Of a stretch of 64,000 nucleotides of DNA, positions 1-64,000 are shown in pieces. The stretch is from a virus (Duplodnaviria; Caudoviricetes). Below the pieces are notes generated by a model. The model saw only the letters and a program-made list of their open reading frames with translations, was not told where the DNA came from and searched no databases. The stretch is from the IMG/VR virus record IMGVR_UViG_3300021387_000147; one strand, given 5' to 3'. The first letter of the stretch is position 1, and each line of letters starts with the position of its first letter. A program made the translations under genes and the position numbers.

Positions 1-121
1 CATCGGCTTCTATTCTGACAAGCTCTTTTAAATTTCTTTGACTTAATCATGTTCTCATCTAAGAATCTATCCATGAATGTTTTATCTGCATTAAGCTGAG
101 CTTCTAGATAGACCATCATCT

Positions 122-460
122 TTACAAACTCCATAATTTCTTAACTCCGTATTGAACCATTAAATCTTTTAAATGATGACCATTAAATTGAATTCCATCC
201 ATAGCACGATTAATACGTCTTAGCTCAGCACTTTCTATATCAGTCAATTTAGTTATATCTCCTGGAACATATCCAATTTTTATATCTTCAACTTTATATC
301 CATGATTCTTTAATAAATAATTACGTTTTGCTTTTAATGAACGCCATTCTTTTAATTTATCATAATTTGGAACCATAAAACGAATATAAAATGGACGCTT
401 ATGACCTATCTGATTTTCAAATGTATCAAACATCTCTTGAATATCCATAACTAACTCCAA
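122..460 (-). CDS. Hypothetical phage protein
   Basis: ORF on the coding strand overlapping 451..783. Weak similarity to it (D.I..M...FE at N-term; GIQF/GVQY near C-term). Confidence 0.6.
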   Translation of the reverse strand: MELVMDIQEMFDTFENQIGHKRPFYIRFMVPNYDKLKEWRSLKAKRNYLLKNHGYKVEDIKIGYVPGDITKLTDIESAELRRINRAMDGIQFNGHHLKDLMVQYGVKKLWSL

Positions 461-783
461 AAACCATTTTGACTATCATAAGACTCATATAAAATTCTTG
501 CTACATGTGCGGATATGTTATGATATTGAACTCCTTCAATTTTAGCTTCAACAGATTTCTTTGTTATAATTAGTTTATCAATTTCATCTGTATACAAATG
601 TGGAGCTTTCTTCAATCTATCAATTTTCTTATTTAAATATCTTAAAAAGTCAAATAGCAATCTAACTTTATGATGCAATTTGTATTCCCAAGCCTCATAG
701 AAAAAACGAGACATAAGACCATTCTTTGTCCTTAGACATTCAAATTCAAAATCATATATCATATCATCAATACTTCTATCCAT
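451..783 (-). CDS. Hypothetical phage protein
   Basis: ORF directly downstream of a consensus sigma70 promoter. Confidence 0.6.
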   Translation of the reverse strand: MDRSIDDMIYDFEFECLRTKNGLMSRFFYEAWEYKLHHKVRLLFDFLRYLNKKIDRLKKAPHLYTDEIDKLIITKKSVEAKIEGVQYHNISAHVARILYESYDSQNGFWS

Positions 784-789
784 ATCGAT

Positions 790-818
790 AATATAATAAA
801 AATAAAAGGTCCTGTCAA
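790..818 (-). promoter_or_regulatory. Sigma70-type promoter TTGACA-17-TATATT with the -35 embedded in a terminator-like hairpin
   Basis: Minus strand reads AATAAAAGG-TTGACA-GGACCTTTTATTTTTAT-TATATT; spacer is 17 nt. Confidence 0.8.
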
Positions 819-822
819 CCTT

Positions 823-1416
823 TTATTTCTTATTTTTAAACATAGAGTCTAATTTTTCTCTTAATTGTTCTTCAGTTCCAGAATTATCAATTATTTTGTG
901 TTCCCATTGAATTTTTTCGGATTGTAATCGCAATCTTGCATTTACTTGTTCCAAATTAAATCCTTTGGCTTCCAATCTTTTTAGTCTAGACGTGTCATCT
1001 GTTTTAACCAAATAAATGTCGAATGAGAAACTTGCATGTCGACCTCGTAAATCATTTTCAAATATCTTTATTAAGAATTTACTAAATCGTCTATCCTCAA
1101 AAGCAGGCATCTCAATAAAAAATGCATCTTTCCGCTGTTTCATTAGATAACTTATTCGTAATGCCAAATAGTCATCCAACTTCGCTTCAAATTCTTTTCT
1201 TACTGCATCATACTTTGGATCAAAATATGCTTTTCTCAATTCATCAAAATCATTTATACCATATAACTTCGTCAATGTTCCCCACAATTCATTACAAATT
1301 GCATTCTTGGATATTTTATCCAAGTTCCATACTTCATATCCTTTTTCTCTAAGGATTTTTGAAACAGTAGACTTTCCTGAGCCCATCAATCCAGTTATAA
1401 CATTTAATCTTTTCAT
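823..1416 (-). CDS. coaE: Dephospho-CoA kinase-like P-loop kinase
   Basis: ITGLMGSGKSTVS P-loop, xD after it, R..RL..R/K, ARL..Q and IIDNSGT C-terminus typical of CoaE. Confidence 0.75.
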   Translation of the reverse strand: MKRLNVITGLMGSGKSTVSKILREKGYEVWNLDKISKNAICNELWGTLTKLYGINDFDELRKAYFDPKYDAVRKEFEAKLDDYLALRISYLMKQRKDAFFIEMPAFEDRRFSKFLIKIFENDLRGRHASFSFDIYLVKTDDTSRLKRLEAKGFNLEQVNARLRLQSEKIQWEHKIIDNSGTEEQLREKLDSMFKNKK

Positions 1417-1560
1417 TTCAATTTTATTTTGTCACAGTCATGTGCTGTCTTTTTAATTAAAACTTTTTCACGTGCAACTAAATAGCATATAGCCGAAATT
1501 CCAAATACTGTTGTTATTATCTTTATTATCTTTTTCATAGTTGCATTATTTATTAACCAC

Positions 1561-1590
1561 AAAAACCCAGACTTTTACATCTGGGCTTTT
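1561..1590 (-). terminator. Intrinsic terminator after pncB
   Basis: CCCAGA-loop-TCTGGG hairpin flanked by A/T tracts. Confidence 0.65.
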
Positions 1591-1608
1591 ATTCAATTTT
1601 ATTTTATA

Positions 1609-2865
1609 TTACATGCGGAATGCAAAGTCAGTTTCATTCTTGACACGCCAATCAATAGCGCGCTGCAAGAACTCACGATAAACTTCACTCTTACCCATGA
1701 ACTTACCTGCACTGTCACTAATCTTGCAGACAGGAATTCCATTCACTTCGGTGAGCTTAATCACCTGATTCATTGCCTTAAAATGACCAGTATCATTCAG
1801 CAACCAAGTTCCAATTCCAAATGCAATATTGCAACGACCCTTAAAGTGTGCAGTAATCTTTGCGGCACGTTCAAAATCCAAACTATCACTGAAGAGCAAA
1901 GTCTTTGTCTTCGGATCAATGCCCAGCTTCTGATAGTGAGCAATCATCTTTTCACCCCATTCAATAGGGTCACCACTGTCATGGCGAAGACCACCGAACA
2001 ACGTTGCAAACTTGTCAGTAAAGTCCTTCAAGAAGCAATCAGTCGTAATGCAGTCAGTCAAATAAATACCGTTCTTAACACCGTATTCCTTTGTCCATGC
2101 CTTCATCATATAGTAGTTCGACCAAGCAGGGTTGTGGAAAGGATAACCCTGACCAACAACTTCAACAGCTTCGTGAGCCATCGTTCCCTTAGGACTCCAA
2201 CCAAAGAGGAAGGAGAAATAAACATTCGAAGTACCAACAAACAGACGGCGAAGGATTTCATACTTCTGCATCCATTCATACATAGTGCGGAGCATCCATT
2301 CCTGGAATTCCTTACAGAAGCGACGACGAGTACCAAATTCAGAGAATGCGGCCATATCAATCTTACCATCGACAAGGTCCTGCAACTTCTGAAGGAAAAT
2401 CTTCTTAGCGTCTTCAATAATTGCATTCTGTTCAGCCTTAGTGTAATGTAGACGGAACCAAACTTCCGATACAATTGCCATTACAGGAACTTCGTGGTAA
2501 GAAACGTCAATATTATATCCACGGAAGTGAATTTCAGGCTGTTTGATGGCTTCATCCATCTTACAAGTAATTTCATTACGGTCGACTGTATAACGCTTGA
2601 GGAAACCAACGTAGTCATGGACCATAAAGTTAATCATAGCGAAATGATCCAACTCCCACTGAGTATAACGGAGCCTTGCATACAAATCAATCTGATAATT
2701 GATTTCGTCAATCATTTCCTGAGTAAAAATACGCTGGGGATCACGATTCTTATACGTCCATTCGACCTTAGCATCGTGGAACTGATGCACAAACATCTGT
2801 CCCATCGTATACTTATAAAAATCGTTATCACTCAAATGTGTAATAATTTGCGGTAAATGTGCCAT
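1609..2865 (-). CDS. pncB: Nicotinate phosphoribosyltransferase
   Basis: DFYKYTM, EFGTRRR, GTSNV, GTMAHE, RHDSGDP, LLFSDSL, FGIGT, VIKL and KISD motifs. Confidence 0.93.
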   Translation of the reverse strand: MAHLPQIITHLSDNDFYKYTMGQMFVHQFHDAKVEWTYKNRDPQRIFTQEMIDEINYQIDLYARLRYTQWELDHFAMINFMVHDYVGFLKRYTVDRNEITCKMDEAIKQPEIHFRGYNIDVSYHEVPVMAIVSEVWFRLHYTKAEQNAIIEDAKKIFLQKLQDLVDGKIDMAAFSEFGTRRRFCKEFQEWMLRTMYEWMQKYEILRRLFVGTSNVYFSFLFGWSPKGTMAHEAVEVVGQGYPFHNPAWSNYYMMKAWTKEYGVKNGIYLTDCITTDCFLKDFTDKFATLFGGLRHDSGDPIEWGEKMIAHYQKLGIDPKTKTLLFSDSLDFERAAKITAHFKGRCNIAFGIGTWLLNDTGHFKAMNQVIKLTEVNGIPVCKISDSAGKFMGKSEVYREFLQRAIDWRVKNETDFAFRM

Positions 2866-2895
2866 TTTTATTGTCCTTTTGTTTAGTTTTCCTTT

Positions 2896-3153
2896 TTAAA
2901 TAAATGAAATCTTAAGTTTTTCATTTTTTGTCAATTCAAGAATGGACTTAACCTTAGCCGTGTTAACAGCAACTATCGGAAAAATTCTAGGCTTATATTC
3001 CTTATATTCCATTGGTGTTTCAATGATAAGCATCTTGGTCGACATATCAATTCCATACTTTTTGAAGTTTTCAATCATCTTCTTAACCCATTCAAGGCAG
3101 TCGCCAGAGTCATGCCTAAAAAAATCATTCTGAGTAAGGATTTCTTTTTCCAT
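2896..3153 (-). CDS. Small protein carrying a duplicated PncB segment (truncated paralog or remnant)
   Basis: RHDSGDCLEWVKKMIENFKKYGIDMSTKMLI aligns with pncB RHDSGDPIEWGEKMIAHYQKLGIDPKTKTLL. Confidence 0.75.
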   Translation of the reverse strand: MEKEILTQNDFFRHDSGDCLEWVKKMIENFKKYGIDMSTKMLIIETPMEYKEYKPRIFPIVAVNTAKVKSILELTKNEKLKISFI

Positions 3154-3170
3154 TCTAAACCTCTTTTTGT

Positions 3171-3428
3171 TTATGCTTTTGTAATACCCATTTTCTTATA
3201 CAGGTAAGAGTAAATGGAATCTTCTATTGCACCATAGTCATCGTAAATTCGAGTAGCAATGCAGACTTTTCCATTAGTCACATCATAGAGCGACAAGTGC
3301 CCAGATTTCGTGCGTTTAGTAGTGAATGAATAACCACCAACAGTATAGTTAAAGATACCCTGAACTGGATCATTTTCACCAGCAACCTTATTTTCACTAA
3401 ACCATTTGATATATTCAGCAGTTTTCAT
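3171..3428 (-). CDS. Hypothetical early protein (start re-called to MKTAEY)
   Basis: AGAGG SD and promoter lie just upstream of ATG 3428; the longer ORF call runs through the promoter. Confidence 0.7.
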   Translation of the reverse strand: MKTAEYIKWFSENKVAGENDPVQGIFNYTVGGYSFTTKRTKSGHLSLYDVTNGKVCIATRIYDDYGAIEDSIYSYLYKKMGITKA

Positions 3429-3434
3429 TCTATA

Positions 3435-3513
3435 ACCTCTTTTTGAATACAAGTATAATATAGTAAATTTTATGGCCCTTGGTAACCCCTTTTTATGTAA
3501 AATTTTATTTACA
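3435..3513 (-). promoter_or_regulatory. Early promoter cassette copy 1 (box 3496-3513; TTACCA-17-TATATT)
   Basis: TGTAAA-N6-TTTACA 10 bp upstream of the -35, then SD. Confidence 0.8.
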
Positions 3514-3514
3514 T

Positions 3515-3606
3515 TTAGCCCTTCCAGGATGAATTCTGGGCTCTTTTTTGTCCCGGGCATGTAATTATACGGCAAATATAAAAAGAGAGCCCTGGAAGCG
3601 CTCTCT
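3515..3606. repeat. GC-rich hairpin element copy A (includes a terminator-like GAGAGC/GCTCTC stem)
   Basis: Aligns by eye with 21114-21203 and 54510-54594. Confidence 0.65.
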
Positions 3607-3628
3607 TGAGTCAAATTTTATGTTCTTT

Positions 3629-4246
3629 TTAGTCCATAAAGGCCCATTTTTCTGGCTTTTCATCACCATTTATCCATGTAATCAAAGGTTTACAATTGGC
3701 ACCCTTTTCCCATTCAAACCAAGCGTATGCCACTGCTCCAGCCCCAAATAATTCCTCATCGCCATTTTTAGCACAATTGGAACGTTGAGTCAATACATAG
3801 ACATTTTTCAATTGATTTGTATCAAATAACTTTCTTCTCTTTTTACCTTCTAAGAAAGTCAATTTCAAATACATTACAACTTTCCTTCCTTTTGGTATCA
3901 TTTCAAGTGCTTTTTCTACACATTCTTGAGCCAATTCATAAGGAGGATTTGTGACTATATCACCATCAAAAGTTTCTTGTTGTTCTAAGAAGTTCCATGT
4001 TTTATCTAATGGATATTCTCTTTGTATTAAATCAGCACATGTAACATTATAGCCTCTATCCTTAAAGACTTTAGCTATATGACCATTTCCAGCACAAGGC
4101 TCTAAGATATTTTTTGAAAAATCAATTTTACATTCAGTAAATAACTTTTCAACTATCTTAGGATTTGTTGCATAAAAGTCATTTTGTTCTCTTTCATCTT
4201 TACAATGATTAGAACATCCATTTGTCACATAAATCTTATCTGCCAT
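3629..4246 (-). CDS. DNA methyltransferase (N6-A/N4-C class)
   Basis: NDFYAT, ILEPCAGNGHI (motif I), DIVTNPPY (motif IV), YAWFEW. Confidence 0.85.
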   Translation of the reverse strand: MADKIYVTNGCSNHCKDEREQNDFYATNPKIVEKLFTECKIDFSKNILEPCAGNGHIAKVFKDRGYNVTCADLIQREYPLDKTWNFLEQQETFDGDIVTNPPYELAQECVEKALEMIPKGRKVVMYLKLTFLEGKKRRKLFDTNQLKNVYVLTQRSNCAKNGDEELFGAGAVAYAWFEWEKGANCKPLITWINGDEKPEKWAFMD

Positions 4247-5076
4247 TATCTAATACTTTCTTTAGAGCATCAATATCTGCTTCTGGATTGATACATGTTG
4301 AATTTGGCTTATTTTTAATTTCATTATACAAGTCATAATCATAATACTTACTATCTTCATTAAAGATAACCTTGTATAAATCACACTTGTAAGCATAACT
4401 ATCAGTCTTATTTCTCTTTGACTTTTTAATCATGTAATTCAAAGCGTCTTTAAGAGTTTTCTTATTTAATGCTTTGATATACATTGCACAATGTTCATAT
4501 TGACCACATGCAAGTAATTTACCAATATCATGTAATACTTTCATATCAGGCTTCATGAAAAATTCAACGATAGCCTCAATTGATTCTTTAATTGTCATTT
4601 TATCACCTCTTGTTATAAACTTCTAGAACTTTTGTTTTATATTTATTAAGCAACATTGCTAATACAATTTCATACATTGCTTCACTAAACGAATATTCAT
4701 GTTTATTAGCATCATAATCTCCAGAATAATCTAGAAAATCATCAGAATACGAATAGTGTCCTTTAAAGTCAATTTCACCTTCATATCCAAGCTTAGGAAT
4801 TTTCACATCATTTTCCCATAAATCATTACACAAGAAAATGTATTCATCATCTGCAAAATCAATATCCCATTCATGCACATCATACAATTTAAAGATCGCA
4901 TCAAATAATTCTCTATCAGACATTAAAGTTCCGAAGATTTTGACTGAATAACTAATCAACGTATCAATATCTTCTTTAAGATTTGCATATTCATTATTAG
5001 ATGCTTCATCTAAAATTTCTTGTGCATATTCTGGATCAAAACATAGATCTTTTTCATCAAAACCATTGTTATACAT
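4236..5076 (-). CDS. Two hypothetical proteins (4236..4598, 4603..5076)
   Basis: Packed ORFs on the coding strand. Confidence 0.6.
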
Positions 5077-6068
5077 TATGCTACCTTTAATTCATTAGAA
5101 ACTTTTTTATAGCGAAGAACATACTTCATTTTAACAGGAGTATTACGATAATTAAATGTTTTACTTGTTTTTTCTACTTTATCTAAAACATACTGACCAG
5201 CAAATTTGATTTTATTACCCTTTCCAACGAAGAAATTGTAAATATCATCTTTAGCTGTCTTATAACGCCAATTTTCAGAGTACTCTTCATTCGTATACAT
5301 ATCCATTGTCGACAAATCATTAGCATATTCATTATACCAATATCTACCTTGACCCTTAGCATTCCAATTGTTCATATCACGAGTCAAGAAAATCTGGCCA
5401 GGATATTTCTTTGTCAATTCCTTATCTGGATTTGTATTTTGAATAGAACCCTTTGTTAAATCATGACCATATTTCTTATAAAGAACTTCTACAATAGATT
5501 CTTTTCCTTTAGATGCCTTTCCCCAAGTTGGTGTCTGCAACAAAGTATTAAACAAATCAGACTTTGTAATGAATTCAAAATTATCTTTAATTCTAATCTT
5601 ATCACCTGAATTATATCTAATAAATCCAGGACGGTCATCCCAATTAAACTTCTTATGTTTAGCTACATGTTTACGAACGCATTGCAAGAATTTTTCAATA
5701 TCTTCCATTTTCTTTTCTATACCATGCGTCACATCTACACGGCAAATCTCAAAGTCATCGCGACCAATCATTGCCATCTTTTCAAAAATATCCAATTCAC
5801 GTTGCTTATCTGCTTCTTTCTGACGAGCATGGTGACCTTCATCAACTTCCAATCCAACATTGATTGCATCAAAAGTCAAATCAATTAGAGCCTTTCCATT
5901 ATCTCTCTTTACATAAGCCTGGAATGTTGGCTTCAAATCCCAAAATTTAAACCCCATTCTATCCATTAGACGGAGTTTAACCGTATTGATAACTTCTACT
6001 TCAAACTTCTTGTGGTCATGCTTATTTAGTTCTTCAGACCAATATAAATCTTTTTCATCAATTGTCAT
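5076..6068 (-). CDS. PvuRts1I/AbaSI-like PD-(D/E)XK nuclease
   Basis: Q.YVKR...ALIDL.F....LEVDEGHH..Q.EAD..RE.DI resembles the AbaSI-family nuclease domain; longer C-terminal domain follows. Confidence 0.65.
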   Translation of the reverse strand: MTIDEKDLYWSEELNKHDHKKFEVEVINTVKLRLMDRMGFKFWDLKPTFQAYVKRDNGKALIDLTFDAINVGLEVDEGHHARQKEADKQRELDIFEKMAMIGRDDFEICRVDVTHGIEKKMEDIEKFLQCVRKHVAKHKKFNWDDRPGFIRYNSGDKIRIKDNFEFITKSDLFNTLLQTPTWGKASKGKESIVEVLYKKYGHDLTKGSIQNTNPDKELTKKYPGQIFLTRDMNNWNAKGQGRYWYNEYANDLSTMDMYTNEEYSENWRYKTAKDDIYNFFVGKGNKIKFAGQYVLDKVEKTSKTFNYRNTPVKMKYVLRYKKVSNELKVA

Positions 6069-7817
6069 TTCTTTAATTCCTTTGATATAGAGTCATCGTC
6101 AATGTAAATATATTCATCTAAATCTTCTTCAAACTTTCGCTTTCTAACTTCATACTTTTCAAGTGCTTCTATTAAACGCTTAGCATCCTCTATATTAGCG
6201 AATGCCACATAGTCAACCAATCCAGGAACTTCAATTTTATTACTTGACGAAAAATAATAACTAGATTCTTCGTAATATACTTTACGATATTCATCCCATG
6301 TAGCGCTATTCCAAAATATCCATCCCTTACGCTGAGGCATGTAATAAATTTGACCTTTATAGTCATATTTCTTTAATCGCCATTTAAATAACATTTTAAA
6401 TTCCTCTAGTTATGAGGCTGATGCTCATCCCAGCAAGCCCATTTATTTGGACTATTTTTGTGTCCTTCATAGCGATGCTTACGTTCAACCTCAATCGCAT
6501 TTCTAATTTTGTCTGTGTTAATTAAACCCCATGCATAATGGTGCGCCAACATCTTTCTTAAAACTGCAATAGTTTTGTCTAAATCCAACTGTTCTTTGTC
6601 ATCATTCGTTCTTCGTTTCAACTTATACATGTGAGCAATTTCTTCTCGAATCTGCCAATAATCTTTAGCAAACTTAACAAGAGAAGCCGGATCTTTAAAA
6701 TCTGAATTTAACAAAACTGTACTCATTTAATTTTTAGGTCCTTCAACTACTTCAACAACTTTATCCTTATTTTCCCATTCGTATGCTTTTTTTTCAAATT
6801 CCTTCATGGCCTTATACGCTTCATCCAAAGTCTTATAATCAGACTTTCCATTAAAACCAAAATCATCAATCGGGTACCAATTCAAAGGACATATACCTTC
6901 CCAATCAACACTATCATATTGCCAACACTGAACCTGAAAAATTCCAAGATTTGTCTTAACAATTCTTGTCGTCCACAGTTTATACTTATGATTATGTCGA
7001 TAAGTTAAAACAGGAATAGTAATAAACAATCCAATTGCTATAACAAGAATAATAGTAGCAAGAGCATGACAAGTAATCATTTTAAAATCTCCTTTTATTA
7101 AAGCCAGTAAAAAAGTACAAACAAATGTTGTTTTGTTTCATATACAATACTCTGTATATCAGCCCTGTTTATGCGACGTTGTTTTACATAATCACAAAGA
7201 TCATCATGACTTAAAAAACTGGCACTAACTAATTTCATAAAATCTCCTTTTACTTGACCTTCTTAAAAAAGTCTTCACGTTCTTCTTTAGTCATGTATTT
7301 AAGCGGAATAAGAGGATTTGGACCATATTTTCCATTATAACGCTTTTGACGAATTTCCATATCAATTTCTGTTCCACGAACAAACTTTGCAAAATTAACT
7401 CGCCAAGCAACATAAAGAGGAATATACGTATTCAACAACTGAACTCGCGTTTCCATATCAAGTGTCCTACGAATTGCCTTAGAAAGAGCTTCCAAAAATT
7501 CAGCGGCCCTATAATAAGCCAAATAATATTGATATTCAAAGTTGTTCTTTCGCATTGTATTTACCTCTTTTATTTTATTAGTAACAAAGTTCCCAGTTGA
7601 GCCACTTTGCTAGGTGAGTATAAAGACGTTCCCAAGCTCGGTCATAACCATCGTTGCTATCATAATCGCTCAAATAGTCACGGCTAACCAATTTACCATT
7701 TTTGTAAAGGTTAATCTGGTCGGGGAATCGTTCAATTTCAAACGTTCCGCGGATTGTTTCAATCGTTTCGCCGTCTTTCAAATTTTTAAGATTTTCTGCC
7801 GTGATTTTTCTGTTCAT
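6065..7817 (-). CDS. Cluster of small hypothetical proteins (6065, 6406, 6727 [N-terminal TM], 7250, 7578)
   Basis: Packed ORFs with SD motifs, downstream of a promoter cassette. Confidence 0.6.
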
Positions 7818-7823
7818 TGGTTA

Positions 7824-7955
7824 CCTCTTTTATTTTAACAAGTAAAATATACTAATTTTGGATTCGTTTGTTAACCCTGTTTTTTGTAAAAAGAAGTTTA
7901 CATTGCATAAAAATAGGTGCTCTTTTAAGCACCCTTTTGTAAATTTAAATTTACT
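7824..7955 (-). promoter_or_regulatory. Early promoter cassette copy 2 (boxes 7885-7902 and 7938-7955; TTAACA-17-TATATT)
   Basis: Conserved leader TATATTTTACTTGTTAAAATAAAAGAGG; hairpin between the two boxes. Confidence 0.85.
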
Positions 7956-8505
7956 CAGCTTTTACATGTTTAAATCCAAGCGCTTTCGCTTCTTTTACTG
8001 TAATTGTATCGCCATCTTTATACAATTTCTTTTGTCCTTCTTCGTTAACTTCTCCACTTTTAAATGTAGATGCAGGAAGAGGATCTCCAGGATGGAATGT
8101 ATACATACAATCTCCAATTCCATCTTCTGGTCCAACAATCAAAATCGTATAATCAACTCTTTCACGCTGATCAGTCTTCATACAAAGCGATAAGAAACCA
8201 GTATTCTTAAAATCTCTGAAATGACAAACTGTATCATCAGTAAATCGATTAATATCCAACATACCATGATAACCAGGAATATCTTTTGTCTTAAATGCTT
8301 TACATCCAGGAGACAATACATTTTCAACATCAATCCATGGAGTCCAATTTGCAGTCATCAATCGATTTTCCATTTCATCAACAGTTTCACATTCTGTTGT
8401 AGAACCAATACCATTCTTCAATCTCTGTTGGAGACATTTCTTAAAGTAATCTGGCATGTTCTTCTTTGTATTCTGAATACAACTTCTTACATACTTGTTA
8501 ATCAT
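7951..8505 (-). CDS. Hypothetical protein
   Basis: 184 aa ORF; its stop codon lies in the box at 7950-7955. Confidence 0.65.
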   Translation of the reverse strand: MINKYVRSCIQNTKKNMPDYFKKCLQQRLKNGIGSTTECETVDEMENRLMTANWTPWIDVENVLSPGCKAFKTKDIPGYHGMLDINRFTDDTVCHFRDFKNTGFLSLCMKTDQRERVDYTILIVGPEDGIGDCMYTFHPGDPLPASTFKSGEVNEEGQKKLYKDGDTITVKEAKALGFKHVKAE

Positions 8506-11500
8506 GCTTTAGCCAACCTTTCAAAAAAGTCTTCATCTTCATTGATTTCTGTAATTTCTTTATTTTCAATCATCTTACAGACTTTCTTATAATTCTCATC
8601 AAACTTCTGTAGAGTTGGCAATTCACCAAAACCATCTCTCAATGAAGCATTCTTAAATGGAATCATCTTAATCTGCACATTCTTCTTATATTCATTGAAT
8701 GTAGATAATGCAGTCTGTAAAAATTCCATTGACTTATCAATTACTTCACTTGCCATTTCTACATAACAATCTGTAGATAATAACTTAATTCCAGCCTTAG
8801 ATTCCAACTTATCACTTTCACTTTCAAATTTAAATGTAATCTTTGTAAAGTCTATTTGAAGTGGATCACACGTGTTATAATAACGCTGTTGCTTATTAGG
8901 CTGAATTCCATAGACTTCTAATTCCTTAGTTGTCAAATTAGCATGAATGAAATAATTTGCTCGACAACCATATCTATCCTTATTGACTTCTCTCAAGATA
9001 ACTTCATAAGGAGATGCTTCAAATTGAATTGTAATTGCATCATTAGTCAAAAATTCAGCTTTATTCTTATCTAAGCCTGATGCATATTTCTTACTTAGAC
9101 GTTCAACAACGTCAATCATCTTTAACTTTAATTCAGTTTCTTTCTTAAGGTCCGCAAATTTAATTTTATCTACGTCCTTTATTTTATCAGCGATTTTTGA
9201 AAAATCAACCATCATTTTTTGTTTCCTTAAAAGAAATAGTTTTTATCTTCATATCTTTATAATACTTCTTAAATGACTTTACTGCAGTATCAATCAAATT
9301 ATGCATTTGGTCAAAGTGCATACACAAGAAAGTAAAACATTTATCTAACTGTTCAGGAGTACAATCACTTCCCATATATTGAACTTCACCAGTAGAAAAT
9401 TGAATATTGGCTAAATCAAAATTATATTTATCTCTCCATTCTGCAAAATCAGAATCAGAAATGAATTTATACTTTATACAAGATACTTCTGTATCTACTT
9501 CATCATGTAAATTAGAAGTAATTGCCTTAAACTCAAACAAGTAAGATGGTAAATATATTTTAACTTTATCGTAGTCAAATAGACTGCACATTGAAGTTTT
9601 CAATCTAAATTCATATTCTTGTCCATCATCAACAGCAACAGCAAGACCATCTTTCTTATCAAAATACTTCTTGATAAGCATATCACACAAATCAAGAGCA
9701 AACTTTTCTCTTTTATTGCGTTCTTTTAAAACGTCATAATTATAACTCATCCTATTGTTTCCTTACCAATAATCATTTCAATTTCTTTGCGCTTTATTCC
9801 ATTCCTTACTTTCTTACAATAATCAGCAAGAAATTCTGGAGTCAATAAAGTCACATTGATTTTCATATATTCACTTACTCCAATTCTATCTAATGGATCT
9901 TCCTCATCTGGATCAATGTAAAACTTAGTTCCAAGATCTGCATATACAGTTCTTAATTCAATAAGATATGATTCATTATATTTTTCCAAACAAGGTAATG
10001 TGAAATATGTTCCATAACCATCACTACAATCAATAAAACCTGCTTCCAAAATCATTTTTTTGATTTCTTTCTTAGGCGGTTTCTTAATCAAAGTAAATTC
10101 TTCCATATTAACCCCAATTTGGAACGCTCAAACCAACGGTCTTGATTTGTGCAAGTTTAAAAAGACGAATAATTCTCTGTGCATATCTTGTAAAGAATGT
10201 TTCATCAATACAATTATATTTAACCAAGAACATATCAGAGACAATGCTTTCATCTATAGACAAATTACATTGATCTGACTTTGGAACTCTACGCACAGCA
10301 AAAATCACTTTCTTATTAGCTAATACTTCTCCATTCTGACCAATTCTCAAAATTGGAAGTGTATGACTAATTTGTGGAAGCATGTAATAACATTCTTGAC
10401 TATTAAATTCAAAGCCAGCATCTTCTGCCATCTTTACAACATCTTCACGCTTCCTTTCTTCAATAAAATCCAAGTCAGGCTCTTTTCCACGAAAATCAAG
10501 AATATCTACTTGAGTAAATCCAAGCTCAAGTTCAAAATCTTTATCTACGTCTTTAAATAAATTATCCATTTTCATTTTCTACTTCCGCGTTGAGGCTTAA
10601 AAGTGTTAAATCAAGTTCTTTCTTAAATCTATTCAATCTCTTTGCATAACCACAAAGAAAATCTTCGTCAACTACCTTAAATTCTCTCTTTTCATTTGTA
10701 TTCCAAGATATATCCCATTGATTACGCTTCCAATTATTTCTTGCATGTGAAATTGTCACTTGTCCATAATTAGGATTGTTTTTATCATAAATCTTGTTTG
10801 GATATATCTCAAAAACATGCGCAATATAAATATACTTTGTTCCAATCTCAATTGGAGCATTATAATCTAATAATGCTGGAACAGTCCATTGGTCATCTTT
10901 TCTACCATAAGATGGATATAATGCTCTAACAAAACCACAATCTTCTAATAGTTTTATCATTTCTTTCTTTGTTTTCCTTTGTATCTTATCAAACAAAGGA
11001 ATTTTACACCATTCACCTACCTTTAAATCTAACATTGCTTCTTATACTCCGATTTAAACGTTCCACTGACGATTGCCTTAATTCTTGCTTGTCGCTGCAT
11101 TTCTTCCAATGCTTGCTCATCTTCCAAATCACCATTCAACGAAACAATCGCCAAATCCTTTTCTTTCATTTTTCGAGTAAACCAATCTTTATAATCAACG
11201 AAAAATTCTTCTTTAAAATCAAGATTGTTTATATACGACATTGCTTTCACATTCCAACCATCAAAAACAGCACGTTTAACATTCGAATATGGGTCTTTAA
11301 CAACTTGGAAATTAAACTTTGTCGCATAACAACAATGATCATCATAAACTTCAATCAATACTTGATTTCCAACAGGTCCACAAAATGGCGCAATAGTGCA
11401 TTGATAATGATTTGACGCTCCACTATATTCCCAACATACAAAACCAATCGCTTCTAACTTCTTAGCGATTTCCTTTGCCTCTGGCCCTTTACGTCTAGGA

Positions 11501-11547
11501 TATTCTTTCAAAAATTCTATTTCGTTTTTTCCAATTTTTAATTGCAT
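8502..11547 (-). CDS. Array of six related small proteins (8502, 9205, 9747, 10108, 10562, 11029)
   Basis: Four share K.E..K..E..GF near the N-terminus; K-rich C-terminal helices end in hydrophobic I/L-x-x-I/L/V. Confidence 0.65.
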
Positions 11548-11555
11548 ACAAATTT

Positions 11556-11579
11556 AAGCAGAGATTTCTCTCTGCTTTT
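11556..11579 (-). terminator. Hairpin terminator (possibly bidirectional)
   Basis: AAGCAGAGA-TTTC-TCTCTGCTT. Confidence 0.55.
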
Positions 11580-11588
11580 GTTTAAGTT

Positions 11589-11852
11589 TTACGAAACTGC
11601 TGGCTGATTGTTAATGTTCATGAACATACATGCCAAATCTTCTGTGTTAGAAATATCCCGACAAACGATGCGCTTGTGGTCATCAAAAACGTAGAATGCC
11701 GCATCATCCATGGAAGCCATCAAAGTGTCATAATGCTTTACGGTGTACTTTCGACCATTGTCGATAGTAATCTTGAAAGACAGCTTTCCTTCTTTTTGTG
11801 CTTTATTCCATTCATCGTTGATATAAGCCAATGCTTCTTGCATGTTTTTCAT
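11589..11852 (-). CDS. Hypothetical early protein
   Basis: Follows promoter cassette copy 3 and an AGGAAGG SD. Confidence 0.65.
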   Translation of the reverse strand: MKNMQEALAYINDEWNKAQKEGKLSFKITIDNGRKYTVKHYDTLMASMDDAAFYVFDDHKRIVCRDISNTEDLACMFMNINNQPAVS

Positions 11853-11859
11853 AGTGAAC

Positions 11860-12012
11860 CTTCCTTTTAATTTTACTAATACAATATACCTATTTTATTT
11901 TCATCTGTCAACCCTTATTTTTGTAAAAAATTATTTACAATACCATTAAAAAAGCGCCCCGATTTCTTCGGAAGCGCTTTGAATTCAAATGTTATGTAAA
12001 TTTTATTTTACA
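11860..12012 (-). promoter_or_regulatory. Early promoter cassette copy 3 (boxes 11922-11939 and 11995-12012; TTGACA-17-TATATT)
   Basis: Consensus -35; AAAGCGC...GCGCTTT hairpin between the boxes. Confidence 0.85.
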
Positions 12013-12320
12013 ATATATCCATTTTTCTCTAGAACTTTCTTCGCTTCCTTTATCAAGTGTCTGTGTGTCTGACGGAATCCTTCATTAAAGTATTCTGATA
12101 GACCATCAGAAATTGTACCATTAGCATTTTCCAATTCCCATAGCGCATCAACATCCATATCTAGGACGTCAGCACAGAAATCAATGCAGTCATCTATTGA
12201 GACTGGAGCATCAAACTTCTTTACGTGCATAATATATTCTTGAATTGCATTATCAATTTCTGAAAATGTTCCTTCGTTAATCATGGTACTTTCCTTTATA
12301 TCTGTTTGTGTGAAACTCAT
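12003..12320 (-). CDS. Small late protein, possible internal head protein
   Basis: TATAAATA upstream; INE/FNE motifs and EAKKVLEKNGY tail. Confidence 0.55.
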   Translation of the reverse strand: MSFTQTDIKESTMINEGTFSEIDNAIQEYIMHVKKFDAPVSIDDCIDFCADVLDMDVDALWELENANGTISDGLSEYFNEGFRQTHRHLIKEAKKVLEKNGYIVK

Positions 12321-12336
12321 AATATCTCCTATACTT

Positions 12337-12344
12337 TATTTATA
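12337..12344 (-). promoter_or_regulatory. T4-type late promoter TATAAATA
   Basis: Exact consensus just upstream of SD and ATG. Confidence 0.65.
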
Positions 12345-12702
12345 TAAATTCATCCAATTCCTTCTGTGCAATCTCATGATTTATTTCATTTGTATAACTT
12401 CCTTCATAAAATTCAAAGAAAGTCATACCTTTCATATTCTGATATTCTACTGCATATCCTCCTGGAGCTGCAGGATAAATACCTTTTATAATCAATTTTG
12501 CATCAGTTTTAATTGAATGATGTCCTTTAGTACTTTCAGGATGATATATCATTCTATGATGTGTAGGACAATAACTCAATGTCACATGCTTATTTAATCT
12601 TGGCCATAACTCTCTTGGTACTATATGATGAAATTCAATCAAACTCCTTTCATCTGTATGATACTGACAATTAGGCCAATGACACTTATACTCTATATGC
12701 AT
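12340..12702 (-). CDS. HNH endonuclease
   Basis: C..P.C, EFHHIVP, N, CPTHHR.I.H. Confidence 0.75.
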   Translation of the reverse strand: MHIEYKCHWPNCQYHTDERSLIEFHHIVPRELWPRLNKHVTLSYCPTHHRMIYHPESTKGHHSIKTDAKLIIKGIYPAAPGGYAVEYQNMKGMTFFEFYEGSYTNEINHEIAQKELDEFI

Positions 12703-13885
12703 CTTTATACTTCTTCAACATTCTATCATGTAATTCCTTACCAAACTTAGGTCCAGTAATTCCTTCTTTCTGAATTTCCTGGCTTACTTGTTTTTGTAAT
12801 GGCATTACATTATCAATCAACTCTTCAATCTTTTCTAACTTATTATCTGGAACTTCTACACCATATAAATTTGCAATCTCTAATAATCTTATAAAGTTTT
12901 TATCATTACAAACTTTAACTGTAGTGACCAAATCTTCTTCAAAATTACGCAATACATCTATACCTTGTTCTACATACTTTGCACATTTCAATGTATCAAC
13001 ATCTAATTTCATTTTATACATTGTCTTTTCTATATCATCTGAATTCAATAAAATCAAGACCATACTTGTCATTGGATCTTTAGCTAATTCAGGATGAATA
13101 GAATGAGTGACTCTATATGTAGCAACTCTATTTAATGCATCCCAATTGATATATTGATTATCAATATTATCACATGCACCAGTTTCTACTAAAATCTTTA
13201 TTACATAAGCAAATTGTTTAATACCATATTCTGCTGTCTTCTTCAATTCAGCACTAATACGTTCCATTGCCAATCCAGTAATTTTAGATTTCAAATCACA
13301 AATAGACTTATATGTAGCATCATCAATCTTCATATCAAATCTTGCTGCAAATCGAATAGCTCTAATTATTCTCAATGCATCTTCATTAAATCTTGCATTA
13401 GAATCACCTACTGTTCTTAAAATCTTATTGTCTAAATCTTGTTCACCACCATAATAGTCAATCAAATTACCTTCAGCATCAATTCCCATTGCATTAATAG
13501 TAAAATCTCTTCTTGCTGTATCATCCTTAAATGACTTTGTAAATTTGACACTATCTGGATGCCTTCCATCAGAATAATCTCCATCTACTCTAAACTGAGT
13601 GACTTCAAATGCTATTCCTTTATGAATTACCAATATAGTTCCATGTGCTTCACCATTATTTGATGTGCATTTGAAATTATCATATAACTCATCTATAGGC
13701 ATATTTGTAGCTATATCAACATCATGGATATTAGGTTCTCCTTTCTGACCATTCTTATACCATAAGACAATATCTCTTACACATCCACCTACTATATAAG
13801 CTTCATATCCAAAATTATTGATCTGTTTACACAAATCAACACCTTTTAAGACTTCATCATCAAATTTAGACCATTCTATTTTCAT
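12686..13885 (-). CDS. cca: tRNA nucleotidyltransferase (CCA-adding enzyme / class II NTase)
   Basis: YIVGGCVRD, DVDIAT, HGT, FEVTQFR.DG.YSDGRHP, DTARRDFTINA, RFNEDALRIIRAIRF, ERI..EL.K. Confidence 0.92.
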   Translation of the reverse strand: MKIEWSKFDDEVLKGVDLCKQINNFGYEAYIVGGCVRDIVLWYKNGQKGEPNIHDVDIATNMPIDELYDNFKCTSNNGEAHGTILVIHKGIAFEVTQFRVDGDYSDGRHPDSVKFTKSFKDDTARRDFTINAMGIDAEGNLIDYYGGEQDLDNKILRTVGDSNARFNEDALRIIRAIRFAARFDMKIDDATYKSICDLKSKITGLAMERISAELKKTAEYGIKQFAYVIKILVETGACDNIDNQYINWDALNRVATYRVTHSIHPELAKDPMTSMVLILLNSDDIEKTMYKMKLDVDTLKCAKYVEQGIDVLRNFEEDLVTTVKVCNDKNFIRLLEIANLYGVEVPDNKLEKIEELIDNVMPLQKQVSQEIQKEGITGPKFGKELHDRMLKKYKDAYRV

Positions 13886-13908
13886 TTTAATTAAAATCCT
13901 TTATTTTT

Positions 13909-13960
13909 ATCTAATAGATTGATGTTTCTAAGAAACATCCAATTGTCTTTTAGACAATTG
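13909..13960. repeat. Three abutting perfect palindromes followed by an AT-rich tract
   Basis: ATCTA-A-TAGAT (13909-19), GATGTTTCT-A-AGAAACATC (13921-39), CAATTGTCT-TTT-AGACAATTG (13940-60). Confidence 0.85.
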
Positions 13961-14009
13961 ATTTATTTTATTTATTTAATTATTATAAGATTCTAATATA
14001 TTACATTTT

Positions 14010-14302
14010 TCATGATATGGTAGCAGGACATAATAAGCCTATCCAGACTTACTATGATATTACTATTTCATTGACTGGAATTGCAGTATCATTAACAAGG
14101 TGATTTACACTTATGCTTAACGGGATGGTCATCCTGTACTCCGACTATATCATAAGAAACACATGACGGCATATTGAAGAGTCGTTAATTCTTCATCATT
14201 GGAAACATTCTTATTTCAGCTTTACCTTCACTGGAATGGCCTAAACTTATCCGACAACTCATTGGGTTGAGCTCCGAGCCAGAACTAGGGCTTTAATGTC
14301 GA
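14010..14302 (-). ncRNA. Candidate structured non-coding RNA (class unknown)
   Basis: No ORF of 60 aa or more, visibly more GC-rich than its flanks, short helices, preceded by a terminator hairpin and a TATATT -10. Confidence 0.35.
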
Positions 14303-14349
14303 ATAAAATATAAAAAAGATAAACCATTTGGTTCATCTTCTATAGGTCT

Positions 14350-14517
14350 TTATTCCATATTTCCTTGCCAATCAAAATTATAGACTCTTTTTTGACCATC
14401 CATATCATAAATTTCTACTTTATATGGTGAATGGTCTTCAATTGGCTCTTTAGGTTTCTTTTCTTTTTTAACTTTTGGTTCTTTTTTAGAATCTTTCTTA
14501 GTCACAGTCTTCTTCAT
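14350..14517 (-). CDS. 55 aa Lys-rich protein (not in ORF track)
   Basis: Hand translation MKKTVTKKDSKKEPKVKKEKKPKEPIEDHSPYKVEIYDMDGQKRVYNFDWQGNME; overlaps the upstream stop; terminator follows. Confidence 0.55.
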   Translation of the reverse strand: MKKTVTKKDSKKEPKVKKEKKPKEPIEDHSPYKVEIYDMDGQKRVYNFDWQGNME

Positions 14518-14890
14518 GACAAATCCTTTCTATCTTTTCTTTTTTGGAACGCATTTTGGCTTGTTTGAAATTATATGTATAATTATCAACAACAGAAATA
14601 CAATCCTGTTCTACTACTTTTCCATAAGGAATCTTGACCGCATTTGCTTTATTTTTCTCAGTAAGCCAATAACATCCTTTATCATCGAAACGTTTAACTT
14701 CTCTAATAAGCTTATAAAGCTTACCATTTTCAAGATTAGCAATTTCATACAAGTGAATAGCACCGGTATAATCAGTAATTGGATAGCCAATCATATCTAG
14801 ATACCATCCTTTGAATTCAGTAGATCTGATTTCCATTCCAAGTTCTTTGAAATAGTCAAGTATTCCTTGTCTGTCATGCGTCTTAATCAT
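14498..14890 (-). CDS. Hypothetical protein with shared C-terminal tail (KKEKIERICHEED)
   Basis: Tail matches the 47-52 kb array. Confidence 0.65.
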   Translation of the reverse strand: MIKTHDRQGILDYFKELGMEIRSTEFKGWYLDMIGYPITDYTGAIHLYEIANLENGKLYKLIREVKRFDDKGCYWLTEKNKANAVKIPYGKVVEQDCISVVDNYTYNFKQAKMRSKKEKIERICHEEDCD

Positions 14891-14895
14891 CTAAA

Positions 14896-15330
14896 CTATC
14901 CTAGGTTAATGTTCATCTTTTCAAGCGCTTTCTTAATAATTGGTCTCATCTTTGGATAGAAATATGTAATATCATCAACCAATTCAAAACCATTTATTTC
15001 AGGCACTTGTCTTCCATTTATATTAAAGTAAGAAGTGCACTTCATCTTGGACTTGTCGATCTTTCCAATCCAAGCATATACATACAAATCCTTATTTTCA
15101 AGATACTTATTCAAACCAATATCTACGATTGCACTTCCATTTGGAATCTTAAATCCAGTTTCTTCAAACAATTCTCTTTTAGCGCAATCAATATAAGTTT
15201 CACCTTTTTCAATGTGACCCTTTGGAATATCCCAAAATCCACGAACGTATTTCTTTCTAGTAGGGTGACAAGCTAAAATTTTATGACTTTCTTCGTCAAT
15301 TAAAATAAATCCACAACTTAATTCTTTCAT
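14896..15330 (-). CDS. Nudix hydrolase
   Basis: WDIPKGHIEKGE...CAKRELFEETG Nudix box; TATAAATA at 15335-15342. Confidence 0.9.
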   Translation of the reverse strand: MKELSCGFILIDEESHKILACHPTRKKYVRGFWDIPKGHIEKGETYIDCAKRELFEETGFKIPNGSAIVDIGLNKYLENKDLYVYAWIGKIDKSKMKCTSYFNINGRQVPEINGFELVDDITYFYPKMRPIIKKALEKMNINLG

Positions 15331-15337
15331 AACTTAT

Positions 15338-15748
15338 TTATAGCCTCTCATCTACCCATTCACCATTTTCTTGCGTATAGTGAATTCGTTTAATTCCAAA
15401 TGATTTAATAATCTTTTGACACATTGGACACGGTTTACTTGTCTTTGAATTCTCATTATTACGACATACCCAAAGGTCACACTTATGAATAATACGAGAA
15501 TGATGCTTCATCGCACGCATAATTGCAACAGGCTCTGCATGCAACGCTTTCAAATCATTATAGCACTTCGTAAAATCATTCTTTAAATTGATATTTGTTC
15601 CGCTTGAAATGATAACGTTATTATACGTCAGAACACATGCATGCTTGCATCGAGAATATTGGTGAGGATTGTCTTTAATTGCCAAATCCTCAACAAATTC
15701 CTTTACATATTTTTCAAAAGTGTTCTTATTCATACCATTTTCCACCAT
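15338..15748 (-). CDS. Zn-dependent cytidine/dCMP deaminase-fold protein
   Basis: LHAE and SKPCPMC motifs; GIKRIHY. Confidence 0.85.
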   Translation of the reverse strand: MVENGMNKNTFEKYVKEFVEDLAIKDNPHQYSRCKHACVLTYNNVIISSGTNINLKNDFTKCYNDLKALHAEPVAIMRAMKHHSRIIHKCDLWVCRNNENSKTSKPCPMCQKIIKSFGIKRIHYTQENGEWVDERL

Positions 15749-16664
15749 TTATCCGACCAAACATAACCATTACCAGAGCACCAGCCATGTTGTTTGAAAT
15801 TCTTTGTTTTACAAGCCAGTACACATTTCTTTTCAATCTTTATAATTGGGTCATTAAATGTTTTAGTTATAAATTTCAATCTTTTTTCTAAATTTGTAAT
15901 TACTGAATTTCCTTCTAAAATAAGCTGACTATCACAATCAATTAAATCATGTGAAATGTGACCGTCTTTATAATAGATTTTTAATTCAAATAACATTACT
16001 TACACACTCTTTCTTTACAAAGTGAATGAATTTCAAAATACTTTTTCAGCTTATTCTGCATAGAACATGCAGACAAATAAATTGGATAGCGTTCCTTATC
16101 ATCCTCTGGAGGAATTCGATAATCACGAGAATAATCTTCAAACAACATATTCCAATGCTGTCCATCAGGATAAATATCATCATACTTTCTAACTACTTGG
16201 CCAATAAACTTAAGAGCATCAACAAAATAATCATACTTGTCACCCTTAAGATCGATATAGACCTTAGGAAATTTTACTGGAGTTCGTATCCATCTAATTG
16301 TAGAAGCAGTCACACCAGACAAATAAAAACCCTTATTTCCATCAAGTCCAAACGGAACCTTAACAGTGACAGAAGGCTTCCAACCATATTGGCCTGGATC
16401 ACGTGAAGTTAAATTGCATTGAAGTGAACCAGCAAAATTTCCACGTTGATCATCATTTATCATAGTAATGCTATGATATGCATTTGATGCCTTCAAATCT
16501 TCAACAAATTCATTGAAATTTTTTAAATGGTCACTAGCAATAATTTTGTCCATGCTCTTGAGCTGGGACTTATAACTTTCCACAGCGCGCTGATACTCTC
16601 CATCAATTTGATCATGCGCAATATTAAAAAACTGTATAGGAGTACAATCCTGACAAATATACAT
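15730..16664 (-). CDS. Two hypothetical proteins (15730, 15996); 15996 ends in the shared tail KKYFEIHSLCKE
   Basis: Packed ORFs downstream of promoter cassette copy 4. Confidence 0.6.
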
Positions 16665-16669
16665 ATAAA

Positions 16670-16749
16670 TTTTCCTTTTCTTTAATAAGTAAAATATAAC
16701 AAAAAACGAGGGTCTTGTAAACCCTCTTTATTGTAAAATTATGTTTACA
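16670..16749 (-). promoter_or_regulatory. Early promoter cassette copy 4 (box 16732-16749; TTTACA-17-TATATT)
   Basis: -35 lies in a GAGGGT/ACCCTC hairpin. Confidence 0.8.
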
Positions 16750-17596
16750 AAGTTATACAATTGAGCTTTCCGGAGCATGGCGTAAAAGTCATTTCTCCAA
16801 AATAGAATTCCTTTAAATGCGTATATAAATCGACTCGAACAAAATCAAATCCATTCGATAATGTTTTAGCGATTTCTTTCAAACCTTCTAACTGATAATT
16901 CCAAGATGGTGGAAGGTCTCTCATTTGAGGCTCTGCGCCAATATACCAAGAATTGTATTTTCCATTTTCATCGACAAATCCAATATATTCTTCTAAGTTC
17001 TTTCCAAGTTTCTTAGTCAATGATATACCTTGGATTTCTCCATTGATGCACCAAAATCCCCAATCAAGTGGATGCGATATGAATTCTCGTTGTGCAATGA
17101 GCGTGGGCGTTATATTTTCGTATTGTGCTTCATAACCAGTCATATAGGCGTAATTCAGAGTAAGCCATTCATTCAACTTTTTCTCTGATTCACCATAGGG
17201 CTGATGAAGATTTATGAGCCTATTCCAACCACTTCCATGATTACATTTTACAATTATATTGTCTTTAGTTCCTAAGAATGTTCCAGCTTCTGCAATGTTT
17301 TCAATTTCATAAGTTGGAAGAACATATCGATTTCCTAAGATTTTTTGTGCTTTATAATAAGCAGTTAATTTATCTGCCCAATCTTGACATTTCTTTTGAT
17401 ATGCTTTATTGGAAGCAATCTTTAATTTTTGAGCACAAACGTTTTTGACAATATCAGTTCTTGTATTCCAATCAGGAACGTTCTTTGATAACCAATCAAA
17501 ACAATATTGTATTTTATTATTAGAAAAACGGCATGCATTATATTCTGTTTGATGCATACCATTCAACCATTCTTGTTTATATTCTTCTTCTGTCAT
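16745..17596 (-). CDS. TupA-like ATP-grasp protein
   Basis: ADK, KCNHGSGWN, FDFVRVDLY, YFGEMTFTP.SG. Confidence 0.85.
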   Translation of the reverse strand: MTEEEYKQEWLNGMHQTEYNACRFSNNKIQYCFDWLSKNVPDWNTRTDIVKNVCAQKLKIASNKAYQKKCQDWADKLTAYYKAQKILGNRYVLPTYEIENIAEAGTFLGTKDNIIVKCNHGSGWNRLINLHQPYGESEKKLNEWLTLNYAYMTGYEAQYENITPTLIAQREFISHPLDWGFWCINGEIQGISLTKKLGKNLEEYIGFVDENGKYNSWYIGAEPQMRDLPPSWNYQLEGLKEIAKTLSNGFDFVRVDLYTHLKEFYFGEMTFTPCSGKLNCITL

Positions 17597-17949
17597 TACT
17601 TTTTCTTTTTAGCTTTCGAATAGAAAATTGGGAAACCAAAAATAAAGACAATTATTGCAATTGGAAGATAAAATACCCATGCGAAACTTAATAATGATGC
17701 AGCGAAGAAATATCCTGCAGCAAGATTATCTTTAATATCTGCACTCATCCAAAAGATAGCAAGGATAATTGTTGCAATAACAGTTCCAATAGCATACAAT
17801 CCAAGTGGAGTTAACACTGCAACAATAACTGTACAAATTAAACCAGCAATTCCATGCAGTGCCATCATAGCACAATCAAAATCGTCTTGTTCTTTTGATT
17901 TAGAAAAATTACGTGTAATACCAGTCCAAATATCTTCTAAAAATTCCAT
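17596..17949 (-). CDS. Multi-pass membrane protein
   Basis: Three to four hydrophobic segments. Confidence 0.65.
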   Translation of the reverse strand: MEFLEDIWTGITRNFSKSKEQDDFDCAMMALHGIAGLICTVIVAVLTPLGLYAIGTVIATIILAIFWMSADIKDNLAAGYFFAASLLSFAWVFYLPIAIIVFIFGFPIFYSKAKKKK

Positions 17950-18368
17950 TACTTTTTAGTCCTTTTAATTCGTTTGCCATCACCAGTTTTAGTCACAGGA
18001 ATTGCGTCGATATTCATAGATTGAATAGCATTACATAAAAGCATTATCTTTTCAATTGTTTCTTTCTTTTTCTTAGTTGCTTCTAAACACTGGCCTAAAT
18101 CATGAATACGCATCATATATCGATAACAATCATAATTCTTTAAATCAGCTACATTAAATCCAGAATTCAATTTTTCATTTTCTGGATAAGCACGAGCAAG
18201 ACAATGATGAGCAACCACATGTTCACGTGGAGTTAAGTAAATCCAGTTCGTTTCAATATCTGGTCCACCCATACTCTGTGGAATAATATGATGCTTATCA
18301 TAAAGGATGGACGGAGTTCGTCCAGCCGCTTTAGCAATGATTTGATAATATACTTTTAAATAATTCAT
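17949..18368 (-). CDS. HNH endonuclease (phage Mob-like)
   Basis: MNY..VY..II, HHIIP.SMGG, N...LTPREH..AH..L. Confidence 0.8.
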   Translation of the reverse strand: MNYLKVYYQIIAKAAGRTPSILYDKHHIIPQSMGGPDIETNWIYLTPREHVVAHHCLARAYPENEKLNSGFNVADLKNYDCYRYMMRIHDLGQCLEATKKKKETIEKIMLLCNAIQSMNIDAIPVTKTGDGKRIKRTKK

Positions 18369-18371
18369 AGA

Positions 18372-18800
18372 CTATTTATCTGTATTGACAACAGTCTCAC
18401 CAGGAAAATCAGCCATCTTTGCTCGCATCTTTTCCAGAGTTTCCTCAGGAACATTGTGAACATTCTGGTGATTTCCATGGATAGCGACTACTTCAAAATC
18501 AGCAAGCGCATCATTTGCAATCTTAATATAGTTGTTAACATCAGCCAATCCAAGATTAGTATTAGCAACAACAACTACGTCATACATATCAAGCGCTTTA
18601 CGAACAGATTCCTGACACCACTTATGTGCCATTCCAATTAACTTAGGATTCCAATTATACTTTCCATCTTTCATGAAAAAGTCATCAGCTTCAAATTTAA
18701 TTGCGGAAAGACCTGCGTCAATAGCACTATCAATAATTTTCTTTCCATAAGTGGACTTGCCAGAACCAGGCACTCCACGCAAAATATAAAGTTTAGACAT
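18372..18800 (-). CDS. P-loop kinase (AAA_33 / polynucleotide kinase-like)
   Basis: LYILRGVPGSGKST, EADDFF, AH.WCQ, V.NTN, NVHNVP. Confidence 0.85.
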   Translation of the reverse strand: MSKLYILRGVPGSGKSTYGKKIIDSAIDAGLSAIKFEADDFFMKDGKYNWNPKLIGMAHKWCQESVRKALDMYDVVVVANTNLGLADVNNYIKIANDALADFEVVAIHGNHQNVHNVPEETLEKMRAKMADFPGETVVNTDK

Positions 18801-18826
18801 ATAAATTAAAATCCTTTTGTTAATTA

Positions 18827-19471
18827 TTAGAACCCACGAATTCCACGAAGAAGATCTTCGAGTTCATCACGAGAAGAACGAGGACGGATTGGCTGGTCGA
18901 ATGCCTGAATGAGATTCAAAAGATTCAAAAGACCAAGAGCAGCGCGTTCGACATCCTTGTCAGAAGGTTTCTGTTCAATCTTAGGTTCATTTGTCTGAGT
19001 CTTAGTTGCAGTCTTTTCAGTATACTGCTTCTGTTCTGCAGCCTTCTTAGCCTTAATTTCCGCAGCCTTACGACGAAGGAAAGTCTGCCATTCTTCACGA
19101 GAATGAGTTGGAATTTCCTTACGAACTTCAGTCTGATTAGAGCGAGACTTACGCTTTTCAAGCTGTTCCTTTGCATTGAGGAAGATAGTCTTACATACAA
19201 GTTCACTTCTGCGAATCTTGTTCTTCAATTCAACCAACTTTTCACGAGCAGACTGAATAGTGCGAATATCTTCATTGATTTCGCGGACTTCCTTCTTACC
19301 AATGTGATTTGGAAGCTTTGCTTCAATTGACTCACGAGCAACGTCAAGAACTTCCTTAATCTGTGAAATTTCAAGTCGATGCTGTTTCATTGCACGCTGG
19401 TGTGCCTTAACAGTCATTACATTATCTGCACCAATTACAGATGCAATATCCTTAAGAGTAAGATTTGCCAT
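18827..19471 (-). CDS. Coiled-coil hypothetical protein behind a perfect consensus promoter
   Basis: Heptad-like composition; TTGACA-17-TATAAT upstream. Confidence 0.7.
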   Translation of the reverse strand: MANLTLKDIASVIGADNVMTVKAHQRAMKQHRLEISQIKEVLDVARESIEAKLPNHIGKKEVREINEDIRTIQSAREKLVELKNKIRRSELVCKTIFLNAKEQLEKRKSRSNQTEVRKEIPTHSREEWQTFLRRKAAEIKAKKAAEQKQYTEKTATKTQTNEPKIEQKPSDKDVERAALGLLNLLNLIQAFDQPIRPRSSRDELEDLLRGIRGF

Positions 19472-19499
19472 ATTTATTTTTCCTTTTATTTAAAGTTTC

Positions 19500-19562
19500 T
19501 ATCTTAATTATACCTTTTTATTTTACTTTTGTCAACCCTATTTTTGTAAAATTTTATTTACG
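19500..19562 (-). promoter_or_regulatory. Early promoter cassette copy 5 (box 19545-19562; TTGACA-17-TATAAT)
   Basis: Perfect sigma70 consensus; box 9 bp upstream of the -35. Confidence 0.88.
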
Positions 19563-20978
19563 CAAGAGCAAGTCCAACAATCAACAAAACCATCAAAGCC
19601 AAGTCATACAAACCACGGAACGGATGGCCTGTGAAAATATTGAGAATTCCAATTCCACGAAAAACAGCCAAAATTATTCCCATTACGAATGCCAAACCTC
19701 CAAGAGGATTTGTGGCGGAAATGATGGTCAAAACAAGTAGCGCTATAATTCCAAGCAATACTATGATGGCTGAAAGAACTTTGATTCCATCACCCTGGTC
19801 TGCGGCCGTAGCCATTTCGCCGAAACACTTGATGATTCCTACCACATGCTGAATTGCACAGAGAATGAAGAGAATTGTGAGCATAATTGCCATAGTTATT
19901 TTTCCTTTTTGCTAATGTTTTTAATGAGTTTTTTCTTTGTATTAATTCTAGAACATCTTTCAAGATAGTCAAATAAACTTTCTCTACATTCTAGAAATTT
20001 ATTATATTCTTTTTGATGGTCTTTGAAATACTGTTCGAATGTGCCCTTAAATGGCTTATAGTCAGTTGCAAATCCCATATTATTGTGATTAGGGATATTA
20101 TAAAAATAATATAAAGACTCTCGATCACGAATACTAAACTTATCTTTAAAAAAGTTTACAAAATCAATAAGATTTTTTCTACTTATATTAAAGTATGATT
20201 CTCTTTTAATTTGATCACCTGCTCGAGATTCAACAAAGCCCGTTGGCATAGTCATCCAAAAACTAACAACATTTGTAAGTTTACCATTGATTTCACGAAC
20301 TTCTAGATTAATGCCGGCTATATTTGTAGTTTCGTAATGTTTATCAACATAATTATATTGCTGAGTGTAAGCAAGTTCAATAGATGCCAAATGTGCATCA
20401 CTTTTATAGATATGCATAAAATTAAATGACTTATGGACAATAAGTGTTTTCAGCCAATCATTCATTGCAGACACAGCAGGTTTCATTTCTATTCCTTAAT
20501 TTGTTTTAAATGAGCGTAATTCCCAGAATGCAGAAAATCACGAGTAAAAATACCAAGAATAATAAACCGACAAGTTCACAAACAATAAAGCAAAGAATGA
20601 ACTTGCCAATTATGATTAAAAATTCTTTCATTACTTAGTAGCCTTTTCAATAAACTTTTCAGCAATCTTATCGATAGCGCCTTTAGTCTTAAGGCCATTG
20701 CAATCGACAGTGAGTCCACCCATGTGATCAGACCAAGGATAGCCTTCGCTATCGTAGCCAATCCAAATTTCTTCAATCATCATTTCATGCTTATCGCACG
20801 GCCAGAAGATGAAGCGGTGAGAATTGATGCAATGACAAGTGCCATTGTCAGTGCGAATGTTGAGGGTAAGTTGGTCGTTATCGACAGAAGTACCATCAAC
20901 GTTGAGGTTGTTTTTAACTGCCACAGTTCCAACAGCAGTGCGAAGTTCTTCCAAAAACATTTCCATAGTCATATTCAT
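19558..20978 (-). CDS. Membrane protein (19558) and hypotheticals (19896 with KKKLIKNISK tail; 20631)
   Basis: Packed ORFs on the coding strand. Confidence 0.6.
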
Positions 20979-20980
20979 TA

Positions 20981-21092
20981 ACCTCTTTTATTTTAACAAG
21001 TAAAATATAAGTATTTTGGAATGTTTTGGTAACCCCTTTTATTGTAAAAAGAAGTTTACAATATAGTCCAGTTATGTAAAATAATGTTTACA
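20981..21092 (-). promoter_or_regulatory. Early promoter cassette copy 6 (boxes 21043-60 and 21075-92; TTACCA-17-TATATT)
   Basis: Conserved leader and tandem boxes. Confidence 0.85.
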
Positions 21093-21113
21093 TTCCTTCC
21101 CCCGAGGAAAATT

Positions 21114-21203
21114 TAGCGCATCAGAAGCGCTTTCTGGGGCATTTTTGGCCTGGGGGATATAGTTACATGGCTAAATAAAAAAGAGCGCTCCAGAAGCGCT
21201 CTA
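21114..21203. repeat. GC-rich hairpin element copy B
   Basis: AGAGCGCT-CCAGA-AGCGCTCT stem plus conserved flank. Confidence 0.7.
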
Positions 21204-21205
21204 TT

Positions 21206-21865
21206 TTAATTGTATTTCATATCGGTATGTTTTTCTTCCTCAATCCATTCTTTTCTGAATTTGGCGGCTCTTTCACGTATCCATTTTTTTACATATTCAT
21301 CGCCAGGGTCCCTACCAATACGCTCACCTTCTAACCATTTATCTACTTCTATCTTTTTAATTTGAGCATCCATAAATTCTTTATGCTCTTCATCAGTCAT
21401 TTCTGGCATAACAATCTTCCCTCCTTAAAAAGAATAAAAGTTATAAAGCAGAATTACTTTATATCATTTATTGTTATGATTTGTTCTGATAACTTTTTAT
21501 CGTCATCATATACCATTTCATAAGAATGACATTTCAAATTATATTCTTCCAAAATCTGCTGAACTTCAGACAATGGCTTAAACATCATTTCTTCTGTCAA
21601 TTCTTGTGGAATTTCACGACTTGAATTATTGATTATTTTCACTTTCACCATATCACTCTCCTTCTTTATTTATTATTTCATAATTGTCACATGGCAAAAT
21701 ACCAATTCCACCCCATGTTCCCCATATTGTTCCAGCATCATCAATATAATTGATTATACCAGTTTTTCCAATATATTCTTTTTCAGCTGGATCTGGAATT
21801 CCTTTAAGATTTGGTGAAAGAGAAATGATTTTAATTTTTTGACCTATTTTGGGTTGCGCATCCAT
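21206..21865 (-). CDS. Three small proteins (21206, 21454, 21653; the last is DUF4314-like)
   Basis: 21653 has G.I..IDDAGTIWGTWGG.GILP. Confidence 0.55.
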
Positions 21866-22215
21866 ACGTAATATCCTCCTCCAATTTGTAATTCATTAAA
21901 ACCATAACGTTTGTAATAAAAATCCAATTCTGGCACAGCATTCAAATAGATCATATCATATTGTTCTTTTAAATCATTTATAATCATTCCTGCCAAACCA
22001 CAACGTCTTTTTTCAGGGATTGTTTCAATAGCATGAAGATAACATGCTTTATTTGACAAAGGTTCAATTAATGCAATAGTAGCAATCTTATCTGGTCCAA
22101 ATATATTATCTTGACCTACATGCACCTCAAACGCAGAATACCCTTTCATATACTGATCTATGAAAGGGAATTTTGTCATATCGAACGCCTGTCTTATTTC
22201 ATCAGGAGTCATCAT
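21844..22215 (-). CDS. GNAT acetyltransferase
   Basis: IET.PEKRRCGLAG (AcCoA motif A) and FYYKRYGF. Confidence 0.8.
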   Translation of the reverse strand: MMTPDEIRQAFDMTKFPFIDQYMKGYSAFEVHVGQDNIFGPDKIATIALIEPLSNKACYLHAIETIPEKRRCGLAGMIINDLKEQYDMIYLNAVPELDFYYKRYGFNELQIGGGYYVWMRNPK

Positions 22216-22218
22216 ATT

Positions 22219-22995
22219 TTACCACTTAAAAGTTAAAGTCCCATTCAAGTGAGTCTTATCATAAGTCCAGTCCATATCTATACCTTCTTTCTTGAAGATT
22301 TTTTCAACAGCGGATAGGTCTTCAATGTAACATGTAGGTTCATGGTATAGAGGATTTTTACATGAAATTTTCCCGCATGCAATAGGAAATGTCATTTTAT
22401 TGTCTTTACAGAAACCATCCTTCACGCAATTTCTAATCGTCTCCTTAAACTCCGCAACTATATGTTGCAAGTTATTGTTACGAGGATTGACTTTCTCTTG
22501 TAATGCGATCAGTTCATCTTTAAACATTTTTAGTTCTCCTTTAATAATTATCTTGTTTTAGAAAATAAGTATACTTGTAATCTAGATCTTTCTTCGCTAT
22601 TTCCAAAAGTTCTTTAACTTCATCAAAAGTCTCAACTTCGTAAGCAAAGTCTATATCGTCTGTCCAATATAGTTCAAATCCAATTCCAGTATATGCAGGA
22701 CGAACGTCATACAAGAATTCTACTGGATTATCACCTTTGATACCCTTTTTCTTTCTAAGTTCTTTAGTCGGATGTCTGTCAATATGATACATAATTATCC
22801 TCTAGTTAAACTTCTGTTAACACATTGCAATTCGACATTCATATACTTTTGATTATCAAGCTCCGCCTTTAAAGCGGCATTCTTATCTAACAATTCCTTA
22901 GCGAATTCCATTAAGGAATTCACCATAGAATTATCAGTATTAGGTTCTCTTGAATTTACAAAGTTTTTCATTTGTTCGAATTTCTTTGGATCCAT
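22219..22995 (-). CDS. Three small hypothetical proteins (22219, 22541, 22795)
   Basis: Packed ORFs. Confidence 0.55.
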
Positions 22996-22997
22996 TA

Positions 22998-24107
22998 TTA
23001 TACCACCTTAAATTCGTCTTTGACTTTACGCCAAATTATACCGTATACTTTAGACAAGTTATTAGACTTAATTAATTCCATAGCCGGAGCAACTATGTAA
23101 TTCTTATGATTTTTACACAAGTATTCATAGCGGAAACGAGATTCAGTAGATACCAAAGTCGCTTCAGCCGAAGCCGCAACAACTTCACGGTATACTTCTG
23201 CAACACGTTCATTGATAGACAAAGCGAATTTACGCAAGTCCACCAATTCTTCCGGAATTTCAGCAAAGTAATCAGGGTCGATGACACCTTTTTCTTCGTT
23301 GAAATGATCACGTATTTCTTTGTAGGTTATACAAGACATACGATGGAACAATTCCAAGTATTCAGCCGATTTAGCTTTTACTTTAAAACCATTCTGGAAA
23401 GTAATCACAAATCCTTCGTTATTGCCGTCCATTTTGGAAGCGAATTCAATACATTCGTTTATGTTATTGAATTCATATATTTTCACAAAACGCACGCCAA
23501 TAGATTTAGCAACTGCTTCCAATTCAGAAACAGAGTATTCACGGTGATTTTTGTCGAATACAGACAAAAGCACTAAGCCTTCATAAACGTATTTCACAAC
23601 ATGTAAGTCACCTTTATACACGATTTCAAAACAGTAGGTACAAGACTTATCCAATTTAGACAAGTCAACATTGTCTTTCAACCACTGATTTGCCCAGAAG
23701 GACTGATCTGCGATAAAAGAACCTTGAGTTTTGATTATCCATTGACCTTCAAAGTTAAACAATATCCCTAAGGACCCGTCAACTTTTTCCATTGCGGTGA
23801 AGGAAGGAGTCATGCGAGGTTCAAAATGCGGAATACAAGACAAAGTCTTTCCAATCTGAGCTAAACCATCTTGACAATAAATTTCTTGATAGTTGAAGAA
23901 TTTATCGAAAGGATGAGCAACAATTTCACCAGTAGTAGAATTGAATACAATTCCACGACATTGCAAAGTCACTTCATCCCAATGACCTTCATAGACAGTA
24001 GAAAGCGAATACTTGAAACCGCACAAGACGCCATTCGGATGGCGATGCATAGTTAACCAACCTTCTTTTACGTATTCACAACAAGTTCTAAAGTCTAACA
24101 TAATCAT
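22998..24107 (-). CDS. rnlA: RNA ligase 1 (T4 RnlA family)
   Basis: CRGIVF, PFDKFFN, EKVDGSLG (motif I), FEIV, EGFVI, KVKAKSAEY. Confidence 0.9.
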   Translation of the reverse strand: MIMLDFRTCCEYVKEGWLTMHRHPNGVLCGFKYSLSTVYEGHWDEVTLQCRGIVFNSTTGEIVAHPFDKFFNYQEIYCQDGLAQIGKTLSCIPHFEPRMTPSFTAMEKVDGSLGILFNFEGQWIIKTQGSFIADQSFWANQWLKDNVDLSKLDKSCTYCFEIVYKGDLHVVKYVYEGLVLLSVFDKNHREYSVSELEAVAKSIGVRFVKIYEFNNINECIEFASKMDGNNEGFVITFQNGFKVKAKSAEYLELFHRMSCITYKEIRDHFNEEKGVIDPDYFAEIPEELVDLRKFALSINERVAEVYREVVAASAEATLVSTESRFRYEYLCKNHKNYIVAPAMELIKSNNLSKVYGIIWRKVKDEFKVV

Positions 24108-24112
24108 TCCTT

Positions 24113-25105
24113 TTATAAATTTTCTTCAATAATTTTTTCAGATATTTTGTCTAGTTTTTCTTCTACTTCAACCGCTTTTTCCTTTTCAGGCGTAATGCCA
24201 TCAATATCAAAACGGTCAAAATTTGTAATCATTCTTTTCAATTCTTCAACCGGGAATTTCGAAATCATTTCTCCAATTACCGGCTTTTTATTTTCTTCAG
24301 CCATAATTAACCATCAACTTCATATTCGTCCATCTGAACGTCGATATAAGTATCACCATTTCGTTCATCCTCATATCGCTGTTCTGCCTTTTCCTTATTA
24401 AGGTAAGTAGCAATGACAGACCTATCTCCACCAGAATATGGAATTATTCCAGTGATTTGATAAACTATATCATTCATTTTTTACCATCCAAAGTAATCTT
24501 TACAGAGCTTTTGTGCATAGCTCTTGGAATTCCAAGAAGCTGCGATTGAGCCGGGTCTCGGCATCATAATCGGCATGATGCTGTCAAAGTACTCAGCCAT
24601 CTTACGACCTTTCATATCATACTTTGTCTTCAGAACAGACTTAATTTCTTTTTCAAGGGATTTTGCAGTCATCATAGCCATATTTATATCTCCTTATAAA
24701 TTACTTAATTTCAGCTTCAAAGTGGATGAATTCACGAGCATAAGACCAATTCTTACCAGTCTTCACATCGACACACTGCCAAGGATAGCGCTTATTCCAA
24801 TCGAAGCCAACAATACGCATGTGCTTCGGACGACGATCGTCTGTCGGGAAAACCTTACCAAACGGATCCAAACCAGGAACACCGCACTTTGTCATTTCTT
24901 CATCAATCATCTGCTTTTCGAAGGGAGTCAACTTGCGAGAACCATCAGCGGCAAGTTCATGAAGGTCAATCTTGTAAGTCAGTCCTTTGTCATTAAAGGA
25001 ACAGGTTGCAGGAGTGACACACATATTGTGAGACTTAGCCCATTCAGCGATGAGAGTGTCGAGTTCATTGTGGAGGCGGACGCAAGTTTCTTTATTCATA
25101 TTCAA
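24113..25105 (-). CDS. Small early hypotheticals (24113, ~24308-24477, 24481, 24701)
   Basis: Packed ORFs behind promoter cassette copy 7. Confidence 0.55.
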
Positions 25106-25118
25106 TATCCTTTAGTAA

Positions 25119-25229
25119 TCTCTTTTATTTTAACAAGTAAAATATAAGTATATTTGGCTCATTTGGAAACCCTGTTTTATGTAAAAAAACGTTTACATTA
25201 ACCTCCAGATATGTAAAAAGGTGTTTACA
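25119..25229 (-). promoter_or_regulatory. Early promoter cassette copy 7 (boxes 25180-97 and 25212-29; TTTCCA-17-TATATT)
   Basis: Conserved leader and tandem boxes. Confidence 0.85.
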
Positions 25230-25440
25230 AAACACCTTCTATTTGACATTTTTTGACAGATTTTACATTAAAATCAATAAAACCATTTTGCGATATTAAG
25301 CACCCATACGAAAACGCTTCCGGCTCAGAGTCCCAATATTCTATATTTTCATCATCCGGATTTTCTGTAAATCTGCCATCTTTTAATGGATATGCAGTTC
25401 CATGAGGAAAATCAAATTCAACAGTAAATCGTTCTAACAT
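25225..25440 (-). CDS. Small acidic hypothetical protein
   Basis: Overlaps the clpP stop; its own stop lies in the box. Confidence 0.55.
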   Translation of the reverse strand: MLERFTVEFDFPHGTAYPLKDGRFTENPDDENIEYWDSEPEAFSYGCLISQNGFIDFNVKSVKKCQIEGVL

Positions 25441-25952
25441 AATACTCCTATTTTATCAATGAATTTATATTTTTTAGCTTCAGTAGCACTCATATAATAA
25501 TCTTTTGACATAAACTTATTAATATCTGACTTCTTTACTTTTCCATATTTGTTTAAAATATCAATCAATTTATCAGTCGCTATATTTATTTCTGCTCTTT
25601 CAATCGATTTATCCAAACCAGTTGGGTCATCATAATAAGGTTTATGTATCATAATTCTAACAGATGGATATGCATATCGATGGCCAGGTGAACCAGAGAA
25701 TAAAATAAAACTTGCCATAGAACTTGTAGAAATTCCTACAGTTGTGACATCAATTCCTTTTGATTTAGCATGTTCAATTAAATCTACAATAGCCAATCCT
25801 TCGTCAACATCTCCACCTACTGAATTCAAATATATTATAATTGGCTTACCTTCATTAATAAATTCACAAAGTTGTTTAACATATTTGGCTCCCGATTTCT
25901 GAGTAATTTCCTCATTGATCCAAAGTCTATTTACGTCAATTTCTTTCTTCAT
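25434..25952 (-). CDS. clpP: ClpP-family serine protease
   Basis: IYLNSVGGDV, SSMAS (catalytic Ser), IMIHKP (His), DYYMSATEAKKY.FID. Confidence 0.88.
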   Translation of the reverse strand: MKKEIDVNRLWINEEITQKSGAKYVKQLCEFINEGKPIIIYLNSVGGDVDEGLAIVDLIEHAKSKGIDVTTVGISTSSMASFILFSGSPGHRYAYPSVRIMIHKPYYDDPTGLDKSIERAEINIATDKLIDILNKYGKVKKSDINKFMSKDYYMSATEAKKYKFIDKIGVLC

Positions 25953-25969
25953 CTTTACCTCTAAAGGTA

Positions 25970-25998
25970 AATGTAATAAAAATTTTTACAATTGTCAA
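25970..25998 (-). promoter_or_regulatory. Sigma70 promoter for clpP (TTGACA-17-TACATT)
   Basis: GGGTTGACA -35; 17 nt spacer. Confidence 0.7.
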
Positions 25999-26063
25999 CC
26001 CAGACCACACGATAAAAGTCTCAACTTCTGTTGAGACACTATCTTTATTTGGATGAATTCCAA

Positions 26064-26323
26064 TTATTGTTTTGTAATAATGAAAGCCCAGCCTTCAGTA
26101 TTAAACATATAACGGTGGCCATCCAAGGTTTCCATTACAATCGTATGAGAACCAATTGTATAAGTTTTAGCCTGATATTCTACACAAGAAGATGCTTCAG
26201 GACATCCAATTGGACATACTTTAATTGGCGTATATGATCCATTACGTGTTTGAACTTGTTTGTCACCACATTCATCACATCCAAATAAACAGAATGCAAT
26301 CAATAATAAAAGTATCTTTTTCA
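26064..26323 (-). CDS. Putative lipoprotein (start likely MKKILL)
   Basis: MKKILLLLIAFCLFG-C lipobox-like signal. Confidence 0.6.
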
Positions 26324-26328
26324 TGTTT

Positions 26329-26697
26329 TTATTCCTTCCAATAGCCATAAAATCTGGCAAAATCATTTATATGATCTGATATGTTTCCTTTATAGTCGTA
26401 TTTTCCTTGACAACCATCTTCTAATTCTCTTATCCAGTTCATTTCACAATGCATGTTGTAAATCATTTTATCATACTTTTCCAACTGGTCATTGTAATAT
26501 TGCAATTCAGCTGGTAAACGACCTAATTTATTCAATGATACAGACAACATTGCAGGGTTAATTTGATTCTTCTCAAAATAGAGCTTTTTACGGATAATAA
26601 ACTCACAACGCTCTTTTTCTAGAGTAGAAATCTGAGCCATTGTCAGCATTTTCCATTTTTCTATTAGAATTCTATTATAGTCTGGATAATTCAACAT
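26329..26697 (-). CDS. Hypothetical coiled-coil protein
   Basis: Translationally coupled to the pilin gene. Confidence 0.55.
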   Translation of the reverse strand: MLNYPDYNRILIEKWKMLTMAQISTLEKERCEFIIRKKLYFEKNQINPAMLSVSLNKLGRLPAELQYYNDQLEKYDKMIYNMHCEMNWIRELEDGCQGKYDYKGNISDHINDFARFYGYWKE

Positions 26698-27257
26698 TAC
26701 TTACATTTATCCTTAATACAGAAATCAACTAAACTTTCTGCAGTATTTTCTCTTGTGCATTTCTTAATGCATTTAATAAATTCTTCTTTACTACCTTGAA
26801 TTTGAACTTCTTCTACAGGTTTTGTTGGCACAATCTTTGTAATAGAATCCAACTTCTTTTCATATTCAGCAAGTAATTCTTGTTTTAACTTTTCTGTATC
26901 AACATTTGAAACTGTCTGCTGAACAACAGGCTTTGGCTGTTCAATAGGCTTTGGTTGTTCTGCGGCTTTCTTTGCTCTCTTTTCTACTCTATATTCTGTG
27001 ACAAGTTTCCATGCCCTTTCATGATTGTTTAAACACCTTTCCATGTTTACTGTGCAAAGACTATCAAGAACATTTATCTTGCATTTGCCAGGATGTGCAT
27101 AACACATATCTTTATAAATTTCAGGTGTTTCAACATAACAACGGTCACCTTTTGATTCACAAATCATATTAAAAAGCTTAGGTACTGCAACAGCGGCAAG
27201 AATGCCCATGATTACAATTACGACCATCAATTCAATTAAAGTAAATCCTTTTTTCAT
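26697..27257 (-). CDS. Type IV pilin-like protein (class III signal) with Cys-rich C-terminal domain
   Basis: MKKG/FTLIELMVVIVIMGILAAVAVPKLF: prepilin cleavage site, E5 and P22. Confidence 0.9.
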   Translation of the reverse strand: MKKGFTLIELMVVIVIMGILAAVAVPKLFNMICESKGDRCYVETPEIYKDMCYAHPGKCKINVLDSLCTVNMERCLNNHERAWKLVTEYRVEKRAKKAAEQPKPIEQPKPVVQQTVSNVDTEKLKQELLAEYEKKLDSITKIVPTKPVEEVQIQGSKEEFIKCIKKCTRENTAESLVDFCIKDKCK

Positions 27258-28173
27258 TCGTCACCTTCCTTAATTAAAACTACCCATTCTCCAGAACAAG
27301 TTATATGACCTTCCTTTTTAGTAGATGGAGTTATCTTTCCATGACATCCAACAGAATACCAGAGAGGATTGTCAAATGTAGTTCCCCATGTAGCCATTCC
27401 AATTTCAAGTCCTGAACTAATTTGTCTCTTCAAATAAATTGGATAACCTACGCCAAATAATTCCAATGCAGGTCTTCCATGTTCAGGAACTCCATCTGTT
27501 GTAATTTTTCTCTTATCAATGACAAGTGAATCAATTAAAGCACCTTCACACTTTGGAAGATTATACGTTTCAAATGAGTTGCTAACGTATACCGTGTCAT
27601 GAACTACAACCTTCTTGACTTTCTGCCTTGTCTGTGTTGAGTCTTTTTCTGTTCCACTTCCAATGAACATGCCACCCAATCCAGCGAGCATAAACAAGAT
27701 AGTCAGAATAAGTACCTTTTTAAAATCCATTATCTTTTTCCTTTGATTTTAATTATCCATTCACCTGCACATTCAGAATAAGTATCACTATCAGGGTCAT
27801 CTTCATCGTATGGAATGTCATACATTTTTCCATTACAAAGAATTGCATATTCTTCGACACTATCTACATCGAATGTTCCATCAGCAAATTGAACTGAAAT
27901 GGCAGTAGTACCCTTATGTGTCTCCAGCGTATCCAGACGCGCTCCAAATGCGTTAGAATAAGAGACAGCGTTTATATACTGGATTCGCTTAACTTCTTTA
28001 TAAAGCGTATCATGGACGAATGTGGTATCTCTTACAACAGTCACAAGAGTGTCCATTTTCTTCATTGAAGTTTCATAACATTCATCAATCTTCTTAAGAA
28101 TTGTATTTGAAAAGACAATGATAGCAACAAAGATCGCTGCGAATAAAATTATATGTTGATATTTAACGTCCAT
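27254..28173 (-). CDS. Two paralogous membrane-anchored proteins (27254, 27730)
   Basis: N-terminal TM, VHDT[VL]Y linker, shared Y...C.GK...C.GEW[VI][VI].IK C-terminus. Confidence 0.7.
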
Positions 28174-28514
28174 TATTTAAGCCTTCTACAGTTTTCTCTG
28201 ATACAAAAATCAATTACAGATGAAGAAACATTATTTGCCTTGCATTCAGCTACACATTCATCAAATTCATTATCTTCTTTTACAGGTTCCTCAATAGGTT
28301 CTTCAACATGTGTATTGACTGGCTGAGGTGCAACTACCGGCTTATCTCTAAAAACAAGTGGTTCATCTCTAAATACCATTGGTTCACTTGGAACAGATGG
28401 AGCTGGTTTTACTGGAGTAGTTTCTTGTTTCTTTTTGCACGTACCACAAAAACAACATGGACCAGCGAAAACAAATGATGCAGTAAGAGTTAAGATTAAA
28501 AATAGTTTCTTCAT
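28173..28514 (-). CDS. Secreted Cys-rich protein sharing its C-terminal domain with the pilin
   Basis: Signal peptide MKKLFLILTLTASFVFA; EPxVFRD repeat; EF..C...C...N...S..DFCI...C. Confidence 0.7.
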   Translation of the reverse strand: MKKLFLILTLTASFVFAGPCCFCGTCKKKQETTPVKPAPSVPSEPMVFRDEPLVFRDKPVVAPQPVNTHVEEPIEEPVKEDNEFDECVAECKANNVSSSVIDFCIRENCRRLK

Positions 28515-28587
28515 TTGTAATTCCTTTGTTAAAAAGAAAAAGCCCTATCAAAGTTTTTCAACAATGTAGGGCTTTCAAAGATTTTAA

Positions 28588-29862
28588 TTACTTATTGGAC
28601 AACTTAGAAGTCAAATCCATAAGCATGTTCAGACCAACAGCGTCCATAGCATTGCTTGCGCCATTCTTACCATCACCACCAGTCATCATGATTTCTGGTA
28701 CAAGTGGGTGAGAGGACTTAGCAAGAGCTTCTGCAACACCAACCTTAGTCTTATATTCCCATTCAGCACGTTCCTGAGGAGTCAAACCTGCAGCGACCAA
28801 TGCTCTATTAGCCTGAGCTTCTGCTTCCTTTTCAGCCTTAATCTTCTTAGCAACTTCAATTGCCTTTAGAGCTTCAAGACGAGCAACTTCCTTTTCACGT
28901 TCAGCATTCAAAATAGCAACTGCCTTTTCCTTTTCAGCCATAGTCACTTCAGTCATCTTCTGAACTTCCTGAGTAGCCTTAGCTTCTGCAATCTTTGCAT
29001 CACCTTCAGCCTTTGCAGTAATAGCCTTCTGCTTAGCAGTTTCTGCTGCGGTTGCATTTGCTACACGCTGCATTTCACGTTCCTTAACAATATCCAACTG
29101 TTGCTGAGCCTTAGGATCCAACTTTACGTTCTGAATTTCCAACTGCTTTACAACAATACCATACTGAGTAATTGGAGACTTCTTAGTGATAATTCGATGA
29201 CCATCCTTATCTAGCTTCAGCTTAGTAACACGGTATTCCTGAACTTCAGCCTTCTTAACGACCTTACCAGTGGAATCAACTTCATCTTCGCCAGCCTTTT
29301 CCTTAAGTACTTCAATTGTGGTCAAGTATTCACCTTCAACGAGCTGGTCTTCAGCAAGACGACGGAATTCTGCAATCTTTGTAACCTTTGCTTCTTCAGC
29401 GGTAAACAATGGAGCGGTCTTACGAACTGCAGAGAGAACAGCATTTCGAACTAGATTATGCTTTACACCCTTATCACTACGCTGGTTCTTATGAAGTTCA
29501 ATCAACTTATCACAGTCGGTTGGAAGCTCATACATAAGATAACCAGAAATATCTGCGTTTGCATTTCGAGATAGCGTTACAGAAATGTCATCTTCATCAT
29601 CTTCATCGCCTTCCCAACCTTCACCGTTCACCTTTTCATTAGAACTATTGAAATAGAAGGACTTTGCGAGGTCATACTTATAGATGGATGCGAAGCCCTT
29701 GAAATAAAGACCCTGACCCTCTACGCATGACAGCGTTCCGAATGGAGACTGCTTAATGAGCAATTCAGTTGACTGCTTATAGCCCACCATCTTTCCAGCG
29801 AAAATGCCAAGAAGAATGAGCACGATTACGGCAAGAATGCCGAGAACTTGTGTCTTTGTCAT
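28588..29862 (-). CDS. SPFH/Band-7 (flotillin-like) membrane protein
   Basis: N-terminal TM, SPFH-like core (QYGIVVKQLEIQNV), Ala/Glu/Lys coiled coil, VP.IMM.GG tail. Confidence 0.75.
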   Translation of the reverse strand: MTKTQVLGILAVIVLILLGIFAGKMVGYKQSTELLIKQSPFGTLSCVEGQGLYFKGFASIYKYDLAKSFYFNSSNEKVNGEGWEGDEDDEDDISVTLSRNANADISGYLMYELPTDCDKLIELHKNQRSDKGVKHNLVRNAVLSAVRKTAPLFTAEEAKVTKIAEFRRLAEDQLVEGEYLTTIEVLKEKAGEDEVDSTGKVVKKAEVQEYRVTKLKLDKDGHRIITKKSPITQYGIVVKQLEIQNVKLDPKAQQQLDIVKEREMQRVANATAAETAKQKAITAKAEGDAKIAEAKATQEVQKMTEVTMAEKEKAVAILNAEREKEVARLEALKAIEVAKKIKAEKEAEAQANRALVAAGLTPQERAEWEYKTKVGVAEALAKSSHPLVPEIMMTGGDGKNGASNAMDAVGLNMLMDLTSKLSNK

Positions 29863-29897
29863 ATTATGTTTTTCCTTTTTTGTTTATTGTTTGATTT

Positions 29898-30720
29898 TTA
29901 GTTTAAGTTTGTTGTTTCGTTAACTTCTGTTACCTTATATGCAGGTTCACCCCACATTTCCCAATTACGTCTCCACTTTTCACATTCAAGTTCAGATTGC
30001 TTGAAAATTTTAGTATCGACGAAATTACATACTGAATGCGCTACTGCATTTACTGCCTTTTCAGTTACTCTAGGATTAGGATCAGCCTTTACCTCAGGGA
30101 GAATCTTTGAGAACTGTTTAAGCATCCAAAGAACTGGAATTCCGATTACTTTGTAGACAAAGCGACCTACATAAAGTGCAATGCCGTACAGAGTAAGAAA
30201 TAAACCAAATCCACCTACGTTAATTCTTGTTACAATCTTATTCATTTGTCTTTACCTCTGAATATTCAATCCATTTACATGTATATCCATATATCATATC
30301 AGCTTTTGGCCAAACGTCAGTAAGTGTAAATGTTCCAAGCGTATCTGGAAGTTTAGCCTTTGCATTCCTTGGACAAACAATCCACATGATAGATACTTTG
30401 TTTTCAACTACTCCATCATAAGAGAAACTGTCATACCAACAATTTGCGAATTCCTTCTTGTCCTTAATTGAAGACCATGCCTTAAATGCAGACTTTGAAT
30501 CGCATTCATCTGGACGAGTGATTTCTCGAATTACTGGCGGAACATTTGTTGAATCATCGTATACAATATCATTCAATGCCTTTTTAGAATTCGTTTCCTT
30601 TTCCATATTGCATACATAAACAGCAGAAGCGAGAACTAAAATTCCAAAAATAACAATAAAAGCCTTAAGAAAGAATGACTTGATTTCAGCTTTTGTTTTT
30701 TCATACTGCATCATAGTCAC
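29898..30720 (-). CDS. Two membrane-anchored hypotheticals (29898, 30238)
   Basis: N-terminal hydrophobic helices. Confidence 0.6.
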
Positions 30721-30723
30721 TCC

Positions 30724-31449
30724 TTACTTCATATCCGGCACATAAAGGATAGTCGGGTTGTCCTTATGCACATCAAGCATTTTCATGTTCTTAAGAGTTG
30801 CAGACTTTTCCCAGAGTTGCTGGAAAGTCAGCTTATTGAACGGCTTGCACACGATATGCTTACCACTCTTAGTCGGCACAACGAAAAATTCAGACTTGAC
30901 AGCATTGCGTGCTTCTTCCGCACTGAGTCCAAGGTCACGATATGCCTGAATTCGCTTATCATACGGCTGACAATCCAAAATCATTTCCTTGATTTCTTCT
31001 TCGTAAGGCAGATATTCCTTATCGAGGTCGACAATCCAAGTCTTGTCCTTTCCTGCCTGGCAACACTCGCCACATGCAGAAGCAACAAGATGGAATGGAG
31101 AAGAATAAGTTTCGCCAGATGCACACTGTTCAGCAATGTGCTTCATCATTTCAAGTGCAATGTTCTTGTAATTACGCTTATTGAGGCGGATATATGCTCG
31201 CACATTGAACATATTGCAAAGCGCAATAATATCTTCCTTCACATCTTCAAGGTGCTCAGGGGACTTAATCAGATAGTCCTTAATAGAGCGAGAGTGCATA
31301 TTGCCATGATACTTCGGATCCTTAACACCATTCTTCAGAGGATCATCAGCCTGACGGCGAAGAAGCTGAACGTAGTAGCAATCGCCATGGTCACGGTCAA
31401 TCATCTGCTTTTCAATGTAGTTCTTGATGAGTTCGAAGTTATCAACCAT
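30724..31449 (-). CDS. Conserved phage protein of unknown function
   Basis: MVDNFELIK..YYVQLLRR..RAYIRLN.R..WIVDLD..PTKSG.H....PF..KDNPTILY pattern, familiar from large phages. Confidence 0.6.
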   Translation of the reverse strand: MVDNFELIKNYIEKQMIDRDHGDCYYVQLLRRQADDPLKNGVKDPKYHGNMHSRSIKDYLIKSPEHLEDVKEDIIALCNMFNVRAYIRLNKRNYKNIALEMMKHIAEQCASGETYSSPFHLVASACGECCQAGKDKTWIVDLDKEYLPYEEEIKEMILDCQPYDKRIQAYRDLGLSAEEARNAVKSEFFVVPTKSGKHIVCKPFNKLTFQQLWEKSATLKNMKMLDVHKDNPTILYVPDMK

Positions 31450-31458
31450 TCTTAAATT

Positions 31459-31541
31459 CCTCTTTAATTTCTTTTAACAAGTAAAATGTAGTTAATTTTT
31501 GCTGTTTTGTCAACCCTTAGTTTTGTAAAACTTTTTTTACA
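31459..31541 (-). promoter_or_regulatory. Early promoter cassette copy 8 (box 31524-41; TTGACA-17-TACATT)
   Basis: Leader TTTACTTGTTAAAA conserved. Confidence 0.85.
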
Positions 31542-31728
31542 GTTTCTTATGGGTATTTCCGGCGATAATCAAATCGGCAAGCGGAGAAATAACAGCAATC
31601 TGATAGAGCATATTAGGCCAACGCTTTTTCATATTGTCAATAAAATGGACGGCAGTGAAAATATCGTCAGCAGTATTGAACTGAGTTATGGCTCCGTCCA
31701 GAATTTGGTATTTGATTTGAAAGTGCAT
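31537..31728 (-). CDS. 63 aa protein forming a single-gene unit between two cassettes
   Basis: SD in the cassette leader; stop inside the next box. Confidence 0.65.
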   Translation of the reverse strand: MHFQIKYQILDGAITQFNTADDIFTAVHFIDNMKKRWPNMLYQIAVISPLADLIIAGNTHKKL

Positions 31729-31735
31729 TGTTTGA

Positions 31736-31856
31736 CCTCTTTTATTTTAACAAGTAAAATATACCAAAAAAGAAGGGTCTTGGAAACCCTTCTTTTTGTA
31801 AAATTATGTTTACAATAGCCAATTTTTTGGCTTTTTTATGTAAATTTTTGTTTACT
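31736..31856 (-). promoter_or_regulatory. Early promoter cassette copy 9 (boxes 31797-31814 and 31839-56; TTTCCA-17-TATATT)
   Basis: -35 lies in an AAAAGAAGGGT/ACCCTTCTTTT hairpin. Confidence 0.85.
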
Positions 31857-32385
31857 TTTCTTCTTTCCAGCGTCCACAAGATTTGAATTCTGGGCATGAA
31901 TGTAAATATTGACAATTTGGAACTAGAACATCCTCAAATTCTGGATTTGTTTTTAGGACTTCATCTCTAATCATGCGCATAATTTTCTGTGCATTTTTTG
32001 ATGCCATTCCACAAAGACGTTTACGTGCCATAAACATCAATTCTTGTGCATTGACCCACATTATATGGGAAACTGGATGACCTTGTGGTTCTTCATAACG
32101 GTCATATTTGTCTTGTCTATCATTTCGCTGAGACTGAACGAAATGTTCTGCACCCATCTTGTGACGGACAAAACAAACTGAATCACAATAAGGAATATCC
32201 ATCTTAATAATAAACTGCAAATAACGAATTGGAGAATGCTCTGATTTTAGATATTTCTTCTTTAAGTCAAGAGACATTTCCTTATCCATAAGATAATCTT
32301 TACCAACTGTATTCAATGCCAAACGTTTTACCCATTGCCAATCTTCATCAGTTGGATGCTTCAATACTTCAATTTTAAAATCCAT
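31852..32385 (-). CDS. thyX: Flavin-dependent thymidylate synthase-like protein
   Basis: SEHSPIR, FVRH, QSQR, N..EL....RKRLC..A, P.C.Y...CPE. Confidence 0.75.
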   Translation of the reverse strand: MDFKIEVLKHPTDEDWQWVKRLALNTVGKDYLMDKEMSLDLKKKYLKSEHSPIRYLQFIIKMDIPYCDSVCFVRHKMGAEHFVQSQRNDRQDKYDRYEEPQGHPVSHIMWVNAQELMFMARKRLCGMASKNAQKIMRMIRDEVLKTNPEFEDVLVPNCQYLHSCPEFKSCGRWKEEK

Positions 32386-33286
32386 TTATACTCCTTCACG
32401 ATATACGATTACTTCTTTGTTAAAATCAATAGTTTTTAAAAGGTATTTCATATTAGAGATGAATTGTTTTGTTGTTGCAAAATAAAAACCATCATAAGTT
32501 ATTTCATCATCTCGTATAAATCTCCACCAATCATAACGTTGCCAATTAAGTTCAACATCTTCATAAGTCACACCATTATAAGCTTTTTCTGCAGCGGCGA
32601 CTAACTTTTCTATATCTTTCTTTTTGATTCTTACATAACTATTCTTTAAATCTTCTTGACTAAAGATAGTTCTCATTTTCATTTGAATAGGAGAATAATC
32701 TTTAAATCTTAATGCTACTGAATATGAATTCAAGTATTCAAAGATTTTTGTTATTATGATATATTTCTTTCTATCTAATGCTCTATATTCTAATTCTTTT
32801 TCTCTATCTTTAAAAGATACTTCACCACCTACATCAGATTTATCTGGATCTTTCATCAATGCTTCTATTTGATTGTCAACCAGTTTTAATCTTCTTTGTA
32901 GTGCAGCAACATCATGCCATCTTTCTTTTGATACAGTGTAGAATACAGTTTCCAAATCAGTCGTCCTTGTTTATTATATTTTCATTTATATATATTTGAT
33001 TTAATCTTTCTACACCTTCGGCATACGAATATATCTGACCATCAATATTCCAATTAGAATCTACAAAATTTAACGTATGTATATCATTATCTTTTGTATA
33101 GAATGTTATAGATTTAATCTTATCTATTGAGTAATCAGTACCACCAACACATACATAAGCGGTTGATAATGTTGCCTCATAGTTTATCATATTGTCTTTT
33201 AATTTAAATGCATTTACCTTACCACAAACATGTTCGATAATTTCATGACCATTGTCTGTATAAGAATAATTAAATTTTGCTATCAT
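32386..33286 (-). CDS. Two hypothetical proteins (32386, 32957)
   Basis: Packed ORFs. Confidence 0.55.
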
Positions 33287-34172
33287 GTTTTATTACCTCG
33301 TCCCAAGCATGTTCTATAAGTGTATCGACTAAATAATTATTATCAGCACAATACGACATTGTAAAATCAGGAACAGAATATCCTCCATAATAAGGGTCTT
33401 TTCTAACATCTTTGTCATACCATTGATGATCAACTGCAGCAGAACCTCTTTCGATTTTCCAATTCCAATCAGCTTGAGATTTTAAATGATAATGATAAAG
33501 TCTTACAGGTCCAGTATAATCAGTAATACCATAAGTTGTTTTTGATACACCAGAACCTACAACTTCTGATACACGTATTCCATTCATCCATGGAACATGA
33601 CCATTTTCTTTATCATTCTTTTTATAGAATTTATATTTTACACCACTATGATAACGGAAAAATGCTTTTCCTTGTGTGGTATAATCATTACGTCTATAGT
33701 AATTATCTTTTATTAAACTTCCATTTCTTGATGATGGAAGATTTTTTGAACTCATCAATATCTGTGGTACCAATACACAATCCAAGTGTCTAAACTGACT
33801 ATCTAACGCAGCTTCCAAATTTGGATAACTAATTACATCCATTGCTGAATGCTTATACCACAAATACTCGTCATCATCCAAGAAATAAATTATATCATTT
33901 TCTTGGAAACCATATCTGTTATCTTTCAATATTTCTTCATATAACTTGTATTGATTTGGCCAACCTTCAATCTTATCATAAGTGACATTTAAATTTACAT
34001 CTTTATTATAAGGCATGCCTAATTTCAAATAATTACTTACAAAGTCAAATATAGGTATTGATGAATCATTATCGATAATATGAATGAAACATCCTAATTT
34101 TAAATACCATTTGAACCAATCTTTAAAGTCTAAATAATTATACGATTTTGTTAAACAAATTACATGAACCAT
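33270..34172 (-). CDS. Glycosyltransferase (GT-A fold, GT2/GT92-like)
   Basis: W..WYLKLG..IHIIDNDS, YFLDDDEYL, LYHYHLKS..DW..KIERG. Confidence 0.75.
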   Translation of the reverse strand: MVHVICLTKSYNYLDFKDWFKWYLKLGCFIHIIDNDSSIPIFDFVSNYLKLGMPYNKDVNLNVTYDKIEGWPNQYKLYEEILKDNRYGFQENDIIYFLDDDEYLWYKHSAMDVISYPNLEAALDSQFRHLDCVLVPQILMSSKNLPSSRNGSLIKDNYYRRNDYTTQGKAFFRYHSGVKYKFYKKNDKENGHVPWMNGIRVSEVVGSGVSKTTYGITDYTGPVRLYHYHLKSQADWNWKIERGSAAVDHQWYDKDVRKDPYYGGYSVPDFTMSYCADNNYLVDTLIEHAWDEVIKHDSKI

Positions 34173-34881
34173 TTATACGCTCTTTAGCTATTTCAAAATA
34201 AGTTAATTCTTTTTCTATTCCAATAAAGTTTCTATTTAAGTTTTTGCATGCAACTCCAGTTGAACCGCTCCCCATACAATTATCTAATACAGTATCACCT
34301 TCATTTGTAAAGGACTTGATAAGATATTCTAATAGTTCAACCGGTTTTTGAGTTGGATGAACTATGTGATGCTTATCTACTCTATTAAATCTTAATACTT
34401 GTTTTGGATAACGGGTACCATCATCTATATATTCTGTAGGTTTGATTTGATTATCTGAAGATAACTTACCAAACTTACCTTTTACAGTATTCTTAACAAG
34501 CTTTCCTTCATGTTTATATTTCTGAGGATTGTAAGTGCATTGTTTCTTATAGAATACTGATATAGTTTCAATGTTCTTTCCAAAACGTTTTTTTAATTGT
34601 AATACGTTTGTTGGAGCTTCTTTTTCCCAATATAAATCGTATTTGTAATCTTTTAAATTACTCATCCTAAGCATAGATGAGAAAGGTTCTTGTCCAAACA
34701 AAACAATTGCCGCGTTTGACTTGCAAACACGATTGTATTCTTTCCAAAGATCTTCAAATGGAATTACTACATCCCATGGACATTTCGTTGTTCCATAGGG
34801 TAAATCGCATAAAACCATATCTACTGAATTATCAGCGATAGATTTCATTGCGTTTAAACAATCATCATTAAATAGATTCAT
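34138..34881 (-). CDS. DNA methyltransferase (N4-C/N6-A, beta class)
   Basis: SVDMVLCDLPYG, HPTQKPVELLEYLI, VLDNCMGSGSTG, FIGIEKE. Confidence 0.92.
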   Translation of the reverse strand: MNLFNDDCLNAMKSIADNSVDMVLCDLPYGTTKCPWDVVIPFEDLWKEYNRVCKSNAAIVLFGQEPFSSMLRMSNLKDYKYDLYWEKEAPTNVLQLKKRFGKNIETISVFYKKQCTYNPQKYKHEGKLVKNTVKGKFGKLSSDNQIKPTEYIDDGTRYPKQVLRFNRVDKHHIVHPTQKPVELLEYLIKSFTNEGDTVLDNCMGSGSTGVACKNLNRNFIGIEKELTYFEIAKERINGSCNLFNKIV

Positions 34882-35514
34882 CTAATTTTGATAATACACT
34901 TGAATGAACTTCAGTTCTTGCTTTCCAAAGTCCTAGTTTTACTAATTCTTCTCTTAGTTTAGAAAATGAAACTGTTACAGGTAAAAATAAATCATCTACC
35001 TTTTCAATTGTTGCTTCTTCTTTTTTTAAATCATATTTAATAAAATATGTTTCTAAACCTTTCTTAATTTTAGTTGTTTGGAAATCATAACCGTTGCATT
35101 CAATTAAACCTTCAATATTCTTGAATTTCCAAATTGCGAATGCATCAACTGTCATCATACTTCCTATACTTCCTCGTTTAATACTTGGCAGAAGTCTATA
35201 AAATCATTATAGAAGTCTTCTATATTTTTCTTATACGCTTCTGTCTTACTATACCATTTTGAATTTTTCTTTAATTTAGAATAATCAAATATCTTAATGA
35301 CATTACTTTTATCTTCTTTAACTTCATTAAAGTGTTTACGTGCACATGGAATAAACCTTTCCAAATTTGTGACATTCAGAAATTTCACAAAAATTTCTCG
35401 ATTTTTTACGTTATCTCCTTCTACAAAACATGTAATAGGCAGATTATAATCATGTGCTACTGTGTTTAATTTAGACGTTAATTGTAATAATACATTATCC
35501 CAAGAATTAGACAT
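34868..35514 (-). CDS. Two hypotheticals (34868..35158; 35164..35514, start re-called to MSNSW)
   Basis: AGGAG SD and promoter upstream of 35514. Confidence 0.6.
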
Positions 35515-35533
35515 TTTTTTACTCCTGTTTGAA

Positions 35534-35573
35534 AATATAATAAAAACACTGGACTTTGTCAACCAGTGTTTTT
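35534..35573 (-). promoter_or_regulatory. Terminator hairpin with TTGACA in its loop, then 17 nt and TATATT (late-to-early boundary)
   Basis: AAAAACACTGG-TTGACAAAGT-CCAGTGTTTTT-AT-TATATT. Confidence 0.8.
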
Positions 35574-35592
35574 AAAATATGATTCTAGTTTT

Positions 35593-36360
35593 TTACTTTT
35601 CAGAAACGTCGATAGTGTCCAATTTAATTACTGCATCACGAGATGTATTCAAATCATTCTTTTGGTCAGCTATATCCTGCTTGATTTCATCACGCTTTAG
35701 AATTAATGGCTCTTTCAACTTTCTAATTAAGTATGCACTTGTTTTAATATCCAACTTTTTACAGATATTTTCTACCAAGAAAATTGCATTCTGCACATTC
35801 TTAAATTCCAAATCTTCAGGTTTCAAGATTTTTCCATTAAAAATAAGTTCCACACATTTCTTAACTTGTTTATATTCAACTAATTGGTCTTCAGATAAAG
35901 TAGATACTAATGAAGCTGTTGCTTGCATTACTTCATCTAAATCAAACATTGTTCCTGCTGCAGGTTCATCAGGCAAAGTCACATCATCTTTGTTCTTCTT
36001 TCCAAATGTGAAGTCTGGGTCGTCTTCATGACCGTCTAAATCCAATTCTTCTTTTTTCTTATCATCTTCGGATTTACCGTCATCTTCCTCTTCACCACTT
36101 TCTCCATCTGATCCGCCATCACCGCCGGCTCCACTGCCGCCTCCTCCAGCATCATCACCAAATGGATCTCCTCCACCTGCATCATCTCCGAATGGGTCAT
36201 CACCTCCACCCATATCATCTCCACCGCCCATGTCGTCTCCGCCACCGGCGTCATCTCCTCCAAAGTCATCTTCTTCAAATAAGAACTGTTTATCAAGTTT
36301 GTCTGATAAAGTAATAGTCTTACTTGTTATTTCACCTAAAATATCGGTTAAGTTTTTCAT
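35593..36360 (-). CDS. Acidic Gly/Asp low-complexity late protein
   Basis: GGDDMG and GGDDPFGDDAG repeats. Confidence 0.7.
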   Translation of the reverse strand: MKNLTDILGEITSKTITLSDKLDKQFLFEEDDFGGDDAGGGDDMGGGDDMGGGDDPFGDDAGGGDPFGDDAGGGGSGAGGDGGSDGESGEEEDDGKSEDDKKKEELDLDGHEDDPDFTFGKKNKDDVTLPDEPAAGTMFDLDEVMQATASLVSTLSEDQLVEYKQVKKCVELIFNGKILKPEDLEFKNVQNAIFLVENICKKLDIKTSAYLIRKLKEPLILKRDEIKQDIADQKNDLNTSRDAVIKLDTIDVSEK

Positions 36361-36371
36361 ATTACTCCTCT

Positions 36372-36671
36372 TTAATCTAAAACCTCGTCTAATCTAGAAA
36401 GTATAACGTCCTTATTTGAATTTCTAATATTGGAACAAGTAAGATAATTAAAAAATGTTCTTGCTGTTTTTGTATTAGAACGAGTCAACATAATTAGTAA
36501 ACCCTCTTTATCTTTATTTATGATCATTTGGACGAGAGTTTCCATTAAATCTTCCATCTTTTCACGAGTAATTTCGATATATGAGACAGAAAGCTGTTTC
36601 TTGTACTTTTCAAAGAAACGTTCAAAATACTCATCTCTATTTTCGATTTTATAAAAAACTGAATACAACAA
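36372..36671 (-). CDS. Hypothetical protein
   Basis: ORF within the late operon. Confidence 0.55.
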   Translation of the reverse strand: MLYSVFYKIENRDEYFERFFEKYKKQLSVSYIEITREKMEDLMETLVQMIINKDKEGLLIMLTRSNTKTARTFFNYLTCSNIRNSNKDVILSRLDEVLD

Positions 36672-36683
36672 CTTATATACCTA

Positions 36684-37229
36684 TTAACTTAAATCAAATT
36701 CTGGCTGTTCATCCTTTAATTGAAGAGAATTTTCCTTTGCCTTATTTATCATGTTCTGAATTAGATCTAATGTTTGGCTAGAATCCATTGTATATGCATT
36801 TATTTGAGTATTCATTGTTCCTGGCTTAGACTGACGCATCTGTGCAATACGTTCTCTCTGTTCTAATGCCTCTTTACGTAAGTTTTCATTAGTTTCAACA
36901 ACTTGATAATCAGTCATTTGTTTATGAAGCTGGAACAACTTCATAATCTGATTACTTATTGTTTCTGTTAAATTTCTAAATACATCATACATGTGTGGAG
37001 GACAACCTATCTTCAATTGATCTGCCAAGCCTGCTAATACAGTCTGATTTGTAGCAATCAAAGACATTAGCTCTGTCTTCATGTATTCTATATCATCAAT
37101 ATTATACTTCTGATTTTTTAATTTTTCTTCTACTTTTTGAATATACTTAGGAGATTCAGAAACGGCTTCTGCCTTTTCTTCTTCTATATTAAACTCATTT
37201 TTCAATGTATCAAATATATCACCTTCCAT
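36684..37229 (-). CDS. Probable terminase small subunit (T4 gp16-like)
   Basis: P..Y.VF..L.......KL..LHK.M recalls the gp16 core; late promoter at 37247-54. Confidence 0.5.
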   Translation of the reverse strand: MEGDIFDTLKNEFNIEEEKAEAVSESPKYIQKVEEKLKNQKYNIDDIEYMKTELMSLIATNQTVLAGLADQLKIGCPPHMYDVFRNLTETISNQIMKLFQLHKQMTDYQVVETNENLRKEALEQRERIAQMRQSKPGTMNTQINAYTMDSSQTLDLIQNMINKAKENSLQLKDEQPEFDLS

Positions 37230-37246
37230 AAATTAACCTCACTAAG

Positions 37247-37254
37247 TATTTATA
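37247..37254 (-). promoter_or_regulatory. T4-type late promoter TATAAATA
   Basis: Exact consensus before a GAGG SD. Confidence 0.7.
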
Positions 37255-37255
37255 A

Positions 37256-37774
37256 TCACCTATATTTCAATCCAAACTGTTCTTCTGTCAATACCTTAAA
37301 AAGATAACCATGTTGTCGACACCAACGTTTAGCGGCTTCCCACTTCTCATAGTTTCTTCTCAATGTATTACATCTCTCCTGCCAATTTTCTATTGCCTTC
37401 TTTGATTTCTTTTGAGGTGGATCTGGATATTTAATCTGACCCGCCTCATTCAATATAGGTGTCTGACTTTCTGGCTTTACTTCCAAAATATACTTCTTTA
37501 CTTGTCCATCTTTATCTTTACAAACAAATAAAAAATCAGTCACATATACATGATTCTTTCCATCAATCTGTGAATAATATGGAACTTCCAATACTTCAGA
37601 ACCCCATTCAATTACCGAATTTGTTCTATCACAGAAGTTGCAAAAAATCTTTTCCCAAGAACTTCTAAATGTAATAGGTTTTGCTCTAGGCATTCTCCCA
37701 TTATAATTTAGACATTTTTCAGGATGATCTGGCTTAAAACAGCCTTGTAAATAATTACCACTAAATATACTCAT
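37256..37774 (-). CDS. Head completion nuclease (T4 gp4-like)
   Basis: FKP.HPEK, FRSSWE, CD....V.EWGSE..VPY, Y.TDF, LEVKP..QT, KWEAA..WC, FKVLTE. Confidence 0.88.
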   Translation of the reverse strand: MSIFSGNYLQGCFKPDHPEKCLNYNGRMPRAKPITFRSSWEKIFCNFCDRTNSVIEWGSEVLEVPYYSQIDGKNHVYVTDFLFVCKDKDGQVKKYILEVKPESQTPILNEAGQIKYPDPPQKKSKKAIENWQERCNTLRRNYEKWEAAKRWCRQHGYLFKVLTEEQFGLKYR

Positions 37775-37777
37775 TTT

Positions 37778-38542
37778 TTACCATCCTGTAAAAGGGTCTA
37801 TAGTTGTTTTTTCCTCGATTTTCTCCTTAGGTTTATATTCAACGTCATATACATTTGCATTTGGATGTTCTTCAACAATATCATTCAATTTCAAAATATC
37901 ATTGTATTGATATTGTGCTGGCGCTGCACTTGGTGCAATATCCCAAATTGGATCATCCTTAGGAATTGTAGGATTGTCTGCAATAGTATATTTATCATCC
38001 TTATAAACCTTAAGAGTCAATGTATAAGTATGTGACTTTAAACCAAAAGCTTCATCCCAATATTTTACATCTCTAATTTGGTAGAAAATTCCATTATAAG
38101 GTAAGTAGATAATATCATCAATTTTAGGTTCCCATGTATCATAAACATCTGGTGTATTTTTATCAGGGCCACCATATCTTGAATAATACTTAAAACTTCC
38201 TTTACCTACATATAAGGTCATCATATCTTCACCCCAAATACCTTGTAATTGATATGATCTTACATTAGGAGGAATTGAATTTGTATATCCTATGAAATAC
38301 CAACTTCTTAAAATCCATCTTAGTTGGTCTTCAGCAAATAATTGGTCTCTTTCTAAATCTTTAGAAACTGCGTAGTAAACAAGTTTTAAACCATATTTAC
38401 CATACGCATCTTCTGTAGCAATATCTTGTTCAGCGGCATCTTGGTCAGATACTAAACCTTGCGCATCAGAATAACAATCGTCATGATAACCTGACAATGT
38501 TGAACATAACCAAGGATATGATGATATTTTTGTATCTGCCAT
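37778..38542 (-). CDS. Neck protein (T4 gp14-like)
   Basis: YG....Y, LFAED, P..DDIIYLP....FYQI..V; virion gene context. Confidence 0.7.
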   Translation of the reverse strand: MADTKISSYPWLCSTLSGYHDDCYSDAQGLVSDQDAAEQDIATEDAYGKYGLKLVYYAVSKDLERDQLFAEDQLRWILRSWYFIGYTNSIPPNVRSYQLQGIWGEDMMTLYVGKGSFKYYSRYGGPDKNTPDVYDTWEPKIDDIIYLPYNGIFYQIRDVKYWDEAFGLKSHTYTLTLKVYKDDKYTIADNPTIPKDDPIWDIAPSAAPAQYQYNDILKLNDIVEEHPNANVYDVEYKPKEKIEEKTTIDPFTGW

Positions 38543-39300
38543 TATTCTAACCTCAAAAATCCATTGTTATTCCATAGAATATTCATTGTTCCATTCTTTG
38601 CATCATGGAATCTATCAAATTCTATATAAGCTACTGGAATTTCTTGTTCAGGTTTCCAGTTTTTTGCTGGTGCATCTTTATGAACAGTAGTTATCATAAT
38701 ACCATATCCACACATGTGATGCTTAGTAGTTTTATCATTTACTGTGCTTGATGCTGAAATAGCGTTATCACCACCTAAAACTTTAATTACATCTTCTGTT
38801 AATGGAGTTGTCTTTAAATTATAACTATCATATTCTTCTTGCACAAATTCTGGTGCAAAACCATAATTCAAATTCCAATATTCAGAATTAAAGTATTCTG
38901 TATTTGTACCAGCTTTGATTGTATCTTTTACTACATTTGGAGTTATACCATATTGAGAATATTCATAATCTCTTTTTACCCAACATGTAGCTGGACATTC
39001 TTTAGAAAAGATTACAGCTGAAGCTGGCATATATTCCATTTCTTCATAACAAGAATCAGACTCCATACCAGTTCTACTGTTTATACTTTCAAATGATGGA
39101 TTTAACATTTCACCAATCTTGAATAAGTTGTATTTATTTATCCAATTTTCTTTATTATTAAAATTATCAATATTATTTCTATCAGTTTCAGATAATAATG
39201 GAGAAAGATAGACTGTGAATGGTCTATTCCAATCTATCGCTCTAGCGCCAAGCATAAACTTGAATTTTTTAAAAACATATTTCACTTGTTTATCTGACAT
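38542..39300 (-). CDS. Virion/tail-associated protein
   Basis: F..FK...G..ID N-terminus and PVAYIEF...NGT..I.W..NG C-terminus. Confidence 0.55.
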   Translation of the reverse strand: MSDKQVKYVFKKFKFMLGARAIDWNRPFTVYLSPLLSETDRNNIDNFNNKENWINKYNLFKIGEMLNPSFESINSRTGMESDSCYEEMEYMPASAVIFSKECPATCWVKRDYEYSQYGITPNVVKDTIKAGTNTEYFNSEYWNLNYGFAPEFVQEEYDSYNLKTTPLTEDVIKVLGGDNAISASSTVNDKTTKHHMCGYGIMITTVHKDAPAKNWKPEQEIPVAYIEFDRFHDAKNGTMNILWNNNGFLRLE

Positions 39301-42300
39301 TACTTAATCTCCAAGACACAACCCATTTGTTTATTGTCTACTTTACCTGAATCTAATTGCATAGACCAAGTAGATAGACCATCACAATCACCTACACTTG
39401 TATCTATATACATTACGTTATTACCATCTTTATCATATACATAAAGACCAGCAAAATCTTCACCAGAAATAGCAGATGTATAACATATACCCTTTTCCAT
39501 AATTTCTTTTCTTATTTGTTCAGGGGACTTAGTCAAACCTAAGTGCATAATGTTATGATTATAAACAAAGTTATCACCTGAAATTCCTGCAATTGGATCT
39601 TCCAACCAATAACCAATTTTACCATTATCAGCCATTGCAAATTTTACATTATATGAATATTCACCTAATTTAGCTGGTTCACCATTATCATTTATATCAG
39701 ATATTGCTGAATATGTATATGTAAAATATTGATCAACTTCATTATTTCTCTTAAATAATGTTAATGGATAATTTGGTAATTTTGCATTAGTCAAATCTGG
39801 TCCATTTGTTGAACATACAGACCAATCATCCTGATATGATATATACAAATCATTATCTACTTTTTTACCTGATTCATCAGTATAAATCTTTAAATCAGAA
39901 CCAAAATATGAATATGTTGATTCATGCTTTGATGTTTGATATTGATCTGAATAATAATCATAATTATTTTTTCCTGTACCTCTATGCACATGAATATGAG
40001 ACATATTCAAACTTAAATCTCTACATATAGCAGCAGGATAATGTACAGTTGATAATGCATTTGCAAATCTTCTATAACCTGGACCTTGTACAAATTGATT
40101 ATTTTGGAAATATCCATAATAATTTTGTTTAATGTTTATACCTCTAAATAATGATTGAGCTAAGAATGGTAAACCACCTAAATCATCACCATTTGGTTTT
40201 CTCATTCCAGGTAACCAACCATACTTATATCCAGTAGAATCAGCATTACCTTCATTATTATCAATATTCATATTTTTAATTGGTGTATCAACATTCAAAT
40301 CTAATGTATTGATACCCAAATTAAAATCATTATACATTAAACCTAAATCATTTGAGAAATTACCATAATAACAATATCCCCAAGCTTCTGATGCATTATC
40401 ACTTTTATTATTAGTACCAGACCATGTATTAATATATGAATTAATACCAGGGAACATATTATATGTTGGCTTAATTTCTGCAACAATTGGAGAACCAACA
40501 CCAAATGGACATTCTGATGCACCTCCATTTAACTGTATTGGACCATAGAAATCTCTCTTAGCATAATATGCAGAATTTTCTGAAGTATCAACTTTATCCC
40601 ATGGTTTTTGAACACCACTATCTTCTTCATAATGCAAATTAACATTATTACATACTAATGGACGAGGTGCATCATCACCAATATTAGAAGTATTAAATTC
40701 ACAAATTGCTGCAAGTCCACCAAATCTATTCATAAATGAATAATTCTTTGATTTTGCATTATTGAAAATATATTGTGTTGCAGTCTTATCTGGATTAGCA
40801 CTTACAATTACACCTTCTGAAATATGATTATCCAAGAATGCAGAAGTATTATAAATTTCTGTAACTTGTGGAGCAAATGCCATAGAACCAATCAAACCAC
40901 CTACGTTATAGATTGATTGTAATTCTGTTCTAAATGATTCACCTATAGCACCAACTCTTACATTCAATAAGTACTGAGGTTTCTTTACTGATGAAAATGG
41001 ATCTATATAAGTATCATCATTTAAATCAAATATATCATTATAAGGCAATGCACAGTTTCCAATAAATACAGGTTCACGACCTTGTCTTTGATAATTATAA
41101 GCCCAATCATAGAATATAATATCACGACTTATTTTACTTTGTGATATAGATGGAAATTGTGTATTTAAATTAACACGACTATATACAGTACCATATACAC
41201 CAAAATCTTTAATATACAATTCATAATCTGTAATAGTAATTACAGTCTTTGTATCATTTGAAGTCTTTGGTGTAATGTGACTATATCTATTTTTAATGTG
41301 TACACCTTTTATTTTTGTAATTGCTAATGGGAAACCTTCAATATATTCAGTTTCATTGTTAATGAATTTCTTTATATTTTCATTCTTAGCATCATTTGTA
41401 AATGGTGTTAAATAAATTTCATCAATTGTTATTGTTGGTTTTACTATTGTACCAGCTGATACAAAATCTACTGAGTTATCATAGAATGTATCTGAAAATG
41501 TTGCGTTTTGATCGAATTCAATTCCGCAAGTAAAATTACCTTTAGATGCATTTAATCTATCAATCTTTACATTATAATTTTCATTATAAGTAGCACTCCA
41601 TGTATTATTAAGATAACTTTTTCCAGTAGTCTGGATTGGATGGTTATACTTAGAATCCTTTTGAGTTCTAACTAAATAATTGTTAGATGCATCATAGAAA
41701 TCTGGATATACTTGGTCAACAATAAAATTATCAAACTTTTTACTATCATTATTACCACTTGTCAAATAATAATTATTTGGCAATATAGTATAACCACAAC
41801 CTAAATCAAATTGTGCATTTTTAATTACATAACAATTTGTATCTGGATCATATTTAAAATCAGTCCATACAGATGCATCTTGTTCTGATTTTTTAACTAA
41901 TGGGAACCAACATGATTTTGCACTTGGTACATTATCATCATATACTTTTTTAGTATTATTATCATAAGTAAATTGATCATAATAATCTTTATGTATACGT
42001 GAACGTGTATGTATTTTTGATACACCACCAATTATTGCATTTCCTTCAACTAAAGTATAACCTGCACCTGATGTATAGTTACCAGTTTTCATTGCGGCAT
42101 TATAAATGTTTAATGCTGAATTACCTCCTGGTGAAGTTTCAGATGTATTACTATTATAGACAGAACTATCAAATGTATAAGTAACAGTTTTTGAATATGA
42201 ACTTGTTGCTGATAGTCCATCAAACTGCAACATTATACCTTGTGTTGATTTATGCCATGGACATTGTGAAATACCAGCATTATCATGATAATGATTTACT

Positions 42301-44078
42301 CTACTTACATCTTCATCCCATCTTAAAACGTCTGCTGCAGATGCAATACTATTACCAGATAAAACTGCTGCAGAAGATGATACTTGATCTTCTGAAAATT
42401 GTCTATGAACTATATCATCTATATCTTGATGATATATGTTTTGCCAATTCCATAAATCAGTTCTTAAATCAATTAAAGGTGAATTTTCTGCTATATTTGA
42501 AGTTGCAGAAGACATAAAAATTGTACGAGAACATTTATCATCATCGTTTGGTGAAATATAAGAATTACATCCTACAATTTTACCACCTGCTGATTTACCT
42601 ACTAAACCACCACAGAAACCTACGAAAGTTCCTTCAAATACTGCTTTAGCTTTTGATTCACAATTTTGAATTGTACCTTTATTCCATCCACAGAATGGTG
42701 AAATATAATATGCAGAACGAGCAAATTGATGTAATTTAACAGGTTGATTTACCCAATTACATGTTCTTGTATGACATATTTGATGTGTATTTCTTAAACT
42801 TGTATTATCTTTATCTAAACAGTTATATCCAAAATGATCATCAAATACACTTGCATAACCTAATGATTTTGCTGTTTCTAATGTATTATTGTAATCCATT
42901 ATGAATTCATTACCATAACCATAAGCACTTGCAGGAATACCAGCAACAGGTGGTTTATCACCTCTATCACCAACTAATATAGTTCCATTCCAATCAGTAT
43001 TTTTATCATTTACTTCATCTAACCAAAAGTTTTTTGTTGTTTCACTACCAGATGTGACTGCTATAACACCTTCATTGAAATAACCAACATAAGGAATTAT
43101 ATTACCTGGTGAGTTAATACAGAAATAGTTAGGATAAAATTCATTATCTTTAGAACTTACAACTGGTTCATTTTGATTTTCAGTTTTATTTTGTACCATA
43201 TAAACTTGTGGTACAAATCCTTTAAATAATACTTTAGGTATATAATTTTGTGTTTTTTTAGATGTTGAAGAATAACGACATTCTTCAATTAAACCTTTAT
43301 TACATGCACAAATAGCACCAAAATATACATCGGTACCTTGATTCTTAATATGTGTTAAATTAATCTTCTTTGTACATTCTACTTCCATATCGCCAAAGAT
43401 ATTAACACCATATATTCTTCCAAAATGGCCTAAATAACCAACTATACCACCTACATCTTGTGATACATTGAAAATTAAATTTTGAAATACATAACCATTA
43501 CCAAATAATAAACCTTCAAATGGTCTATCTGGATAACGACCAATTACAAAATCAATTTTTGTTTTTGCATTTTCTTCGCCAATATCATCACCTAATACAA
43601 TGGCAATATGATTATTAAAATTGTCACCTCTTTCACCATCATCATTATCACCATTTACTCTATTAGCGCACCATTTTAATTCTTCTTTTGTTTTAATATA
43701 ATAGAAACCACCATAATTTGAAAAGATACCATTATTAAAAAAGATACCAGCTAAATCACGTTCGTTTGAATTATTTTTTATAAAATCAGAAAAATTATCT
43801 TGAGTAATATATGCAGGTTTATTTGAATACTTTACTTCTACTAACTTTGAATATGCATATTCAATTTTATAAAGTTCAGCAATATTTTTACTATAATCAC
43901 CATTTAAATATGTTTCAATAGATTGTTTAGTCTTAAACTGTTCAGGCTTGATATTCTCTCCAGATAGATTTTCAATAAAATCTTTCTTAACTGGCTGGAA
44001 GAACCACTTCGTGCCATTGTTTTCTACTTCACCGTTTAAGAATCTCTTTTTAAATTCGTTAAAAATAAATGAACTCAT
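39300..44078 (-). CDS. Large virion protein (1592 aa) with GLUG-like motifs
   Basis: VGGIVG, CGGLVG, VGGLIG, FGGLAA; N/S/T/D-rich; late operon. Confidence 0.7.
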   Translation of the reverse strand: MSSFIFNEFKKRFLNGEVENNGTKWFFQPVKKDFIENLSGENIKPEQFKTKQSIETYLNGDYSKNIAELYKIEYAYSKLVEVKYSNKPAYITQDNFSDFIKNNSNERDLAGIFFNNGIFSNYGGFYYIKTKEELKWCANRVNGDNDDGERGDNFNNHIAIVLGDDIGEENAKTKIDFVIGRYPDRPFEGLLFGNGYVFQNLIFNVSQDVGGIVGYLGHFGRIYGVNIFGDMEVECTKKINLTHIKNQGTDVYFGAICACNKGLIEECRYSSTSKKTQNYIPKVLFKGFVPQVYMVQNKTENQNEPVVSSKDNEFYPNYFCINSPGNIIPYVGYFNEGVIAVTSGSETTKNFWLDEVNDKNTDWNGTILVGDRGDKPPVAGIPASAYGYGNEFIMDYNNTLETAKSLGYASVFDDHFGYNCLDKDNTSLRNTHQICHTRTCNWVNQPVKLHQFARSAYYISPFCGWNKGTIQNCESKAKAVFEGTFVGFCGGLVGKSAGGKIVGCNSYISPNDDDKCSRTIFMSSATSNIAENSPLIDLRTDLWNWQNIYHQDIDDIVHRQFSEDQVSSSAAVLSGNSIASAADVLRWDEDVSRVNHYHDNAGISQCPWHKSTQGIMLQFDGLSATSSYSKTVTYTFDSSVYNSNTSETSPGGNSALNIYNAAMKTGNYTSGAGYTLVEGNAIIGGVSKIHTRSRIHKDYYDQFTYDNNTKKVYDDNVPSAKSCWFPLVKKSEQDASVWTDFKYDPDTNCYVIKNAQFDLGCGYTILPNNYYLTSGNNDSKKFDNFIVDQVYPDFYDASNNYLVRTQKDSKYNHPIQTTGKSYLNNTWSATYNENYNVKIDRLNASKGNFTCGIEFDQNATFSDTFYDNSVDFVSAGTIVKPTITIDEIYLTPFTNDAKNENIKKFINNETEYIEGFPLAITKIKGVHIKNRYSHITPKTSNDTKTVITITDYELYIKDFGVYGTVYSRVNLNTQFPSISQSKISRDIIFYDWAYNYQRQGREPVFIGNCALPYNDIFDLNDDTYIDPFSSVKKPQYLLNVRVGAIGESFRTELQSIYNVGGLIGSMAFAPQVTEIYNTSAFLDNHISEGVIVSANPDKTATQYIFNNAKSKNYSFMNRFGGLAAICEFNTSNIGDDAPRPLVCNNVNLHYEEDSGVQKPWDKVDTSENSAYYAKRDFYGPIQLNGGASECPFGVGSPIVAEIKPTYNMFPGINSYINTWSGTNNKSDNASEAWGYCYYGNFSNDLGLMYNDFNLGINTLDLNVDTPIKNMNIDNNEGNADSTGYKYGWLPGMRKPNGDDLGGLPFLAQSLFRGINIKQNYYGYFQNNQFVQGPGYRRFANALSTVHYPAAICRDLSLNMSHIHVHRGTGKNNYDYYSDQYQTSKHESTYSYFGSDLKIYTDESGKKVDNDLYISYQDDWSVCSTNGPDLTNAKLPNYPLTLFKRNNEVDQYFTYTYSAISDINDNGEPAKLGEYSYNVKFAMADNGKIGYWLEDPIAGISGDNFVYNHNIMHLGLTKSPEQIRKEIMEKGICYTSAISGEDFAGLYVYDKDGNNVMYIDTSVGDCDGLSTWSMQLDSGKVDNKQMGCVLEIK

Positions 44079-44079
44079 A

Positions 44080-45699
44080 TTACCACTTTACTGCATAATC
44101 AGGTTTCTTTTCTTCTGTAATTTCTACAGCCACATCTTCTGTAGATAATGTCATACTTAGTTTATCTGATGTTGATTTATTTATCTGAGGATTTAATGTT
44201 TTATCTAATGATGTTTCATATAATGTTTGAATATCACCAGATGGTAATTCATCATTTGTATTTATATTATCACCGAACTTCAACCAATGTTGTGCACATG
44301 TTTTATTCAATCCATCGCCAAAGAATTCCTTACATATATCATTTAAGAAATTTACAGGTGCTGTATCAAAACCATTACCATGATCACCAAATAATTGCAT
44401 TACTCCACCATAAACTAACATAGTTGCTAATGCTAATTCACCTGTTGCTGTTCTAAATATACCAGGATTTCCAGTAGACATACCTTGTCTAACTGCTGCT
44501 CTATCTTTTGCAACTTCAAAAGATGATCGATCTAAATCTTCCCAATTTGCTGGATAATATGCATACAAAGGTTTACCAAGTCTTCTACATTGAAAACTTG
44601 TTTTATCATAGATAGAATAATTTTTATTTGATTCTAATATAATAGCATGTAAAATTGAAACTGGTGATTGATACCAAGATTCTCCTTTTAATGTTGCTTT
44701 TTGTGCTTTTGAATATACTGTCACATTTGGATCATAAGAAAAATACCATTGTGGATTTCCATATCCTGTTAAATCTTGTGCAGAATTATAATTATAAACA
44801 CCTCTATGTTTTGTTATATTACCATTAATACTCATTACTGTAGCAGTAATATAATTTTGCATAATAGCAACTTCTTTATATGCTCCATCCATTTGATATG
44901 AATTTAATGGTACAAATGCATCAACACCATTCCATACACATAATTGTAATGCAGTTTCACCTATATCTTTAAGATATGATAATTCATTATGTGGAACGAA
45001 ATGATTATTTTCCCAAACAACAGATGATCTATAACCAGGAGCAGACGTTGTTTCTTCAACACTATATAAACATGCAGATGATGAAAAATTTTTCATAGCT
45101 GTTGCTGCTATAAAATTTCCACTTGTCCATTTAGATGTATTAGATGTAATATAATCATAAACTGATTGTTTATAATCATTAATAAATTTCTTTTCATCAT
45201 TATATTCATGATATTCTGCTATATCACCAAATTTACCATCATTTGCAGTAAATGTATACTTAAAAGTATAATTATAATAACTTCCTGGACCAGAAGCAGC
45301 TCCACCAGAACCAGTTAATCTTACAGTCCATTGAATACCATCTATAGTTAATGGACATCCTGCCCATACTCTATATGTACACCAATTTTTTAATTCTTCA
45401 ACCCAAAAATATTTACTTTGTGTTGGATCTGATTTTTCTGTACTACCAATTTTTAAATAACCATTATCATTTGGACTACTACAATATTCTGTTTTATTTT
45501 GCCAATTATAAGGTTCTACATATTCACCATTAGCAATCTTTTCTGCTAATGTTTCTTTTACATCTTCTATTGTTTCACTATTATAAGAAACTTTATCTAA
45601 ACCAAAATCAATTACTTTACTACTATTATGAATACTATTCTGTGTAGTTATTGTTTGATTTCGTTTAGTAGCTTCAACTGTTTTAAAATATCCTATCAT
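44080..45699 (-). CDS. Late hypothetical (probable virion) protein
   Basis: TATAAATA at 45704-45711. Confidence 0.65.
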   Translation of the reverse strand: MIGYFKTVEATKRNQTITTQNSIHNSSKVIDFGLDKVSYNSETIEDVKETLAEKIANGEYVEPYNWQNKTEYCSSPNDNGYLKIGSTEKSDPTQSKYFWVEELKNWCTYRVWAGCPLTIDGIQWTVRLTGSGGAASGPGSYYNYTFKYTFTANDGKFGDIAEYHEYNDEKKFINDYKQSVYDYITSNTSKWTSGNFIAATAMKNFSSSACLYSVEETTSAPGYRSSVVWENNHFVPHNELSYLKDIGETALQLCVWNGVDAFVPLNSYQMDGAYKEVAIMQNYITATVMSINGNITKHRGVYNYNSAQDLTGYGNPQWYFSYDPNVTVYSKAQKATLKGESWYQSPVSILHAIILESNKNYSIYDKTSFQCRRLGKPLYAYYPANWEDLDRSSFEVAKDRAAVRQGMSTGNPGIFRTATGELALATMLVYGGVMQLFGDHGNGFDTAPVNFLNDICKEFFGDGLNKTCAQHWLKFGDNINTNDELPSGDIQTLYETSLDKTLNPQINKSTSDKLSMTLSTEDVAVEITEEKKPDYAVKW

Positions 45700-45703
45700 A
45701 CTT

Positions 45704-45738
45704 TATTTATAAACAAAAAGTGGCCTTATCGGCCACTT
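45704..45738 (-). promoter_or_regulatory. Terminator hairpin (45716-38) followed by late promoter TATAAATA (45704-11)
   Basis: AAGTGGCC-loop-GGCCACTTTTT then TATAAATA. Confidence 0.75.
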
Positions 45739-45761
45739 CATAAATTCATCTCTTACCAAAA

Positions 45762-46763
45762 TTATGCTATTTCAAAGAATCCTAATGGAGATTCCAATCT
45801 TATCTGTTCTCTACAATCATCCCATTCTTCTTTATAAGATGAATACAAAGAATCAGCATTCAAAGAACCACCGCCTGCAATTGATAAAGTATACTTACGC
45901 AATGCATTAGTCCATATCATACCTGCTCTTGCAACTACCATACGTCTAAAGATTACATCATTAAATAACTTACTTGACTTCTGTCTCTTGTATACTTCCA
46001 TCAATCCTCTTACAGGATGGTCAGGTTGAGGCCATACAGATAATTCCTTTTCTTTCTCATTATATCTTACGGTATATGATTCACCGAAATCCATCTTAGC
46101 CTGTTCCAACCATACAAGTGCAGCATTCCAATGACCTAGAACATCACCAAATCCACCAGCATTACTATAACAAGAACCTGTAAAGGAACTACCCATACTC
46201 ATTACTGTGTTATACAAAGCATTGTGTGGTAGAGTAAACAAATCATTGATTGTTCCCATCCAATCTGAAACTTGGAAATCTACAATAGACTCTAATTCAT
46301 CACAGATTTTATAGTGTGATTTTCCTGGTACTAAGTCCATAACAAGATAATCTCTATAATTACCTTCTCTGAAATAATACTTCCACATGTATTTAACTGT
46401 ATCAGCAATAATGAAATTCAATTGCTGATCTGAAATTTCAATACAAATTACTGGAGCACCTAACATCATCTTAATGTAGTTTCTCATTTGAGCTACATTC
46501 TGAATGTTCATCGCATCCATAAACTCATCCCTAACAGGAGGTTTAAATGGAGGATGTGGAGGTGCAGGTGGATGAGGTGGAATTATATCAGGTTTTGGTC
46601 CTGTTCCTGGCCATGGTCCATCTGCTGGAGGGAATGGTCCTCTTATTTCATTTCCTGGAAGCATACCATCCATTGGAGGATGCATTGGAAACATTCCACC
46701 TGGAGGTGGAGGAGGTTTTGGAAATGGTCCTTTCTTAGTAATTTCTTGTGTTATATTAGCCAT
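45762..46763 (-). CDS. Neck protein (T4 gp13-like) with Pro-rich N-terminal extension
   Basis: YIKMMLGAPVICIEISDQQL, W...L.KY....AGG..LN. Confidence 0.82.
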   Translation of the reverse strand: MANITQEITKKGPFPKPPPPPGGMFPMHPPMDGMLPGNEIRGPFPPADGPWPGTGPKPDIIPPHPPAPPHPPFKPPVRDEFMDAMNIQNVAQMRNYIKMMLGAPVICIEISDQQLNFIIADTVKYMWKYYFREGNYRDYLVMDLVPGKSHYKICDELESIVDFQVSDWMGTINDLFTLPHNALYNTVMSMGSSFTGSCYSNAGGFGDVLGHWNAALVWLEQAKMDFGESYTVRYNEKEKELSVWPQPDHPVRGLMEVYKRQKSSKLFNDVIFRRMVVARAGMIWTNALRKYTLSIAGGGSLNADSLYSSYKEEWDDCREQIRLESPLGFFEIA

Positions 46764-46767
46764 ATAC

Positions 46768-46810
46768 TATTTATAACACAAAATAAAAAAGATGGTATTA
46801 ACCATCTTTA
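46768..46810 (-). promoter_or_regulatory. Terminator (46786-46810) and late promoter TATAAATA (46768-75)
   Basis: AAGATGGT-loop-ACCATCTTTTT then TATAAATA. Confidence 0.75.
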
Positions 46811-47164
46811 TTTCTTTTTCTTAGGAGCTCTCTTCCTTTCTGTTGTAATTTTCTTTTGCAACTTCTCATTAGCCTCTTCCATACTCATTGTTTCTAAGGC
46901 TGATTTCTGTATAATTGCTTTAGGCTTATTCTTCTCAATATATTCTTTATCCTCATCATATTCTTGTGGAGTTTCAAATTTTCTCCAATAAGATACTCTG
47001 TAGATATTACCAATCTGTTGAGACATTGCTAAGAAATTCTTTTTACATTTCTCCTTAAATGCTTGTGCTTCCTTTTCTGTAGCAAACTCTCTATAAGTCG
47101 TATCCTCACGAGGGAATGCTAACCACTTTGGAGCATATTTGCTCACATATTCTTTATTTGCCAT
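46808..47164 (-). CDS. Basic hypothetical protein
   Basis: Last ORF of the array operon. Confidence 0.6.
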   Translation of the reverse strand: MANKEYVSKYAPKWLAFPREDTTYREFATEKEAQAFKEKCKKNFLAMSQQIGNIYRVSYWRKFETPQEYDEDKEYIEKNKPKAIIQKSALETMSMEEANEKLQKKITTERKRAPKKKK

Positions 47165-50100
47165 TAGAACTTCTCCTTACAAATGTTTTGAATTTGTCTT
47201 CTTTTAATTTCAGCTTTCAATTTACGAATATAATCAACTATTGATTGTAAACGATTTACAAGCTTCTTAGGTTTTTTGTAATAATTATATCTATCGTCCA
47301 TCAAAATAAAATACTTCATAACTCCTTCAGCATTTCTTTTTTGAGCCATTTTAGGATGATATACCTTACATTCACCATTCGTTTGACATGAAGCAATTAA
47401 CTTATGACGTGCATTATCATTGTCAACATAAATTCCAATAGTCTCATCCCATGGAGCTATAGAAAAAGTAGTAAAACCAAACTTTTCTGCTATTTGTTTA
47501 AATTCCACTTGAGTCATGTATATGCTCCTGTAAAGCAATATTCTTTATTTGTGCTTTCTTATAATATCTTGTTCTCTTCTTATATAAATCTTCCAAATGG
47601 TCGACCATACTTTTAAAGTTATGATATTGTCTTAATTTCAAATTCTTATAGAAAACATCATATCTCCACAGTTTATGTTTCTTATACCAATGATAAAATT
47701 CTTTATATGTTTTACAATATTTTTTATAAATAAGTATTTTAAAATCATCATCCTCTCTTATGTAGATATATGGAACACTATCAAAAGTTAGAGCAGTCTC
47801 AAAAAAATTAGAACTGATCATATCATCAACATGTGCTAAAGGACATAATTCTTCTAGCTTTAATTTAATTAGATATAAATCATGTTCATTAAAACTTGTT
47901 TCTTCTTTAATTCTATAATCACATTCAAGTCTTATAGCCCAAATAAAAACAAATACAGCAATAGGTAAAACAGCTATTATAAACATTATTCATCTTGTCC
48001 TATTGATTTAATTAATCTTAATTTATATTGTTTCTTCCAAAATAATGTGTCTTTTTCAACTCTTTTCAAATGATTTTTAAGTGCTTCTTTTGAAGCCAAT
48101 GTTCTTCCATTACCTCTTGTACAAATGGCGCCCATACAATCTAAACGAATATCATAGCATCCACCTCTTTTAGTTTCAGCATCAAGCCATGCAATCAAAT
48201 TATCTGCAGCTCTTTCATTATTCAAATAGATAGCTACATAATTTGAATATTCACCATCTGTATCATAACCAAATTCTTTAGCTACTTCTATGAATTCTTC
48301 TTTAGTCAATTGTTTCGCCATCTGCAATACTCTTAATTTGATTTAATTTTATAATACGTTTATAAATGTGTATTCTTTCTGTGACTTCATCAAGCCAATC
48401 AATAAATTCTTTTTGTGTCTTAACTACTTTTGAATTTTGTTCTGTCTCTATAAGATTGATAGCTCTATAAAATATTGGGTTATGTAATTCTACACCATAA
48501 GAACAACATATCGCTAAACACATTTCATTTGTATAAATGTTATCAATGTGTATACGATAATCTCCCATTGATTCTAATAAAGGATTTAATTCAAATCCAT
48601 ATTGTTTAGCTATATTTTTAAAATCTGAGGCTTTCATACATCTTCCTTACATATATTCTTAATAGCTTCAAGTTTCTTTAACTTATTAAGTTTAGTTTCA
48701 AATGTAGGAACTTGTTTAATAAATTCTTCTAATGTTCGAATACGTGCAAATTCTTTTTGCTTCCATAGTGGATATTCATCAACCTTAACAATAAAGAAAT
48801 ACTTATCTTTAGATTTATGATATTTTAACCATTCTTTATATGTTTTAAAATTGTTCTTGTATAACATACAAAAGAAACGAGTATCATTTAGTCCATAACC
48901 ATGATTTAATCTAGAAATTGTAAAATAATCTTTGCCTTTACAACTTACTTCTAAACCACATCTACGAATAGACCTATCAATCATTGCAACAATCTTTGTA
49001 CCTTCTTCATCACTAACAGTAATTGGCATTGACATTAAACGTAAGCGTCCTAAAAGATAACTTACATAAAAAATTGCCATAATACCAAATATAATTGCTA
49101 AAGGTTCCATTAGTCTTCCTCTTTACAAATACTTTGAATTTTCATTAATTTTTCTTTTCTAACTGCAAGCTTCATTTGATTTGGTATATCATTAAACATT
49201 TGATAAAAATCATCATACTTAGCAACAGGATTCAAATATTGAAATGCTCTTGCTTCAAATACATACGATAAACTAAATCTCAAATCTGGCATTTTTCTTT
49301 TCTTTAAGAAATCAAAAAAACTTGTATAAGTCAATCTATCAAAAGTATAATATAATTTATCTTCAATATAAAACGCATCTTTATATATTGCAAAGTTCAT
49401 TTCATATCCATATTTAGTTTCTACTTTCTTTTTAATTGTATCAAAAAGAAATTTCCTTGTTTGTTGGTCAAAATATGGTAGCTCATCCTTAATAAGATTA
49501 TAATGAATTACTTGGTATATCATCCAAAGAACGCATAACGTTAATGCGGTCATCAAAATAAAAGCTACACCTATACCAATAATCGGAACTAACATATATC
49601 CTTTTCTTTACAAATACTTTCAATCAATAATTTCTTATAAATTTTCTTTCTATCTCTAATAAGTCTTGGAAATTCTTTTTCAAGCTTAAGAATATCAGTG
49701 TACACTTCAAATAATGTTTCATCAGGATATGGACCAGATATGTATTCATTATACGGCATATAAAAAACTGAATAGTAAATATTGGATTTATGCTTAAGAA
49801 AATGATCTTTAAAAGAGTAAGGGTTTTTCTTAAGATAAATAGCCATCTCACCAATTTCTACTTCCTTATAAGACCATCTACTATAGAATGGACCATATTT
49901 AACCATATTATACTTTTGATACAGTCCATGCATGTGCAAATAAAACCAATGCCATTCCTTTTCTGTAATATGATTTTTATCATCTTTATAATACTTCCAA
50001 ACCATACACAGTACACCGCATATAGCAAGAAAATATAATGGTGCAAGCATAACATTAATCATCTTTACAAATACTCTCTATTTGAAATTTCTTAATATCT

Positions 50101-52108
50101 TTCTTAATAAATTTTACCAATCTTAAATACAATTCTAAATTCTTTTCAAATTCAGATTCATCTTCAGAATCAAAATACGTTGAAGAGCAACCAGTATCAA
50201 TTGCTCCATTTGTATAAATTTCAATAGCATTCTTTAATTTAATCTGATTACAATTAGTGTTTAATTGCGTAATAACTCTATGATGATCTTCAGGTAAAGA
50301 AAAACAAATAAAATGTTTTCCACCAATAATCTGTTTACCAACTTCCTCTTCAGTCAGTTGTTCCAAACCATGTTTCTTACAGATCTCAATAAATTTTTCT
50401 TCACTCATACTGGATCCTTACAAATGTTTCTAATACGACGGAGCTTTTCAGTTATATTAAAAAGCTTAACTTCCTTTGTAATGCTTAACAATTCATCTTT
50501 CAAAATTGCAGGGTCAGTAACAGTAATTCCATTTATTGCAGTTGACAAATAACATTGACCATCGTAATTAACAATTTTTATTTTGTTATAGAGAACACAT
50601 TCGAATAAAGCATTTCTTAAATGCTTTTTATTATAATCAATAGTGAAGACAATTACAATATTTGCTTCAGATGCAGTAGTATATGTCGGTGTATTTAAAG
50701 AAACTACATACTTTTTGCTTAAACTTTTAGTAGTGTCACATTTATCAAAAAGATCTGGCTCATAACCACATTCATGACAAATGTTCAAAAACTTTTCTTC
50801 ATTTAATGTATCTTCTTTAACGTGAGAAAACATATTATTCCTTACAAATGTGTTTAATTTCGTAGAGCTTTCTTAAGCGAGCAAACTTCTGTTGTAATTC
50901 ATTATTCTTTTGAATTTGCTTTTCAATTTCTTCGTATGCCTTCTTAAATCCATCTACATTCAAACAGTTATCAGTAAACTTAACTGGATATTCTGCGATA
51001 TATTCCTTTGTTGTAGGAAATGCTATTTGATATGCATATTTTTCATTACCTTCATAGAAATAAAGAATACGCAATTTCTGCAAAGTCAGTGTCAATGTAT
51101 GCACAACTTTGTTTGTATACTTTCTTGTCACTGCATCTTTAACAGTTTCAATCGCAGACGTATACTTGATAAATGGATGCTGTGCTTGATGAGCCCAAGG
51201 TTCATTACAATAATGATAAATGAAAGATGTGCCATCACAATTATGATTGAAAAAACTATTGCGCCATAAATCTTCAAGCGTATACTTTTCAAGATAATCA
51301 TCATCTTTAAGTGCATCCATCATGTTAATAGTATATTTCTTTTGAATACCCATAAATGCACCATTTGACCAATTAGCACAGATCTTATTTTCACTTGGAT
51401 GTGCAGTAGAACGTGCCAACTCAGTTCGCACATAAATCTTCAAACATTCAATCATCGCTTGTTTCAATGCATCAGTCATATTCTTTCTATCCTCAATATC
51501 TTGCACAACCTTATTAAACTGTTCAGATACTGACTTCATAAGCAATTCTGTCATTAATCTTCATCCTTTCCAATAGAATGGATGGCGGCATATTTTGCAT
51601 TTCGAACAGAAGCCTTAATCATTGCTTCATTCTTTTCCTGCGTATCTCGAATTAAATCAACTGCCAACTTCCAATCTTCAAAATCTACTTTCTTAGAAAA
51701 ATCAAAATCATATCTTTCACGATAACCACCACATGCAAGCTGAACAGGAAGTTTCTTTTCATCTACATACTGATAAATGAAATTGGGAACCATCATTGTC
51801 AAAGAAATTTGCCATGGATGCCAATTCTGTCCACTTGCTCTCCAAACACTGCAAGTAATATCCTTATAAGTATACAAATTCCAATAAGTATTATCAGCAA
51901 TTTCTAAATAATAGGCTTTGCGGATTTTTTCGAACTTTTTAATAGGGTCGAAAATCACGTGATAGTCATGATGAAAATCACCATTCAAAATCAGCTTTTC
52001 TTCAGACGCTTCATAACGGTCGATAATATACAACTGTTTGGAATGCTCCTTAGACAAATACTGGAGCATATCCACGATTTTCATTTGAGCATCCCATTCG
52101 TTATACAT
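47164..52108 (-). CDS. Tandem array of 11 coupled small genes sharing a C-terminal I-x-x-I-[CGA]-K-[ED] tail (47164, 47498, 47986, 48302, 48634, 49110, 49589, 50055, 50405, 50835, 51554)
   Basis: Overlapping stop/start codons; four have an N-terminal TM and five share [ED/K]F....K..G[FYL]. Confidence 0.8.
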
Positions 52109-52292
52109 TATTCAACTTCTCTTCCGTCAATTTCAGTGTCAGCCAAGAAAGAACCAAACTTCTTGATAATCTTCTGACGATTTTCCTCGGCCTTAGCCTT
52201 GTCATGATACACGCCCCAAATCATACGGCGTTCGGGCTTGTCCATAGTGTTATAAGTCAAAACATATACCTTTTCCATAATTTACCTCTTAA

Positions 52293-52478
52293 TTATTCAG
52301 CAGGCCAAATTGCTTCAATGTGATTAATTCCTACGACAATGGTCGTTCCACTAATTCGCAAATCTTTACAATTAACGAATTTTACGAAATGTTCATCCAT
52401 GGCTTCAATAGTACCGGTAAAACGAGCACCCATGTTAAACTTGCCATGCAACCAGTATCTTTTTCCAATTTCAAGCAT
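52293..52478 (-). CDS. Small Sm/SH3-like beta protein (tentative)
   Basis: G..FTGTIEAMDEHFVKF....INHIEAI pattern. Confidence 0.5.
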   Translation of the reverse strand: MLEIGKRYWLHGKFNMGARFTGTIEAMDEHFVKFVNCKDLRISGTTIVVGINHIEAIWPAE

Positions 52479-52482
52479 CTTA

Positions 52483-52593
52483 ACCTCTTTTATTTTAACA
52501 AGTAAAATATACTAAAAAAGAGGTTTCTTGGAAACCCCTTTTAATGTAAAATAAAGTTTACAGAACTATAAAATATGTAAATTATAGTTTACT
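52483..52593 (-). promoter_or_regulatory. Early promoter cassette copy 10 (boxes 52545-62 and 52576-93; TTTCCA-17-TATATT)
   Basis: Conserved leader, tandem boxes, hairpin over the -35. Confidence 0.85.
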
Positions 52594-54369
52594 TAAGCAA
52601 CGTTTTTCCTTCCTTCATGCGCTGTTCATACAACTTTCCAAATTCCTCAGCGCTATCCGGAATGTCTTCGTCTTCCATATTCATATTAAACAATTCCCAT
52701 TGATCACGCGGGAAAGACTCCTTATCGGCTTCAATCTTCGCAAGCGTCATAGAATTTACTTCATCAAGCTGATTATATTCATCATTTGGATTAATATCAT
52801 CATAGCTGATTTCAAATGGAACATTAGTTTCCGTATAGAATGAGGCCTTAATAAGCGGCGTATTCTTATCCTTCAGTTCCTCAATAATTTCTTTCTTGAT
52901 TTGCTGGAACGTTGCTTCATCAGGAACGTCCTTATATTCATATCGAGTTTCGTCACCACCTACACAAGCAGAGCGACCCTTTCCATTGACAGCGAGAGTA
53001 TAAATTACCTTAACCATGTCTTATTCCTTTTTTGTATTGTTTCCAAGTTGGATGTTTATCTTGATGTGTTAAATGAAAATTCTGACAGAGCTGACAAAAA
53101 TAAACATTCTTCTCATGTCGATTATTATTTCCATTTAACTGATTAATTCTTTGACAGCGATATAATGCAAACTCTGCATCTATCTTTGTCTTATAACAAA
53201 TTTTTCCAGAAGGGCATTCAGTCATCAATCCCCCTTTACAGCCAAAGTTAAAAGTTCAAATTTCTTTTTGTATTTCTTGTTTGTTTCTTCTTCCTCATGA
53301 ATTCGTTGAGCCATCTTACGGAACTTTTCCTTAGTACTTTCCCATGCAGCGACAGAATATGTACCATCTTCCGTAATTGTTTCCACATTATCTAACTTGA
53401 AACAAAGGTATTTCTTTTTGTCCTCTTCCTCAAGCGCAAAATGGCCAGACGTTCCAAACTTGATGCAATACGGATAAGTTAATTCACCATGCTTATAGGC
53501 GAAATACATACGTATCTGCCAATATTTGTCTTCCTTACTGAAAGAATAATCTCTCTTTAATTTGTCTTTACTAATGGATTCATCCATGCTGAATTCCTTA
53601 ATCATATCGATAAAGTCATCAACAATGGTAAGCCAACTTACGCGTTGAAAACGCTTCTTAAAATTTTCAAACATTACTCGTCACCTCTTAGACGAAGCTG
53701 GATGCAGTGACAAGTTAACCAATCAAAATCACCAACACCAATCTTCTGCACAAAACCATCAACAATCTTCTGAGTACGGACTTCATCATCGTCATTTTCA
53801 AGAATAGTCACAAATGGATATTTCGTAGTGGAAAGAATTTCAGTCACTTCCTTCTCAACCTTTTCATCATTTGCACAGACAATAATGCCAGGAACCTGAG
53901 GTTCAGTGGGATAATACTTGAGCATTTCTTTGAACTGATACATTTGCATAATAAAGTCTCCTATTAAAGATGGAAGTTAAACCAAGCCTTAAGCTGATCA
54001 AAATCTTTGTATTCGAGAGTGCAGTCATTCAAGTTAGTCTTAAACTTGAGTGCAAACATTGCACCATTCTTCTGAGTTTCCGGATATTCAACAAATTCCT
54101 CAATCTTGCAGAAAGTACGGTGACCCTTGCGAGGATGGCCATAAGCCTTGTTATAAGCAGCGATGCAGTTAGAAATATGAAGTGCTTTATCACCAGTCAT
54201 TGTAAACTCCTTAGAACATTAAAGATGTGATGCTATCAGCAGCGATTACGCCGAGGATAAGAACTACGCCAAGGAAGTATTCGCCAAACTGCTTAATTTT
54301 AGCAACCTTAGCCTTATGCTGATAATAAGCAGTCCAGTTTTCAAATCCTTTAGGCATTATTTCGTTCAT
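52589..54369 (-). CDS. Small early hypotheticals (52589, 53010 [C..K..Y / Y.C..C...HLT Zn-binding], 53225, 53674, 53964, ~54211-54369)
   Basis: Packed ORFs with SDs. Confidence 0.6.
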
Positions 54370-54374
54370 CTTTA

Positions 54375-54502
54375 ACCTCTTTTATTTTAACAAGTAAAAT
54401 ATAAGTATATTTGGATTCTTTGGAAACCCTGTTTTTCGTAAAATAATGTTTACAAAAGGCCTTGGAATGTAAACATTTTGTTTACGTAAACTAAAATTTA
54501 CA
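54375..54502 (-). promoter_or_regulatory. Early promoter cassette copy 11 (boxes 54437-54, 54468-86 [N7], 54485-54502)
   Basis: Conserved leader; TTTCCA-17-TATATT. Confidence 0.85.
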
Positions 54503-54509
54503 TAAAATG

Positions 54510-54594
54510 ATGCCATGGAGCGCATCCAGGGCATTCTTTTCCAGGGCTATTTAGTTGTTCGGCTAATAAAAAAGAGCGCTTCTGGAGCGCTCTA
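54510..54594. repeat. GC-rich hairpin element copy C
   Basis: AGAGCGCT-TCTGG-AGCGCTCT stem plus conserved flank. Confidence 0.7.
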
Positions 54595-54616
54595 AAATAG
54601 CTTATTTTATGACTTT

Positions 54617-55042
54617 TTAGTCTTCATTACATATTTTATAAATCTTATTGGCAAGAGCTACATTTGTCATATCTACTGGGCCTCTAAAACTTTCACCATT
54701 TATTTCCAACCATTGAATATATGGAGCTCCTGATAGTTTTTCATATAGATTACTTGTACTAAAAGTAATTTCAATTTTATTTTTATCAATATTACCTTTA
54801 ACTATAACACGCCAATCTACTGTTGCTTTTCCAGTAGCTTTTATATTAGTCATATTTAAAGTTTCAGCACAGAAATTCTTAATGTATTCTTTAATCTTTT
54901 TATCTGTTGAATTTGCTGGTCTATCGTAATCTATATCTGGTGCACCACACATACTTGATGAAGAACCATAACAACCTTCATTCAATTGGTGAATTACATA
55001 ACCATGTTCAATTAATTCTTTTTTAGCTTCTAGTAAATTCAT
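54617..55042 (-). CDS. Possible internal head protein
   Basis: N-terminus MNLLEAKKELIEHGY..LNE shared with 57649. Confidence 0.55.
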   Translation of the reverse strand: MNLLEAKKELIEHGYVIHQLNEGCYGSSSSMCGAPDIDYDRPANSTDKKIKEYIKNFCAETLNMTNIKATGKATVDWRVIVKGNIDKNKIEITFSTSNLYEKLSGAPYIQWLEINGESFRGPVDMTNVALANKIYKICNED

Positions 55043-55392
55043 GCTTCTGTCTCCTTGAGATATTTATACGAATTAGCATATTCTTCTTCAAATATCCATT
55101 CCTTTTCTTTCTTCTTAAAGGCATTTCTTATTTTATGTTTTTCAGTCTCCTTAATTTCAATATACTCTCTCAAAGATAGGTGTCTATAGCAATACTTTAG
55201 ACACATTCTCATTTTAATTAAAAGAAGATGACACAAATGGTGTTCTTTAGGAGTTAATTCTACTTTGTTTGTTTTCTTATTACTTCCACCTTCTGAACGT
55301 GGTATAATATGATGATTTTCTATATAAGTTCCGTATAATACTCTTGTTTGTCCTCTTCTAATCAGTTTATCATAGATTGCCTGATAATTCAA
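55039..55392 (-). CDS. HNH endonuclease (paralog of 17949)
   Basis: NY..IYD.LI, ENHHIIPRSEGG, LTPKEH.LCH.LL. Confidence 0.8.
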   Translation of the reverse strand: MNYQAIYDKLIRRGQTRVLYGTYIENHHIIPRSEGGSNKKTNKVELTPKEHHLCHLLLIKMRMCLKYCYRHLSLREYIEIKETEKHKIRNAFKKKEKEWIFEEEYANSYKYLKETEA

Positions 55393-55404
55393 AAAGACTC
55401 CTTT

Positions 55405-55866
55405 TTATTTAAGTGATTTACGAGAATGCAAAGCATATTCGATTGCTTTTTGTGAAGGATTTGACATATATAATTGTCCATCTTCAAAAAGATATTTGGC
55501 AACAGCCTCATTTTTTACTCGATATATTTGTCTTGCGTTTCTTCTATCATAAACTCTAATGCCTGCAATTTTTGGATCTTGTTCATGCAGATATGCCATT
55601 AAAGTTTCTTTATTATAAAAATACCTTTTTTCGTCTCGTATAAACTGCTGATCAGATAACATTTTTTCAAATAATCTAATTCTATTGGATAATGTTAAAT
55701 GGTGTAAATTTAAACCAATAAAGCAATTGATATTCTTTTCAAAAGGACCGATACAATAGATGAAACAATCTCTATCGTATCCTTCCTTTTCATGTTTTGA
55801 ATTATAATGAAAAGTATACCAATATCCATTTACTACATAATTAGTTAATTCGAAATCTTCTTCCAT
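55405..55866 (-). CDS. DNA end protector-like protein (T4 gp2)
   Basis: G.WYTFHY.SKH...YD, FIGLNLHHL...R. Confidence 0.6.
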   Translation of the reverse strand: MEEDFELTNYVVNGYWYTFHYNSKHEKEGYDRDCFIYCIGPFEKNINCFIGLNLHHLTLSNRIRLFEKMLSDQQFIRDEKRYFYNKETLMAYLHEQDPKIAGIRVYDRRNARQIYRVKNEAVAKYLFEDGQLYMSNPSQKAIEYALHSRKSLK

Positions 55867-55869
55867 ATA

Positions 55870-56943
55870 TTATCTATCATAGTCTGTATGTATCTTTAAA
55901 CCACCTTTTCCTATAGAAATTGTAGTTGTCTTTCCATGATTATGATGATGGTGATGACGTGGAGGTGGAGCAATACGTCTATCATGTGGTGGACGATAAT
56001 CTCTTGGATCCACATAATCATTTGTTGGATCATCATCTTGGAAACGAACATCTCTTCTATCTGGTCCATCATGATATACTGTTCTTGAAGGTATAACTTC
56101 TTGAGAAGTATATGTATGATTTAATCTATGCATGTATCTATCTGCTTGATGGAAATCACCAGCAACAGCCATATTTGATGCCATCAATAAAATAGCAATT
56201 GCACCTAAGATTGTAGTTTTACTTGTTGTAAACTTATCAGAATTCTTTACTTCTTTCTTAAATTGTTCAATATCACCTTGGGTAGCTTCTGCTTCTGTAG
56301 AGTCTTGTCTACGAATAGCAGTAGTAATACTGTCTTTAAATCTTGTCAATACTTCCTTTGCTCTTGATAGAATATCAGCTTCATTTAGACTTTCATCCAA
56401 GAACTGATTTTCTTCAGTCAAATAATCATAACAAGATTCTTTGAAAACTTTTTTCTTTTTCTTCTTCTTTTTCTTCTTTGGTAATTGATTTAACCAATAC
56501 TGTGGATAATGTGCTGCTTTAACACCTGTTGGAGCAGATTGACCCCACTTTACCATAGCAACACCTTTACAATCTCCACTATGAGGAATTCCTTGATCTA
56601 AACCACATGGAGCTCCTACTCCCATAGAGAAATCTTCATTGACTTCATCGTCTTGAATTGCTTTAACTTTCTTCATGTAAGATTTTAGCATTGGTATGCT
56701 AAATGCTATCTGAGTAAATCCACCTTTATTGTTCTGAATAATACGCCATGGATAAACGTTTCCTCTCCACCAGAATCCTTGGCCTCTGCGGAATTCAACT
56801 TCCCAAACAGTATCATCTTGCATGACAATTTCAAACTGTACTTTGACGTAATCTCCATCAGGATCTACTTCATAATAGTTCTTAACATGCTTGACTTTTT
56901 CAATTTCATCGACGATTTGGTCAACTATTTCTTCATAATTCAT
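55870..56943 (-). CDS. Mosaic protein with poly-Lys tract, LxE motifs, internal hydrophobic helix and His/Pro tail
   Basis: Read directly from the translation. Confidence 0.65.
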   Translation of the reverse strand: MNYEEIVDQIVDEIEKVKHVKNYYEVDPDGDYVKVQFEIVMQDDTVWEVEFRRGQGFWWRGNVYPWRIIQNNKGGFTQIAFSIPMLKSYMKKVKAIQDDEVNEDFSMGVGAPCGLDQGIPHSGDCKGVAMVKWGQSAPTGVKAAHYPQYWLNQLPKKKKKKKKKKVFKESCYDYLTEENQFLDESLNEADILSRAKEVLTRFKDSITTAIRRQDSTEAEATQGDIEQFKKEVKNSDKFTTSKTTILGAIAILLMASNMAVAGDFHQADRYMHRLNHTYTSQEVIPSRTVYHDGPDRRDVRFQDDDPTNDYVDPRDYRPPHDRRIAPPPRHHHHHNHGKTTTISIGKGGLKIHTDYDR

Positions 56944-56946
56944 TTG

Positions 56947-57423
56947 CTACCTCAAATGTATATTTAAATCATATATTTTATTTATTAAAGAAGCAATGTT
57001 TTTAAATTTATCAGAATGGACATATTCACCTTGAAACATTAATTTATTATAGGTTTCCATATCACCATCATCTTTATACCATAATGCTTGTTTAATATCT
57101 GATTGAGGTATCTCAGACATAATTTTATAATGTATCATTTCATGAACTAAAGTAGATACATATTCTTTTTTAGTTCTTTCATGATTATCAGCAATCTTTA
57201 TATGACAATTATCAATTCCTTTTGGAGTTATATCATAATAGAATTCACCATAATTTACATCATTATGTTCAAATTCAATAGGAATTTCTTTTAATTCATC
57301 ATTAAAATACAGATGATTGCATTCTGCGAACATCATCTGTAAATTTAAATCTTTAGGCTGAACTATTTGTGCAGCTCTTCTTTTATCATTTGCAAATTTC
57401 ATATTAATAAGAATCAAAATCAC
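56947..57423 (-). CDS. SprT-like zinc metalloprotease
   Basis: N..YF...L, TLVHEMIHY, H...FK. Confidence 0.8.
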   Translation of the reverse strand: MILILINMKFANDKRRAAQIVQPKDLNLQMMFAECNHLYFNDELKEIPIEFEHNDVNYGEFYYDITPKGIDNCHIKIADNHERTKKEYVSTLVHEMIHYKIMSEIPQSDIKQALWYKDDGDMETYNKLMFQGEYVHSDKFKNIASLINKIYDLNIHLR

Positions 57424-57637
57424 GCCAGGAACTTGTCATAAAATCTTTATATGATTTGGTATAAGTAGTTCCATTATAATCAACTTGGATTTGTCCTGAA
57501 TTATGTGATATAAGTTTTACTTTTATAGGACAACATTTTCTAACTTCTTCTATCTTTGTATAATAATACTCTCCATCAATTAAAGTAAAACCATATCTTG
57601 CATAATCTCTTGCGTCACATTCAGGACATCTAACCAT
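57404..57637 (-). CDS. Small CxxC protein
   Basis: MVRCPECD. Confidence 0.55.
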   Translation of the reverse strand: MVRCPECDARDYARYGFTLIDGEYYYTKIEEVRKCCPIKVKLISHNSGQIQVDYNGTTYTKSYKDFMTSSWRDFDSY

Positions 57638-57648
57638 ATTAAACCTCT

Positions 57649-58728
57649 TTATTCATGAATGTATTGTTCAATAAATGCATACACATACTTTGTAGGAATA
57701 TCTGTAATTGGTCCATCACTTGTTTGAATACGCACTGCTTCTGGATGTAACTTAGCAGTCTTAACTAATTCTGCTTTTCCAAAAGGTGTTAACCAAGTAA
57801 TATATTCCCAAGGAGTTTCTTCTTTACGAGCATCTACACGAACATGATTTGTAAATTTATCTTTCTTTACAGCTTGATGCAATGCATCTCTTGCATTTTC
57901 ATCTGAGCCTTTATAAATGTTCGATACCTTAGAATTCTTTACTCCAGATTTATTTATAATTACGAAATCTGTAGGTTCACCATGGACGAATTTCTGTGCA
58001 TAACACTGTAGGCCTAAAATCTTAAATTGGACAGAACGGTTTTTATATTTTTCAAACCATATTTCTGCAGGCTTCTTAGGCTTTTCAGCTTTATGTTCTG
58101 CATCCTTTGCACCAAGTACTTTTACTTCTGCATATTCATCAGCACGAGTCCAAGCATGCTTCAATTCATCTACCTTATAATCAGGAATAGTTGCAGTTAT
58201 CTCATAAAAACCTTCTTCACCATCATGGTCATCACGCAATTTAAAACTAATTTCATTTCTTATAGATGAACCATTATAATCAGCTTTTAATTTATCAACC
58301 ATTGCTTGTGCTGCGTCATAAGAAGCAGATCTTAAATTATCAAACCAATCTGTTTCATACTTATAACCAGTAAAGTGATATGTTTGAATGGTAACTAACT
58401 TAACTGTCTTTGGAGCTTTCTTAGCTGGCTTAGGAGTTTGAGCTGGAGTAGAGGTTCCATCTGAAGGTCCCATCTTACCAACCATCTTCTGAATTTTCTT
58501 AATTGCAGAAGCGTTTTTCATTTTACTTGCTATATCATTTAAAATAGCAGAATACTTTGCCAAATTCTTTGCATTACCAGATTTACGTGCTGTATATGCA
58601 CCATTCATTGCTTTAGTCAAAGTGACTTTATCTTCTGGTGATAATTCATCAAAATCTGGAGTTGCCTTCCATTCATTAAGAAGATAACCATGTTCTTCTA
58701 ATTCGGTAATAGCTTCATTCAATTCCAT
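57649..58728 (-). CDS. Possible internal head protein
   Basis: MELNEAITELEEHGYLLNE N-terminus. Confidence 0.6.
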   Translation of the reverse strand: MELNEAITELEEHGYLLNEWKATPDFDELSPEDKVTLTKAMNGAYTARKSGNAKNLAKYSAILNDIASKMKNASAIKKIQKMVGKMGPSDGTSTPAQTPKPAKKAPKTVKLVTIQTYHFTGYKYETDWFDNLRSASYDAAQAMVDKLKADYNGSSIRNEISFKLRDDHDGEEGFYEITATIPDYKVDELKHAWTRADEYAEVKVLGAKDAEHKAEKPKKPAEIWFEKYKNRSVQFKILGLQCYAQKFVHGEPTDFVIINKSGVKNSKVSNIYKGSDENARDALHQAVKKDKFTNHVRVDARKEETPWEYITWLTPFGKAELVKTAKLHPEAVRIQTSDGPITDIPTKYVYAFIEQYIHE

Positions 58729-58729
58729 A

Positions 58730-59269
58730 TTAACCCTTCTTTAATAACTTATTTAATTCATCATTAAGTTTACGAATAATATAATGCTTAGCTACCATAT
58801 CTGTATTAGAAAAATAATTTTGGTATCTTACATTATTTGCAACATTCTTTACCCAGGAAACTGTAGAAAGATAACCCATTTTAGGCTTTAACCAATCTCT
58901 TAATTTAAACATCAATAAATCAAGATTTGATATACATTCATTTTCTTCTTTTGTTTTTGGCTGTCTTATAAGTTTACCATTTATATCAATTAAACCAAGA
59001 CGATATGCCTTAGTCTTTGATGGTAAAGTCTGTAAACCTTTTAAGAAAATATAAACCAAAACATTATCAACATCTCTATAGTGTGTTGATAAATCAATCT
59101 TCTTATTTCTTTGTTGTAGAGAAAACAAAGTATTCTGTGCTTCAGTTATCATTCCATTTGCTTCAAACATTGCAGAAATAGTAGTTGCATTATTCACCAA
59201 ACGGCGAATTCCATGCAATCCACTATCATCATCCAATGATTGATCAAATCTTTTCCATAGTCTATTCAT
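58730..59269 (-). CDS. Conserved T4-like hypothetical (virion-associated)
   Basis: TKAYRLGLIDINGK motif familiar from T4-like phages. Confidence 0.55.
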   Translation of the reverse strand: MNRLWKRFDQSLDDDSGLHGIRRLVNNATTISAMFEANGMITEAQNTLFSLQQRNKKIDLSTHYRDVDNVLVYIFLKGLQTLPSKTKAYRLGLIDINGKLIRQPKTKEENECISNLDLLMFKLRDWLKPKMGYLSTVSWVKNVANNVRYQNYFSNTDMVAKHYIIRKLNDELNKLLKKG

Positions 59270-59283
59270 ATTCTATTTATTGT

Positions 59284-59988
59284 TTACTTAATTGTTTCAA
59301 CAAATCCGTGTCCTGTATATACAGTTCCATTACCTTTAATACCAATTGCAACTATTGGGTAGTCAGTTGTCCAAGCAAATGGAATGAATGTATATGAATT
59401 TGATGGTAAATTATAATTGTTAATGTTATCTGATACTTTATCCCAACTACCATTATATGTGGATATATCAGTCTGACCAGCACTCAATGGCATAATACTT
59501 GCACCACCATTTTCTGGCATAACTGAAACAAAGCCTCTTACATTATATGCAGATTCTGACAAGAAAAGTACTTTTTGTTTAGATGCATTCGAACCAATAT
59601 TAACTGCATAACTCTTATACAAATTATAATGAACATCTTCATGTTGTGTTTCTTGTTCTTTCCATTCATAATAAGGTGCGATTTGGCCGCCTGGTTCTAC
59701 CACTGTCAATACTTTGCCGCCATCTCCTTCTGCAGGCTCTTTGACCATGCTTACTTTACTATTCTCATTATTGAATGTAACACCAGCCATAGCACCAGTT
59801 GTACTATCTTCGTAAATAGTCATCAAGTTCTTGTGAACAGTTTTTGAACCTTCAAATACTTTAATTTCTGACTTATTAGTAGGAATGTCTGTTGCAGCGG
59901 CTGCACCAATATTCTGACGAGCTTGTGCTTTTGCATCTTCACCTAAACCTTGATCTGTTGTCCATAATACACTTGTTGTTTGTGCCAT
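59284..59988 (-). CDS. Tail fibre-associated protein
   Basis: Q.L....KAQARQNIGA motif common in fibre proteins. Confidence 0.55.
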   Translation of the reverse strand: MAQTTSVLWTTDQGLGEDAKAQARQNIGAAAATDIPTNKSEIKVFEGSKTVHKNLMTIYEDSTTGAMAGVTFNNENSKVSMVKEPAEGDGGKVLTVVEPGGQIAPYYEWKEQETQHEDVHYNLYKSYAVNIGSNASKQKVLFLSESAYNVRGFVSVMPENGGASIMPLSAGQTDISTYNGSWDKVSDNINNYNLPSNSYTFIPFAWTTDYPIVAIGIKGNGTVYTGHGFVETIK

Positions 59989-59999
59989 ATTAATACCTC

Positions 60000-61986
60000 T
60001 TATTCTTCAGATGATGCAGTATAAAAATATTCTTCCTTAGTAGCATAAGTTATTGCATCTGCTGAATCTAACATATCTTCATATTTTTTTAATCTTTCAG
60101 CTGTTAAAAATGCATCTGGTTCAATTTGTTTAAGAACAATTTTTGCTTCTCTAAATGAACCTGTTTGAACTAATGAAATTACTGTCAATAACTTCTGTGC
60201 AATTTCTAATGGAGTCACTGTTTCAAAATCTGTAAAGATACATTCTTCACGGAATAATGAAATGAATTCATTTCCAATTGTTATATTATAATCTACTTCT
60301 CCAGCTACACCATCAATAGCAGATATTCTTGATACATTAGAATTATATTCAGTCTTAAAACGATATGAATCTATAGATTTTCCCATAAAATCCAACACTT
60401 CATGCTTATCATATTCTTCTAAAATTTTTTGTGCGTTTTTAGACCAAAAATCTTTATTATTATAAACACATTCACCATCTACATAAACAATTCTTGAAAT
60501 GTATTTCATATCGGCATCCTGTAAAATATAAAAATCTTCTAGTATTTTTCCATCATCTTTTATTCTTTCTTTTAATGTAAAAAGATTATCAGAAATGTAT
60601 AGAAGTTTTTCTGTTGATTTTTCAACTGCGTAAATTTTTGTCATTTTAAACCTCTATATTATTTAATTTTAAATAGAAATGCTTACCTGGAGTTTCTACT
60701 GATTTATTTGCAAAGTTAGAATCTACTGTATAATTTACATTCAAATCTTCAAAATCTTTATTCCACCAATCAGGATAATTTATATAATCGTTAATCTGTG
60801 CTTGTGACATATACCATTGTCCTACTCTATCCCAGTTATTATTATGATATACAACAAATTCATAATCATACTGGCCACGACCGTTGGGCAACACAGATCC
60901 ATCTATGTAATATAAGCCTTTATCTTGTGGATTTGATGGTAAAGTAGTTAATGCTATTGGTTCATTATTTGTATCAACATCTATATACGATGTATAATCT
61001 TTTGCCATTTCAGCGATATTTCCGTCATAGTCACCTCCATTTGTTAACTGACCATTTTGTAAGATAGTAGTATATTTTTTAATGTTTCCAAATAGTTTTG
61101 CTGCTTTATAATGGTCATTGCCTGAAGTTATACTTACAGTAGTTACATTATTATATGTTTTACTTTTTCTTTTATAAAAATGATTTTGAACTAATCTAGG
61201 ATCCCAACCAGGAGCATCATTATATCCAAGATACATAAAGCTATCATTTATATTTAATGATAAAAGATAAACTTTATCATCTTTTGTAGGATGTCTGTTC
61301 TGAAATAACCCGCCTAAGAAATTTCCTAATACACTTAAATCACCTACATTAATTTGTGTAGCTGCAGTTGTATTAGAATATAATTTATAATTTCCATCAG
61401 TATCTCCTTGGAAATATGCTGGATAAAAGGCTTCATTTGTATCACCTTGATATACAAAATAATACTTATGACCTTTATAAAGTGTTATATTTAAACCATT
61501 TACTGAGCGTGTTCTACCTGTCATTTCATATTTTTCTGTCTCACTTCCTCTATTATCACCATCAATAGCAGCAATAAATACACCACTTTCATGTAGTATT
61601 TTTATTTTAGCGCTAGATGTAGATGAACTATCTGTAAAAATCTCAATAGAGTTTATGACCAAATCTTCAGTAGCATCAGTCATATCATACTCAATAGCAA
61701 CATTCTGAGTACCAGCAACCAATTTTTTCTGAGATGGAGGTTCTTCCCAATATCTTTCCCAAACATCATATTTACCAGAAGTAAGTTCTGCTAACTGTGC
61801 TTCTGTTGTAGATAATGAACTTATATAAGATGCATCAGCTGGTGTTAAGAAATATACCTTCTTTATTTCTTGTAAATTACTTTGAACACCATCTGATGAA
61901 TATACTATTCTATAAGTATCTTGATTAGGATTTCCACCTGCATTTGGGAAATGTAAACCTATTTTGCCTTTTATTTTCCAAGTCAT
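60000..61986 (-). CDS. Two late proteins (60000..60644; 60646..61986), probably fibre-associated
   Basis: Coupled downstream of the collagen-repeat gene. Confidence 0.6.
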
Positions 61987-61987
61987 A

Positions 61988-63916
61988 TTATTGATGTCCG
62001 CTAACTACAAAAAATAATGAACCTTTACCATCACATGCACCGCCATTAACTAAGTTAGTTATTTCAGTATCACCATTAACTACAAATAATTGTTGTGCAT
62101 TCCAACCAGTATGACCTTCTTTATAATTTACAGCTGATATTGCAGAACTATTATTACCATCTGTATACTTTATCAAATTTGTATTTGCATTTATTTCTAA
62201 TTGTGATTTATTTACAAAATTCTGTTGATTAACCCAAGATTCTGCTTGATTCAAAGCATTAGCACTAGCATCATTAGCGTAGGTCTTAGTAGCATATTCA
62301 GCAGGAACAGCAGTTAGGTAATGTTTGTTTTCAACCCATGTCTCAGCTTCACTTAAAGCATTAGCACTTGCTGCTTCAACATCAGTTTTTAAAGCATAAG
62401 TATTAGGAATAGAAGTTAAATAACCTTGTTGTCCTACCCATGTCTGAGCTTGACTTAATGCAGCCGCACTAGCTTCATTTGCATATGTTTTTGTTGCATA
62501 GTCAGTTAAATCTGTATTCTTTAAAAATCCTTGTTCTCCAACCCAATCATGTGTAGCAATTACTTCAGTATTAACACCATAAGGTGAATTTTGAGTACCT
62601 TCACCACTAATTGTATTTGGTGTATCAAAAACATAACTTGCACCAGTTCCATCAATACCATTTCTTACATCAAATGTTAATGGATGTTCTGCATCATGTG
62701 TAGCATCAGTAATTATTACTGTTGTTCCACCTGGAGTTCCAGGAATTGCTGAATATGAAATAGATGGAGAAACACCATTTGAACCAGGTTCACCTGATAC
62801 ACCACTCATAACATCAATTGATTCTGTAGAAGGAGTTCCACCATCATCATAAGTAAATGTGACTCTATTACCGCCAGGAATTGCAGATGTTGAAACAGTT
62901 GGTGAAATACCATCTTTACCATTATCACCATCTAATACAGTAAATGAATCTGTATGTGTTGCATCTGTAATTGATACTGTATGTTGACCTGTGACTGTGT
63001 CATCAATTGTTATAATTGGTGAGAAACCACTTGCACCAGTATCACCTTTAGTGCCGGCATCACCCTTATCACCTTTATCACCTTTTTCACCAGATACACC
63101 TTGAGGACCTATTGGGCCTTGTGGACCAGTTGGACCTTGTGGACCAGTTGGACCTTGTGGACCTCTAGGACCTTCAGGACCTACAGAACCTGCAATACTA
63201 CTAATATAGATATTATTTAATTTATATCTACCTTGTGCTGATTCACCCTTAACTAAGAATTTTAAAGTAGTAGGTACTTCTTTTAAATTAATAATACCAG
63301 TTATCCATTCTGACTGCACATCTATTTTCTGTGGATTACTTGTAGTATCTTTAATTAAACTATCATCAAATAAAATAAATGTTTGATATAAAGCATCATC
63401 AATACTTGTGCTTTTTGAAATAGCAATATCTAATTTGTTATTGATACTACTCTGTGTAGGTTCATATAATACTTCAATTTTAACATCATAGATACCAGCT
63501 GGAATAGTAAGACTCTCAGATAATGCGCCAGCTTCATGATTAAAATCAGCTGCAGTTTCTGTATATGTAGCTAATACAGAATCATACTCATTCTGTTTAA
63601 ATAATGACCATAAAGAATCATCACTTGTACTAGATGATTCTATTGGCTGATATGTAACATTAAGACTACCATCAGCATTTTGTTCAATAGTTTGAATAGT
63701 CTGGTTTGGTTCACATGACCATGCAGATGGAGTAATTTCTGGAGTAAAATGTTCCATTGCGGCAGAAACACTTTCAATTGCTTCTGCCAATGTTTTATCA
63801 TTTTCATTAAATTTCTGTACTGTATTTGAATTTAGCCAATTACCATCAGCTACAGTATTTCTACTCCATTGTTTACCAGCATTACTTACAATTTTTCCTA
63901 CTAAACTTTCAGCCAT
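61988..63916 (-). CDS. Collagen-repeat fibre protein
   Basis: [15 protein letters not shown] triplets, G.SP.[IV] repeats, 3x YA.KT....AS..AL..A..WV..Q.[YF]L. Confidence 0.8.
63035..63190 (-). repeat. Collagen-like Gly-X-Y coding repeat
   Basis: Tandem GGACCAGTTGGACCTTGT units on the plus strand. Confidence 0.9.
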
Positions 63917-63934
63917 TATATTACCTCTTATTCT

Positions 63935-63977
63935 TATTTATAATAAGAAAATGGACAGAAGATTTACTTCTGCCCAT
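63935..63977 (-). promoter_or_regulatory. Terminator hairpin (63950-77) and late promoter TATAAATA (63935-42)
   Basis: ATGGGCAGAAG-loop-CTTCTGTCCAT-TTT then TATAAATA and GAGG. Confidence 0.75.
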
Positions 63978-64000
63978 AGATTTTACTTAATGGAAATTCA

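Follow-up and report, generated by a model that had tools for sequence, protein, structure and literature searches.

The 64,000-nt stretch of DNA analysed here (the window) comes from a giant, T4-like rumen phage and carries eleven copies of an intergenic early-promoter cassette in which an 18-bp palindrome, TGTAAA-N6-TTTACA (the box), occupies positions -63 to -46. We regard this palindrome as the putative operator of a regulator that would switch the whole early gene set together, a reading to which, on the sequence comparisons set out below, we give a probability of roughly 0.6. The part downstream of -45 is a T4-type early promoter of the ordinary kind, with an A tract (-45 to -42), a G at -36, TTnnCA as -35, TATATT as -10 and a C at -3. 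Because this T4-type early promoter is combined with a terminator hairpin in most copies, the modules belong to the PeSL type (promoter-early stem-loop). The T4-likeness of the phage, the type of the promoter and the PeSL affiliation had all been overlooked in the original prediction; the novelty lies in the palindrome at -63 to -46, the remainder of the module being of an already known type. All eleven modules listed in that prediction were found where it placed them, on the minus strand, and are as follows (plus coordinates, low end first):

3435..3513, minus strand: cassette 1; box 3496-3513; -35 TTACCA 3480-3485; -10 TATATT 3457-3462; then leader and Shine-Dalgarno (SD); terminator-like hairpin upstream, ~3583-3607
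7824..7955, minus strand: cassette 2; box 1 7885-7902; terminator hairpin ~7915-7934; box 2 7938-7955 (one mismatch, 53 bp upstream); -35 TTAACA 7869-7874; -10 7846-7851; canonical leader 7824-7849
11860..12012, minus strand: cassette 3; box 1 11922-11939; terminator hairpin ~11951-11980; box 2 11995-12012 (73 bp upstream); -35 TTGACA 11906-11911; -10 11883-11888
16670..16749, minus strand: cassette 4; box 16732-16749; -35 TTTACA 16716-16721 in the loop of a hairpin (~16709-16725), then a T run; -10 16693-16698
19500..19562, minus strand: cassette 5; box CGTAAA-N6-TTTACA 19545-19562; gap 9 bp; -35 TTGACA 19530-19535; -10 TATAAT 19507-19512; leader unlike the shared one
20981..21092, minus strand: cassette 6; box 1 21043-21060; box 2 21075-21092 (32 bp upstream); -35 TTACCA 21027-21032; -10 21004-21009; canonical leader 20982-21007
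25119..25229, minus strand: cassette 7; box 1 25180-25197; box 2 25212-25229 (32 bp upstream; its centre is the 3' arm of a hairpin); -35 TTTCCA 25164-25169; -10 25141-25146; leader with one mismatch
31459..31541, minus strand: cassette 8; box 31524-31541; -35 TTGACA 31508-31513; -10 TACATT 31485-31490
31736..31856, minus strand: cassette 9; box 1 31797-31814; box 2 31839-31856 (42 bp upstream, one mismatch); -35 TTTCCA 31781-31786 within a terminator-like hairpin (~31769-31795); -10 31758-31763; canonical leader
52483..52593, minus strand: cassette 10; box 1 52545-52562; box 2 52576-52593 (31 bp upstream, one mismatch); -35 TTTCCA 52529-52534 within a hairpin (~52519-52539); -10 52506-52511; canonical leader; part of a ~1.7 kb block (52297-53962) absent from related strain G002:C9
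54375..54502, minus strand: cassette 11; box 1 54437-54454 (one mismatch); N7 variant 54468-54486; box 3 54485-54502 (48 bp upstream); -35 TTTCCA 54421-54426; -10 54398-54403; canonical leader

The box withstands comparison with shuffled sequence, since with at most one mismatch it occurs 20 times in the window against 0.75 expected (maximum 3 among 100 shuffles), and the whole cassette pattern occurs ten times, always on the minus strand, against 0 expected. The fixed geometry that had been claimed is borne out: the gap between box and -35 is 10 bp in ten of the eleven modules (9 bp at 19545), the spacer between -35 and -10 is 17 bp, and the centre of the palindrome lies ~22 bp (two helical turns) upstream of that of the -35. 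GGG precedes the -35 in all eleven modules; the hexamer itself is TTTCCA in four, TTGACA in three, TTACCA in two, and TTAACA and TTTACA in one each, and the -10 is TATATT in nine, TATAAT in one and TACATT in one. The shared leader also recurs as described (26 nt, identical in five modules and one base off in a sixth), and terminator hairpins lie within or beside at least seven of the eleven. Three further intergenic promoters of the window are box-less, all with a perfect TTGACA and other leaders. Read together, the T run of the box (-53 to -49) and the A tract look like an UP element, a point against the regulator reading.

Pieces of related strains code for Gp23, T4 portal, gp15, S77 protease, RegA and T4 terminase, and late promoters (TATAAATA) precede the structural genes. 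Searches of IMG/VR, GTDB MAG (metagenome-assembled genome) contigs and metagenomes gave first 60 and later ~119 non-redundant cassettes of this layout in relatives from rumen and sludge. Among the 60, the gap between box and -35 is 10 bp in 53 and 9 bp in six, and the -10 is TATATT in 51; GGG stands at -38 to -36 in 43-46 of 47 copies, although it was no condition of the search. An unbiased search with the -10/start region only (TATATTNTAC) retrieved the box in 46 of 64 non-redundant matches; nearly all matches with a recognisable -35 are among these 46, only four of which have TTGACA there. T4 and KVP40 are without the box, each having only three one-mismatch copies. An unrelated rumen phage contig, G066, carries 22 perfect TAGACGT-N3-ACGTCTA palindromes, most of them after a terminator and about 8-10 bp upstream of the -35; this different palindrome could equally mirror a different host factor.

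The pattern of conservation points to the arms of the palindrome as the constrained part. In nine orthologous cassette alignments with related strains (not all independent), differences affect 1 of 108 arm positions, 8 of 54 centre positions (Fisher p 0.0007 against the arms) and 14 of 153 spacer positions. G-62 and C-47 are invariant, and over 100 copies no change in a mismatched box was seen to be compensated on the opposite arm. Slightly more than half of the cassettes have further copies of the box upstream. In the window, extra boxes lie 31, 32, 32, 42, 48, 53 and 73 bp upstream; the second distance of 31 bp in the original prediction belongs to the 19-bp N7 variant. The claim that extra boxes fall at multiples of 10.5 bp does not survive the wider sample: for 82 distances in the 119 cassettes there are two main classes (30-33 bp, n=20; 39-43 bp, n=24), and the other 44 distances are without 10.5-bp periodicity (Rayleigh R 0.08, p 0.77). 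Helical phasing is restricted to two spacing classes, ~32 and 40-43 bp, and strict phasing fails family-wide.

Kept arms, a free centre and the absence of compensatory changes fit the dimeric, sequence-specific binder that had been proposed, although the binder itself was not found. As predicted, no candidate regulator appears in the window: profile scans of its ~110 proteins yielded no Pfam or PHROG regulator among the best 25 families per batch, a depth at which weak matches may be hidden. Likewise, no regulator family, whether HTH, RHH or another, was among the best 25 Pfam and PHROG families per batch for ~210 ORFs of the related-strain pieces. HTH_3 matches in two MAGs lie on contigs not known as phage. 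Since an unrelated phage has a palindrome of another sequence at about this position, the binder is probably phage-encoded and lineage-specific. The sequences show the anatomy of the cassettes, their conservation and distribution and the T4-like setting; that a protein binds, what it is and in which direction it acts are points that we infer.

Under the regulator reading, the eleven modules would be early-class transcription units, each a composite of terminator hairpin, sigma70-type early promoter and strong ribosome-binding leader that would insulate and drive a few consecutive early or accessory genes. The palindrome fused to the promoter would be the operator of a homodimeric, sequence-specific DNA-binding protein, which would adjoin the alpha-CTD/A-tract contact of RNA polymerase and thereby control all early promoters jointly. 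This protein might be a timed shut-off repressor or anti-activator or, equally possibly, a delayed-early activator acting on the numerous promoters whose -35 is weak; immediate-early promoters cannot need a phage protein not yet made, so that their activator would be host-derived or injected. What stands of the predicted early regulon is a genome-wide class of sigma70-type early promoters sharing one operator-like palindrome at a fixed position, and the activator-type direction assigned to it is only one of these two options. The phi29 protein p4 offers a precedent: at the A2c/A3 promoters it binds as a dimer upstream of the core promoter, contacts the alpha-CTD and is able to activate promoters with a weak -35 and to repress strong ones; however, p4 has few sites, at about -82 and -71. 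Many operator copies are also spread across phage genomes in the CIR sites of phiC31 and the stoperators of mycobacteriophage L5, but these phages are temperate and the sites act mainly as repressors or roadblocks.

The closest known systems are the PeSL cassettes of the T4-type phages RB49/phi1, T4/PST and KVP40/nt-1, in which, as in ours, a stem-loop terminator is combined between genes with an AT-rich stretch, an early promoter of sigma70-like type and an SD (PMC2839356, PMC4122927). In both, numerous near-identical copies precede small accessory genes, some between-strain indels end inside cassettes, and the nt-1 stem A3-4G3-loop-C3T3-4 resembles the AAAGGG...CCCTTTT of the rumen phage. 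No PeSL has been described with an invariant 18-bp palindrome fixed upstream of the -35, nor with repeated upstream copies (the string "palindrom" is absent from the text of PMC2839356), and the rumen-phage cassettes differ also in that the -35 often lies in the hairpin loop and in that the enrichment of breakpoints is merely modest. The T4-type early consensus shares the G at -36, the A-rich stretch from -40 to -44 and a C near -3 to -1, its hexamers are TTTAC-like (-35) and TAnnnT (-10), and such promoters likewise stand before early genes and small novel ORFs (PMC1524935); in the rumen phage, by contrast, conservation reaches -63 as a true palindrome, a GGG triplet replaces the single G and the commonest -35 is TTTCCA. 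In the Bacillus prophage SPbeta, a short element (SPBRE) is repeated in about ten promoter regions of a large phage genome, and was predicted long before its binder MrpR was found, a dead tyrosine recombinase of unexpected fold that HTH searches miss (PMC10516654). SPbeta is however temperate, SPBRE maintains lysogeny, is 15 bp long and is not placed at a set distance from the -35 (PMC10516654), and our Pfam/PHROG scans identified no MrpR-like protein in the rumen phage among the best 25 families per batch.

Among the alternatives, the hijacking of a dimer already present in the host, either TyrR or some other global regulator, is unlikely but fares best; as a class-I activator such a dimer would let early promoters fire as soon as infection begins. 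The identity of the box with the enterobacterial TyrR consensus, noted in the original prediction, is exact, down to the essential G and C with their 14-bp distance, which do not vary here; pairing of a strong with a weak box is found in both, and TyrR bound upstream of the -35 is reported to activate via the alpha-CTD (PMC4374768). Early promoters, moreover, require a factor already present, the -35 boxes are mostly weak, and some cassette-bearing contigs were binned with Succinivibrionaceae or Gammaproteobacteria MAGs. Yet no TyrR orthologue scored above the NCBIfam cut-off in five MAGs with phage contigs (the E. coli control being positive) or in 61 genomes of the Succinivibrionaceae family, and for want of TyrR in these candidate hosts the match is probably coincidental. 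The binning itself is divided among Bacilli, Clostridia and Gammaproteobacteria, so that the host is not assignable, and in four MAGs holding this phage the boxes, perfect ones included, lie almost only on phage contigs. The different palindrome at about the same place in the unrelated phage also speaks against a host factor. Finally, the rumen phage has dozens of perfect sites, a distance between box and -35 centres of 22 bp, as against 33 bp at ipdC, and paired-box spacings of 32 and 40-43 bp, as against 26 bp at mtr.

It is distinctly improbable that no dedicated regulator exists and that the palindrome is an extended UP-like element for two alpha-CTDs, possibly after phage ADP-ribosylation as in T4. 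A and T tracts do lie at -60 to -58, -53 to -49 and -45 to -42, the T run is stronger in promoter-proximal than in distal boxes, and the A-rich, UP-like -40 to -44 of T4-type early promoters has been tied to Alt-modified alpha (PMC1524935). But G-62 and C-47 never vary, and symmetry is strict in the arms, whereas variation is tolerated in the A/T-rich centre; measured against the published UP consensus, the distal tracts are by our own reading shifted by 2-3 bp; a further 30-90 bp upstream there are extra boxes that no promoter accompanies; the box is missing from T4 and KVP40; and the analogous palindrome of G066 is GC-rich.

We give just as little credit to the view that the module persists only because PeSL-type gene shuffling uses it as a patch of homology or a recombinase site, without a part in transcription control. 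Such shuffling is documented (PMC2839356, PMC4122927), and related strain G001:C71 lacks 1.49 kb, the ends of this deletion meeting within the boxes of cassettes 5 and 6 (19551 to 21040). Further indels end at 7827, 19544 and 31819, and in total 5 of 62 breakpoint ends fall no more than 30 bp from a cassette, where 1.8 are expected (p ~0.035); the other 57, however, lie elsewhere. Contigs of other strains diverge directly after the leader (at 20975 and 25111), but assemblers also break contigs at repeats such as these, and assembled contigs of RNA libraries break at the cassette repeats. Plain homology would keep the centre as well as the arms, which was not observed, and the strict 10-bp distance to the -35 suggests an interaction with RNA polymerase.

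A palindrome acting as an RNA or DNA hairpin (terminator part, RNase site or cruciform) is scarcely credible, for although the transcript of the upstream unit has the box at its 3' end and the T run or centre of the box belongs to a terminator-like hairpin in some copies (the box at 25212; the 39-42 bp class), the stem would have only six pairs, mostly A-U, the arm sequence is invariant without compensatory changes, and boxes downstream of a terminator would scarcely be transcribed.

The window contains 20 boxes of the form TGTAAA-N6-TTTACA with at most one mismatch, where 0.75 are expected and none of 100 shuffled sequences has more than three, which bears out the repeated box of the original prediction. 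The full pattern GTAAA-N6-TTTAC-N8-GGGTTNNCA-N17-TAYANT was found ten times, on the minus strand every time, and never in the shuffles; the module at 19545 is the eleventh, with a gap of 9 bp rather than 10 bp between box and -35. On rechecking, the module coordinates, hexamers and gaps first reported all agreed. The window genes are all on the minus strand and the modules are intergenic, all 11 of them presenting a predicted sigma70-like promoter (-35, N17, -10), an AAAGAGG-type Shine-Dalgarno sequence (SD) and an ATG, upstream of small ORFs and of nucleotide and RNA-repair genes. Hairpins (dG -6 to -15 kcal/mol) with a T run behind them were found in or beside at least seven of the 11 modules, and their placement varies: some lie between the second and the first box, some farther upstream than the boxes, and three enclose the -35. 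The cassette pattern is spread over 12 IMG/VR contigs, 18 contig stretches of GTDB metagenome-assembled genomes (MAGs) and 111 metagenomic contig stretches from rumen and activated-sludge samples. In the loci L005 (3031-3557) and L012 (2396-2922), four cassettes are stacked in about 500 bp, upstream of apparently non-coding sequence.

We aligned 47 non-redundant copies, drawn from 60 in the window and in the IMG/VR and MAG contigs. In the alignment, the box spans -63 to -46; downstream come an A tract (-45 to -42), TTnnCA at -35, a 17-bp spacer, TATATT at -10 and a C at -3, and the conserved start region reads TTACTTGT. A GGG, which is no part of the search pattern, occupies -38 to -36 in 43-46 of the 47 copies. 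The 26-nt leader is the same in five window modules and one base off in a sixth. This shared leader, TTACTTGTTAAAATAAAAGAGG (e.g. window 7824-7849), recurs in near-identical copies and is A/U-rich and unstructured. A RegA homologue (PF01818) is encoded on a piece of G002, a related-strain genome of the phage family, and the leader could be a shared translational operator.

Neither megablast of 8 kb and tblastn of a 1592-aa protein against INPHARED nor a peptide-pattern scan of IMG/VR with a 539-aa protein matched the window to sequenced phages or IMG/VR records. However, two GTDB MAGs, labelled Ca. Coprovivens and Succinivibrionaceae, contain pieces of strains 85-95% identical to the window, and other pieces of related strains encode Gp23, Portal_T4, gp15, Peptidase_S77 (prohead protease), RegA, a T4 terminase and baseplate proteins. 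The late-promoter motif TATAAATA occurs ten times on the gene strand of the window versus twice on the opposite strand, and seven of these motifs stand just ahead of genes, mostly structural:

T4-type late promoters (TATAAATA) in the window, 5-19 nt ahead of gene starts
63942, minus (gene) strand, late promoter
55068, minus strand, late promoter
46775, minus strand, late promoter
45711, minus strand, late promoter
37254, minus strand, late promoter
15342, minus strand, late promoter
12344, minus strand, late promoter

Some of them are so near the gene start that an SD has no room. Since the related-strain pieces encode T4 proteins and these late promoters are present, the window phage is T4-like, and the cassettes are its sigma70-type early class. 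Published T4-type early promoters have a G at -36, an A-rich UP-like stretch at -40 to -44, TAnnnT at -10 and a C near -3 to -1 (PMC1524935), and these features are all found downstream of -45 in the table of 47 aligned cassettes. The window modules with hairpins also have the same composite design of stem-loop and promoter as the promoter-early stem-loop (PeSL) cassettes of T4-type phages (PMC2839356, PMC4122927), and the stem AAAGGG...CCCTTTT of window cassettes resembles the A3-4G3-loop-C3T3-4 stem of nt-1/KVP40. We conclude that the element is genuine and strongly conserved: a PeSL-type T4 early promoter cassette to which a lineage-specific putative operator has been added.

The palindrome is what is new over the known PeSLs and T4-type early promoters. 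The T4 and KVP40 genomes contain only three one-mismatch boxes each, i.e. the chance level, the PeSL literature mentions no palindrome (PMC2839356), and a literature search for the box motif in phages returned nothing relevant. Within the phage family, the box goes with this promoter class: a search restricted to the -10 and the start region gave 46 boxed promoters among 64 non-redundant matches, and most of the 18 unboxed matches lack a -35 and are chance-like.

Orthologous cassettes show how the palindrome is conserved. In nine alignments with related strains, not all of them independent, the 12 arm positions differ in 1/108 comparisons and the six centre positions in 8/54 (p 0.0007), the promoter spacer differing in 14/153. 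Boxes mismatched in one arm have no compensating change in the opposite arm, which indicates selection on the box sequence and not on pairing. In 53 of 60 cassettes the box is separated from the -35 by 10 bp, and in six by 9 bp; at locus L041 (G002:C19, minus strand, near 7079), a 10-bp duplication, TAAATTTACA, sets the box 20 bp from the -35, one helical turn further and on the same face. Several lines, conservation and fixed distance together, say that the palindrome behaves like a two-fold symmetric operator facing RNA polymerase, a protein site predicted from sequence.

At least one extra box lies within 100 bp in 57% of the cassettes. For the window, the original prediction listed extra boxes, all but one at helically phased distances, and extra boxes at 31, 32, 32, 42, 48, 53 and 73 bp were recovered; the second one given at 31 bp proved to be a variant of 19 bp whose centre has 7 bp (54468-54486). 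Six of the seven are no more than 0.5 bp off a multiple of 10.5. In a larger sample (82 distances from 119 non-redundant cassettes), 20 distances fall at 30-33 bp, 14 of them at exactly 32, and 24 at 39-43 bp, which defines two preferred close arrangements of about three and about four turns. The other 44, from 22 to 88 bp and mostly spanning an inserted hairpin, have no 10.5-bp period (R 0.08, p 0.77), so that helical phasing stands for the two close classes but not as a general rule. These two arrangements are consistent with predicted cooperative binding. In double boxes 39-42 bp apart (e.g. loci L040, L041, L006 and L024), part of the box centre and right arm is repeated in the spacer in inverted orientation (AAAAAGAAGTTGAC); this stretch can form a hairpin with the upstream box or serve as a half-site, 20 bp away from either box. 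Paired boxes might also create a plus-strand promoter (TTTACA-N16-TAAAAT at 21055), an idea that we rejected since only the 32-bp class allows it.

The same layout recurs with another palindrome in G066 (IMGVR_UViG_3300031992_000171, 45.9 kb, GC 38%, rumen), an unrelated phage contig reached by a promoter pattern scan that left out the box and sharing no proteins with the window phage family, one weak match excepted. Between 23415 and 35610 (L063-L065) it carries 22 perfect copies of TAGACGT-N3-ACGTCTA, each downstream of a terminator, and most of them end about 8-10 bp upstream of a near-consensus TTGACA / TGnTATAAT promoter driving a small gene. Such a combination, identical layout but another palindrome, would be expected if phages carried their own operator-regulator pairs. 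DUF7336-type 56-aa proteins are encoded in cassette-driven operons of both phages, the match being weak in the window (52108-52278, E 0.001-0.005) and strong in G066 (30081-30251, E 1e-17).

We considered which protein the palindromes might serve. The most far-reaching interpretation, to which we give a probability of about 0.3, is that they would dock a phage-encoded master regulator, of a fold missed by standard HTH models, in a T4-like phage in which neither MotA nor AsiA was detected; this regulator would bring about either an abrupt early shut-off or a new delayed-early activation replacing MotA, and lineages would each place their own operator-regulator pair at this one site of the promoter. 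The usual picture of T4-type early promoters is one of self-sufficient, very strong, host-type promoters; here, essentially every early promoter of a phage family has an invariant putative operator at the same fixed place. Taken together, the window family and G066 suggest a simple and widespread one-protein control of the entire early programme. How T4 shuts its early promoters down so abruptly, minutes into infection, is still described as only partly understood (PMC3014915), and many T4-like phages are without the MotA system for the next stage (PMC1524935). As the site is sharply defined, its binder can be fished out directly, and the cassette offers a ready-made, insulated and co-regulated expression unit.

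The statement that no candidate regulator is visible in the window held among the best 25 Pfam and PHROG families per batch, which included no regulator family for about 110 window proteins, about 210 ORFs of the other pieces, or G066. An HTH_3 search in the MAGs and a phmmer comparison of small proteins of the window phage with G066 gave no candidate either. Searches of the MAGs for AsiA and for the MotA C-terminal domain found neither, which counts as a failure to detect rather than as absence, since the phage genomes are partial and these searches had no positive control. One protein was considered separately: window 37256-37774 encodes a TnsA-like PD-(D/E)XK protein with an apparently intact D...EVK nuclease motif, 99-100% conserved in four relatives and located inside the head/tail (late, structural) gene block. 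No link between this protein and the box was found; it has no similarity to the gene heading the G066 array, a PDB sequence search for the restriction-endonuclease-fold lead gave no match, and two single-sequence AlphaFold models (pLDDT 43-47) were too poor for use. The SPBRE/MrpR system of SPbeta is comparable with the window in that one element is repeated over many promoter regions of one phage genome; its recombinase-fold repressor was assigned only 24 years later (PMC10516654). By analogy, the binder of a repeated operator can have an unexpected fold.

A factor bound at the box could activate or repress. Box and -35 centres are about 22 bp (two turns) apart, and the intervening A tract would be suited to hold alpha-CTD, which we counted for activation. 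In the unbiased set of 46 boxed promoters, the -35 is mostly a weak hexamer (TTTCCA 21, TTTACA 8, TTGACA 4), whereas three intergenic promoters of the window without a box, each with a different leader, have perfect ones:

Box-less intergenic promoters in the window
813-818, minus strand, -35 with perfect TTGACA
25993-25998, minus strand, -35 with perfect TTGACA
35557-35562, minus strand, -35 with perfect TTGACA

These three are candidates for the true immediate-early class; two of them have the -35 in the loop of a terminator hairpin. The signs of activation call for caution: T4 early promoters also prefer TTTAC and yet are strong, and the promoters of G066 are near consensus but carry a palindrome. 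A protein made by the phage could not activate truly immediate-early promoters, so a phage-encoded binder would be a shut-off factor, a delayed-early activator or an injected protein.

A host protein could also be the binder. TyrR boxes have the sequence TGTAAA-N6-TTTACA, with at least 10 of 12 positions matching and G and C 14 bp apart (PMC4374768), and the window boxes and the 47-copy table agree with them to this degree, so that the proposed identity with the TyrR consensus is correct. However, the TyrR profile NF008085 found nothing above its cut-off in five MAGs containing phage contigs, taken as candidate hosts, nor did 61 Succinivibrionaceae-family genomes yield a match at E<=1e-100; the E. 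coli control was positive. An HTH_50 match in a Succinivibrionaceae MAG, examined as TyrR, is a generic sigma54 activator. Perfect boxes in four phage-bearing MAGs are almost solely on phage contigs, and cassette contigs occur in bins of Bacilli, Clostridia and Lachnospiraceae as well as of Gammaproteobacteria. The G066 palindrome might reflect another host factor, in another host.

An UP-element reading, which we consider unlikely, would account for the A tract and perhaps for the T run. The UP consensus of Estrem et al. 1998 reportedly consists of A/T tracts from -59 to -38, is not palindromic and has no G/C requirement. Compared with this consensus, the proximal A tract fits and the distal tracts miss the register by 2-3 bp; in the table of 47, G-62 and C-47 are invariant and the arms symmetric, unlike an UP element. 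Such a reading leaves the invariant G and C, the symmetry and the far-upstream extra boxes unexplained. An element serving RNA polymerase only is hard to reconcile with the different palindrome of G066.

Finally, the cassettes may at times serve as recombination seams, like PeSLs, a role that leaves the conservation pattern of the box unexplained. Of the 62 breakpoint ends between the window and related strains, five are no more than 30 bp from a cassette (1.8 expected, p ~0.035), most indels being elsewhere. A clean 1.49-kb deletion in one related strain has its joint inside the boxes of cassettes 5 and 6 (numbered by rising coordinate), three further indel ends fall inside cassettes, and cassette 10 with four downstream genes forms a block missing from one related strain. 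Contigs of other strains diverge straight after the leader at 20975 and 25111, where assemblers also break at the repeats; the contigs of four sheep-gut RNA libraries likewise break at cassette repeats. Away from the cassettes, a 102-aa gene (window 22225-22551) is cleanly missing in contigs of all four RNA-library assemblies, the joint carrying AT. In three of these four libraries, the summed contig depth reaches 351-867 at window 27171-27821, against 5-30 elsewhere in 13.5-33 kb, which could reflect strong expression of a gene or sequence of a different organism that cross-maps here.

Follow-up and report, generated by a model that had tools for sequence, protein, structure and literature searches.

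A phage operon couples a chimeric pilin mimic with an SPFH protein and may jam type IV filament assembly

Small membrane, periplasmic or lipoprotein products can shut an infected cell to phages, as in the case of the early T4 proteins Imm and Sp and the T5 lipoprotein Llp. SPFH genes are present in 204 cultured phage records, and we know of no phage SPFH protein with a known function. To our knowledge, almost nothing is known about phages that infect Fibrobacter, a bacterium central to fibre degradation in the rumen. In Pseudomonas, the P-FimU protein of F10-like prophages is built into the pilus and keeps phages from adsorbing, and PilA-like genes have been reported in Xylella prophages and, with truncated forms of 60 residues among them, in virulent phages (Sztanko et al., Cell Rep 2026, PMC12952977).

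The operon analysed here lies within a 64,000-nucleotide stretch of viral DNA (IMG/VR record IMGVR_UViG_3300021387_000147), referred to as the window. The sequence belongs to a giant rumen phage (~299 kb) with T4-like features, for which Fibrobacter is the most likely host. An assignment to the crAss-like phages was considered and rejected, as only the SPFH protein resembles its crAss001 counterpart (32-34%) while the remaining genes indicate a large phage of the T4-like type. A 20-kb DNA search returned gene homologies and no matches of the CRISPR-spacer type.

Operon layout and control signals

The features of the locus are as follows:

26018-31513, minus strand: ten genes between a sigma-70-like promoter and a terminator, apparently transcribed as one unit
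31485..31513, minus strand: sigma-70-like promoter (TTGACA, 17 nt, TACATT; score 10/12)
31472-31486, minus strand: conserved leader TTTTACTTGTTAAAA, following this promoter
30724..31449, minus strand: first gene, 241-aa cytoplasmic protein (phrog_14949)
30238..30720, minus strand: protein of 158-160 aa whose N-terminus carries a TM helix; strain-specific accessory, not in L002
29898..30245, minus strand: 115-aa membrane protein; strain-specific accessory, not in L002
28588..29862, minus strand: SPFH/Band 7 protein, 424 aa, with an N-terminal TM helix (6-23), SPFH domain and Ala/Glu/Lys-rich C-terminal part
~28530..28575, minus strand: hairpin with a 7-bp stem and long loop, plus T-run, 3' of the SPFH gene (read by eye)
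28173..28514, minus strand: Sec-signal protein, 113 aa, with a Cys cluster, Pro-rich linker and terminal C-x3-C-x12-C-x4-C hairpin
27730..28173, minus strand: TM-anchored protein, 147 aa, with DTxY/V strand motifs and, at the C-terminus, a beta domain bearing C.G...C.GEW
27254..27730, minus strand: TM-anchored paralogue, 158 aa
26697..27257, minus strand: chimeric pilin mimic, 186 aa, with a class III signal and host-identical alpha1N
26329..26697, minus strand: 122-aa helical protein without TM helix, cytoplasmic-type; the L002 copy is 84% identical
26064..26324, minus strand: lipoprotein, 86 aa (gene-caller length), with lipobox LFGC (read straight off the sequence) and a Cys-rich beta-type mature part
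26018..26037, minus strand: intrinsic terminator (8-bp stem and T-run) that ends the operon
25970-25998: next promoter past the operon terminator

Nine consecutive products were counted as membrane or exported proteins. The original prediction of a contiguous phage operon for exported proteins is borne out by this arrangement: the elements that it described are all in place, and a promoter and a terminator bound the unit. Its description of the entire segment 26064-31449 as an envelope operon holds for most genes but does not extend to the first one (30724-31449), which encodes a cytoplasmic protein.

The promoter and leader form a class with eight minus-strand copies in the window; the leader is exact in seven of them and has two mismatches in the eighth, whereas chance would give 1.6 leader matches. 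The T4-late-type motif TATAAATA precedes tail-fibre, adaptor and other structural genes by 4-18 nt and has no copy within the operon. Expression probably falls early or in mid infection, the early class being read only from the sigma-70-like form of the promoter. The hairpin that follows the SPFH gene is a possible attenuator; the terminator scan made no call at this position.

The 241-aa product of the first gene shares 49% identity with a Fibrobacter protein whose own gene forms a pair with an HD-domain gene beside the host SPFH gene, and the phage gene accompanies the cluster in the related phage loci L002, L033, L036 and L038. Homologues of the lipoprotein are found in the same cluster of L002, L005 and L036. 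When L002 is compared with the window at the protein level, flanking genes are 96-99% identical, whereas operon genes are only 70-92% identical and two have been replaced, indicating a fast turnover of the operon. A PADLOC search with all ten operon proteins returned zero matches.

The chimeric pilin and its probable host

The N-terminus of the pilin mimic matches PF07963 (N_methyl; E=7.9e-9, 35.2 bits, cutoff 21.2) and TIGR02532 (37.1 bits, cutoff 16.3), and residues G-1, F+1 and E+5 (G4, F5 and E9 of the precursor) are at least 90% conserved among 76 members of the family. The class III signal is thus intact, as had been proposed. No NCBIfam equivalog model reached its cutoff for this protein. 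Behind the signal, residues 30-100 make up a Cys-rich bundle of helices, which a linker connects with the 4-Cys hairpin at the C-terminus (156-185). AF2 models the protein as all-helical, with pLDDT values of 83-91 over residues 30-100, a floppy linker and a helix-turn-helix at residues 156-184 (pLDDT ~82). The model contains no pilin head: Foldseek aligns only the 33 N-terminal residues, with FimA of D. nodosus (3sok), and a VIA-wide search of the PDB yielded nothing past the N-terminal helix (best Z 4.6). A typical pilin carries on alpha1C a globular alpha-beta head, mostly with a disulfide loop at the C-terminus, which the predicted model lacks; judged by this model, the protein is not a pilin beyond its N-terminus.

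From Gly-1 through mature residue 25, the pilin mimic agrees with Fibrobacter pilins at all 26 positions. Only 10-13 of the 26 codons are shared, however, and GC3 is 0.28 in the phage versus 0.61 in the host, which argues that the match has been kept by selection and does not stem from a recent transfer. A search of 185,579 species genomes for N-terminal motifs specific to the family placed 70 of 79 loci in Fibrobacteraceae, so that the donor search suggested along with the original prediction leads to Fibrobacter. DNA matches to the 5' end of the pilin gene were found in most of the 113 Fibrobacteraceae genomes with any match (151 searched).

As to the assembly machinery, tblastn searches with Fibrobacter PilD and T2SSE-type ORFs found neither a prepilin peptidase nor a pilus ATPase in the 64-kb window of the 299-kb genome, and prepilin peptidase and ATPases were likewise not found in a 132-kb relative. 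The claim that the window carries no pilus ATPase gene was upheld by this search. Peptidase_A24 is present in 5/5 Fibrobacter genomes, with 6-10 matches to T2SSE ATPases and 2-4 to secretins per genome. Since neither peptidase nor ATPases were found in the window, a dependence of the pilin mimic on the host is supported, in agreement with the part of the original inference that had the host supply the peptidase. The genome paper of F. succinogenes S85 does not find a complete pilus gene set there (PMC3079729), and the filament under attack may thus be that of type II secretion, the pseudopilus.

The 4-Cys tail of the pilin mimic recurs in the Sec-signal protein (BLASTP, 11/28 identical, E=2e-7). 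The C-x3-C-x12-C-x4-C motif stands at the extreme C-terminus of 2/127 minus-strand ORFs of the window, where 200 shuffles gave 0.02 on average, and of 16 ORFs in 9 related phage loci. Delivery of one domain both on a pilin anchor and behind a Sec signal had been predicted, and the shared tail and motif matches agree with it. Hairpins of the alpha-hairpinin type consist of two helices that paired Cys motifs join; the tail has the spacing C-x3-C...C-x4-C and a modelled helix-turn-helix, and Foldseek returned weak rows only for such a comparison (vicilin-buried peptides, E about 9-10). Neither DsbB nor VKOR was detected in five Fibrobacter genomes, and the many cysteines may bind metal instead of forming disulfides.

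The two TM-anchored proteins are paralogues, as first proposed (BLASTP E=2e-4), and in a 28-member alignment of their C.GEW family residues C112, G114, C134, G136 and W138 are invariant. Searches of the PDB (VIA-wide) and BFVD with a model of the family matched the long N-terminal helix only, with the beta domain (80-144) barely covered. An identification of the C.GEW proteins as NfeD is unsupported by Pfam or NCBIfam.

The reading that we favour, tentatively and at slightly below an even chance, is that of an early-expressed cassette which jams type IV filament assembly and thereby brings about superinfection exclusion. The observed basis of this reading comprises the anatomy, operon signals, host match, host machinery and co-conservation, from which we infer processing, competition and exclusion. 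At its core would stand two genes, one for a phage version of the host SPFH scaffold, the other for a chimeric pilin that copies its signal and membrane helix exactly from a host pilin and carries a Cys-rich helical module and a tethered hairpin in place of the head. After cleavage by the host prepilin peptidase, the mimic would reside among the host pilins in the inner membrane and compete for the assembly machine of the type IV pilus or type II pseudopilus. In the absence of a proper head, it would halt or derail filament growth, and the infected cell would lose functional pili. Pilus-dependent superinfecting phages would thus be excluded, and progeny would be kept off debris. The SPFH ring would probably organise or confine the jamming in the membrane. 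The lipoprotein, the TM-anchored C.GEW proteins and the hairpin proteins that carry a Sec signal would be fast-evolving, lineage-specific periplasmic add-ons. P-FimU and the PilA-like genes of virulent phages provide a precedent for this reading (PMC12952977).

The chimeric pilin could instead be built into host pili and present the 4-Cys hairpin as a new adhesin, with altered sticking to plant fibre or other cells. In the model, the compact helical head and long linker appear tolerable on a filament surface; Fibrobacter pilins have been implicated in adhesion to cellulose (PMC3079729), and P-FimU enters pili without loss of function (PMC12952977). However, Sec-signal proteins also release the same hairpin free into the periplasm, there is zero head-to-head similarity with host pilins, and headless relatives in other phages would be unable to display anything. 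We therefore regard this form of redecoration as quite improbable. Since the SPFH-linked pilin-like genes found elsewhere are headless (43-60 aa), pilus decoration looks less likely than assembly jamming.

SPFH genes and their pilin-like neighbours

The SPFH protein matches PF01145 (E=1.2e-7, 32.4 bits, cutoff 23.6) and phrog_11908 (E=1.9e-47). With a chromosomal SPFH protein present in 23/151 Fibrobacteraceae genomes it shares 61-77% identity, which suggests that it is host-derived, a copy of a host scaffold. Phage and host sequences form one unresolved clade in which the direction of transfer is not separable.

In 9/11 lineages (the window, L002-L005, L033 and L036-L038) the SPFH gene was recorded directly upstream of the pilin mimic. 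The co-conservation in related phages that the original prediction called for was thus found, with the SPFH-pilin pair at its centre. That prediction had the SPFH protein, two TM proteins and a lipoprotein flanking the Cys proteins; all are present, but the SPFH protein is no mere flank: its pairing with the pilin mimic is conserved. In unrelated phages, SPFH was directly upstream in 3/21 loci that had been picked by their pilin start, and a pilin-like ORF followed 17-60 nt downstream in 3/17 new loci picked by SPFH. The SPFH-linked pilin-like genes of unrelated phage contigs are headless, encode 43-60 aa and follow a short SPFH gene. The cultured phages DLP3, nACB2, CSP3 and D14B have no pilin-like neighbour of SPFH, and it is also absent from the SPFH genes of crAss001 and River4.

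This distribution bears on a reading in which the operon is a membrane-scaffold module unrelated to pili. A phage-borne SPFH ring would keep the inner membrane stable or divide it into compartments over a long infection, with the pilin-like helix as a small client or partner of the ring in an NfeD-like role and the class III signal serving for insertion and trimming only. The occurrence of SPFH beside pilin-like genes in unrelated phages, headless 43-60-aa forms included, favours this reading, as do the small membrane proteins that also flank SPFH in crAss001 and Vibrio phage River4 and the close likeness of the phage SPFH to a gene that sits in a housekeeping context in the host. A generic anchor, however, would not need 26/26 identity to the host helix in the face of synonymous divergence, and four cultured SPFH phages lack a pilin-like neighbour. 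In addition, an NfeD-like domain was not detected: none of the operon proteins has a Pfam or NCBIfam match to NfeD, and it is the pilin-like gene that is the conserved neighbour of SPFH. We rate the scaffold module as rather unlikely, yet as an alternative of some weight.

In L033, L036 and L038, a membrane-anchored SLT lytic transglycosylase is encoded 2-3 genes upstream of SPFH, which hints at a link to lysis. The operon could then be a lysis or lysis-timing cassette, with the type-II-anchored proteins and the lipoprotein acting across the periplasm in the manner of spanins or antiholins and SPFH keeping control of membrane integrity until lysis. The small TM proteins that stand with this transglycosylase ahead of SPFH speak for it, and so does the position of the crAss001 SPFH gene gp91, two genes from the peptidoglycan hydrolase gp89. 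Pairs of i-spanin and o-spanin consist of an inner-membrane anchor plus a lipoprotein, a topology that the operon recalls. The two genes of such pairs adjoin, overlap or are nested, stand by those for holin and endolysin, and are expressed late. Nevertheless, the operon has no peptidoglycan hydrolase, endolysin or holin-like gene, the SLT gene is missing from the window, and the promoter is of the sigma-70-like form and not of the TATAAATA class of structural genes. The lipoprotein is not Pro-rich, a cytoplasmic-type gene parts it from the anchored proteins, and the copying of a host pilin helix would be left without a reason. A lysis cassette consequently appears improbable.

If the jamming of type IV filaments is extended to these other phages, SPFH plus a pilin-like helix could constitute a widespread and so far undescribed two-gene phage device, a proposal that we consider doubtful but worth stating. 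The SPFH protein would form a ring in the inner membrane and the pilin-like protein would act as bait, drawing in host pilins or the pilus platform and turning type IV filaments (pili, competence, type II secretion) off from within the membrane. Fibrobacter phages would add exchangeable periplasmic Cys-hairpin modules. The recurring pair offers a first testable handle on the role of phage SPFH proteins, and the pilin and SPFH matches assign a host to a family of uncultured phages of 235-417 kb. If such a phage rewires or switches off host pili or secretion early, effects on fibre attachment and on phage-phage competition in the rumen would follow.

Comparison with known systems

No sequence or fold similarity was found with T4 Imm and Sp or T5 Llp, and the action proposed here proceeds via the type IV filament pathway. 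HflK/C, QmcA-NfeD and crAss001 gp91 share with the phage SPFH protein a TM helix at the N-terminus, the SPFH domain and a C-terminal part that is long, charged and helical. Such genes often come with one for a small membrane protein; the partner here is pilin-like and not NfeD. While crAss001 gp91 (phrog_11908) is 32-34% identical to the phage SPFH protein, the Fibrobacter chromosomal protein reaches up to 77%.

Fibrobacter pilins (such as Fisuc_0251-0253, 0956 and 1016-1017; Suen et al. 2011, PMC3079729) have the same MKK(Q)G-type leader as the pilin mimic. By our reading of their sequences, they run on with ...GMIAKSKASE... and carry a Cys pair near the C-terminus, whereas the phage protein departs from them at residue 26 and onward and is predicted to be all-helical. 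With P-FimU and the PilA-like mimics, the phage protein shares the class III signal, the reliance on host machinery, high diversity and the proposed protection against pilus-dependent phages, which has been shown for P-FimU. Mimics of the P-FimU type resemble a host pilin over their full length; here, the similarity ends near residue 36 and the head is unrelated. Unlike that type, the mimic is coupled to SPFH, comes with a set of exported proteins that share modules, and belongs to a phage of an anaerobic rumen host.

The pilin mimic and its host counterparts

The pilin mimic, a chimeric pilin-like protein of 186 residues, carries the intact class III signal of the original prediction; profiles match it, and G4, F5 and E9 are at least 90% conserved in the family. 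This family is large (1,370 matches, many on contigs of 235-417 kb), and alignments of 17 and 76 members contain a DTV(Y/F)V strand motif, invariant cysteines 33, 40, 52 and 75, and terminal cysteines C163, C167, C180 and C185 that are invariant or nearly so. An AlphaFold2 model from the 76-row alignment (mean pLDDT 73) comprises a long N-terminal helix, a compact helical bundle (residues 39-100, pLDDT 83-91) and disordered linkers, and structure prediction of the 4-Cys domain, a check already proposed, gave a terminal helical hairpin (156-184, pLDDT ~82). In structure searches, the match to real pilins was confined to the N-terminal helix (D. nodosus FimA, 55% identity over 33 residues), and the rest of the model returned no significant match, so the protein is a pilin by signal and membrane helix only. 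Its many cysteines may or may not form disulfides, as neither DsbB nor VKOR was detected in five genomes of the likely host, Fibrobacter.

The donor was sought by scanning one genome per species (185,579 species) with N-terminal motifs of the family, and 70 of the 79 loci found belong to Fibrobacter or Fibrobacteraceae. The other loci lie on one phage-like contig and on a few MAG contigs from other bins, and one is a Psychromonas pilin; the three MAG proteins inspected (L041, L075, L092) resemble those of Fibrobacter in type and are therefore probably mis-binned. The Fibrobacter proteins are ordinary pilins of 140-200 residues, to which the phage protein is identical at Gly-1 and mature residues 1-25. 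Only 10-13 of these 26 codons agree between phage and host, and GC at third codon positions differs (0.28 in the phage, 0.61 in the host); the identity is therefore kept by selection and is not a residue of recent transfer.

A prepilin peptidase was found in each of the five Fibrobacter genomes tested, together with 6-10 matches to T2SSE-type ATPases and 2-4 to secretins. In agreement with the earlier observation that the window has no pilus ATPase, neither the Fibrobacter peptidase nor the ATPases have a homologue in it, or in a 132-kb relative. One host pilin gene (in the region L084:5878-9495) stands alone, with an isocitrate dehydrogenase gene on one side and glycosyltransferase and sulfatase-family genes on the other. 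Pilin phospho-form transferases belong to the sulfatase family, so this neighbourhood may hint at pilin modification. The genome paper of F. succinogenes S85 ties pilins to cellulose adhesion, and notes type II secretion genes but a pilus gene set that is incomplete (PMC3079729); either a pilus or a pseudopilus may thus be involved.

Operon layout, expression signals and turnover

Every window gene lies on the minus strand (GC ~32%). An exact copy of the pilin-like protein is encoded by a 299,371-bp contig recovered at identical length from two samples, and assemblies of close strains are labelled sheep rumen. The window also encodes a T4-type RNA ligase, a ClpP-like protease, a DNA methyltransferase, head-closure and adaptor proteins and a tail fibre, and on the basis of such genes its source is a giant tailed phage. 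A crAss-like identity was rejected, as the resemblance to crAss001 is limited to the SPFH gene (32-34% protein identity). Small multi-TM proteins at 17596-17949 (-) and 19558-19893 (-), with 3 and 5 predicted helices, could be holin-type; the latter is weakly similar to a 4-TM protein directly upstream of the SPFH gene in the related phage locus L038 (tblastn E=0.005).

Features of the operon and related signals
31513-31485 (-), sigma-70-like promoter (TTGACA, 17 nt, TACATT), preceding gene 1
30724-31449 (-), gene 1, cytoplasmic 241-residue protein, phrog_14949
genes 2 and 3, membrane proteins, strain-specific
28588-29862 (-), gene 4, SPFH protein
gene 5, 4-Cys protein with Sec signal
27730-28173 and 27254-27730, genes 6 and 7, TM-anchored paralogues (C.GEW proteins)
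26697-27257 (-), gene 8, pilin mimic
gene 9, helical protein of 122 residues
gene 10, lipoprotein
26037-26018 (-), intrinsic terminator 3' of the lipoprotein gene
25998-25970 (-), next promoter of the same type, serving the ClpP-like gene
7847, 16694, 21005, 25142, 31486, 31759, 52507, 54399 (-), ends of leader sites
63935-63942, 46768-46775, 45704-45711, 37247-37254 (-), copies of TATAAATA
L002:5337-5594 (minus strand of the locus), replacing segment with an opposite-strand 85-aa ORF

The operon promoter is accompanied by a conserved leader, TTTTACTTGTTAAAA, ahead of gene 1. The promoter and leader belong to a highly conserved class (TTTTACA, GGGTT(T/G)(A/C)CAA, 17 nt, TA(T/C)ATT, then TTTTACTTGTTAAAATAAAAGAGG, then ATG) with eight copies on the minus strand, seven with exact leaders and one with two mismatches, versus 1.6 leader matches expected by chance in the window. 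This class probably marks early transcription units of the phage. The T4 late-promoter word TATAAATA occurs 4-18 nt upstream of the tail-fibre gene (63916), the adaptor gene (46763) and two further structural-region genes (45699, 37229), without overall enrichment (12 found versus 13 expected), and is not present ahead of the operon. From promoter form alone, we infer early or middle expression of the operon.

Between the window and the close strain L002, flanking genes are 96-99% identical in protein sequence and operon genes 70-92%, and two operon segments are replaced in L002, one by an opposite-strand ORF; this turnover would mark a fast-evolving interaction cassette. In L002 (~95% nucleotide identity), the segment with the opposite-strand ORF takes the place of the Sec-4Cys gene, of one C.GEW gene and of half the second; the 85-aa ORF is possibly a small gene of mobile or nuclease type.

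Pairing of SPFH and pilin-like genes

The proposed check of operon conservation in related phages bore on the pair of SPFH and pilin mimic. In nine loci (the window, L002, L003, L004, L005, L033, L036, L037 and L038) the SPFH gene immediately precedes the pilin mimic, separated from it by no more than three small genes; the adjacency was not seen in L006 and L035. The small genes between or after the pair come from a common set of C.GEW proteins, Sec-signal hairpin proteins and lipoprotein. The hairpin (C-x3-C-x12-C-x4-C) occurs in 16 ORFs of 9 loci, at the extreme C-terminus every time, on both pilin anchors and Sec signals, bearing out the claim of one 4-Cys domain on two export routes. The C.GEW family is rare, with only 26 representative clusters in a set of 1.84 billion proteins, and shares the DTV motif with the pilin mimics; its model has a TM helix, followed by a disordered DTV region and a beta domain predicted with confidence. 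Members P0167, P0172 and P0175 have a C-terminal extension of 30-70 residues ending in FDG(V/I)I, which is shorter in P0177.

The pairing recurs outside this group. Among 21 unrelated viral contigs chosen by pilin-like start alone, three carry a genuine short SPFH gene (PF01145, E 1e-32 to 1e-39) with a short pilin-like ORF immediately downstream. Starting from this short SPFH type, 6 of 20 viral loci, seeds included, have a same-strand pilin-like ORF 17-930 nt downstream (3 of the 6 are among the 17 non-seed loci), and these 20 loci contain no pilin-like ORF elsewhere. The SPFH-linked ORFs of unrelated phages are mostly headless (43-60 residues), with a Cys-x5-8-Cys loop right after the helix that resembles C33-x6-C40 of the pilin mimic. 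Because both genes are rare among cultured phage records (short-type SPFH in only 204 of 50,697, pilin-like genes in 13), chance adjacency is very unlikely by our rough estimate. The pairing is not universal, being absent from four cultured SPFH-bearing phages, crAss001 and River4, and our literature search found no paper on it. The partnership is possibly general; the operon might alternatively be an SPFH-client module without a link to pili.

A lysis-linked role is another alternative, given a hydrolase near crAss001 gp91 and, in three relatives, a lytic transglycosylase (PF01464) that has an N-terminal membrane helix and is encoded 2-3 genes ahead of SPFH:
L033:1865-2623
L036:3874-4629
L038:4056-4820
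The window contains no PF01464 copy.

Comparison of window 20001-40000 with 151 Fibrobacteraceae genomes gave a DNA match in 113, mostly including the pilin 5' end. The whole SPFH gene was matched in 23 genomes (67-71% nucleotide identity; 61-77% at the protein level), and the first operon gene in about ten (67-71%), adjoining SPFH in at least three. The host SPFH gene is chromosomal, downstream of an alpha/beta hydrolase gene and convergent with an HD-domain gene and a homologue of the first operon gene (49% identity). Its product has a basic tail of ~20 residues ahead of the TM helix, which suggests an N-in topology, with the SPFH domain in the periplasm. A maximum-likelihood tree places the SPFH proteins of phages and Fibrobacter in one tight, internally unresolved group that shows no direction of transfer and stands well apart from crAss001 gp91 and Vibrio phage River4 gp165. 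The HD-domain gene and first-gene homologue form a variable island beside host SPFH (L129:8557-13121, L130, L131), to which one genome adds DUF285, beta-helix and RelB-like genes, and which is absent from L132.

Proposed role and precedents

The operon is a real, coherent and well-conserved feature. The exact copy of the host helix, the foreign head and the headless SPFH-linked relatives suggest that the mimic acts within the membrane, on the type IV filament machinery of the host. Competitive jamming would explain this most economically, and its likeliest benefit would be superinfection exclusion, with pilus redecoration as a rival reading. PilA-like genes have been reported in virulent phages, some truncated to 60 residues, and their products proposed to be incorporated into pili or to inhibit assembly (PMC12952977). 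The operon belongs with this phage pilin-mimic theme, to which it adds an unexplained SPFH partnership, and the closest precedent for its pilin mimic is the P-FimU prophage system (PMC12952977).

Follow-up and report, generated by a model that had tools for sequence, protein, structure and literature searches.

A conserved C-terminal helix end shared by dissimilar early proteins of a T4-like jumbo phage lineage

Boundary cassettes and terminal peptides in related systems

In poxviruses, the ankyrin/PRANC (F-box-like) families combine variable N-terminal parts with a conserved C-terminal helical element that docks on one host hub. The cargo peptides of encapsulins and bacterial microcompartments are attached by a flexible linker, and their genes are located beside, and expressed with, a shell or capsid gene; the capsid-targeting sequence of T4 is N-terminal. 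At the DNA level, mobile regulatory cassettes (PeSLs) and hyperplastic regions are known from T4-type phages, PeSLs being intergenic units that consist of a promoter and a stem-loop (Arbiol et al., 2010, PMC2839356; Comeau et al., 2014, PMC4122927).

Here, we analyze a stretch of 64,000 nucleotides (the window) from a giant T4-like jumbo phage of the animal (sheep) gut, in which 11 tandem minus-strand genes (47164-52108) form the bulk of one early operon and all encode the same C-terminal motif, the tail. As with PeSLs, close relatives differ by insertions, deletions, and replacements whose end points lie at short conserved sequences on gene boundaries of a variable early region: in the relatives L005 and L007, deletions cross over in ATTTGTAA, as do the endings of P0055 and P0252. 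Unlike a PeSL, this joint is situated inside the upstream ORF (the I-C-K codons plus the Shine-Dalgarno sequence, SD) and overlaps the next start; it contains no promoter, the promoter-like site of the operon being located upstream (Table 1); no stem-loop was detected in 70-nt junction windows compared with shuffles (mean z -0.04 vs. -0.12 for controls); and the peptide itself is under purifying selection.

The locus resembles the poxvirus families in having many fast-evolving viral paralogs with diverse N-termini and one short conserved C-terminal helix. It is unrelated to them in sequence and belongs to a bacterial, not a eukaryotic, system. The Pfam search for F-box or PRANC domains in the tail returned only F-box_4 (E 0.008, 16.5 bits vs. 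a cut-off of 32), at residues 94-136 of one protein and outside the tail. The likeness to cargo-loading peptides, where one receptor surface reads the tag, lies in a short terminal amphipathic peptide common to unrelated-looking proteins. In contrast to these peptides, the tail continues a predicted integral helix rather than a flexible linker, four members are membrane-anchored, a terminator and a late promoter lie between the early operon and the late neck gene, and the operon contains no shell gene. That the array is expressed as an early operon from a promoter of its own, and closed by a terminator, speaks against targeting to the virion or to the capsid, the latter being one of the hubs named in the first-pass annotation.

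The tailed genes and their motif

The consensus of the array tails is K-[LK]-x-x-I-x-[SN]-I-[C/A/G]-[KQ]-[ED], followed by 0-8 residues. The loose pattern [ILVM]..[ILV][CGAS][KQHD][EDKGQ] has 23 matches in the 117 minus-strand ORFs (20,430 aa), and 13 of them sit 0-4 residues from the C-terminus, where the internal rate would predict approximately 0.3; the 13 matches belong to 10 array genes and to the genes at 14498, 15996, and 19896. In an anchored alignment, the Lys four residues ahead of the first Ile is invariant, and amphipathic periodicity is seen about 25-30 residues upstream. Among 72 distinct tails of the pangenome, the first Ile and the small residue are present in all 72 and the second Ile in 66; the small residue is Cys in 57 tails and Gly, Ala, or Ser in 15. 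Between this residue and the free C-terminus there are 2-11 residues, which make up charged endings that vary from tail to tail (KEKF, QDE, GETID, KEED, KE, and others). The tails have a mean hydrophobicity below zero and a modest hydrophobic moment (0.1-0.4).

All 11 tails quoted in the first-pass annotation, which had proposed a shared C-terminal tag on tandem proteins, are present at the genes named, and their C-terminal position is borne out by the pattern counts; three proteins, however, extend past the quoted end and overlap the start of the next gene, namely, array gene 10 (g47498) by eight residues (HIHDSSGI, after ...IKNIALQE), array gene 8 (g48302) by three (TID), and array gene 5 (g49589) by two (IC). 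The starts of array genes 11 (g47164; MTQVEF...) and 9 (g47986; MAKQLT...) given in Table 1 agree with orthologs. Variation between relatives affects individual members: the tail Gly of array gene 1 is Cys in the L009 ortholog, array gene 2 encodes 214 aa in relatives vs. 239 aa here, and orthologs of array gene 3 have several different endings downstream of ICK. The final operon gene (g46808) is 95-97% conserved and, in relatives, is always located 3' of the array. The promoter hexamers TTTCCA/TATATT were seen again at 54426-54398.

Table 1. Features of the early operon, its surroundings, and dispersed candidates (window coordinates)
Feature	Coordinates	Strand	Length (aa)	Type or basis	Tail
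gp13-like neck gene	45762-46763			late; neighbor of the early operon
T4-type late promoter box	46768..46775	-		TATAAATA; immediately 5' of the gp13-like neck gene
Intrinsic-terminator-like hairpin	46788..46809	-		end of the early operon
Final operon gene	46808..47164	-	118	KKKK end	without tail
Array gene 11	47164..47517	-	117, from ATG 47517	A type	KRRQIQNICKEKF
Array gene 10	47498..47986	-	162	B type (TM anchor)	KKAQIKNIALQEHIHDSSGI
Array gene 9	47986..48321	-	111, from ATG 48321	A type	KLRLIKSIGQDE
Array gene 8	48302..48637	-	111	A type	KLNQIKSIADGETID
Array gene 7	48634..49110	-	158	B type (TM anchor)	KLEAIKNICKEDV
Array gene 6	49110..49595	-	161	B type (TM anchor)	KLMKIQSICKEED
Array gene 5	49589..50062	-	157	B type, N-terminal transmembrane anchor	KKLLIESICKEKDIC
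Array gene 4	50055..50408	-	117	soluble A type	KKFQIESICKDD
Array gene 3	50405..50833	-	142	soluble A type	KLRRIRNICKDPV
Array gene 2	50835..51554	-	239	larger soluble type	KLYEIKHICKE
Array gene 1	51554..52108	-	184	larger soluble type	KYAAIHSIGKDED
Operon genes 1-2	52108..52478	-	61 and 56	small	both without tail
Early promoter, heading the operon	52506..52534	-		sigma-70-like, TTTCCA-17-TATATT
Possible degenerate member	9205..9750	-	181	HMM only, E 0.009	...KDMKIKTISFKETKNDG
Dispersed member	14498..14890	-	130	C-terminal pattern match	KKEKIERICHEEDCD
Dispersed member	15996..16664	-	222	array-tail HMM E 0.0016 and pattern	KKYFEIHSLCKERVCK
Possible dispersed member	19896..20486	-	196	pattern only; HMM not significant	KKKLIKNISKKEK

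We searched 910 six-frame ORFs with an HMM derived solely from the 11 array tails. While the 11 tandem cases are solid, the additional tails proposed earlier from the letters of the window divide. The genes at 15996, recovered by both HMM and pattern, and 14498, a pattern match with E 0.33 for the array-tail HMM and E 0.023 for the HMM of A-type tails, appear credible. The gene at 19896 has the pattern but an array-tail HMM E-value of at least 1. The cases listed as weaker are mostly unsupported: 9205 is recovered by the HMM only, and 9747 is not found by it; 10108 and 53225, like 19896, match near the C-terminus at E of at least 1, a noise-level score. In the relative L013, an additional tailed gene is located directly upstream of the 14498 counterpart.

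Selection on the peptide and recombination within its codons

Between orthologs, the tail core has dS 0.47 and dN 0.079 (dN/dS 0.17), compared to a dN/dS of 0.40 for the bodies, and the core dS is no lower than that of the bodies. The motif Ile codons are used as elsewhere in the genome (ATT/ATA/ATC 77/18/5% vs. 63/25/12% genome-wide), and Cys, Gly, and Ala at the small position are encoded by the unrelated codons TGT, GGA, GCT, and GCA. These data show that selection keeps the core K...I..I[C] for its peptide rather than for its DNA. The residues past the Cys behave differently, with dS 0.14 and dN/dS 0.88: here, the K-E/D codons coincide with AAGGAG-like SDs 5-9 nt ahead of the next start, and GAG accounts for 3 of 6 Glu codons vs. 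10% genome-wide. It is the SD and the start codon of the next gene, which is translationally coupled, that dictate the trailing K-[ED]-x(0-8). In array gene 10, the SD of the next gene is CAGGAG, coding Q-E; in array gene 8, it (AAGAG) falls within the I-K-S codons, K-E is absent, and I..I-A is retained. The comparison of synonymous and non-synonymous change suggested in the first-pass annotation thus places the core at the protein level, and its caveat that K-E/D may reflect the overlapping SD holds for these and the later residues.

The same region is a site of gene exchange. Relatives have arrays of 4, 9, or 11 genes, and natural variants are short of two to five genes. P0055 and P0252 have recombinant endings, and their crossovers, like those of the L005 and L007 deletions (two and five genes, respectively), all fall within ATTTGTAA, i.e., the I-C-K codons; these bases are the crossover points of in-frame deletions and ending swaps that alter the gene content of the array. 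The conserved joint is inside the coding sequence and keeps the reading frame, so each recombinant retains a complete tailed protein.

These crossovers, the match of K-E/D to SDs with its excess of GAG, and the reduced synonymous change past the Cys codon would all be accounted for by an element acting in the nucleic acid, that is, an SD or coupling site and recombination joint between cassettes, the peptide being incidental; module shuffling driven by conserved gene-boundary sequences is known from T4-type phages (PMC2839356, PMC4122927). Such an element does not explain why amino acids of the core are fixed while its synonymous sites are free, why codon choice follows the genomic bias, or why C, G, and A alternate via unrelated codons. 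Moreover, every SD of the family is read in the K-E frame, yet the 42 junctions of this kind in the whole window, family members among them, split 20/15/7 over the three frames, and the junctions have no RNA structure. For the core, this explanation is largely refuted, and as an account of the tail we consider it very improbable.

Bodies, fold, and possible roles of the tail

The bodies (111-239 aa) fall into three types: A, soluble; B, with a TM anchor; and C, larger soluble. Within each type, weak similarity extends over the full length. Between types, bodies with the tail removed give hhalign probabilities of at most 2.3%, the level of unrelated controls, in agreement with the dissimilarity noted previously, and type-specific tail HMMs reach other types only in the last 14-28 aa (E 3.5e-5 to 0.19). 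Only the last ~20 residues are common to every type; they form an amphipathic helix rich in Lys. The bodies diverge rapidly, with 52-92% identity to L009 orthologs vs. 95% for the flanking g46808 (pN of gp13, 0.013). The charge distribution of the TM-anchored members suggests that their tailed domain is cytoplasmic. As read from the sequences, the genes at 14498, 9747, 10108, 10562, and 53225 have an N-terminal helix-Gly motif in common with the A type.

A tail profile run over 1.84 billion representative sequences found only 24 significant proteins, all matching at the extreme C-terminus. Bodies and tails were found together, and only in one phage lineage, which comes from gut metagenomes, those of sheep among them; a 98%-complete relative of 411 kb lacks the tail as well as the A-type and B-type bodies. 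For the body of array gene 2 (g50835), only close orthologs were found, and every full-length one is tailed.

The model of array gene 11 (A type; pLDDT 91) is an alpha-beta5-alpha domain with helix 3-12, five strands, and helix 83-114; the motif forms the end of this continuous 32-residue helix (pLDDT ~90), which is preceded by a long beta hairpin that matches it in length. The AlphaFold2 model of array gene 7 (g48634, B type), of a confidence too low for a comparison of folds (pLDDT 48.7), has a helix, strands, and a long terminal helix in the same order. In the A-type model, a helix at the N-terminus precedes an antiparallel sheet of five strands, on one face of which lies the C-terminal helix, and this order is that of double-wing, YjbR, frataxin, and T3S-chaperone-like domains; the comparators were the C-terminal domain of T4 MotA (1KAF/5JLT), YjbR (2FKI), and the TriTu immunity protein (7ZHM). 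The match is weak: Foldseek E-values are at least 0.14, TM scores 0.40-0.47, and VIA Z scores 4.2-6.5, within the background range of the tools. Most of these alignments stop near residue 96-106, and the last 10-20 helix residues, which bear the motif, reach beyond the common fold.

We tentatively favor, with some reserve, an explanation in which the array is a lineage-restricted, fast-evolving early multigene family and the conserved helix end is a constant handle on variable heads. The helix end would provide one contact surface, either for association of family members or for a single cytoplasmic partner, of phage or host, common to them all, and would be borne by heads under relaxed or diversifying selection, whose variability would be as expected of host-takeover or anti-defense proteins. 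Were the tailed domains of the TM members cytoplasmic, one cytoplasmic partner could serve every type. That the array is instead the product of extreme paralogy is quite possible: tandem duplication from one small alpha-beta-alpha protein, in which the helix packs on its own sheet, the surfaces diverge fast, some members gained a TM anchor or extra segments, and the tail is the slowest-evolving end of a structural helix, with no docking. The tandem arrangement and the within-type similarity are what duplication would give. The shared helix-Gly motif points the same way, as do the confident A-type model with the motif inside its continuous helix, the C-terminal helix that forms one layer in YjbR, frataxin, the MotA C-terminal domain, T3S chaperones, and TriTu, and the tolerance of Cys, Gly, Ala, or Ser, which suits a packing position. 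Conservation of the motif could be purely intramolecular, since in the model it ends an integral helix rather than forming a flexible-linker peptide. Against paralogy alone, the A, B, and C body profiles are no more alike than unrelated controls, cross-type similarity ends abruptly ~14-28 residues from the end, and the tail stays in exact register with the C-terminus on bodies of such different lengths; that specific residues (K, I, I, small) are retained on bodies so unlike one another suggests a constant external contact.

The first-pass annotation had proposed a modular docking or targeting signal. What stands is a C-terminal tail, conserved as protein, on dissimilar bodies; what weakens the modular part is its confinement to one lineage and, in the model, its place in an integral helix. 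Extreme paralog divergence therefore stays a serious alternative to a grafted tag. Grafting onto imported effectors would predict tail-less homologs of the bodies elsewhere, and bodies and tail occur only together. A portable address tag that docks at least 11-14 different early proteins, both soluble and membrane-anchored, on one hub of the infected cell, with its DNA doubling as an in-frame cassette joint, seems to us rather unlikely.

The tail might also be a processing or targeting signal read by the host, such as a degron, a membrane-targeting amphipathic helix, or a site of Cys modification (CaaX-like or covalent). Its C-terminal, basic, and amphipathic character and its frequent Cys would fit, and early proteins often need timed removal. 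Yet the motif is followed by 2-11 residues, the last ones charged and variable, unlike degrons and CaaX boxes read at the C-terminus; the tails have a negative mean hydrophobicity and a modest moment, and four members already have a TM anchor. We assign this explanation a low probability. Two specific candidates were rejected. An ssrA-like or ClpX C-motif degron needs a fixed terminal position and a non-polar end, neither of which is seen here. In a CaaX prenylation box, the Cys is exactly four residues from the end and is followed by two aliphatic residues; here, it is 2-11 residues from the end, followed by K-E/D, and replaced in 15 of the 72 tails. The Gly, Ala, or Ser found in its place, including Gly/Cys differences between orthologs, also speak against a general covalent role of the Cys, a role proposed earlier.

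In large phages, functions in host takeover and anti-defense are housed mainly in early, non-essential genes, nearly all of which are unannotated. A strongly selected short peptide common to more than a dozen unrelated-looking proteins means that one pull-down or peptide-binding assay could reveal a common partner. By recombining within the tail codons, the array can grow, shrink, and trade members without breaking the frame or translational coupling, which carries the shuffling at boundary sequences known from T4-type phages beyond intergenic cassettes and into coding sequence. Should the tail prove to be only the structural spine of diverged paralogs, the family would exemplify divergence of bodies with a terminal helix fixed; if it is an address tag, it would represent an undescribed handle-and-head effector system of bacteriophages, the heads of which a phage population could reshuffle.

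The shared tail and its carriers

All 11 tails quoted for the array in the first-pass annotation were found in its genes. Alignment anchored on the motif yields K-[LK]-x-x-I-x-[SN]-I-[C/A/G]-[KQ]-[ED] followed by 0–8 residues. A Lys located four residues ahead of the first Ile is invariant, and the upstream ~25–30 residues show the pattern of an amphipathic helix with a net positive charge. The proposed C-terminal enrichment is borne out, as 13 of the 23 loose-pattern matches in 117 ORFs lie within four residues of the C-terminus vs. ~0.3 expected. Gene starts (genes are named by lower coordinate) were corrected to ATG 47517 for g47164 and ATG 48321 for g47986. A second Cys occurs in some endings (CKEKDIC), and the codon for this second Cys in g49589 overlaps the ATG of the next gene.

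The census of tails covered the 64-kb window and the loci of its relatives. An HMM built from the 11 array tails alone and run on 910 six-frame ORFs recovered the dispersed member 15996 (E = 0.0016) and, among the tails originally listed as weaker, 9205 (E = 0.009). The same search gave E = 0.33 for 14498; the proposed members 19896, 10108, and 53225 scored at noise level, and 9747 was missed. Genes 9205, 9747, 10108, and 10562 seem to be a further cluster of small paralogs, with an N-terminal helix like that of the small soluble (A-type) array proteins, ending in G-F (...MILEAGF, ...MAEDAGFEF, ...LLEDCGF), and degenerate tails (EIEMIIGKE, AQIKTVGLS). The latter three proteins have weak mutual similarity (BLAST E 1e-4 to 3e-3), and the cluster possibly represents an older lineage within the tailed family.

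Selection and recombination at the gene junctions

At the array junctions, the K-E/D codons double as the AAGGAG-like Shine-Dalgarno (SD) site of the next gene, and the next ATG overlaps the stop codon or lies right beside it; the caveat that these residues reflect an overlapping SD is thus confirmed. The SD does not explain the core of the tail (K...I..I plus a small residue), because in g48302 the SD falls within the I-K-S codons and K-E is missing, yet I..I-A is kept; because the small residue alternates between the unrelated codons TGT, GGA, GCT, and GCA; and because the motif Ile codons have the same bias as the genome. Pooled Nei-Gojobori counts against the orthologous 11-gene array of a relative (L009) gave dN/dS of 0.17 for the nine core codons (dS 0.47, dN 0.079), 0.37 for the 22 codons before the core (dS 0.30, dN 0.11), 0.40 for the bodies (dS 0.35, dN 0.14), and 0.88 for the residues after the small residue (dS 0.14, dN 0.125). 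The counts are small, with 18.8 synonymous differences in the core and 3.2 after it, and the direction is clear: the suggested synonymous vs. non-synonymous comparison indicates purifying selection on the core peptide. The extreme C-terminal end is constrained as nucleic acid. No RNA structure was found at the array junctions (mean z −0.04).

Between the same flanks, relatives L009, L007, and L005 have 11, 9, and 4 array genes, respectively, and crossovers at the variant junctions fall within the shared ATTTGTAA. At one such junction, the g50405 body runs into the ending of g49589, followed by the gene downstream of it; at another, the g49110 body runs into the g47164 ending KEKF and g46808, the tail-less last gene of the operon; and in a related protein, P0252, g50835 is joined to the g49589 ending. 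After ICK, orthologs of g50405 end in at least six different ways. Shuffling at gene-boundary sequences has been described in T4-type phages (PMC2839356, PMC4122927). The array likewise exchanges material at a conserved junction; unlike in that system, recombination occurs in frame, inside coding sequence.

Another relative carries, at L013:5404-5805, an extra gene for a 133-aa tailed protein, P0140 (...KENLIKNICKETIDD), between a NUDIX gene and the 14498 ortholog, directly upstream of the latter; hence small and variable tandem sets occur among the dispersed members as well. The array gene g50835 encodes 239 aa in the window and 214 aa in the orthologs of all relatives examined, the difference being 25 extra N-terminal residues; in the long and the short form alike, the start overlaps the stop codon of the gene upstream.

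Phage, operon, and distribution

The window is AT-rich, with nearly every gene on the minus strand. Relatives were found on contigs of 133–494 kb, and a more distant one is an IMG/VR record of 411 kb with a completeness rating of 98%; together with the gp13-type neighbor of the array, this identifies a jumbo T4-like phage. It uses Shine-Dalgarno sites, SD-like motifs of at least 4 nt being present at 83/117 window genes, mostly 5–9 nt ahead of the start. A crAss-like identity, first suggested by an SPFH/band-7 match, was wrong; that protein shares ~34% identity with annotated SPFH/band-7 proteins of Vibrio phages and of crAss001-like Bacteroides phages. The phage DNA occurs in sheep gut and other gut metagenomes. 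One ortholog carries the MAG label Succinivibrionaceae and another Coprovivens, so the labels do not fix the host.

Coordinates of features discussed in the text
Feature	Coordinates	Strand	Remarks
Sigma-70-like promoter TTTCCA-17-TATATT	52534-52506	minus	
Identical sigma-70-like promoter	54426-54398	minus	
Tailed gene array	47164-52108	minus	11 tandem genes
g50835	50835-51554	minus	
Terminator-like hairpin	46809-46788	minus	directly after last operon gene
T4 late-promoter box TATAAATA	46775-46768	minus	ahead of gp13
T4 gp13-type neck protein	45762-46763		just downstream of array; PF26809 (on orthologs); PHROG head-tail adaptor
Terminator hairpin, then TATAAATA box within 30–40 nt	46768-46809	minus	precedes gp13-like gene
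Terminator hairpin, then TATAAATA box within 30–40 nt	45704-45739	minus	precedes next gene (start 45699)
Gene with TnsA-like N-terminal endonuclease domain (annotation of relatives)	37256-37774	minus	172 aa; PF08722
SPFH/band-7-like protein	28588-29862	minus	424 aa
Possible cluster of small paralogs	9205-11035	minus	

The promoter, the terminator, and the separate late box place the array in an early transcription unit apart from the late neck gene, an arrangement that argues against a virion role for the array proteins. Judged from their hairpin and box pairs, the structural genes seem to follow a regular terminator-then-late-promoter punctuation. Contigs from four sheep-gut RNA libraries span the array, which is no proof of transcription. 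Contigs from the four libraries break at 52480-52483 and then run into different sequences; given the identical hexamers of the two promoters, this is consistent with a repeated promoter-plus-stem-loop (PeSL-like) cassette confusing assembly rather than with a mapped 5' end. Elsewhere in the window, the gene annotated in relatives (orthologs in L005 and L009) as Tn7 TnsA-like lies downstream of two ~250-aa genes that follow one for a 1592-aa protein.

Searching the tail profile against 1.84 billion representatives yielded 24 matches at E ≤ 1e-3, almost all of them orthologs or fragments of window genes, and all ending within four residues of the C-terminus save the g47498 ortholog (seven). Searches of 90%-identity clusters added hundreds of close orthologs and, among the matches listed, all that match in the body are similar to a member in the window. 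The g50835 body has close orthologs only, with the tail on every full-length one. The 411-kb relative has no tail, A-body, or B-body (membrane-anchored type) matches; IMG/VR scanned with patterns from the A and B alignments yielded zero confirmed relatives, and none of 50,697 phage records matched the array by megablast. In loci L001–L003, found through gp13 (69% identity), no array precedes gp13, and the genes there are on the other strand. Two proteins combining a new body with a known tail (P0132 and P0136) were set aside as evidence of grafting, since they come from very short contigs or fragments and are possible assembly or gene-calling artifacts. Bodies and tail thus travel together within one narrow lineage, which favors expansion within that lineage over a tag grafted onto imported domains.

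Protein bodies and possible roles of the core

The A type (47164, 47986, 48302, 50055, and 50405) has an invariant F and G in its N-terminal helix, and the B type (47498, 48634, 49110, and 49589) an N-terminal TM helix in each member. Similarity inside each type is full-length but weak. After removal of the last 28 residues, and for B also of the TM helix, hhalign comparisons among the A, B, two larger soluble (C-type), and dispersed bodies gave probabilities of at most 2.3%, the level also seen against two unrelated neighboring proteins. Tail HMMs of one type detect the other types at E 3.5e-5 to 0.19, over the last 14–28 residues only. Hence, at the sequence level the shared element is ~20 residues long. 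PHROGs and Pfam returned nothing over threshold for 10 array proteins, and ESM Atlas feature searches with three proteins gave no usable match.

The model of g47164 (29 aligned family members, pLDDT 91) has a helix at 3–12, five strands including a long hairpin (50–61, 67–80), and a single helix 83–114 that carries the motif (K105, I109, I112, C113); confidence drops over the last seven residues only. Fold searches returned YjbR, frataxin, TriTu, T3S chaperones, and the C-terminal domain of T4 MotA, all of them two-layer alpha-beta-alpha domains that match only weakly (Z 4.2–6.5, TM 0.40–0.47, Foldseek E ≥ 0.14), and the majority of these alignments stop near residues 96–106. In the A type, the tail is therefore predicted to be the final part of a helix integral to the domain, one that extends past the common fold. 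The AlphaFold2 model obtained for the B type has a mean pLDDT of 48.7 and is unreliable for fold comparison; its order of elements resembles that of the A type. A homodimer prediction for two copies of g47164 scored 0.01, which weighs neither way on association.

What the core does we infer, and two readings stay close. We tentatively prefer that it forms a constant contact surface, either for a partner common to the members or for association among them, because its conservation is residue-specific and in exact register on bodies of 111–239 aa with no detectable similarity. The single hub suggested in the first-pass annotation is thus a candidate that the data neither prove nor disprove. A serious, second-placed possibility is that the core is the structural end of a C-terminal helix in extremely diverged paralogs; in its favor are the model of the A type, the genes lying in tandem, and the restriction of bodies and tail to the same lineage.

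Other explanations fit the data poorly. It is very unlikely that the core is a degron, a membrane signal, or a Cys-modification signal. The first Ile is present in all 72 distinct tails compared and the second in 66/72; the small residue is C in 57, A in 7, G in 7, and S in 1, making the covalent Cys chemistry once envisaged improbable. CaaX and degron readings were ruled out by the variable distance to the C-terminus, the charged variable endings, and the replaceable Cys. The capsid, likewise proposed as a hub, is an improbable one given the early unit; capsid targeting was ruled out on the integral helix, the operon apart from the late neck gene, and the lack of a shell gene in it. Least probable of all is a purely nucleic-acid element. 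Tentatively, we prefer the contact-surface reading for a lineage-specific early multigene family whose C-terminal core is selected as protein, whose extreme end is imposed by the SD, and whose members recombine through their tail codons.
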